From Hemiscyllium ocellatum (taxonomy: Eukaryota), in the NCBI RefSeq assembly GCF_020745735.1, contig NW_026868439.1, positions 1-44,669 of the forward strand: DNA of 44,669 nt, written 5' to 3'. Position 1 is the stretch's first letter; each line of letters starts with the position of its first letter. The translations under genes and the position numbers were made by a program. Positions 1-44,669 of this stretch are shown one piece after another. The notes under the pieces were generated by a model. The model was not told where the DNA came from. It did no database searches and was given only the letters and a program-made list of their open reading frames with translations.

Positions 1-68
1 CATCTCGTCGATAAACAATAACATTCTCTTTGTAATATTTAGCCCTTTGTGGAGAAAGAGATACTTAC

Positions 69-117
69 TGAGAATAGACACGATTATGAGGATTGGTATG
101 AGATATTTCCCAATCAT
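69..117 (-). CDS. Leader exon of a TCR V segment (V0); the V exon lies left of the window
   Basis: ATG at 117-115 encodes MIGKYLIPILIIVSIL, then A|GTAAGT donor at 68. It is a 49-nt paralogue of the V1/V2 leader exons. Confidence 0.88.
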
Positions 118-3055
118 GTTTGCCGACTCTGCAACTCGATCAGAGCAGAATTACAGATCCTTGACGAACTGCTTGGCTGATCCTGTCAATAACATAGATG
201 GTGCAGCAGAAGCAATCTCTTCAAAGCACAATTGAGTCAGAGTGAATGTGAGGGTTTGAGGGCGGTGTAAGAACAGGAAACTGAAGCTTTGGGCGGGGAG
301 ACGTCGATTCTAAACTTGACAATTTGTCTAGAGACTCTCAGCGACCTTCTGAGCTGAGAGTGCTTTAAGACAACATAAGATTTCCATCACCGATCTGTGA
401 TCTGTTTTCAAAACTTGGAAAATGCTACTGACCATATTTCAATACTCTGCAGTTTTTTTTTAACAGATACGAGTACTTTAATTTTATCCCCAAAGAATTT
501 CAACAGCACAAATAACATTTCTGAACGTCAGCGGCGTTCTTATAGTCCTGGTTTGAGAAATGACAAATGATGTAGCTGGGACATTGCATTTGTCAATATA
601 ATCTCCGACCGATCCACTGTTCTTTCTTCACAAATGGGTGATTTCAACTGCAGGGCGAACTCCGTTTCTGTGGGCCTGGTTTCCGTAGCTTCAGTTTTCC
701 TCGGTTTACTGTAGCTCAAATATATTACAGGAAACCTTCCAGAACCACGGACCAGGGGCTGCCAGGAATTCACATTTCCATTTAGATGAATGGGTTCACT
801 ACTATCCACGATTTCAGGCTTCTGTAATATGTCTTGGAATGAATCCCCCATAGGTGTGGGGGACTATTGCATTGTACATTTAAATCAAGGAGAAACAAAA
901 GTAAGTCCTGTCACTTCAATTTTAATATGGCAGATTTTCTGTGTTAATTTTAATGTTCAATACGTAAACCATGAAAAAAAGCACGGGAAAACATTTATGC
1001 TCTGTTTATTTTGCAATGTTGTGTAATGGCATCGTAGTGGTATTACTGCGTAAGTAATTCAGAGGCTCAGTCAAATGCTCTGTGGGGAGGTCGACTAATG
1101 GAATGTGAATTCAGTTATAAAATAATCTATCATTAATTAGTACCTGTAAGGATATTTGTGATATTGTAATCGATTGGTGCACAATTTAAAAAAAAACACA
1201 AGAGGACTCCTCAAATAAAGACGTTTTGATGCGATTCGAAATTTAGCACTCATGCAGTCGCATCCATTTAACACCAGATGGAATCGTTATATCATTTTAA
1301 TTACAAGAGCGAGCAACGGGGCGAGGGACTTTGACACTTTAGTTCTATCAATATTCAGCAAAAGTATCTCTCATTGTTCATCGAGACGAACTCACGAGAG
1401 CACAGGAGAAGGTGGTTGTTTCCGCAGATATGACACCCAAGTAAGAGAAGCAAAGTAAATTACAACTGAAAACAAAAACTTCTGGCGATCACAGCGGGTC
1501 AGGCAGAATCCAAGGTGTCAATCAGAAAAGCAATGTTTCGTCTCTAGGTTACTCTTTTTTGGAGCCTGTTGACGAATCGTTGAGACGCAAAACATTAGAA
1601 TGCTCGCTCTCGACGGATGATGCTTGAAACGCCGTGATTTTCAGCATGTATTGCTTTGAAAACAGAATCAGTCACCTGCAGGAGTTTGCTTCTAAACAGG
1701 AAATCTGAGAAGCATGTACTGACATATGAGCAATGAAAGAGTGTTGAAAGAGACGTAGGGCTGATCAGAGAATAAACCAAAGGGGCCGTACACATGACCA
1801 CATGAGAAATGGCTGAGTTGTACACTCAATACTTCGCACCTGTATATTGTGTCCGGTTTAGTTTCATGAAAATTTAACGATCTCCCTGTTGTCTGGTGAA
1901 TCCCATTATAACAATAAGGGAATCGTCCCGGGATTGCATTCAATATCTCAATTTTGGGAAACTTTCTTCTGTCTTCCAAAAACAATTTTAAGAGAGGAGG
2001 AAATCAATATGAATTGGTGAGTATTCCTAGGGATGAAGACGTGGGCAGATTTTTTAATAAGTCCAGGAAATGCACATATAAGGACTTTCAGGGAAAAACG
2101 GGTAGAAACCTTGGGAGCACTGGTAATTGGGGGAGAAGACAAATTCGCTTTTACTTTTCCTTGGGTGAGGGAAAGTGTCAAAAAAATTCGAAACATTGAA
2201 TTTTCGTGCCTTTCACAAAATGGAGCCAGACCACTCCAGTTTCCTCAGCACATCTTGTTCATATTTCAAAATAATCGTTGCTTTTAGCGGTATGCGCACA
2301 CCATCTAATCGACATGAGATGGAAATTTCAGTGTTTTATTGTGCGTACTCGCCATCTCTGCAGGAACGTGGGATACATGGCAGAGAGACTAACTGCACTG
2401 GGGCAGAGAAGGAAGCCATCAACATTGAAAACAGTCATTTTGTTTAACTTGTTCAATTTAACAGAGAGCCATCCCAGTAAACCTGGAGACCTCACTTCCC
2501 CTCCCTTCTTCCCCACCTCCCCATCACATAACCCATGTCACTCACCCACCAGGCCATAAATATTCACTAAATATCTCGGACCTTCCCACAGTTTCTGGAT
2601 GTACCAGACGATCATTGCAATGGACTCAGTCATCAATTAAAGTCAATGTAAACTTATGCCGTTTATCTCGAAAATCAATAATTTGGGTTGGATTTGTAAG
2701 GCAGACTCTTTGCCATTTGTTTTTGTTTTACAGAAGAAAGTCTCTCAAAATTGCGACAATACACGCAATCCCTAGACGATTTACAAAATTGTAAAACAGA
2801 TTCTTCACACAGCAGGGTGTTTGTTATCGGTACCGAACTTCGAGGATACATTGTGTCTGGTTTACATTCAACAGAAATTGACAGAATGTTCTGCTTGTGT
2901 CTGACTTCAAAATGTAATTCAGATGAGGAACATGCAGCGCATGATAAGAAAACATGTTTTTTTTCCCTGAGGTAAGATTGGCTGTTCTCTCATAGATGAT
3001 GACAGCTGCACAGCAATCAATGAGAACAGGAGCTGTGAACTGTCTGGTCGGTATG

Positions 3056-3074
3056 GAGCGCCCTCTGGTGTGCA
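3056..3074 (-). promoter_or_regulatory. CTCF-type binding motif downstream of the V1 RSS
   Basis: Minus strand TGCACACCAGAGGGCGCTC matches the CTCF core CCASYAGRKGGCRS except at one position. The core (3070-3058) begins 25 nt after the nonamer. Confidence 0.7.
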
Positions 3075-3095
3075 GAAACTGAAACTCTCAAGGTG

Positions 3096-3135
3096 GGTTT
3101 TTGTACAGTATCCACTATATCTCTGTATCAATGTG
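3096..3135 (-). other. Recombination signal sequence (23-class) of V1
   Basis: Heptamer CACATTG (3135-3129), 24-nt spacer, nonamer ACAAAAACC (3104-3096), directly after TGT GCC ATG CAG CT. Confidence 0.93.
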
Positions 3136-3617
3136 AGCTGCATGGCACAGAGATACATGGCACTGTCGGAGATGAGGATATTGCGAATAAATAGTTCAGT
3201 GATCTTGCCAGTTCTATTTGTAGAAAATCGATCATTGATGCCAGTGTTCCTGTGCAGATTCATCCCAATCAATCGAAACATGAACTCTGGAGGCTGCATG
3301 TGTCGCTGACTGTACCAGTATGCATTAGGGTTAGAAACACTTGTCTTTAAATTGCAGGAGATGGCGATGTCCTTTCCCTCTTCAATAGTCATTTCAGCAA
3401 CCGATTGTTCCACTGTATCCTGCTGGCTCCATTCTAACACGGGAAACGAAGTAAAAATGACAATCAATATCATACTCATATTGATCAACATAATCGTCAC
3501 CACCTCGTCGATAAACAATAACATTCTTCTTGCAATATTTAGCCCTTTTCTGATTAAGCGATACTTACTGAGAATAGACACGATTATGAGGATTAGTATG
3601 CGATGTTTCCCAATCAT
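3136..3617 (-). CDS. T-cell receptor alpha/delta-type V gene segment V1 (leader exon 3617-3569, 135-nt intron, V exon 3433-3136), apparently functional
   Basis: Leader MIGKHRILILIIVSIL with a phase-1 GT-AG intron. V exon DTVEQ...ISC(Cys23)...AYWYSQ(Trp41)...DSAMYLC(Cys104)AMQL has no stops and is followed by an RSS. Confidence 0.93.
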
Positions 3618-3732
3618 GTTTGCTGACTCTGCAACTCAAACAGAGCAGAATTATAGATCCTTGACGAACTGCTTGGCTGAATCTGTCAATAACATAGATG
3701 GTGCAGCAGAAGCAATCTCTTCAAAAGCACAA

Positions 3733-3790
3733 TTGCGTCAGAGTGAATGTGAGGGTTTGGGGGCGGGGTAAGAGCAGGAAACTGAAGCTT
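3733..3790 (-). promoter_or_regulatory. Probable V1 promoter: CRE/AP-1-like site, GC box, ETS-like core
   Basis: TGACGCAA (3740-3733) lies ~115 bp upstream of the ATG, with GGGGCGGGG at 3760-3768 and CAGGAA at 3775-3780. Equivalent sites occur at V0 (TGACTCAA 239-232) and V2 (TGACGCAT 7236-7229). CRE-like elements are typical of TCR V promoters. Confidence 0.45.
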
Positions 3791-6550
3791 TGGGCGGGGA
3801 GACGGTCGATTCTAAACTTGACAATTTGTCTAGTGACTCTCAGCGACCTTCAGAGCTGAGAGTGTTTTAAAAAAACATGACATTTCCATCACCGATCTGT
3901 GTTCTATTTTCAAAACTTGGAAAATGCTACTTTCCATGTTTCATACTCTACATTTTTTTTTTAAAACAGATACGAGTATTTTAATTTTATCCCCATAGAA
4001 TTTCTACAGCACAAGTAACATTTCTGAACATCAGAGACGTTCTTATAGTCCTGGTTTGAGGAATGGAAAATGATGTAGCTTGGACCCGCATTTAGCAATA
4101 TAATCTCCGACCGATCCACTGATCTTTCTTCACACATGGATGATTTCGACTACCGGGCGAACTCTGTTTCTGTGGGCCTGGTTTCCGTAGCTTCAGTTTC
4201 CCGTGGTTTACTGCAGCACAAATAAATTACAGGGAGCCTTCCAGAACCAGGGACCAGGGGCTGCCAGGAATGCACATTTTCATTCGATGAATGGGTTTGC
4301 TACTATCCACGATTTCAGGCTCCTGTAATACTTCTTGGAATGCATCCCCCATAGGTGTGGGGGACTACTGTATTCAACATTTAAATCAAGGAGAAACAAA
4401 AGTAAGTCGTGTCACTTGAATTTGAATACGATAGATGTTCTTTGTTAATTATAATGCTCAAAATGCAAACCATGAAAAAAACACTGGAAAACATTTATGC
4501 TATGTTTATTTTGCAATGGCGTGTAATGGCATCGTAGTGGTATTACTGCATAAGTAATTCAGAGGCTCAGGCAAGTGCTCTGCGGGGAGGTCGACTAATA
4601 GAATGTAAATTCTGTTATGAAATAATCTATAATTAATTAGTACCTGGAAGGATATTTGTGACATTGTAATCGATTGGTGTACAATAAAGAAAACACAAGA
4701 GGGCGCCTCAAATAAAGATGCTTTGATGCCGTTCGAAGTTTAGCACACATGCAGTTGCATCCATTTAACACCAGATGGAATCATTATATCATTTTAATTA
4801 CAAGAGCGAGCAACGGTGCGAGGGACTTTGACACTTTAATTCTATCAACATTCAGCCAAAATATCTCTCATTTTTCATCGATACGAGCTCATAAGAGCAC
4901 AGGAGAAGATGGTTGTTTCCACAGACATGACACACAAGTAAGAGAAGCAAAGTAAATTACAAGTCAAATCAAAAATTCCTGGCGATCACAACGGGTCCGG
5001 CGGCATCCAGGAAATGAAACAGAAAGCCAATGTTTCGCTTCTAGATTACTCTTTTTTGGAGCCTGTTAAATAATCATTGATACCCAAAACGTTAGAATGC
5101 TCGCTCTCGATGGATGGTGTCGGATCCGCCACGATTTTCAGCATGTATTGCTTTGAAAACAGATTCACTCACCTGCAGGAATTTGCTTCTAAACAGCAAA
5201 TCTGTGAAGCATTAAATGACATACGAGCAATGAAAGAGTGCTTAAAGAGACGTAGGGCAGATCAGAGAATAAACCAAAGGGGTCGTACACATGACCACAA
5301 GAGAAATGGCTGAGTTGTACACTCAATACTTCGCACCTGTATATTGTGTCCGGTTTAGATTCATGAAATGTTAACAATCTCCCTGCTGTCTGGTGAGTCT
5401 GTTAACAATAATATGGGAAATGTCCAGGGATTGCATTCATTATCTCTGTTTTGGGAGACTTTCTTCTGTATTCCAGAAACAATTTTAAAAGAGGAGGAAA
5501 TTGATATAAGTTGGTGAGTATTCCTAGGGATGAAGACTTGGACAGAGTTTTCGTATGTCCAGAAAAAGCACATATAAGGACTTTGAGGTAAAAAAGGGAG
5601 AAATCTTGGGACCACTGCTAATTGGGGGAGGACACAAATTCGCTTTTAGTCTTCGTTGGGTGAAGGGAAGTGTCATAAAACTCGATACATTAAATTTTTG
5701 TGCCTTTCAATAAATGGAGCAAGGCCACTCCAGTTCCTCAGCACATCTTGTTCATATTTCCAAATAATCGTTGCTTTTAGCGGTATGAGCGCACCATCTG
5801 ATCGACATGAGGTGGCAATTTCAGCGTTTTAGTGTGCGTCCTTGCCATCTCTGCAGGAATGTGGGATACATAGCAGAGAGACAAGCTGCGCTGCAGCGGA
5901 GAAGGAACCCATTAATATTTAAAGCAGTCATTTTGTTTAATGTGTGCAATTTAACAGAGAGCCATCCCAGTAAATCTGGACACCTAACTTCACCTCCCTG
6001 CATTCACCACCTCCCCATCACATAACCCAATTCACTCACCCACCAGGCCATAAATATTCTGTAAATATCTCGGACCTTCCCGCAGTATCTGCATGTACCA
6101 GAATAGTATTGGAATTCACTAAGTCGTCAAGTAAGGTCATTATAAATTTATGCCGTTTCTCTTGAGAATCAATAATTCGGGTTGGTTTTGTAAGGCAGAC
6201 TCTTTGCCATTTGTTTTTGTTTTACAGAAGGGAGTCTCTCAAAACTGCGACAATACACGCAATGCCTGGACGATTCCCATATAATTTTAAAACAGATTCA
6301 CCAGACAGCAGGGTATTTGTTATCGGTACCGAACTTCGAGAGTACATTGTGCCTGGTTTACTTTCAACAGAAATTGACAGACTGTTCTTCCTGTGTCTGA
6401 ATTCAAAATGTAATTTAGATGAGGAACATTCTGCACATAAAAATAAAACATTTTTTTTTCCCTGACGTAAGATTGGCTGCTCAATCATAGCTGATGACAG
6501 CTAAACATCAATCAATGAGAACAGGAGGTGTTAACTGTCTGCTCGTGCTT

Positions 6551-6569
6551 GAGCGCCCTCTGGTGTGCA
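6551..6569 (-). promoter_or_regulatory. CTCF-type binding motif downstream of the V2 RSS
   Basis: TGCACACCAGAGGGCGCTC, identical to the V1 site; the core begins 26 nt after the nonamer. Confidence 0.7.
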
Positions 6570-6591
6570 GAAACTGTAACGCTCCAGGTGG

Positions 6592-6631
6592 GTTTTTTGT
6601 ACAGGATCCACTATATTTCTGTATCAATGTG
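6592..6631 (-). other. Recombination signal sequence (23-class) of V2
   Basis: CACATTG (6631-6625), 24-nt spacer, ACAAAAAAC (6600-6592). Confidence 0.92.
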
Positions 6632-7113
6632 AGCTGCATGACACAGAGATACACGGCACTGTCAGAGATGAGGATATTGCGAATAAATAGTTTAGTGATC
6701 TTGCCAGTTCTATTTGAAGAAAATCGATCACTGATGCCAGTGTTCTTGTGCAGATTCATCCCAATAAATCGAAACATGAACTCTGGAGGCTGCATGTGTC
6801 GCTGACTGTACCAGTATGCATAAGAGTTAGAATCACTTGTCTTCAAATTGCAGGTGAGGGCGATGTCCTTTCCCTCTTCAACCGTCATTTCAGCAACCGA
6901 TTGTTCCACTGTATCCTGCTGGCTCCATTCTAACACGTGAAACGAAGTAAAAATGACAATGAATATCATACTCATATTGATCAACATAATCGTCACCATC
7001 TCGTCGATATACACTAACATTCTTTTTGTAATATTTAGCCCTATTCTGAGAAAGATATACTTACTGAGGTTTGACACGATTATGAGGATTGGTATGAGAT
7101 ATTTCTCAATCAT
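6632..7113 (-). CDS. T-cell receptor alpha/delta-type V gene segment V2 (leader exon 7113-7065, 135-nt intron, V exon 6929-6632), paralogue of V1, apparently functional
   Basis: Leader MIEKYLIPILIIVSNL|GTAAGT, acceptor TTAG at 6931-6930. V exon DTVEQ...LTC...AYWYSQ...DSAVYLCVMQL is open and followed by an RSS. Confidence 0.93.
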
Positions 7114-9747
7114 GCTTGCCGAATCTGCAACTCAAACAGAGCAGAATTACAGATCATTGACGAACTGCTTTGCTGATCTTGTCAATAACATAGATCGTGC
7201 AGCAGAAGCAATCTCTTCAAAAGCACAAATGCGTCAGAGTAAATGTGAGGGTTTGGGGGCGGGGTAAGAACAGGAAACTGAAGCTTTGGACGGGGAGACG
7301 GTCGATTCTAAACTTGACAATTTGTCTAGTGACTCTCAGTGACCTTCAGAGCTGAGAGTTGATTAAAAAAACATGACGTTTCCATCACCGATCTGTGATC
7401 TGTTTTCAAAACTTGGAAAATGGTACTTACCATATTTCAATACTCTACATCTTTTTATAACAAATACGAGTGTTTTAATTTTCTCCCCATAGAATTTCAA
7501 CAGCATAAATAACATTTCTGAACGTCAGTGACGTTCTTATAGTCCTGTTTTGAGGAATGGCAAATGATGTAGCTGGAACACTGCATTTGACAATATAGTC
7601 TCCGGCCGATCCACTGTACTTTCTTCACACATGGGTGATTTCAAGTACAGGGCGAACTCCGTTTCTGTGGGCCTGGTTTCCATAGCTTCAGTTTCCCTCG
7701 GTTTACAGCAGGACAAATATATTCCAGGGAGCCTTTCAGAACCAGGGACCAGGTGCTGCCAGGAATGCACATTTCCATTTAGATGAATGGGTTCGCTGCT
7801 ATCCACGATTTCAGACTTCTGTCATAGGTTTTGGAATGTATCACCCAAACGTGTGGGGGACTACTGCATTGAACATTTAAATCAAGGAAAAACAAAAGTA
7901 AGTCGTGTCACTTGAATTTGAATATGGTAGATTTTCTTTGTTACTTTTAATGTTGAAAACGTAAACCATGAAAAAAGGACGGGAAAACATTTATGCTATG
8001 TTTATTTTGCAATGGCGTGTAATGGCATCGCAGTGGATTTACTGCGTAAGTAATTCAGAGGCTCAAGCAAATGCACTGTGGGGAGGTCGAACAATTGGAA
8101 TGCAAATTCAGTTATGAAATAATCTATGATTGATTAGTACCTGGAAGGATATTTGTGACATTGTAATCGATTGGTGTACAATTAAAAAAAAACACAAGAG
8201 GAGTCCTCAAATAAAGTCGTTTTGATGCCGTTCAAAGTTTAGCACTCATGCAGTCGCATCCATTTAACACCAGATGGAATCATTATCTCATTTTAATTAC
8301 AAGAGCGAGCAACGGGGCGAGGGACTTTGACACTTTAATTCTATCAACATTCAGCCAAAATATCTCTCATTGGTCATCGACAGAAGCTCACGAGGGCACA
8401 GGAGAAGATGGCTGTTTCCGCACACATGACACTCAAGTAGGAGAAGCAAATTAAATTACAATGGATAACAAAAACGTCTGGCGGACACAGCCGGTCACGC
8501 GGCATCCAAGGAATGAAACAGAAAGCCAAAGTTTCGCGTCTAGGTTACTCTTCTTTGGAGCCAGTTGAAGAATCATTGAGATCCAAAACATTAGAATGCT
8601 TGCTCTCGATGGATGGTGCCTGATCCGCCGCGATTGTCAGCAGGTATTGCTTTGAAAACAGATGCAGTCACCTGCAGGAATTTGCTTCTAAACAGGAAAT
8701 CTGAGAAGCATTTCATGACATATGAGCTATGAAAGAGTGTTTAAAGAGACGTAGGGCTGATCAGAGAATAAACCAAAGGGGCCGTACACATGGCCACACG
8801 AAAAATGGCTAAGTTGTACACTCAATACTTCGCACCTGTATATTGTGTCCGGTATAGATTCATGAAATTTGAACAATCTCCCTGCTGTCTGGTGAATCTG
8901 TTTACAATAATAAGGAAATCGTCCAGGAATTGCGTTCATTATCTTAATTTTGGGAGACTTTCTACTGCATTCCAGAAACAATTTTAAGTGAGAAGGAAAT
9001 TGATATGAATTGGTGAGTATTCCTAGGGATGAAGACCTGGACAGACTTTTCGTAAGTCCAGATAATGCACATATAAGGACTTTGAGGGAAAAAATGGGTA
9101 GAAATCTTGGCACCACTGGTAATTGGGGGAGGAGACAAATTCGCTTTTAGTTTTCCTTGGGTGAAGGGAAGTGTCAGAAAACTCGAAACATTGAATTTTC
9201 GTGCCTTTCAATAAATGGAGCCAGACCACTCCAGTTTCCTCAGCACATCTTGTTCATATTTCCAAACAATCGTTGCTTTTAGCAGTACGAGCGCACCATC
9301 TGATCGACATGAGATGGAAATTTTAGCGTTTTAGTGTGCGTCCTCGCCATCTCTGCAGGAATGTGGGATACATGGCAAAGAGACAAACTGCGCTGGGGTG
9401 GAGAAGGAAGCCATCGATATTTAAAACAGTCACGTTGTTTAACGTGTGCAATTTAACAGAGAGCCATCCCAGTAAATCTGCAGACCTCACCACCACCCTG
9501 CCTTCACCATCTCCCCATCACATTACCCAACTCACTCACCCACCAGGCCATAAATATTCAGTAAATATCTCGGACCTTCCCGCAGTTTCTGGATGTACCA
9601 GACGATTATTGGAATGCACTAAGTAATCAAGTTAGCTGATTGTAAATTTATGCCGTTTATCTCGAGAATTAATCATTCTTGTTGGATTTGAAAGGCTGAC
9701 TCTTTGCCATTTGTTTTTGTTTTACAGAAGAAAGTCTCTCAAAATTG

Positions 9748-12455
9748 ACATCACGTGACATCACTTCCGCCCCCACATCATCGCTGATGCCACACGTTTA
9801 GTGACTTCCGCCACCTCTACTGCCGTTGTCTTGCCACTTCCGCCCCCACCCACGCACCCAACAGACCCAACTTTCACTATCCCCACCCCCCAGAACCCCG
9901 AGAGGAACACTACCCCTGCTCAAATCTCCACCCCCATTTCCCCAGCACCACACCCACTCCAGTTACAGGTTCTGTCCCCACTCCCAGCTCCACACCCACA
10001 CCAGATCCTAGCTCCCAGCCCTGCCGAGTTTTCACCATCCCTCCAGACATCCCCCTCATTGAGGTCGAACGATCAGTCCTCAGCAAAGGACTCACCTTCA
10101 ACCCCCTCCGTCCACACATCAATGAATCTAATACACCCCGTGACGTCGAACAATTCTTCTGTCGCCTCTGCCTCCAACCTTACTATCATAATCAGGACTC
10201 CCACCCAACTTACGTGGACCCGGTCACCCACCTCCAACACACTGCATCCACCTCGACATCCAGTGCTGGCTTCTTAACTGCCCTTGATCTCTTCATTTCC
10301 AGCTGCCGCCGGGACATTAACCACCTCAACCAGACTACCTCCCTCCCCGACTCCAACCTCTCACCCTCGCAACGTGCAGCCCACCAATCCCTCTGCTCCA
10401 ATCCCAACCTCACCATCAAGTCAGCGGATAAAGAGAGCGCAGTTGTAGTCTGGCGCACTGACCTCTACACCGTTGAAGCCAAACGCCAACTCGAGGACAA
10501 CTCTTCCTAGTGCCCACTCGACCATGACCCCACCCCCCATCCCCAAACCATCTTCTCTCAGACCGTACAGAACTTCATCACCTCAGGAGATCTCCCACCT
10601 TTGGCTTCCAACCTCATAGTCCAGGAACCTCGCACTGCCTGGTTCTACCTTCTTCCCAAGATCCACAAGCCTGACCACCCTGGCCGACCCATTGTCTCAG
10701 CATGCTCCTGCCCCACTGAACTCATCTCTACCTCCCTCGACACTGTCCTATCCCCCATAGTCCAAGAACTCTCCACATATGTTCGAGACACCATGCACAC
10801 CCTCCACCTCCTCCAAGACTTCCATTTCACCGGCCCCCAACGCCTCATCTTCACCCTGGATATCTAATCCCTCTACACCTCCATCCGCGACGACCAGGAC
10901 CTCCAAGCCCCCCGTTGTTTCCTCTCCAGACGTCCCCAGCAGTCCCCTTCCACCGACACTCTCATTCGTTTGGCCGAACTGGTCCTCACCCTCAACAATT
11001 TCTCCTTCGAATCCTCCCACTTCCTCCAGACCAAAGGGGTAGCCATGGGCACACGTATGTGCACCAACTATGCCTGTCTCTTTGTTGGCTACGTAGAACA
11101 GTTGATCTTCCATAATTACACTGGCACCACTCCACAACTCTTCCTCCACTACACTGATGACTGCATTGGCGCCACCTCGTGCTCCCATGAAGAGGTTGAG
11201 CTATTCGTGAACTTCACCAACACATTCCACACTAACCTTAAATTTACCTGGACGATCTCTGACACCTTCCTCCCCTCCCTGGACCTCTCCATCTCCATTA
11301 ATGACGACCGACTTGACAGTGACATTTTTTTTATCAACTCACCAACTCCAACAGCCGCCTGGATTACACCTCTTCCCACACTACCTCTTGCCAAAATGCC
11401 ATCCCGTATTCCCAATTCATCCGCCTCTGCCGTATCTGTTCCCAGGCGGACCAGTTCCACCACAGAACACACCAGATGGCCTCCTTCTCTAGAGACAGCA
11501 ATTTCCCTTCCCACGTGGTTAAAGTTACCCTTCAATGCATCTCGTCCACATTCCACACCTCCGCCCTTAGACCTCACCCCTCCAACTGTATCAAGGACAG
11601 AATGCCCCTCGTGCTCACCTTCCACCCTACCAACCTTCGCATAATCCAAATCATCCGCCGACTTTTCCACCACATCCAAAAAGGCCCCACCACCAGGTAT
11701 ATATTTCCCTCCCCACCCCTCTTCGCCTTCCGCAAAGACCGTTCCCTCCGTGACTACATAGTCAGGACCACGCCCCACTACAACCCACCCTCCCATCCTG
11801 GCACCTTCCCCTGCCACCGCAGGAACTGTAAAACCTGCGCCCACACCTCATCCCTCACCGATGCAGTCTCCTCTACATTGGGGAGTCTGGGCGCCTCCTA
11901 GCAGAGCGCTTTAGGGAACATCTCCGGAACACCCGCTCCCATCAACCACACCGCCCCGTCGCCCAACATTTCAACTCCCCCTCCCACTCTGCGTAGGACA
12001 TGGAGATCCTGGGCCTCCTTCAGCGCCGCTCCCTCACCACCAGACGCTTGGAGGAAGAATACCTCATCTTCCGCCTCGGAACACTTCAACCCAGGACATT
12101 AATGTGGACTTCAACAGTTTCCTCATTACCCCTTCCCCCACCTCACCCTACTTCCAAACTTCCAGCTCAGCACTGTCCCCATGACTTGTCCGGACTTGTC
12201 ATACCTGCCTATCTCCTGCTCCACCTATCCACTCCATCCTCTCCTCCCTGACCTATCACCTTCATCCCCGCCCCCACTCACCTATTGTACTCTATGCTAC
12301 TTTCTCCTCACCCCCACCCTCCTCTAGCTTATCGCTCCAAGCTCCAGGCTCTCTGCCTTTATTCCTGATAAAGGGCTTTTGCCCAAAACGTCGATTTCGC
12401 TTCTTCTTGGATGCTGCCTGAATTGCTGTGCTCTTCCAGCACCACTAATCCACAA
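9748..12455 (+). mobile_element. Penelope-like retroelement (RT + GIY-YIG endonuclease), near full length, disrupted by stops and frameshifts
   Basis: RT motifs FYLLPKIHK...GRPIVS, LDI*SLYTSI, GVAMGT, FLHYTDD, FTWTIS...LDLSI; C-terminal PLVLTFHP and CHRRNCKTC; partly deleted GIY-YIG (LYIG...AERFREHL); 3' pLTR with a hammerhead-like motif at 12361-12396. Confidence 0.9.
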
Positions 12456-12695
12456 ACAACTTTTCTGTCTGCTGGCGGGCATCAGAAAACCAGAGCTGAG
12501 CAAAAATTACCTTAAACCTATCGGTGCCCGTCATGAACATCTGGAGTTCGTACTCGAGCTGTCTATCTGGACACTGATAGTATCAGAAAAAGTGATATGT
12601 AGCGCCAGTATCGGTGCAGTTTAAAGTGACATCTTCTCCCTCTGTCTGTGTGAGAAAAGGATTGTGCTGAGTTACAGATTTCCTATCACTGAGAC
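12456..12695 (-). pseudogene. TCR V pseudogene of a different family, 3'-truncated by the Penelope-like element
   Basis: Acceptor ctccag| at 12697-12696, then GLSDRKSVTQHNPFLTQTEGEDVTLNCTDTGATYHFF*YYQCPDRQLEYELQ...FAQLWFSDARQQTEK. The conserved Trp codon is TGA (12585-12583). Cys104 and the RSS are missing. A decayed leader probably lies at ~12800-12850. Confidence 0.82.
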
Positions 12696-14479
12696 CTGGA
12701 GCACAGGGTTAAAGAAAATGATTAAATGTTCCACAGATGGTGAAAGTTCCCAGTCGGTAGGAACGAGAGCCCAAAGAAAATTTCTTTTGCCCATCAGGCC
12801 CATGTCTCTCTGTGAGTAATTACCAGGATCAGCAACCCTCCCATTTAGTCATATCTAACTGCAAGTCCCTACGCCTATTTCACTCTCATGTGTACGTCTA
12901 CTTCACACTTCAATGCGTCTTTACGATTCTTTTCAACGATTTCTCAATGGGGCTGACATTTTCGCCCAAAACACTTGCTGAAGGAATTCCTTATGCACTT
13001 CCAGATAGACGATTTTTGGGCACAAAGGTCTGAAACATCCATGGGGAAAGCATCCTCTCCAACTCTAATGCACCTAATAGTCCATCCAACGATATAAATC
13101 ATCCAACTCATATCCTCCTTAGTAGAGAAAGCAATCACAATCTTTGCATTGATTCATGGAAGATGTTCTGTGATCGCTGGAATCGCTTTTCATTTCTATT
13201 TTGTGGCTCCATTACTCCTTCTGTATTGAAGAGATGAGAATTGCTGACAATAATTCAAATGTTTTCCAATCCAGGTTAGATGCACTTTTAAATCTCGTAC
13301 ATTGTTTTTATTTCAAATTTACCCTTCAACAATGTCATTCTATTTAAAACATTAAGCTTCTCACCTAAAATAAAGTTCACAAAGACCAGAGCAGTATTGA
13401 AGGGTCACATCACGGCTGCACCAGTATTCGAGAGGCCGTTATGTACTGCAAAAACCGAGAGAACCTTGAACAAGAAAATCTGGGAGCATTAGCAAAGGCT
13501 CAATAGATGTCACCTGTTCCATAACGTGTGATAGGATGTGCTCAGATCGTTGGACCTGATTGGTCTAATGTCACTTCTGTCAACACAACTTTGTATTTAT
13601 TAAAAATGCATTCTTCTCATCAGATATAAAGCTGAATAAACATAGACAATTTAGCTGTAACTGACTTCGTCGACAATGAGATCTCCAACAGAATGAGAAA
13701 CACCTTATTCTCAAACTGACTTGACAAATATTAATATTTACAAATGAACTGAGGGATAATTTGACCAATATTTGTCTTGAGAGAGAGAGAGAGTTTGGTC
13801 TTAAATTTATGAAAGACCCAGCTTACCTGTAATTGATAAGAGAGCCATTTGATACCCCACTGACTAAACTATTTTCACTGGTAGGATTCTCTCTAATTCA
13901 AGGAACATGATCCAGAGAATTAAGAGAGGAAATAAATATGCCTTATTTTATGCATTGAATCTTGTCATGAAATATGAGTCACGGAGCTAGAGAAGAAGGA
14001 AAGCAGACTCCCTGCTAATTTTCTGGAAAAGTGCTCTAAAGACTCTTGCAATGGATGGAAATATGCAAAGCTGCAGAATTTATGAAGCGCGATGAGTTGA
14101 ATAGCTATTCAGCTCTTTCAAAGTGAAGTCACAGACAGAATGTCTGAATGGCGTCGATTTGCTTTACATGTTTCCAAAATTCTTGACCTGTTATCCCCAC
14201 GATTTGCCCCTCAGTGACTCTGTTACAAAGGGAACACAGTGGGCACATATTTCTCAACATTCACCAGCTCCGGGTATAGCTGAGTGGCGCTTTGCACTTT
14301 CTGTTCACACTGTCGCCCGCATCTTTCGTTTGCTGCACTCACGGTGATATGCCTTCCCGTCCACGTGTTCCTTGAGGGTTTGCTGCAGGCCGCATTTTTT
14401 TTCCCTTGATTATGTCACCTTTGACCGGGAATTAAGGATGTGGTTTTACCCAGGCGTTGACTCCAAATCCACAAACACC

Positions 14480-14950
14480 ACGAAAAACGGTCTTGTCTTG
14501 CTCTTCGTGATAATCTGTCTTGAAAGAAGGTATTTTATTTGCCAGCAAAATTCAATCTCCCCCCACCCACCCCCTTCCCACCCAGATGATTTTTAACATA
14601 TTTTATTTCATGAACATGAGGTCAGCAGGGGACAACATAATAACCTGTTCCTGATATAGCAGTTAAAGAGAGAAATAACAATAACATGCAACCTGAAGAC
14701 GTACGATTCTGTCCCTAAAGTTTACTACCACAGTGAGCAAACACAGTAGCTTCCACAGCATGTTTATTTGTTGCAGAAGTGATGTCAAACAGAAATTATG
14801 ACTCCACGGATATATTCTCTGTCAAATTGACTAAAATTACGAAGATTACCAAGTTCCCGACCAACAAGACCGTCATCCTCACCAGCGCGGTTCATCTCTG
14901 TGCAATGAGTGGCACTGATGCAGAGTGAAAGCAGATCCCATACAAAAAAA
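14480..14950 (+). pseudogene. Inverted TCR V pseudogene (V3-like family) with decayed leader, V exon and RSS
   Basis: The 46-nt leader ACG-KNGLVLLFVIICLE has ATG>ACG and donor GT>GA, and matches the V3 leader at 28/46 nt. The V exon (~14613-14912) reads QQGTT**PVPDIAVKE / ITCNLKT / DIFSVKLTKITKITKFPTNKTVILTSAVHLCAMS. It is followed by GG-CACTG, 24 nt, ACAAAAAAA (14942-14950). Confidence 0.85.
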
Positions 14951-16974
14951 AACTCATTTACAGTTGCAGCGAAAGTCAATATTCCATAATTATTTATTCA
15001 GTAACACCAGATTTCTTTGTCATAATGGAAGGGATATATGGATCTATCTGAGGAGATTGTCCTGACGTTTCGACTTATTTGAGGAGCTATTGATTCAGCA
15101 TTAAGCCAAATTTCAAGTAACCAGTTGTAATACCACTTGCAACCAGTCCCACACCTGACTCATCATTCTGACTAGGAAATATACTACAATTCCATCTGTG
15201 TCACAGAGTGACAATCTCTTAACTCCCTTCCAAACAACACTCCCGGTATCCTCATACACCAATGGCAACAACAGGTCAAGGACCCAACTCACCAGCACCT
15301 TCTCCTTGGCGATTAGGATGAGACAAGAATTTTTCTGTAAATGAATCTTTAGAAATATAAACGCATCTTTTTTGTCGCCATTTCCTCTGGAAGACTGAGC
15401 CACCTGTCATCTGAGCTGATGTTCCATTTCAGGGCATTTCCTTTCACTGGCAGGCAGCTCATCACTCTCAGTCTCTCAGATCTATTCAGGGTATTAGGCA
15501 GTGAGTTGAGAGTATCTTGCGTAGGTCAACAGATGAGTGAGGGTCGAGAGTAGAACCAATGTTTTAAAATATCCACGTTCCTTTCCTCGAATGAACAAGA
15601 CGATGCTGTTGGTCAGAGTCTAGACTCTGTGGCGATCAATGCTGATTGGTAATTATGCATCAAAGACATTCCATTTTCTTCTTTTATTTCCCGGAGGTAA
15701 TCTGATTCTGAAGTTGAAGTATCTCTCTGTCCAATAATTTAGTTATTGAACAGTCTTGTCAATTCTGAGTCATGATCATTTTGTGACTGCTGCCACTGTC
15801 TTCAGACAGAAGGAGAGCTGTTCCCATGACAACGACTGGCGGCACAAATATTGAATCTCCTAGCAGCAACACACAGACATCCGCAGCTCATTTTGTGGAA
15901 GCAATTGAGAAAATCTAATTAGAAAATAGATTTGTTCGATTTTGTTTCTCTGTCAAATTCCAGACAGCGAATGCATTTAAAGCAAACATGCAAACTGCTA
16001 GAGGAGTGGGCCGAAAATACAGATTTTAATGTTTCGGATTCTGGGGCACTTGTTCAAAATAAATTCACGATTTTTTGGGCCTGAAGTTGACTGAATCTCC
16101 AGTGAGTTACTGATTTCTCAGACTCGCATTGGTGGACAACAGACGGAAACGGACAAAAATGAGCCAAAACATCGTTTTCTTAGAGTTAGTTTCGTGCGGC
16201 CTCTTTAACTCTCGTGGAAGTGCCTGCATGTTTCCCTCTGTGGATGAAAATGAAGTTCACTAACAGCAGGGAGTGTTGAAACAGTTTTACCATGTCGAAA
16301 ATCAGTTTCATTCGTTTCTAAATAAAATATTAGGTTGAGAATATTACAAAGATGTACACTAGAAAGTCCACGACAACGAAGGCTGTGTGTCGAGTGCTGG
16401 AAAATAGCATCGGAACAGATGATCGGAATTGAATCGATGGGCGAAGACATTTCCTTCTCTGCTGGTAAAAGTCGATGGCATGATAATTTTGCAAAACAAT
16501 AAATGCATTTCAGTCGTGAAAGAGATCGAAAATGAAATAGATCAAAAGTTAAAAATGTTATGATTTTAAAAAGTTAAATGGCAATTCAATGTCTTCCCTT
16601 TTGGTCCAGCAGTTAAGATTCAGCATGTACTCATGCCATCTCAAATTAATTTCCAAGTCAGGAAATGAGGATTTATTGCTCCTTCACAAACTCATCAACT
16701 GGAGTCTTTGACACTGAAATCACTGAAACCAGATCAGTTCTGTCAGAATCAGTGAGAATGTATCACATCACTTGAGCCAGGTGCAAATGGGAGAGATCAT
16801 CGTTATCTAGTATCTTAGATCACTGGGCTGCAGTGTTACAGAAAATTAATTTCTTACTTAAATATACAAGGTTCTCAGCGAACTTCATATGTTTGAGGCA
16901 GAATTTTTTTTCACTTTTGTACACAATATTGGCTCAGTAGGGATAATCTGGGGAAAGGGCTGGGACGATACAGA

Positions 16975-17160
16975 GCTGACGAGAAATTTCTTCTCTCAGA
17001 AAGTAGTGAAACTATGGAATTCTTCATTGCATTGTGATGGATGGTTCGTTTAAACATTTTCAAGGCTGAAATAGACGGATGTTTACTCAACAAGGAAATC
17101 TCGTGTTCTGGGGTAGGCAGGAAAGTGGAGTTGAGGATCAGCAGTTCAGACTCAATCTTC
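16975..17160 (+). mobile_element. CR1-type LINE 3' fragment
   Basis: Decayed RT C-terminus/3' end resembling shark CR1 (..ttctctcagaaagtagtgaaactatggaattc..ttcaaggctgaaatagac..). Confidence 0.55.
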
Positions 17161-19322
17161 TTCTGCTCCGAGGTTTTGCGATCTTATTATGAAGGTACAT
17201 GACTAACTTGATTATGGATTTGATGCTTGAACTGAGAGAGAACAATTGAGCTGCATATAACAGCAATTAAAGTTTTAACTGCCACATTCGTGTTTATTCC
17301 ATTCTTGCTTACCTGTCAGTCTCGATATGCAATTGTTCTGCGCGTTTATCTGTGATCACAAAAGTTACTGCCTCAAAATCATGCAGGGATAATGTCTTCT
17401 TCTTCTCTTCACAGCAGCTTCGATCGTCGTGTACACCAGCAAACATGGCAACCATTGGTTTCTGAAGTCACTTTACCACTTGGCCCTTTTTCTGTCTGGC
17501 TTTCTCTGGAGGTTCACTGGGATGTCCTTTTGGATACCATTCGGTAGCTTGTCTCTGTATAAGTGATCATCTGAACACACATCCTTAATGCTCACTCATG
17601 TAAAATTCTGAAATGTATGGGATTCCAAATCTCTTGGTGTTCCGGAACTCGCGGCATGTAAAGTGTGCAGAAACAGAATTCCTCATAACTTTTAAGAAGT
17701 ATTTCAATGAATGGTTGCATTACCAACTCAAACAAAGCGATGGGCTAAAAGCTGGAGAATGGGATTAGCATAGTTAGGCCCTTTTTTTTCACCTGTGCAG
17801 ACTATCGGTGCGGAAAGTTGCCTTCTGTGCTGCAAACCTTAATGACTCCATAACTAGCAGTAATCAGGTCACTCCGCTCAGTAGACGAAGCAACAGTAGA
17901 ACGTTTGCAAGTAAAGTGCACCCACACCAAATAGGAGTGAGACACACTGTTTCTAGATGCATGCTCAGTCATGATATATATATTTTTTTCTTTTCTTTCA
18001 CAGCACCCATGGTGTGTGTGTGCAGGTGGGAGACACAGTGAGAGACACAAAGTGCACAAATCTTTATTTAATTTCCATCACCAGGAAATCAGTCATGATA
18101 TGTATTGCATCATTAGGCACGCTGTGAATGTGTCAGAATTCTTACCAATTAAAACATTAACCAGGGTTCATATGAAAATGCTGGGTAAAATCAGTTCTCA
18201 AAATTCAAGAGAACATTGTTCAAGTCAGTCCCTTGGAGTAGAGACTCTTTAGTTACTCGGTACCCATTCGTAAATAATCAAAGAGTGACTGAAACTTGCA
18301 TTGAGAATGATTTACCATACATTGAATGAGGCCTTGCCTTGGTCGTCATTGTTTTGCAGCGTTTCTGTTTTATTATTAAACTAAATATTTATTCCTTCAT
18401 TTTTTTGTCTCTGTTAACCTTGCATGAGACTGCCTTGCTTATTATTACATGGCACCAAATATCTACTATATCGTATGTGTCGTGTTTTATATCATTATGT
18501 TCAGCTCTGTATCATGTATTGTTATATTGGATAATATATAATTCCACGTTCCATTGCACAAGTCTCCCTTAGTAACGCCTTTCCTGTTACAGTTCAATAT
18601 ATTTTTCAGCACAATGACTCTTGTCTTAAGGGCACCAACAGTTCAGCAAATGGGCATGATACCATTACTCAAAAATTATACTTCAGTTATCACTTTACCT
18701 CATGTTGTCTGTTTCTAATACACCAGGCCATAAACGTCTATCAACGCATTAGAAATTCTATGAGAACCTCCAACACTTGCTGGCGCTTACTGATTTTGTG
18801 GTTTCACAGAACAAATAAATGCCCTGCAGTTTCTACATTGCTCAGCATTTGTCTGCGAAAGTGTCCTTCTCAGATGCCTTCTTTAGGATTTTAAAACAGA
18901 CTTCAAACATTTCAGCCATGGATACGTGAACTCACTTTGTACAAATCAAAAAGCAAAAAAGGAGAACTAAATAGATGAAAGATTCTTGAGATATTTAGAA
19001 CAGCCTGTAACTAATGAGTGATGGTTTTAGGTTCGAGATGGGGGTCTCAGCTTAGTTTTAATTCAAGAACGCAACGTGTGGTAAGAGTTGAAGGCAGACT
19101 TTGCCCTTTTATTTTTTTCGATTTACAAATTTCCACGAGCAATGTTACAAATGGAAGATCAAAGTTTTTGTTTTTTATTGGCAGAACTGCACCTGACGTG
19201 CACGTTCTAACTTAATTTGCCCTCTGGAGATTTCCAGTTAGAATAAATGAGAGATACATCGAATAAATGTCAGGGCTGCAGTCTGGAAATTCGGTAAGTC
19301 CTTCAATCGCTGAAAACAAAAG

Positions 19323-20676
19323 ATGCATGGGCCGGCGAATGGGCTATTGTTTGCAATTTTCTATCTATTTCTCGCTCTTATTGGTACCCCCGGTAAGCAG
19401 TCTGTTGTAACTCAGCTATGCTTTTATTCTTCATAAAAATTTGATCTTTGCCTTCATGATCTGGCTGAATATCAGCAATAACCAATGTTTTGTCTAGATA
19501 ACGGACTTCAACCAGGTCCCCATATGTGTCAGTTGTCAGAGAGTAGAACTTGGAGCAGAGGAGTTTGCAGTGATTCCTATACTAGCAAGTGTTTAATCCA
19601 GCAATTGATATTGAGCAATTACCAACAATTTGGAAAGGTCTGAATTTGAGTCTAAGTCTCAGCATGGAAATTAGATGGATTAAGTCACTTTCAGTGTCAG
19701 ACTGCATGTGGCTGCTGTCTGGCGTTTGGAGGTTGTTTGGTATCATCTATCTCACTCTTTCTTCATCTTCCACAGCAAACGTGTTAGCGATTATTATCTT
19801 ATCTCAAGGATGCTGTGGTCTCTCCCGATGCATCACCTTCTACCTACTGGCGATAGCGGTCGCTGATTTCTTAGTTATCATCAGTGGATGTATCCTCAAC
19901 AGGATTGGCCGCATCTATTTTAGCTACAGCGTTCTGTCCACCACCCCTGGCTGCAGTCTCACTGCTGTGCTGATGTACGCCACGCGAGATTGCTCCGTCT
20001 GTCTGACAGTGGCTTTCATTTCGACCGTTTTGTGGCAATCTGCTGCCAGAGTCTGAAGACCAGATACTGCACTGAGAAAACTGCGTCACGAGTCATAGGG
20101 CTGATCTGTGTCCTGCTCTGTATCAAGAACGTCCCTTTCTACTTTATCTACAAGCCCATGTATATACTTGATGCAGTGCCCTGGTTCTGTGATATCAAGG
20201 CGATATTCCACACTTCGCCCACTTGGCAGGTCTACCGATATTTAAACAATATACTTGTCCCCTTTCTTCCGTTATTCCTCATTGTACTGTTCAACGCCCT
20301 CATTGTAAGACACATTGTAATGGCCAACAGAGACCGCGAGAGACTCCGTGGAGCTGGAAATGATGGAGACTCAGAGATGGTGAACCGCAAGAGGTCCATT
20401 GTCCTGCTCTTTGCCATCTCTCTTAGTTTCCTCCTCTTGTGGGTTACTGATATCGTACGCTTTCTCCACAGAATGGTTACCGGTGAGGAGTATGTTGGCA
20501 AACGGAACTTCAACGACCCCAAGTACATCCTTCAAGAGACAACCAACATGCTCACCTTATTCAACTCCTGCAACAACATCTTTATCTACGTGGTATCACA
20601 GAGAATGTTCCGGGAAGAACTCAAGAAAATACTGATGCGTCCCTTCCAAATGTTAACTGCCAGCACTAAGTGGTAG
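19323..20676 (+). pseudogene. Class A GPCR of the GPR139/GPR142-like family expanded in cartilaginous fish; two exons (19323-19392, 19776-20676), one 1-nt frameshift at ~20018
   Basis: Exon 1 MHGPANGLLFAIFYLFLALIGTP-G|GTAAG; acceptor ccacag| then ANVLAIIILSQGCCGLSRCITFYLLAIAVADFLV...CLTVAF. Frame shifts at TTC AT TTC GAC, then FDRFVAICC...RKRSIVLLFAIS...NNIFIY...TKW*. Restoring one base gives ~323 aa with seven hydrophobic segments. Confidence 0.88.
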
Positions 20677-21100
20677 AAAGAAAAATGTGCAGAAGATCTT
20701 GCCAGTACTTCCCTTGAGGTATGTAAAGCCCTCTCCCAGAATCAGCCTTCAGTGGCTACAGGGCTGTAGGAGAACTGTAAGTTGTTCCAGTAGTTCTCTG
20801 TTGCCAGCTCAAAAGAATTTGAACATCCAGCTGTTCATTATGGATGCATACTCAAGGATTGTACCTATTAGCTCAGCAAGTACGTAAAATATTCCATCTT
20901 TATCACTTCAAAATGAAAAGAGATTTCTCTCTTCAACCCTGGTCAATAATTATCCCTCGTGTCATAACAGTGAGGTCATGTTTCTCCTTATTCACTCTGG
21001 CTTTGTTTTTATTTGAATCTTACTGTGCTCATTCGTTGCTAATTTTGGATAAAATGATTGTAAAGTCCACAATTTCGTCAAAAGTATATAATTCGTCATT

Positions 21101-21159
21101 CCACCCTTCGATCCTTCCCTCTTTCCTTCCTTCCTTCATTCTACCCTCCGTTCCTTTCC
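21101..21159. repeat. Degenerate (CCTT)n microsatellite
   Basis: ccacccttcgatccttccctctttccttccttccttc...ttcctttcc. Confidence 0.75.
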
Positions 21160-21780
21160 ATTACGGGGTATCAGTCTCATTGTGAACGCAACAGGCTTAC
21201 AAATCATAAACAGGTACTTTCCTGATTTGATGTATAATGGCGACTCGAACGCTCCAGTCGGCCCAACGGTCTTGCATATCATCAGAACCAAGATTCATTG
21301 TCAAATCAGAAAAAGTGTTGTGATACGAAGAATCTGCCATGGTTTAGTGGAATAGGAAAAAATGGCTCAAAAAACAGACACGAAATATAAACAACCATAC
21401 ATATGAGTATGTTCTGCTAGTATGCTAACGGAGTCAGAATTGTTCAACAGTGATAAACACAGGTATTAGAATAAATCATTTTTGAAAAGTTGTTTTTAAT
21501 GATGTTTCTGTTTCTTTTGGTAGCGAACGTTTAAATTGATCTTGAAGAGATGAGAGTATTTGTCATTCTAACTGTCCATTCCTTTCTTGGGTTTAACAGA
21601 ATTAACGCATTTTCTCTTTCTGAAAAATATTTCCGTTTGTAAGTATTTATCAATGTGTCACTTAATCAGGCCAGTTTACTAATACCTCCTTAAAAATTAC
21701 ATTCAAAGATTGGAAACTCATCTGTCACGTTTTGGAACGTTTTTGAACATTCCCAACTGTTAGTGAGTTTTGAGAAGACT

Positions 21781-22560
21781 AGTAGCTCGGGCTGAGGTGT
21801 CGGGAGGTGGGTTTTTTCGCTGAGCTGGAAGATCAGTTTTCAGACGTTTTGTCACCATACTAGGTTACATCATCAGTGAGCGTCCGGATGAAGCACTGGT
21901 GGTCTGGCCCACTTTCTATTTACGTGATTAGGTTTCCTTGAGTTGGTGATGTCATTTCCTGTTCTCTTTCTCAATGGGTGCCAAATAGATCCAAGTTAAT
22001 GTGTTTGATGATAGAATCTAGTTGGAATGCCATGCTTCTAAGAACAGTCGCATGTGTCTCTGTTTGGCTTTTTTCTAGAATGGATATGTTGCCCCAGTCG
22101 AAGGGATGCCTTTCCTCATCTGTATATAAGGATTTTTTCAGAGTGGATCATATCTTTTCGTGGATAATTGTTTTTCATGTAACATGCTGGCCAGTTCTCT
22201 GACTGTTGGCTTGTTTCAGTTCTTGCAAGGTATTTTGGAAATTACATTAGTTCTGCTTTTTGTTTGTATAAGCTCTTTCAAGTTTATTAGCTCCTGTTTG
22301 AGTGTGTTAGTGGGTTTGTGGGCTATCATGATATCAAGAGGTCTGAGTAGTATGGCAGTCATTTTTGAGGTGTCTTTAATGTAGGGGAGAGTGGCTCTGT
22401 TTTCTGGGCGAGTTTTGTCTGCTTGTTTGGGTTTGTTTCTGAGAAATTGGCGAGCTGTGTTCTTTGGTTACACTTTCTTAATTCCTGCATTGGTGATTTT
22501 CCTTTGCTCTTCGTAGATCCATCTGTGCTGTCGTGTTTTGTCGCTTGTTGCAATAATGTT
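21781..22560 (-). mobile_element. Penelope-like element of a second family, 3' part (C-terminal domain, GIY-YIG remnant, pLTR)
   Basis: Minus-strand translation pieces LPYIKD..LLRPLDIMIAHKPTNTLKQEL, PCKN, HPFDWGNISILEKAKQRHMRLFLEAWHSN; decayed hammerhead motif at ~21838-21880. Confidence 0.82.
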
Positions 22561-24732
22561 CAAATGCAGCTTAATTTTTGGGTGTTGCGATGATTGCTTC
22601 TGTAATTTATTAGTTTGTCCGTATCTGTTATTTGCCTGTAGAGACAAGTTTGAAGTTCACCATTGTCATTTAAAAATGCCTTGTAATAACTGCAATAAAC
22701 ACTAGATTGGACAAGCTAGCAAAACAGTGGTGTGCAGGATACATGAACGCCGTTGGTCATTTTGAATATGGCTGTGCATCTTTTTGCCAATGTATAACTG
22801 TGATTCACTTCCTCATTATTCCGAATCTCACATATGCTCATTTTAGTTGCAATCAAATTCTAAATAAGATGTATGAAGTTTATCGGGGCTTAGATCGGGT
22901 AGATTGGGAGAAAATGTACCCCTTAATAAACTGCTCGACAACAGAAGGCACAGTTCTAAGGTAAGAAGGGATTTGTGGAAACAAAATCTCTCAAAGTGCA
23001 TTGGTTATGCGAAACCCATTGCCTAACATAATAGAGGCAAGAAATTGCAAAACGTTTAAGATGTGTTTGCCTGCGTGTTGAAACGCCACTGCATATGACA
23101 CAATCAGTCAGAATGGTGAATACTGGATTCAACAATTAATTGTTTGATGTCTGACGTGGAAGTGATGCATTGGAGCATTTTTTTTCATCTTGATGTCAAG
23201 ACTCTTTGGCTTAGTGGCAGGAGAGAGCATCATTTTCGACCAAATTTAACGATGGGCTATTGGAAATGAAATGACATTTCCTGAGCTACGTTCCGCCACG
23301 ATCAACAGCCTGAGTGCAACCATTGGCAAGAAACCAAAATGTATTCTTCATTGAAACAGCAGATCAGAGGCTAGAGATACTGCAGCGAGTAATTTCGAGA
23401 ATCAAGATGAACTTTCAGCAAGTGACAAGAGTATGATGGTGTATTCTCCACTTTCCCAGATAGCTCACCAAGCATACATCGAACTTGTACTGCAGTCAGA
23501 GCAAAGCAGACGGGATAAGTATTGTGGCATCCACCATCGCTCTCAAAAGTTCTAATACAATATCTGCCTGTGTGGTTTGGTTGGGAACACAAAGTTTTCT
23601 ATTTTATTCATTTTTGCAGAAGTGGTTGCCTTGGGCTCGTTGTGTTCTATGCTGGCGTTTTACACACTGTTATTCAGGATTCATATACTGGTAATTAATA
23701 TGTATATGATAACATCACCAACAAATGTATTAAATGAACGAATCTGATTCCCAAATTTATAGAATACATAGGCACCTGAGCGAAAAGACGAGTAGAGGCA
23801 ATTTCAGGTTAGTAGTAAGACCTCCAGTTAGCATCTCCCATCAGAAAATCCAGTTGATACATATATCAAAAGTGGATTTGGAATAAAAGCCTAAACTTTC
23901 CTTGCCAGCAGTCTGTTTTAAGATAATGGAATTTCTCATTTGTCAATGTTACAAATTGAAGTTTCGTAAAGGTGAGTTAATCTGTTCATTGAATTTTATT
24001 TGAGCTGCATGATTCTATTTAGCTACTCCCTGAAGACTATCAGTTAGAATAAATGAGAGGCAAGTTGAATCTGTTGTATAACTGAACTGTGCAGCTTGGA
24101 GAATGTCCTGAGGAAGACATAAGACAATACTATTGAGTAAGGAAGTTGCATAATATGTGATCTCGACAGTTAAAATCATAGCAGAGTGATTAATATCAGA
24201 CCGAAAAACTGAAAAAGTGCAGTTATTTTGAAATATCAGGTAGGAACACCATACGAGTTATTAATCTATGTGGCCTTTCACAAATTAAACAATGAGGTTA
24301 TTAAAGGTGAGTGATTACCAGCCGAATGCTCATATAATCAGGGAGCATAGATTTTTCAAGAAGAACAGGTCTGGTTATGAATACGGAATGTGTCACACGA
24401 TCTTATTTATCTATTAATTTGGATAGCTCGCTACTGAATTGAAAAAATGACTTGAGAACAGCGTTGGTAGAGGAAGGCTCTGACGGCAAGGTACCTGATA
24501 TTGACAAATGTGTAATTCAACATTAAACACTGAAGTATTACCAAATAATTTGTGCATTTTGAGGCTGGAGATAACACAAGTTAAGACGAGGAGGGTTTCA
24601 GTATCAGATTGGCTGAAGTGGCTGCTCATCATTGATCTCAAATGAGCAACATCCATCTGATAAAATTACGTGTGATATGAAGTATAGATATTGCAACTTA
24701 CATTTTACGAGTAAACTTACTGTTTCTCACAG

Positions 24733-25600
24733 CAAACTTGATGTCAATTATAACACTATCCTGCAGACCACGTGGTCTCTCCAGGTATGTAAACTACTAT
24801 CTCATGGCAGAAGCCGTGTTTACTTTCTTTTGTCATCATCACTGGGTGCATCATCAATTGTATCAACCACATCTACTTTGTTTACAGAGTACTCTCCACT
24901 ACCTCTGTACGCAGGCCGAGCATAATCCTGCTTCGCTGCAATCGAGAGAGCTCAGTATGTCTGTCTGTAGCCTTCACTGTCGAACATTTTGTGTCCATTT
25001 GTATCTCATGCCTGAAGAGCAGATACTACATCGAGACAATTACATCGCTGGACATTAGAATGGTCTATATCCTGAGATGTGTCAAAAACACCCCTATATG
25101 TTCTGGATAGTGCATTCTCTTTGTGTGACATTAAATTCAACTTTTATACTTTACACAGCAGGCAGACCTATGATTAGATGGAATGCATTTTAAACCCCTT
25201 TGTACGTTTTCTGCTTAATCTGCTACTTACTGTCTTGACTGTATGACATACCTAGCCGCCAGCAAAGCCCGCAAGATATTTAAAAATGTTGTGTGCAGCA
25301 GGGATAGAAAGTCGCAGGAGATTCGTCACCCTGCTCTTACTATCTCAGTCAGCTTCCTACTGCTGTTGGTCACTGAAGTGGGATATTTACTTCTCCTGCG
25401 GTGTAAAGGTGATATAGACTTCAACTGCCTGGATTTCCAAAATGTAGACTGCATCCTGAAAGAGATGAATTACATGTTCCAGCTACTTAATCCCCACAAC
25501 AACATATTCATCTACGCAATATCTCAGCATCCGTTCCACGACGAGCTCAAAATACTGATGTATTACTTCACCACATTCAGCAAATTTTTAGTGAAACTTC
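24733..25600 (+). pseudogene. Second, heavily decayed GPR139/GPR142-like GPCR copy (exon 2)
   Basis: Acceptor ctcacag|CAAAC at 24732/3. Frameshifted pieces ANLMSIITLSCRPRGLSRYVNYYLMAEAV, FVIITGCIINCINHIYF...VAFTVEHFVSIC and ISVSFLLLLVTE...NNIFIYAISQHPFHDELK align colinearly with the 19323-20676 copy. Confidence 0.85.
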
Positions 25601-25686
25601 ACACACTGTTTACTTCCACGCCTGTGTCTCAAAGTGCAGCACTTACTTTTCATTCAGGAAATGGTCAGTTTAAGCTACCTACTTAC

Positions 25687-25736
25687 TTTCCTTCCTTCCT
25701 TCCTTTATTATTTCCTTCTTTCCTTCCTTCCTTCCT
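25687..25736. repeat. (CCTT)n microsatellite
   Basis: tttccttccttccttccttt...tttccttctttccttccttccttcct. Confidence 0.8.
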
Positions 25737-26229
25737 AATTGTTCATGAACGTACTTCTCGATGTCCCAGTAACCTTTCCTCGAAACGGGTGTATGATTTC
25801 CCTTGAAGTGTAAATTTCTCAAATTTGTTCAATCCTGGAAGATCCTCCATTTCCTCACTGTTTGGTAATACATTGTAAACATTTGTCTCCCCTCTGAAAC
25901 CCAAAATGTGTTTTTGCTTAACATAGACAATGATGTAGAATTACCTACTTTCCTTTAAAGTATCGTAATCTTCGAGACAATCTGCGTCACAACAGAATTT
26001 TTAAAAATGAACTACTTTCATTAAAGACAAGTGATATACTGGATAATAGACAGTCTCCGCCCAGACGTTTACAAAAGCCCATATACTCCCATAACTATCT
26101 GTACTACACCTCTTCCCACTCAGTATCGTGCAAGAACGCCATTCCATTCTCCCAATTCCTCTGCCCCCACAGCATCTGCTAGGATAAAGAGACATTCCAC
26201 TGCCAAACATTGCAGATGTCCACCTATTT

Positions 26230-26880
26230 TGAAAAACTCGCTTTTCCTGCTTCTGTCATCCAGATATCCTTCCACCACACCTCCTCCTTTCCCCGCTCCA
26301 CTGCTCTAAATCCCACCCTAAATGCAACGGACATAGCGTTCTCCGTGTTCTGACCTTCCACCCCTCCAGTCTCCACATTCAAAATATCACACGTACACAT
26401 TTCCACCAGCTCCAATTTGACCCACCACCAAAATCAACTTCCCCTCCCCACCCCTCTCTGACTTCTATAAAGCTGTCCCATTTGCCAAAGGCTGGTTTGC
26501 GTTGCCATCCCCAACAACACTCAGGTAACTTTCCCTGACTTCAAAATATTTGCAAAACCTTTAGTGTACCCCCATTCGCCTCCATCCAGCGCTTCAAACA
26601 GTCCTTCCAATTAAGTCAAAGGTACAGCTGCCTCTTCTCCACACCACATTACAGTATCCAGTGTTCACGGTGTGGTCTACTCTACGACGGGAAGAGTCCA
26701 ATTATAACCTCAGTTCACATTTCGCCGAGCATGCCGAACTGACCTCCCAGTCACTGCCCATTTTAATTCCCCTTCCCATTCCCTTCCCATATGACCTTCC
26801 TTGGCCTCCTCCACTGCTGCAGCAAATCCGAACGCAAGTTGGAGGAACAAGGAATCATCTTCTGCATATCCAGGGAATGA
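26230..26880 (+). mobile_element. Decayed Penelope-like fragment (same family as 9748-12455, C-terminal/GIY-YIG region)
   Basis: Remnants of the LVLTFHP, FPSPPLS and RCGLLY motifs, colinear with 11500-12100. Confidence 0.65.
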
Positions 26881-28884
26881 ACAAATTAGTAAAGCTGCAG
26901 TGATTAGGAGCAATCTTGTTTGAAATGTTAAGTGATCGACGTTTAAATTCATTATATAGAACGCATAAAATGTTAACAACTAATGCAGAAAATAAGACAA
27001 CTCAAAAACTCGTACACACAAAAACCACTTATTTCGAGACACAGACGCTAGACATACAACCACATGCACACATTTTCATGTAAAGTTAGAGGTACGCGCA
27101 CTACGAGACACAGCTTTTATAAAACACATACTGTTATGGATTTGAAAGCATATACGTACTTTTAAGAGAATGAATGTTGTTTTACATTGGGAGTTTAAAA
27201 GCGCATGACATCTGACAAGATAGCACTCTCAGAGTGCACTGCAAATTTGAAAAAATGCAACATTTGGCAGTGGAATTGATGCATGATTTTTTAGAACAAT
27301 TTGAATTTGACCAATCTGCTTTAATTATGTCTCAGTGTAATAAGGCACAATCGATTTTGAATTTATTGATTTGCCAATATCGAACCAATGACACAATCCG
27401 ATGTTGGGTGGATAAAATTGGCAATTTGACAGTTTGAAATTTAGACAGATCGTAACTGTCATCGACATACACTGCCAGCTAAAACACTAGCTATCAAAGG
27501 CACCCCTTACAAATGAAACATTTTTGCCATCAAATACAGTAGATGACCCAGGGACATCTCCCACAGAAAGAAGTAGGACAGCGGAGATGACAGCCACTGT
27601 TGATTTTGAGATTAAGTTGATGTAATTTTAGTACGGTTGTATTGGAACAGCATATTGTTATAGAGTTGTATGGAGATGAGAATCATGAAAGAGAAAGAAG
27701 GCTTAATGATACAAATAGTTGTTGTTTATTGTTTACTTTTAGAGTTAAACAATGCATTGGTAATCTTTCTTCAAATAGAGAGATTCAGGAGTTCTCCTTA
27801 GTCATACTTTTACAAACTACGAGACAAGGTATGGTCTTCTGGGTGTTTGGTTTAATTAGCAAAAGGCTTACCGCCTTGTCATAAGAATACATTTACATCA
27901 AAATTCCTTCACAGAAAGTCAGGTTAGCATAACATTCAAGCCCTGACACAGACGGAAACCGAACTGAGGAAATAGACAAACACTGAGAAAAGAAACAGCT
28001 AAGAAGAAAAAAACTGCACAAAAGGTCTGAAAAATTATCAGATAAAAAAAACTAGTCATATTCTGAGCTTCGTTTTATTTCGTATTCAAATCAAATTTGC
28101 TCATAAAACATTCAGGACAGATCTCCATCAAAAGCAAATCAAGAAATGAAGAAAAGTAAACTTCAATCTGAAGTTAAAACTAAAGTTAAGCAACCAATAC
28201 TCCTCTTTCCAGCAAAAGTTCATTCCTGATGAGAAACTAGAACTATTCAAAGTGAAAGAAATATGTACAATGCCTATCGGGGCAAGTCAAAATACACACT
28301 TGCTTAAATATCTTGCACTTCCACTCACAGCTGTCAAATGCCTCCACAAATAACATCGAAAATCATATTCTGACAATAATTATTCATGCAAAATAACATA
28401 ATTATTCTAAAGAGCAATGAATACACTAGATAGTATTGTAACCGCATTATAAAGTTATCTTATCAAATATCTAACCGATCAATATTTTTTCATGTTTCAT
28501 CACAGCATAAAATTTTGAACAACATTGTTTTCTTTGCAACATAAGTACAGATCTACGAGTTGCCACAACATCATCTGATGTAATTTAATACGACAATATC
28601 CAATGTAAATTCTTTGAAATCTCTTATTCTCCGAGAGAGTTGAAAGCTGGAAAAAAACATATGGCTCATGGAAGGGAAGAAATTAATTTCATGCAAATTT
28701 ACAAAATAAAAAGAAAAGAACTTACTGCGGATCCATTTCCTACCTGGTGCACCAATAAAGATGAAAATAGGATCGTAACTGTAAATAAGAGCCCATTGCC
28801 TCCTCCACACATTTTTGAAGCGTGATTCCTGAAGCTTCAGACCTTAACTCAGTGACAGATTCAAATCAATTGTAAGTTATTTCA

Positions 28885-31700
28885 GATAGTCAATTTCCGA
28901 TCCAAACCGCTAATCACCCTCAATCCCATGTTCCCGTATTTTGTAATACCCTACCGTTGGAAATCTTCTCAAACGCCTTCATGAAATCCATATGCATCAC
29001 AACACATCAACTGATTTACCCTCATTCTACTGCTTACTCACCTTCTCAACAAACTCAATAAAGTCTATGAGACACGACCTACCCTTCACAAAACTGTTTT
29101 TACTATCCCTAATCAAATTATATCTATCGAGTAGATTATAAATCCGATCTGTTCCGGCCTTTTCCAACACTTTATCCACAATTGGAATAAGGCTCACTGG
29201 TCTGTAATTACCAGGGTTGCCTCTACGCCTCTTTTTGAGTAAGTGATCAACATTTGCTTCTTCCTGTCTTCTGGGACTATTCCTGTAGACAATGACAACA
29301 TAAAGATCCAAGTCAAAAGTTCGTCAATCTCCTCCCTGGCATCCCAGGGAATCCTTGGATAAAATCCATTCGGCACAAGGGGCTTCTTTATTTTCACAGT
29401 TTCCAGAATTGCTCACATCTCTTCTTCGTGAACATCAACTCATCTAGTCTAGTAGTCAATAACACAGTATTGTCCTCCACATCACTATCTTTTCTTCCAG
29501 TGTGAATACTAATGAAATATATTCATTTGGCGTTTTCCCTATCTACTCTGACATGGCATACAATTTACCACTGCTATCCTAGATTGGATCTCATCTTATC
29601 TCGTCATTCTTTAATTCCTAACGTATCTAGTGAAAGCCTTAGGAATTTCCTTGATCCTATCCGTGCCCTCTCGTGGTTCTTCTTCACTCTATCTTTAAGT
29701 CTTTCCTGTCTAAATTCTAATTCACAAGCGCCCCAACTGCGCCCTAAAGTCTCATCCTGACATGAGTATTCATCTTCGTCTTGACAAGAGCTTCAATTTC
29801 TTTGATATACCATGGCTTCCCCGTACGATAACTTCCTCCCTACGTGACAAGTGCACAGCTATCAAGAACACACAGTAGTTATTCCTTGAATAAGCTCCAC
29901 ATTTCAATTCTGCTCATTTCTGGCAATTTCCTTCCTCATCTTATGCATCCTAAATCTTGCCTAATCGCATCACATTTGTCTTTCCCCCAGCTATAACTCT
30001 TGCCCTGTGGTATATACCTATCCCTTTCCATTGCTCAAGCAAACATAATCAAATTGTGGTCATTATCATCAAAGTGCTCACATTCCTCCAAATCAAACAT
30101 CTGGACGACTTCATTACCCAGTACCAATTCCAATACGTACTCGGTCCTTGCATGCCTCTGTACATACTGTGTCAGGAAACCCTCCTACACACTTTGGACA
30201 AAAACTGACCCATCTAAAATACTCAAACTGCAGTATTTCCAAACAATATTTGGAAAGTTAAAGTCCTCCATAACAACTAACATTTGATCCTCGTTCCTAA
30301 CCAAATGATCTTTGCTATCCTTGCCCTATGTCTCTGGAACTGTTGGAGGCCTATAGAAAACTCCAAACTGGGTAACCTCTCTTTTCCTGTTTCTAACATC
30401 AGCCTATTCTACCTTAGTCGAGGAATCTTCAAATGACGTTTCTGCCACCGCAATACTGTCCGTGATTAACAATGCCACACTCCCCATCCACCTCTTTTAC
30501 CATTTTCTCTGGTCTTACTTAAATGTCTAAATCCTGGAGCCTGCAACAACTATTCTTGGCCTTGCTCTACCTATGTCTCCGAAATGGTCACAGCATCCAA
30601 ATCCCTGGCACCGAACCATGCTGTGAATTCACCCACTTTATTCTGGATGCTACTGGTGTTGATGTAGACACTTTTCAAACAAATTTCTTGCTTGCCCGTG
30701 CCCTCTTGCGACTTTAAAATCTTACTTCGAATCTCACCACTGTCAACCACTGTACACTGGAACTATAATTTTGATTCCCATGCCTCTGCTGATTTAGTTT
30801 AAACCCTCCCGAAGACCATTAGAAAATTCCCGCCACAACCCAACCCCTTCACAGATATTGGTACCTCTCTGATTTGGGTGAAACCATCCTGTTTGTAAAG
30901 GCATCACCTACCCGAGGCAACTCTGTATGTTCTTGCTTGAACCTTGCACCTTAGTTCCCTGAATTTCTGACTTAAATCCCATCACTCTTCTTACCTGTGT
31001 GGTTGGTGCCATGTGGACCACGGCTTGGGGCTGCTCCCCAACACCCTCAAGGGTCCCGAGAACACGATCAAACACGTCACGAAATGTGGCACCAGGGAAG
31101 CAACAAACCGGCTGTTATTACCTCTCATTCCCAGAGAATCTCCTGTCAACCCCCAACAATAGATTTGTAAATGACGAATGTTCCGCTCCTCTCCCCATTT
31201 CCCTTGTGAGTAATAAGAACGGACTCTGTGCAAGAGACCTGTCCTCCATTGCTCACGCCTGGAAATTTCCTTCCCCCGCCCTCCCCCCACACCCCCACCT
31301 AAAACAGTACGCAAAATGGTATACTCGTTGTTGAGTGAATCGGCCACTATTAATCCCTTTACTGTCGGCCACTTCCCTTTCCATCAGCTGACCGTAACCC
31401 ATCTACCTTCTTCTTGTACCTGAGATGTAGCTACCTTTCTGTAACTACTCTCGATAACCTACTCCACCTCCTGAATGTTCCGAAGTTCATCCAGCTCTAG
31501 CTTCAGTTCCCCAACGCAGGTTTCGAGGAGATGGAGTTAGGTGCCTTCTGGCAGATGAAGTCAGCATGTATACTGATGATGACCCTTAACTTCCACATTC
31601 TGCAAGAGGAACATTCAACTGCCCTAACCTCCATTCCCACTATTCTAAATACTGTAAATGTCAAACGGCTGAAGTAACCTAGATGTAGAACACATACAAC
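28885..31700 (-). mobile_element. CR1-type LINE retaining its 5' part (ORF1 zinc finger/esterase, endonuclease, start of RT); 3' half lost
   Basis: ORF1 start MEVRAVECSSCRMW at 31634; esterase-like VVH-GTN near 31010; ORF2 pieces PNGFYPRIPWDAREEI, GNPGNYRPVSL, SFVKGRSCL and MDFMKAFEKI; the element ends at ~28885. Confidence 0.85.
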
Positions 31701-32559
31701 GCTTTTAGGATATTTTCTTAGAACAGCTTGTTGTGTATTAGATTGGAAAGCAGGTTTCACTGGACGTGGCAATGTAAAACTAAATGGGACGAAATAATTT
31801 TCTCATAATGAAGAAACCCCTGAAGGATCATTGAACAAATAACTGTTGAACGTTACATTCCGTTTGAGAGCTCCTGCCACTTCACTTTAAACATATTTTG
31901 CTCGTTTCATGGCATGACGGCATGATCTGATCACGAATGCATCGAATTCTAATTGTGGAGTTTTGATTGGGATCTGCTATGTGTTTGCAACGTCGTGAGT
32001 TTCACAAGATTTCATTGTCAGAGTTCAGGGTTGTGCCAAATATTACTTGTTAATTTTCACTTTTCTATTAAATATGGAGTAAAAACCAATTCGTGATTCT
32101 GTCATTCATGTTCCAATTCTCTGTAATGAACCAAAGCGTGAATTTAGAGCATGACAAAGATGCAGGCAATATCTGAACTGGTGTGATTTTTTTTTGTGTT
32201 CAAGCTTTATTTTTATGTGCTATCAATTTCGTCGTTAACAGTTTTACTAACAATTGAATGTTGCACTATTTCCTGTAGCTGCAACAATCATATGGCAGTT
32301 ACATCAACAGTCAGAATAACGTTCATTTAGATCAGTATAATCATTTTAACATCTTCACTGCATCATTACTATTGTTACAGCATTCAAAGCAGAGATTGGG
32401 AGAATGGAGTTTTACTGGGAACAAATACCCAATCGGCCATGAGTTAATGATGAGGATGGAGTACGGAAATATTTTGATTAATACGTCCTGTGTCTAACTG
32501 TCATTCCCGCCAGAAAAGTTCAGTCAATGCGGAGTTAGAAATCCCTGTTTCCTTTCACT

Positions 32560-32800
32560 GTTGATCTAATAAATGACAGAAATGGGCAAGAAGAAGGAAT
32601 CTCTGCGCTAAGAAGTTCAAGATACAGTGAAATAAGCAAATGAAGTCTGAGGGCTGGGAAAATGCCAACATAAAGGAGAGTGGAAGGATTGGGCAGCCCT
32701 TGGTTACTGTTCAATGAGGTGGTGCAAAAACTTATGACTATATGTTGTGAAATCTGTCCACATGCTGCATGTGTTAAACTGCTGAGGAACATATGAAGTG
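32560..32800 (+). mobile_element. Highly decayed CR1-type RT fragment
   Basis: Weak resemblance to the CR1 RT C-terminal region; recognised by eye only. Confidence 0.35.
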
Positions 32801-35800
32801 GAAGTTTGATCAGAGAAAGGCATAAATTATGGAAAACGAGAATGTCAGTGAAATTTCAAATTATTAAACCCTAACCTATGTAAAGGCATATTCCAATGTT
32901 TTCCTCCCATTTTTGTGCCCATTTACTTTTCAATTGATGACTGTTTCCTTTGGACTTTTACCACTGAATCATCTTCCCCTGTCACTTTTAACTTTAATTT
33001 AGATGGATCATTACAGTCAGACTGTAATGAATGAAACTTCCTATCATCTATCTACAGCAAAATCACATTGGTTAGTTTGCAAACAAGCAGGTGCATTCGA
33101 CCGATCAGAAGGCACACTTTTGAATAGACAAAATGTATTTCTGCCTTTCTTTGCTAACAAAGAACGTAACGACGTTTTCCTGCTCAGATGGAAGTCCTTC
33201 ACGTCAAGTACAATGCTAATCTGTAAATTTTCTCAACAACCTGTTCAAACATGTGATTGTACGTTTTCGAGAGGACGTCAAATTTCCTGCCATAGATTTC
33301 CTGATATTATCATCGCATTGTTACAGCTGTTTTCATTATTTTCTAATCAACCTGCTTGAAGTTACTACGCACCTCCGGACTTGACCCAGGAACCGTGTGA
33401 CAAACGCTGTTCCAATAAACACCTGACGCTCACGCTGCTTTGCTATTGACCAGTTTGCTATCTGACTGATACCTCGTACTAACCAATGACTTCCTGGAAG
33501 GGCAAACAAGAACTCCAAGCTCAGTCAGATCAGTCTCATTCTGTCGAGGAAACACCATCGTCCTGTTAGTACCATCGCTTCGCAAAACTTTAGAAATATT
33601 CTTTAATTTACTCTTGAAGGCATCAAGGATGTAGACACTCAAACAAATAGCCAGTGATAATGAAACTTACAAACATTGATTTATAAGACCAGTGCATTAA
33701 TCGCTGAGCTAGGGAACCTGAAATATACAGGCATTTGTCATCAGGGCAATTCTGTCCAGTATAATATAACCAGATACTGTGACAACCCACAAAATGAACT
33801 GTCTGGCCAAGAGTGGTAATACCCCATATTCTAACCGGACAATTCGTACAGTGTGAAGCAGACTGTTCAGTTCGGCGAATACATATTGACACTCTGAAGA
33901 ACATTCCACCCAGATCTCAGCCTTTACATTAACACTGCAACCTAAGTAAGCATGCACACGCCTGGACTCTGAGCAGAAACACTTCCCGGCAGAGAGCAAA
34001 TTTGCATACAGACAGTCGCTTGATTGTGAAATCGAACTCAGACTCGTGGCAGTGTGACGTGGCCGGCTCAGCACTGAGCCACCGTTCAATACAGCTCATG
34101 CCATTATCAGGAGATGTCCAGGTTTAGAGAAAACTATAACCACTGTTGCATTAATTACAAACAAATCTTTCACAGAGCGTAGGGTTTGAAGGATAAACTA
34201 ATATTTATTGGCAACCTCTAACTGCCCTGGAGAAAGTGTTGTTCAGCTGAATTCATGACTGCTGCTATCTTTGTTGTGTTGAGACTCTGGAATGGTTTAC
34301 AAAAGCTGATTCCAACAGTACACTGAACAAATGTTGAAATAGTAACTACAAATCAGTTTAGTGAATGACATAGAATCACTTTGGTCGAAGTGATACATAA
34401 AATCCTTGCATTTTAAAAATGAAATTTTATATCAATAAACAGACAATGAAAGAAAATCAACTCTCTTCGAAATTGAAACTGAATTTCAATCACCTATTTG
34501 ACAAGGGTTTGCATATAAAACGTTGCTTTGCTTTGACTTACTGAACAATGTCCTTCTTTCTGCCTGAGCAAAGTATACTTACTGATTCATAATCGTCAGA
34601 CGTGGGTGAGAGAATGGAACCTGCAACCTCGAAACTTTTCATTTTTTAAATATTAACTTGATTACCATTCACTGTAAAAACAACGTGAGTCGAGGGGAAT
34701 CCTGTTAACAAATGCTCAATGTCAGCAGGGTTTGAAAAGCAGGGTTTAAAATTAACACTCAGATCAAAAACGGATGTGATGTAGAAAAGCATATAAGCAT
34801 TTCAAGCACTCACTCATCTATTTTATTGTCATTTAGCTCCAAAGCTATTGCAGTACGTAGCTACAGAAATCAGATCTCAGGACCATTTTCATTCCCACTG
34901 CAACATCGTTTTCCATCTTCCACACCTTCCATTCGTCTGTCCCGTCCAAAGATTAATATCTGAAGCCAAATGTTGAATATTTGAACAGCTGTATGTGATT
35001 TGAAAATGCGCTTTTGTTCAAGCATTTGCAAACATATGTGTCAAAATGCTTTGACATTAAAGTACAGAAAGTGCAGCTAAATTGACGTTGGCTCTCTGAA
35101 GCGCATTCTAGTCTGACGAAACCTATTTGAATTTCAACCCTCTGTTTGACAATTACTGAGGATGGCAGTTACAGCACAATGCAAATTCAAATGAAAATAA
35201 TGTATTCACCGTGCAGTTGACGGCACTGATGCAGAAATGACATAGACCTCACAGGCTGTGATCGAGCCAAAAGGAGGACGTTTGGGAGAAGGCTCTTGCG
35301 TGCGCAGATATGTGTATTTGCATATGTGTGTGGGTGTGTGTTTCAGAGAACTGCTCACATGTCTGTGGACACAGAAGTCAGGCACTTTTAATGCGTGGCA
35401 TAATGTGTTGCTGCTGTTTTCACGAAGGCATGTTGCAAAACCTCTGAATTAGTCTCCCAAGAAGGGACAAATGCTTACATGAGCAATATGTGCCTAGTCC
35501 TCACGCCACTCTGCCCCCCTCCACAGTCGAATTTTAAATTGTAATGCAAGTGCAAAGTAAATATCATCCAATGTGCTGAGCGGAAGGAACTGAATGGAGA
35601 GATGAGAAGGAAAGGCATTGGAGTCGTTCATTTCCAACAAAACAGGAAATAGAATAGCACAGAAATATTTCTGACTGTTATTCTTACCATATTGGCATCC
35701 TGAACTTACAGAGCGATAAAAATCTGCAAATGTAACTAAAGATTTGTTACTGAGATTCATTTTTTATTACTCAAGACTTTGGTCCTGTGATTCTTCCTGT

Positions 35801-35830
35801 AGAGGTGAATTGTTATGTTCCGAGGTGTGA

Positions 35831-35849
35831 GACCGCCCTCTAGTGACCA
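35831..35849 (-). promoter_or_regulatory. CTCF-type binding motif downstream of the V3 RSS pair
   Basis: TGGTCACTAGAGGGCGGTC; the core CACTAGAGGGCGG (35845-35833) begins exactly 25 nt after the distal nonamer. Confidence 0.72.
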
Positions 35850-35860
35850 CTAATTGGAAG

Positions 35861-35964
35861 TCTGTGAGAGCGTTTTTGTACGGGCCGTGCCATCTGTTTG
35901 CATCAGTGTGGGTCTGTGAGAGCGTTTTTGTACGGGCCGTGCCATCTGTTTGCATCAGTGTGGG
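35861..35964 (-). repeat. Perfect 52-bp tandem duplication containing two complete RSSs
   Basis: 35861-35912 equals 35913-35964, with GTCT microhomology at 35860, 35912 and 35964. Proximal RSS: CACACTG 35962-35956, 24 nt, ACAAAAACG 35931-35923. Distal RSS: 35910-35904, 24 nt, 35879-35871. Confidence 0.97.
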
Positions 35965-36430
35965 TCTCATTGCACAGAAATACACAGCAGAGTCGGAGAC
36001 GAAGGCCTTGTTGATCGTTAAATTGGTTTTCTTTGTAGTTTTCTCAAATGTCAAAGAAAAACGATCAGACAATTCAGGATTCCTGTTTACAATCCCAGCT
36101 GAAATCATGTAAAGTATATATTGCGGAGGCTGTCCTGTGTGTTGACCGTACCAGAAAACATAAGGATTAAGATCACTTGTCTTAAAGTTGCATGTGAGTA
36201 TAACATTATTTCCTTCCTCAACCGTCATTTCAGGAACTGGTTGTTCCACCGTGTCTTCACAACTGAATTCTGAGAAAAATAATAACATTATCTGAAGTCA
36301 TGATCAGTACAGTCATTGTTTCAATAATAATGATGTCCCGACTACAAATAACTTGGCCGGGTGTGAATGGAAAAAAGGACTTACTGATAAGTGAGACAAT
36401 GATGAAGAGTCGTGCAAGGCAGTTCTTCAT
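35963..36430 (-). CDS. T-cell receptor alpha/delta-type V gene segment V3 (leader exon 36430-36385, 115-nt intron, V exon 36269-35963), apparently functional, divergent from V1/V2
   Basis: Leader MKNCLARLFIIVSLI-A|GTAAGT, acceptor ttctcag. V exon FSCEDTVEQPVPEMTVEEGNNVILTC...VFWYGQ...DSAVYFCAMR has the canonical Cys/Trp/Cys, no stops, and an RSS. Confidence 0.94.
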
Positions 36431-36601
36431 TGCGCTCTCTGGGTTTGTAATTCTGCAGACTGCAAAACCCTCCATCCAAGATCCACTTTCACAGTTTCTC
36501 CAGTCAATCAACAGCAGCAAGGGTTGCAGCAATCCTAAATACCACAGAGCGGAAAGGTGGGTAAGAGTCAGAACAAACGGAAGTTGAAGGCAGAACTGCG
36601 A

Positions 36602-36610
36602 TGACGTGGC
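36602..36610. promoter_or_regulatory. CRE/G-box-like site in the V3 upstream region
   Basis: TGACGTGGC lies ~175 bp upstream of the V3 ATG. Confidence 0.4.
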
Positions 36611-37210
36611 GATGAGTGAACTCACTGCTCCATTTGAGAACAGAAAATAAGTGTCACTGCTTGGTTTACATATGGAAATTCTGAATGTTGAGATATTTGT
36701 GACCACCCTGCCCCTTTAGTCACAACTTAAGTGAGCTACACGTTAATGGGTAGGGGATTTCAAAAAGTCGTATTATTGGAGATATACAATGCAGCATATG
36801 GTCAATCAGAAAACGAAGCTTCATCCGCTCTTCAAAAAGACTGTTTATTTAATTCTAAACCTTTCATCCTTTTGTTGTTTTATCGCTGTGTAGATTTAAT
36901 TCTTTTTCCAAGTGCCCTTGCTATACATGTAAAAAATTTGCATAGGATCGAATTCTACCATTTATTCACTGCAGAAACAAAAATTTGAACAGAGTTCAAT
37001 GCGAAAAGTAAAGTACGTTGCTTTTCTTCTAATTCCTTTTTTGCATCTGTTTGAAAGGCTTCCTATTGAAAACAGTTGTCAAGCTGTATTTTATCAAACC
37101 TGCTTTTAATTTTGTCGAACTATGGTATTTCCTGTTATTGCAAGTTTGCCTCCTTCATTCTGATTTATCTTGTTCTAATTCTTCTATTGCTTGTATTTTT
37201 TTTTTGTTTT

Positions 37211-40200
37211 TATTTTTCTTCCTTTTGCAACAGCATTCTTGGTGATGGCAAGAGCATTTCAATCATGGAATGTGAGATTTCCTAGTGATCGAAAACAGGT
37301 CTGAGGATACTGCGGCACCAGCAAAGATAGCAAAAAAGAGACAACTCACCTCGGGTCCCCATGTTGAACCCTGGTCCATAATCTCAGATTGCTCTGAAGA
37401 TCCAGGCTCTGGCAAGACTGGGGAGCCTGGCGATAGTAACAGTAACGTTCCAACGCTCCAGCATAAGCAGCAGGCATAGATTCGAATCATCTGAGCGTTC
37501 AAAAATAAAGGATAAACTTTAATGCTTTAATATTCCAGCTTCAGTGACATTGCAGGACTCATAGTGGATGTGGGAGGGGTGATTTGAACGTTTCCTTTCA
37601 GTTTGGTTGTATATCTTTAGTTTTTTTTTATATTAATTATGTTTTATTCGCATTCTGAATGGCAGTTTTGTACACTTCTCACTGTATTCCTGTTTTCCTG
37701 TGCATGAGAACACATTGCAATAATATTATCACATTCTGATTGAAGTCTAATTCTAAATTCAAATATTGCATTGATTTTAGAAGATCGAGCATATTTTGTG
37801 TAAACCCCACATAATGGATGCTGCTTAGCATTTCTTGTCTTACCAGATCTGCAAATCATTATTGCACAAAAACTCTGGGCTTAAATCTAAACCTATACCC
37901 CTCCCATTTATATGTGCGACTTTCAGTTTTTTTCTCTCTCCTCTCGTCTGCATATCTTCTGTTTTCTCAGGCCGCTCTTCAGACTGAGATTTAAATCAAT
38001 GAGTCTGATTCAGAGTTTGGGTTTTCTAGCAGTTGTGTCTGAATCCTCTTCAAACATGTCTAAAAACAAACACTTTTTTTTTCTGGGTTCGCCAGCACAA
38101 TTACACAGTGAAAAATTTACCACAAAATTCTGGCAGTGTATTCAGTTTGTGAAGAAGCAGTAATTTAGAGATAATTCTATAAATAAAGTGGACGATAACC
38201 ACAACTAAATTGGTTTACTGACATCAGATGACACATGACTTGTCGACCAGGAATGTTTCAGTCTCCTAAAAAATTTGAAGAGAACCACCGTAGCAGCTTT
38301 TCCATTGTGAATGTGGTTCATCTAAATCTATTGGCTAACATGGTTATTATGGAATGGGCCTAAGTTAGCCTCGATGAGTTTTACTGTCATCTTCTATCCT
38401 GAACGTTCCCCTCTCTATAACCCTGGCACTTACTGTTTAATCACATTTCGAGATGAAACTTGAGTTGATGTATACAAATAAATTATCTCAACTATTCTGG
38501 TTAATGGCAATGGGTTAGCCACCCATGATGTCAGATTATTATCGTCCCATAATCCGTGTTATTGCGAGTTCATTCACCATACTTTAGAAGCGTAGGATTA
38601 AAAAGAATATAGATAATAGGGTATGTTTGGCGCCAGATGAAGTGCTGATGCTGGTTTTGGGCATTGCAACTTAACTACTTTTATAATTTCTGACTTTGTT
38701 TTCATATGATGCAATTTTGGAAGATTACACATAGCACTCGTAGCTGTTAAAGAAAACCTCGTGGTACGCAGTAAATGCTATGAAATTTCAGTTTTTAAGG
38801 AAATCTTCAACACAGGGGTTCCTTCTTCACCAGGCAACAGAGACATACTGATTTACCTCAAAGTGGAACCTTTTAAGTATTTCCCCTCAGCCTCTGTGTG
38901 CTTGTGAACGTGGTTACATTTGTCTGTTACAGATGTCGTTGCAATTGCCACCGGATGGCGGTATCTGTTCATCTACTGAATATTATTAGCCTCTTCTACA
39001 GTAAGTGTCGTTTGAAAATTTAAGAATGTGCCTGGAGGAGATTATACGTCAGCTGACTAATTAGGTTTGATTTGATTTTCTCCCATTCCGTGTGTGTTGA
39101 AGACGGTGATCGCTGTCTCTGTTTCTGGCGTTTAGCCAAAAACTATAGGGGTGACGCTCAGATACACGCTGATCGTCGCATTGACGACAGGTATTTCGCA
39201 CTTTAATCGGCTGTTTAAAGTTCCGAGTCATTCCATCATTCCCAATTCACTTTCCAGAATGAGCAGTTTCATTCTGTTTCCCATTCGTGTATGCTGTGGC
39301 AGCTGTTTGTCTTGAGAGTCGAATAACAATGATTTGATATTCCACCTCGAACAAAAGATCACAGCGTTCAATGGTTAAACTTGAACAATACTTATCCTCT
39401 ATTTCATGCACCGATAAACTGTAGATTGTTTTTGCATCACCAATTTCGACAACAAGCTCCTCATTTTCTGCTCAGAACCCATAATTTCAGTGCTAGGTAA
39501 GTTCTTCTATTTTTCTTCCTTTTGCAACAGCATTCTTGGTGATGGCAAGAGCATTTCAATCATGGAATGTGAGATTTCCTAGTGATCGAAAAACAGGTCT
39601 GAGGATACTGCGGCACCAGCAAAGATAGCAAAAAAGAGACAACTCACCTTGGGGCCCTATGTTGACCCCTGGTCCAGAAGCGCAGATTGCTCTGAAGATC
39701 CAGGCTCTGGCAAGACTCGGGTGCCAGGCGGAAGTAACAGCCGCAGGCATGGATTCGAATCATCTGAGCGTTCAAAAAATAAAGGAAAACTTTAATATTC
39801 CAGCAGCGAATTAACAGCTTCAGTGATATGTCAGGGCTCATGGTGGATGTGATAGTGGTGATTTGACCGTTTCCTTTCAGTTTGGTTGTACTTCCTTTGT
39901 ATCTCTTTTTTATATTAATTATGTTTTATTTGCATTCCAAATGGCAGTTTTGTAAACTTCTCACTGTACTCCTGTTTTCCTGTGCATGAGTACACATTGC
40001 AATAGTATTATCACATTCTAATTGAAGTCTAATTCTAAATTCAAATATTACATTAATTTCAGAAGATCGAGCTTATTTTGTGTAAATCCCACATAATGGA
40101 TGCTGCTTAGCATTTCTTGTCTTACCAAATCTGCAAATCATTATTGCACAAAAACTCTGGGCTTAAATCTACACCTATACCCCTCCGATTTATATGTGCG

Positions 40201-41928
40201 ACTCTCAGTTGTTTTTCTCTCTCCTCTCGTCTGCATGTCTTCTGTTCTCTCGGGCCGCTGTTCAGACTGAGATTTAAATCAGTGAGTCTGATTCAGAGTT
40301 TGGGGATTCTAGCAGTTGTGTCTGAATCCTCTTCCAACATATCTCAAAAAATACACTGATCTTTCTGGGTTCGCCATCACAATTGCACAGTGAACAATTT
40401 ATCACAAAATTCTGGCAGTGTATTCAGTTTGTGAAGAAGCAGTAATTTCGAGATAATGCATTAGATAATTCTACAAAGAAAGTGGACGACCACCACAATT
40501 AAATTTGTTTTCTGGCAACAGATGACACATGACTTGTCAACCAGGAATGTTTCAGTCTCCATATAATTTTGAAGAGAGCTTTTTTATTTCTATCACTGGG
40601 ATTTTAAAGAACTATTCCCTTGGTATTCCTCCTCTCCTTTGTTCAGTCTTCCACCTGCCTGGTGGAGACTACTTGATGAAGATTGCTTTCCCCACTGTCT
40701 TGAGGCCATTCTTCGACCCTGCAAGTGTCCTTACTCACTGATGTAATCTTGCCACCGATACAGCTTTTCCATTGTGAATGTGGTTCCTCTAAATCTCTTG
40801 GCCACAACATGGTTATTATGGAATGGACCTAAGTTAACCTCTATGTGTTTTACTGGCATCTTCTATCCTGAACGTTCTCCTGTCTATAACCCTGGCACTT
40901 ATTGTTTACCACATTTCGAGATGAAACTTGAGTTGATGTATTCAAATAAATTATCTCAACAATTCTGGTTCATGGCAATGGGGTAGCCACCCATGATGTC
41001 ATATTATTATCGTCCCATAATCTGTGTTATTGCGAGTTCATTCACCATATTTTACAAGCGTAGGTTTTAAAAAGAATAGAGATAATAGGGTGTGTTTTGG
41101 GGCATTGCAACTTAACTCTTTTGTAATATCTGTCTTTGTTTTCATATGATGCAATTTTGGAAGCTTACGCTTTGCAGTCGTAGCTGTTAAAAAAAAACCC
41201 TCGTGGTAAGCAGCAAATGCTATGAAATTTCAGTTTTTAAGGAAATCTTCAACACAGGGGTTCCAGGCAACAGAGACATACTGACTGACCTCAAAGTGGA
41301 ACATTTTAAGTATTTCCCTTTAGCCTCTGTGTGTTTGTGGACGCGGTTACATTTGTCTGTTACAGATGTCATCGCAATTGCCACCAGATGGAGGTAGCTG
41401 TTCACCTACTGAATATTATTAGCCCTCTTCTACAGAAAGAGTCTTTTGAAAACTTAATAATGTGCCTGGAGGAGATTATACGTCAACTGACTGATTAGGT
41501 TTGATTTAATTTTCTCCCATTCCGTGTGTGGTGAAGATGGTGATCACTGTCTCTGTTTCTGGCGTTTAGCGAAAACCTATAGGGGTGAAGTTCTGATACA
41601 CGCTGATTATCGCATTGACGACAGGTATTTCGCACTTGAATGGGCTCTTTAAAGTTCCGAGTCATTCCATCATTCCCAATTCACTTTCCAGAATGAGCGG
41701 TTTCTTTCTGTTTCCCATTCGTGTATGCTGTGGCTGCTGTTTGTCTTGAGAGTCGAATAACTATGATTTGGTATTCCAGTTCGAACAAAAGATCACAGCG
41801 TTCAATAGTTAAAATTCAGCAATACTTATCCTCTATTTCATGCACCTATAAACTATAGATTGTTTTTGCATCATCAAGCTACTCACTTTCTGCTCAGAAC
41901 CCATAATTTCAGTGCTAGGTAAGTTCTT
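37211..41928. repeat. Head-to-tail tandem duplication, unit A ~37211-39507 and unit B 39508-41928
   Basis: Both units start tatttttcttccttttgcaacagc and end ...cagtgctaggtaagttctt. They are colinear throughout, with several indels; unit B has an extra ~150-bp block near 40590-40740. Confidence 0.95.
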
Positions 41929-41959
41929 GGCAGGATTATCATTGACAGGATATCCATGC

Positions 41960-43230
41960 ATTTGTAAGGTCAGGACTGATTAATGTTTAATTAACATAGT
42001 TTTGTCCGTGAGCAATCAAATCACACTAACTTGATCAACTTCCTTTAAGAGTTGAAAAAGAAGATTGACGAAGGTAGAGAGCTAGACCTTAGCAATATGG
42101 ACTTGAGCCTGCCTTTTGACATGGCTTCCGCATGGTAGATTGATGAATAAGTTGTAATCACATTGGATCCAAGGGGGATCTGTCCAATCGAATGCAAACT
42201 TTGCTTGAAGGTTGGGGACAGGTTGTATTTCAAACTGGAGGCCCGTGATCAGCGATGTGCTGGGTCCATTGCATTTTATCATTCATCTAAGCCATTTGCA
42301 TGTACATGCAGGAGTTATCTAATATAGTCTAGAAAAGTCACCAAAATAGCTGTAGTGGATAACGAATGTGTAGTGGATAACGAAGAACTATTCCCAATGT
42401 ATAATTAGGCTTTTCTCAGATGTGCCAAAAGCCGACGGATTGTTGATGGTATTTAATTTACATAAATGTAAATTGTTGTATTTCAGTAAAGCACATCAGG
42501 TCAGGAATTATTTAATGGTTCGGGCCTGGGGAGTTTTACGAGCAACGACATAAGTGGGTGCAGGTACATAATTCCTTGAAAGTGAAAACGCAGTTGTACA
42601 GGGTTGTGAAGAAGGAATATGGCATGGTTTCCTTTTACTAGTCGGAAGTAGTGATGTTATTTTGAGGACGTACAGGACATTGGTTCAGATATGTTTAAAA
42701 TATTCCATACGATTCTGGTTGCTCTCTGAAATGAAGGATGTTGTGAGACATGAAAGGGCACCGAAAAGATTCATAATTGTGTTGCAGTGATTGGAGAATT
42801 TAAGCTCCAGGGAGAGACTAAACACTGTCTGAAAAATATTTTTTCTCGAATCCTTGGAGGCTGAGGGGAGGTGTTATCGACGTGTGTTCAACTATAAGAG
42901 TTATAGATAGGGTTATAGCAAAAGTTGTGTTACCATACCCAAGGATTCCAAAATTAGATTTCAAATGGTTTGCATGAGGGGGGCAAATCTAAAACCGACC
43001 ATGGTGACAACTTTGTACACAAAGCATGCTGCATGTATTGAGCATGATGCCAGAGGGGAGTACAATTTCAACATTTAAAGACGTTTGGATGAGTGCATAA
43101 ATAGAACGGGTTTAGAGGAACACGGGAAAAAGCTGGCATATGGGAGTAGACAATTTCAGGACATCTGGCAAGTGCAAACAGATTGGACCGAACTGTCAAT
43201 TTTCGTGCTGTTTGACTCTATGGCTCATTG
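41960..43230 (+). mobile_element. Decayed CR1-type LINE, 3' half (RT to 3' tail)
   Basis: Remnants of TNLI.F..KIDEGR..MD..AFD..HGRL and later RT motifs; ends in a gactctat-type tail. Confidence 0.75.
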
Positions 43231-43277
43231 CACAATAGGTTTTCATTGGGACAAAACTTGACTCTATCAGAATATAG

Positions 43278-43736
43278 CTGAAAATGTGTTGCTGGTTAAA
43301 GCACAGCAGGTCAGGCAGCATCCAAGGAACAGGAAATTCGACATTTCGGGCCAGAGCCCTTCATCAGGAATGAGGAGAGTGTGCCAGGCAGGCTAAGATA
43401 AAAGGTAGGGAGGAGGGACTTGGGGAGGGGCGATGGAGATGTGATAGGTGGAAGAAGGTCAAGGTGAGGGTCATGGGCTGGAGTGGGGTGGGGGCGGAGA
43501 GGTCAGGAAGAAGATTGCTGGTTAGGAGGGCGGTGCTGAGTTCGAGGGAATCGACTGAGACAAGGTGGGGGGAGGGGAAATGAGGAAACTGGAGAAATCT
43601 GAGTTCATCCCTTGTGGTTGGAGGGTTCCCAGGCGGCAGATGAGGCGCTCTTCCTCCAACCGTCGTGTTGTTATGTTGCTTTAACCAGCAACACATTTTC
43701 AGCTCTGATCTCCAGCATCTTCAGACCTCACTTTTT
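43278..43736 (-). mobile_element. Short Penelope-like insertion (3' end + inverted pLTR piece) flanked by a 16-17-bp target-site duplication
   Basis: TSD actctatcagaatatag at 43261-43277 and 43737-43753. Perfect 28-bp inverted repeat at 43276-43303 / 43677-43704. The body resembles 12000-12450 in reverse. Confidence 0.9.
43336..43371 (-). ncRNA. Minimal type I hammerhead ribozyme motif of the Penelope-like pLTR
   Basis: AUUC-CUGAUGA-A-GGGC(UCUG)GCCC-GAAA-UGUC-GAAU: intact core, 4-bp stem II, 4-bp stem I, loop-less stem III with a GUC cleavage triplet. Confidence 0.72.
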
Positions 43737-43749
43737 ACTCTATCAGAAT

Positions 43750-44669
43750 ATAGAGTCATAGAGCCAGTCAGAAATGCAGCATGGAAACAGGCTCTTCAGT
43801 CCAACACGTCCATGCCGACCAGGCATCATAAATAAATCTAACCATTTGCCAGCATTTAACCCATATCGCTCGAAATCAGTTCTCTTCATGACCCGATTGA
43901 GATGCCTTTCAAATGTTGTAATTGCACCGTCCTCCGCCACTTCCTCTGGCAGATCATTCCATGCATGCACAACCATAGAATGAAAACGTTGTCCCTTAGT
44001 TTCCTTTGAGATATTGCCCCTGTCACCTTCAGCCTGTACCCTCTAGTTTTGCAAACTCATCCACTGGGACAACACATTAGTTATTCTTTCCCCTCATGAT
44101 TTTATCAACCTCACCCTCTGAGACTTCAGGACAAGTAGACCCAGCCGGTTCAGGTTGTCTCTGTAGCTCAAACACTTCAAATTCAGAAAACATTATTGCA
44201 AGTGTTTTCTGAACATTTCAAAGTTTCACAACATCCTTCGCCTGGCAGACAGAACCAGAATTCTCTGCAGTATTCCAAATGTGGTCTAATCAAAGTCCTG
44301 TAGAGCTTAAACATGTTCTCCCAATTTTATTACTCAATAAATGGACCAATGACAGTCAGCATATGAGACGCCTTCTTCATCACTCTGTTGGCCTAAGACT
44401 CCACTTTCAAGGAACTAGGAATCTCCATTAAGATCTGTTTGTTCAGCAGCCCTCCCCAGGACATTACCGTTAAGTTTATAAGTCCTGCCCTGATTTGTGT
44501 TTCCAAAATGCTAAACCTCACATGCTTCAAGATGGAATTCCATCCCCCAAGCCTTGGCCCTTTGGCCAATTGGACTAGATGACAAAGGTGCAGTTATATT
44601 CTGAGGTAATCTATTTCACTGTCCATATCACACTCATTTTTCGGTGTCATCTGCAAATTTAGGAACCAA
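43750..44669 (-). mobile_element. CR1-type LINE 3' part, continuing beyond the window
   Basis: Begins with atagagtcatagag (reverse of the 3' tail), followed by typical reverse-strand CR1 3' UTR and RT sequence. Confidence 0.75.

What the first reader, a model, noticed from the sequence alone, without database searches (positions are those of the whole stretch)
3056..35870. A CTCF-type motif sits a fixed 25 bp behind the RSS of every intact V, across unrelated V families
Seen: V1 (CACCAGAGGGCGC, 3070-3058), V2 (6565-6553) and V3 (CACTAGAGGGCGG, 35845-35833) each carry a CTCF-core match 25, 26 and 25 nt past the nonamer. All point the same way, towards the presumed D/J-C side. V3 differs from V1/V2 in leader, intron length and the intervening 25 nt, yet motif and spacing are kept. 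The inverted pseudogene at 14950 has no such motif. Established: in mouse Igh, CTCF sites just downstream of proximal VH RSSs stall cohesin loop extrusion and make those V segments available to scanning RAG; mammalian Tcra/d V CTCF sites are mostly promoter-associated. Inference: a shark TCR locus may use an RSS-plus-CTCF module, implying this architecture is as old as jawed vertebrates or arose independently. I am not aware of it being described in cartilaginous fish.
Basis: partly seen in the sequence, partly recalled or inferred. Interest (0 to 1): 0.8.

Follow-up and report, generated by a model that had tools for sequence, protein, structure and literature searches.

The report
CTCF site behind shark V signals
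Three shark T-cell-receptor V gene pieces each carry a strong binding motif for the genome-folding protein CTCF about 25 bases behind their recombination signal, and the same arrangement is kept in a skate. This suggests that a V-selection device so far known from mouse antibody genes also exists in cartilaginous fish; nobody has yet tested whether CTCF binds there.

Summary
V1, V2 and V3 (all minus strand, TCR alpha/delta-like V-set) each have a high-scoring CTCF motif on the V strand, 25, 26 and 25 nt past the 23-RSS nonamer.

Two caveats apply. V1 and V2 are copies in a 3.5 kb tandem duplication, so the window holds two independent cases, not three. V1 and V3 are 46% identical, so "unrelated families" is overstated.

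Between the V1 and V3 lineages the intron, RSS spacer, linker and downstream flank are as diverged as shuffled DNA. The 19-nt motif is 15/19 identical (z = 5).

A little skate scaffold has three V segments. Each has a strong motif at +25 or +32, and these are the only strong motifs in its 13.5 kb. A catshark-like contig has a weaker motif at +26.

Bamboo-shark V segments and one unidentified V keep only decayed remnants at the same offset, and so do three pseudogenes. Two bamboo-shark V segments of other families have nothing there. Frog and whitefish V arrays have none within 150 bp of an RSS.

Best reading: an old, selectively kept RSS-linked CTCF element in elasmobranchs, analogous to the elements behind mouse proximal VH segments. 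Occupancy and function are untested.

The parts
3056..3074 (-). CTCF-type site behind V1 (19-mer TGCACACCAGAGGGCGCTC); its core starts 25 nt past the nonamer
   Evidence: PWM 19.4; IUPAC hit with 1 mismatch; sequence read
3096..3135 (-). V1 23-type RSS: heptamer CACATTG 3135-3129, 24-nt spacer, nonamer ACAAAAACC 3104-3096
3136..3617 (-). V1 gene segment: leader exon from ATG 3617 to 3569, intron, V exon 3433-3136 (V-set, ...YLCAMQ)
   Evidence: Pfam V-set 9.8e-10
6551..6569 (-). CTCF-type site behind V2, a 19-mer identical to V1's; the core starts 26 nt past the nonamer
   Evidence: PWM 19.4
6592..7113 (-). V2 gene segment with its RSS (ATG 7113, V exon to 6632, heptamer 6631-6625, nonamer 6600-6592). 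It is a paralogue of V1 inside the 3.5 kb tandem duplication.
35831..35849 (-). CTCF-type site behind V3 (19-mer TGGTCACTAGAGGGCGGTC); its core starts 25 nt past the distal nonamer
   Evidence: PWM 20.4
35860..35967 (-). Two tandem 52-bp copies of the V3 RSS unit (heptamers at 35962 and 35910, nonamers ending at 35923 and 35871). The duplication does not include the CTCF site.
   Evidence: TRF: period 52, 2.1 copies, 100% match. A contig of related organism B skips one copy.
35963..36430 (-). V3 gene segment: leader exon 36430-36385, intron 36384-36270, V exon 36269-35963 (V-set, ...YFCAMR)
   Evidence: Pfam V-set 7.9e-16; best PDB matches are TCR alpha chains; a spliced contig skips exactly 36270-36384
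3075..3084 (-). Conserved 10-nt block directly 5' of the 19-mer (V1: TTCAGTTTC-type; consensus TTCCAGTTAG over 8 lineages). Possibly a CTCF upstream (ZF9-11) motif. The equivalent blocks are at 6570-6579 and 35850-35859.
   Evidence: Column conservation. Position 3 nt 5' of the core fits the 2-7 bp linker given in PMC12885311. The sequence match is only partial.
14644..14950 (+). Inverted V pseudogene with in-frame stops, a broken heptamer and an A-rich nonamer. It has no CTCF PWM hit, only a decayed remnant of the module.
38945..38963 (+). Strong CTCF-type site in the opposite orientation, 2.5 kb upstream of V3 and not RSS-linked. Its duplicate lies at 41378-41396.
   Evidence: PWM 20.0 and 20.8; tandem duplication 37208-39506 / 39505-41928; no V exon nearby

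Best explanation
Each of these TCR alpha/delta-type V segments carries a conserved CTCF-binding element, linked to its 23-RSS, about 21-22 bp (19-mer) or 25 bp (core) beyond the nonamer. The element lies on the V strand, so it points to the side where the J-C region lies if joining is deletional.

Shown here:
- The motif is real and far beyond chance.
- It is the only conserved non-coding island besides the heptamer and nonamer between diverged V lineages.
- It is kept at the same offset and orientation in a skate, so it dates at least to the common ancestor of sharks and skates.
- It decays in pseudogenes and in some intact V segments.

Inferred: in thymocytes CTCF sits on the site with its cohesin-stalling side facing the J-C side. 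Cohesin that reels V chromatin past a J-based recombination centre pauses there and holds the adjacent RSS in front of RAG, which raises use of that V. This is what the elements just 3' of mouse proximal VH RSSs do. Deletional joining removes the RSS and the site together, so the next upstream V would become the next stop in later rounds of V-to-J joining.
For: Motif and position.

Conserved island between V1 and V3:
- V exon z = 11.1
- 19-mer 15/19 identical, z = 5.0
- intron z = 0.8
- RSS spacer z = 0.9
- nonamer-to-motif linker z = 1.1
- 100 nt downstream z = 0.3

Skate: scaffold L005 has three intact V segments, each with PWM 17.9 at +25, +32 and +32 on the V strand. These are the only strong hits in 13.5 kb. 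The IUPAC pattern gives 3 hits against 0.13 expected.

Other cartilaginous-fish V segments: a catshark-like contig (L007) scores 12.8 at +26. A Heterodontus protein that reads through the RSS has a tail compatible with the motif in the same register (protein level only).

Enrichment: 6 of 12 intact V segments score 17 or more in a 21-nt window, against a 0.00065 background (P = 7e-17). With duplicates collapsed it is 4 of 10 (P = 4e-11).

Anchored alignment: core pairwise identity is 0.83 among the four strong lineages, against 0.28 downstream.

The mammalian CTCF motif is valid in these animals. MA0139.1 motifs mark skate TAD boundaries with an orientation bias (PMC10115646). Lamprey CTCF binds the same core plus upstream motif (PMC5504073).

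Known mechanism in mouse Igh: elements just 3' of proximal VH RSSs promote V use, and pseudogenes lack them (PMC7930373; Ba et al. preprint; PMC5859386 Table 2).
Against: - There are no binding, accessibility or contact data for any shark or skate thymus.
- The J-C side is not in the window, so "pointing to J-C" rests on V orientation alone.
- Only two independent cases are in the window, and about 10 independent V segments in all. They were found by protein similarity, not by a locus-wide census.
- 5 of 12 intact V segments lack a good motif: three have decayed remnants and two, from other families, have none. The element is therefore not required for a V to stay intact.
- The link between intact status and motif is not significant (7 of 12 intact against 0 of 3 pseudogenes).
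- In mouse Tcra/Tcrd, CTCF sites are mostly upstream of promoters, so the TCR precedent differs.
Confidence: 0.55

Rival explanations
1. Passive inheritance. The motif was part of the DNA unit that was copied when this V family expanded. It survives in some copies because cartilaginous fish evolve slowly, and it has no role in recombination.
For: V1 and V2 share it through a recent 3.5 kb duplication. All V segments that carry it or a remnant of it belong to related V groups. It has decayed in several intact V segments (L003 5.5, L004 -0.3, L009 4.1).
Against: Between V1 and V3 every neutral segment is at shuffle level while the 19-mer is 15/19 identical. The shark V3 core and the skate core are 12/12 identical (CACTAGAGGGCG) with unalignable flanks. 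Conservation stops exactly at the end of the motif (downstream identity 0.28-0.30).
Confidence: 0.12
2. It is a real CTCF site but works as an insulator or unit boundary. It separates each V gene's promoter and chromatin from its neighbour, or protects against methylation spread. Its closeness to the RSS would then be incidental and would not affect RAG access.
For: CTCF sites commonly act as boundaries. The window also has strong opposite-strand sites upstream of V3 that form a divergent pair with the V3 site. Frog and whitefish arrays have same-strand CTCF motifs between V genes, 0.4-3.5 kb from the RSS.
Against: The offset from the nonamer is held within a few bases (19-mer at +21 or +22 in 7 of 9 homologous sites) across sharks and a skate. 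A plain boundary would not need that. The mouse precedent shows that RSS-adjacent sites act on V use.
Confidence: 0.2
3. The conserved block is bound by another factor, or serves another purpose such as germline or antisense transcription or a splice acceptor (the TTCCAGTTAG block ends in AG). On this view its likeness to the CTCF motif is a coincidence.
For: A second conserved block, TTCCAGTTAG, abuts the motif and looks like a 3' splice site. There are no binding data.
Against: The four strong lineages fit the CCASYAGRKGGCRS core at 13 of 14 positions. The chance rate is about 1e-5 per position. The adjoining block sits where the CTCF upstream motif is expected. The RNA contigs laid on the window showed only the leader-V splice and no joint at this site.
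Confidence: 0.08

Closest known systems
CTCF-binding elements just 3' of the RSS of mouse Igh proximal VH segments (VH81X-CBE, VH2-2-CBE; families 7183, Q52 and others)
   Same: A CTCF core motif lies within tens of bases 3' of a V 23-RSS, on the V strand, so it points to the D/J-C side. Each V has its own site. Pseudogenes lack a good site. The inferred role is to stall loop extrusion so that RAG at the recombination centre meets the adjacent RSS (PMC7930373, PMC5859386, Ba et al. preprint).
   Different: Here the V segments are TCR alpha/delta-type, not VH, and the animals are sharks and a skate. The offset is nearly fixed (core at +25 or +26, +32 in one skate family). The site can follow a tandem RSS duplication. 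There are no occupancy or genetic data. Common descent with the mouse elements cannot be shown.
CTCF sites of mouse Tcra/Tcrd V segments
   Same: The locus type is the same. In mouse, most sites (129 of 144) also point toward J-C (PMC5859386).
   Different: The mouse sites lie mostly upstream of V promoters or between genes, not behind the RSS. In the window there is no same-strand PWM hit within 1 kb upstream of the V1, V2 or V3 start codons.
Intergenic CTCF motifs in frog (Pelobates cultripes) and whitefish (Coregonus) V arrays fetched here
   Same: They are mostly on the V strand, which fits a general J-C-directed orientation in V arrays.
   Different: They lie 0.4-3.5 kb from the nearest RSS. 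None of about 27 V segments has a same-strand hit of 12 or more within 150 bp after the nonamer.

Membership tests
RSS-associated V-segment CTCF-binding elements (mouse Igh proximal VH type) | Match to the CTCF core consensus | tested here: met
   PWM 19.4, 19.4 and 20.4. IUPAC CCASYAGRKGGCRS with 1 mismatch gives 6 hits against 0.27 expected. The skate gives 3 hits against 0.13 expected.
RSS-associated V-segment CTCF-binding elements (mouse Igh proximal VH type) | Lies within about 100 bp 3' of the V RSS | tested here: met
   The 19-mer starts 21-22 nt past the nonamer for V1-V3, and 21 or 28 nt in the skate.
RSS-associated V-segment CTCF-binding elements (mouse Igh proximal VH type) | Motif oriented toward the D/J-C side, convergent with downstream anchors | tested here: inconclusive
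   All sites are on the V coding strand. No J, C or downstream anchor is in the window, so the direction is inferred from V orientation.
RSS-associated V-segment CTCF-binding elements (mouse Igh proximal VH type) | Present at recombining V segments and absent or defective at pseudogenes | tested here: inconclusive
   0 of 3 pseudogenes have a usable motif, against 7 of 12 intact V segments at a score of 12 or more. This is not significant, and 5 intact V segments lack it.
RSS-associated V-segment CTCF-binding elements (mouse Igh proximal VH type) | CTCF and cohesin occupancy in developing lymphocytes | not testable with these tools
   No ChIP, CUT&Tag or ATAC data were available. The one read-laying run gave only DNA and RNA contigs.
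RSS-associated V-segment CTCF-binding elements (mouse Igh proximal VH type) | Site needed for normal use of the linked V | not testable with these tools
   This needs repertoire data or mutation experiments.
Promoter-associated CTCF sites of mammalian Tcra/Tcrd V segments | Site upstream of the V promoter | tested here: not met
   There is no same-strand PWM hit of 8 or more within 1 kb 5' of the ATG of V1, V2 or V3. The nearest hits are on the opposite strand at 4690 (12.8) and 38945 (20.0).
Transposon-borne CTCF sites | Motif embedded in a dispersed repeat | tested here: not met
   Self-comparison finds the V-linked sites only inside the V1/V2 duplication. V1, V3 and skate flanks are unalignable. 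Two weaker hits (11167, 29661) lie in repeat-like, apparently transposon-derived DNA, but they are not V-linked.

The most novel reading that the evidence does not exclude
The RSS-plus-CTCF-site module is ancestral to jawed-vertebrate V segments. On this reading, RAG scanning by cohesin loop extrusion, with a stop placed directly behind each V signal, was already in use in the common ancestor of cartilaginous and bony fish. The mouse proximal VH elements would be its surviving descendants, and other lineages moved or lost the site.
Probability: 0.15. Interest if true: 0.85.

Novelty: new member of a known kind. Interest (0 to 1): 0.6.

Why it matters
RSS-adjacent CTCF sites are the clearest known link between genome folding and the choice of V segments, and they are documented only in mammalian Igh. 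Here the same arrangement appears in TCR-type V segments of sharks and a skate. It has a near-fixed offset and is preserved while the surrounding DNA has randomised. That is sequence-level evidence that loop-extrusion-guided RAG targeting is old, or has evolved more than once. It also gives a concrete set of sites to test in cartilaginous fish thymus. The natural series of strong, weak and decayed motifs behind otherwise intact V segments offers a ready test of whether motif strength sets V usage.

Tried and rejected
- Word-indexed protein search with the V1 exon found nothing. The same search with the skate protein gave only two distant hits.
- Look-ups in Heterodontus, Mobula and Scyliorhinus torazame returned gene positions but no DNA, because the files were too large. 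Those species could be judged only from one read-through protein tail.
- All 12 contig look-ups are used, so no locus-wide census was possible.
- The single read-laying run showed that organism B's contig covers the V3 CTCF site with 6 differences in 58 nt. The per-base table was truncated, so I could not see whether the motif itself differs.
- A leader-like ORF over the 38945 site (MAVSVHLLNIISLFYS followed by GTAAGT) was considered as the start of a plus-strand V. I rejected it because no V exon follows and the second copy does not keep it.
- RSS-like hits at 37702 and 39984 were rejected because no V reading frame lies upstream.
- The Callorhinchus protein tail is too short to reach the +25 position.
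- The Jain 2018 paper, which I recall as giving the exact VH81X offset, is not held, so I cite no figure for the mouse offset.
Full report
**What is in the window**

The window holds three intact V gene segments on the minus strand. Each has a leader exon, a short intron, a V-set exon ending in Y-x-C-A-M, and a 23-type RSS.
- Pfam calls both V types V-set.
- The best solved-structure matches of V3 are TCR alpha chains and a V-delta.
- Related database proteins are named TCR alpha V.
- A spliced contig from a relative's RNA library skips exactly 36270-36384, so the V3 leader intron is used.

A fourth V (14644-14907, plus strand) has in-frame stops and a broken heptamer.

A note of this scan (s1-236395) suggests the genome is the epaulette shark. 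I did not verify that.

**The observation**

Each intact V has a strong CTCF-type motif on its own strand just past the nonamer.
- The IUPAC consensus with one mismatch gives 6 hits against 0.27 expected, and 0 of 100 shuffles reach 6.
- The only other hits of that strength are two plus-strand sites at 38945 and 41378. They are copies within a 2.3-2.4 kb tandem duplication upstream of V3, and no V is nearby.
- Two weaker hits, both 16.4, lie in repeat-like DNA.

- V1 and V2 are copies in a 3.5 kb tandem duplication (1-9747, 89% identity). The window therefore offers two independent cases.
- V1 and V3 are 46% identical and share their N-terminal motif. They are related subfamilies.
- V3 carries a perfect 52-bp duplication of its RSS unit that stops short of the CTCF site.
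- A contig of a related species (organism B) lacks that duplication, so it is recent.

**Is the motif kept by selection?**

I aligned V1 and V3 segment by segment against shuffles.

| Segment | z score |
|---|---|
| V exon | 11.1 |
| CTCF 19-mer (15/19 identical) | 5.0 |
| Leader intron | 0.8 |
| RSS spacer | 0.9 |
| Nonamer-to-motif linker | 1.1 |
| 100 nt downstream | 0.3 |

The motif is thus a conserved island in saturated DNA.

**Other species**

A profile search found V-array gene models, and I fetched their DNA.

| Source | Result |
|---|---|
| Little skate scaffold L005 | Three intact V segments, 30-48% identical to the window's. Each is followed by a PWM 17.9 site on the V strand at +25, +32 and +32. 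These are the only strong sites in 13.5 kb; IUPAC 3 hits against 0.13 expected. |
| Catshark-like contig L007 | 12.8 at +26 |
| Two bamboo-shark V segments (L003, L004) and an unidentified contig (L009) | Clearly homologous but decayed sequence at the same place (5.5, -0.3, 4.1) |
| Two bamboo-shark V segments of other families (L006) | Nothing |
| Three pseudogenes | Only decayed remnants |
| A Heterodontus protein that reads through the RSS | A tail in register with V1's and compatible with a core motif; protein level only |

- The shark V3 core and the skate core are identical over 12 nt, with unalignable flanks.
- Anchored on the motif, core identity among the four strong lineages is 0.83, against 0.28 in the next 30 nt.
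- Against the background of the same loci, 6 of 12 intact V segments have a site scoring 17 or more in a 21-nt window (P = 7e-17). With duplicates collapsed it is 4 of 10 (P = 4e-11).

**Outgroups**

I examined a Pelobates frog array named TCR alpha V (about 12 V) and a Coregonus whitefish V array of unconfirmed locus type (about 15 V).
- Neither has a same-strand site of 12 or more within 150 bp after any nonamer.
- Their CTCF-type motifs are mostly on the V strand but lie 0.4-3.5 kb from the RSS.
- The RSS-adjacent placement is therefore not a by-product of V or RSS sequence. In this small sample it is peculiar to sharks and skates.

**A second conserved block**

Directly 5' of the 19-mer is a 10-nt block with consensus TTCCAGTTAG. 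Several of its columns are invariant in 8 lineages.
- It ends 3 nt before the core, which has a TGG-like triplet in between.
- A CTCF upstream motif bound by zinc fingers 9-11 lies 2-7 bp 5' of the core (PMC12885311).
- Lamprey CTCF binds that two-part site too (PMC5504073).
- The position fits, but the sequence match is only partial. I leave this as a lead.

**Mechanism**

The mammalian CTCF matrix is valid in these animals. In the little skate it marks TAD boundaries with an orientation bias that indicates loop extrusion (PMC10115646).

In mouse Igh:
- Proximal recombining VH segments have a CTCF element just 3' of the RSS, and pseudogenes lack it.
- Mutating the element lowers use of that VH.
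- Repairing a defective element makes a pseudogene the most used VH (PMC7930373).

By analogy I infer that these sites stall cohesin coming from the J-C side and hold the adjacent RSS at the recombination centre. Deletional joining would remove the site with the RSS and pass the role to the next V upstream.

None of this is shown. No occupancy, contact or repertoire data were available, and the J-C side is outside the window.

**Rivals**

- Passive inheritance is made unlikely by the island pattern and the skate data.
- A pure insulator role does not explain the fixed offset.
- A non-CTCF factor is unlikely, because the four strong lineages fit the core at 13 of 14 positions.

**Novelty**

Four full-text searches that combined CTCF with shark, elasmobranch or cartilaginous fish and with RSS or TCR terms found nothing relevant. 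The library misses most subscription journals.

In mouse, TCR alpha/delta sites are mostly upstream of promoters.

That note is unchecked and is not independent evidence.

**Verdict**

- This is a new member of a known kind of element, in a new locus type and lineage.
- Function is untested.

Noticed in passing
window 38945-38963 (+) and 41378-41396 (+): Two top-scoring CTCF-type sites (20.0, 20.8) lie in the opposite orientation to the V-linked ones. They are copies within a 2.3-2.4 kb tandem duplication (37208-39506 / 39505-41928), 2.5 and 4.9 kb upstream of V3. With the V3 site they form a divergent pair, which may be a sub-domain boundary.
   Followed up: partly
window 35860-35967 (-): V3 has a perfect 52-bp tandem duplication of its RSS unit that excludes the CTCF site. 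A contig from related organism B has a single copy, so the duplication is recent. Earlier scan reports describe longer RSS arrays behind related shark V segments.
   Followed up: partly
window 3075-3084, 6570-6579, 35850-35859 (-); same position in L003-L009: A conserved 10-nt block (consensus TTCCAGTTAG) lies directly 5' of the CTCF 19-mer. Its position fits the CTCF upstream motif, but the sequence match is only partial. It also looks like a splice acceptor.
   Followed up: partly
window 1-9747: A 3.5 kb unit is repeated about 2.8 times in tandem (89% identity) and carries V1 and V2. The third copy breaks off at 9747, before the place where a V would be expected.
   Followed up: partly
window about 9750-12050: A GC-rich (55%), strongly C-skewed block follows the truncated third unit. 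Its ORFs of 141-224 aa have no Pfam match. It contains a CTCF-like hit (16.4) at 11167-11185.
   Followed up: partly
window 14913-15020 (+); L004 16263-16350; L006 8358-8260 (-): All three V pseudogenes keep recognisable but decayed remnants of the block-plus-motif module behind a damaged RSS. This fits loss of constraint after the V died.
   Followed up: partly
L001 (Pelobates cultripes) and L002 (Coregonus 'balchen'): In the frog and whitefish V arrays, CTCF-type motifs are mostly on the V strand but lie 0.4-3.5 kb from the RSS. In whitefish they recur at about +370 to +410 and about -660 from the heptamer. This suggests a different, lineage-specific placement.
   Followed up: partly
window 2376-2705, 6062-6205, 9559-9612 (-): Weak V-like remnants (for example PIIVWYIQKLREGPRYLL) lie downstream of V1 and V2 in each 3.5 kb unit. 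They are probably an old dead V of another family.
   Followed up: no
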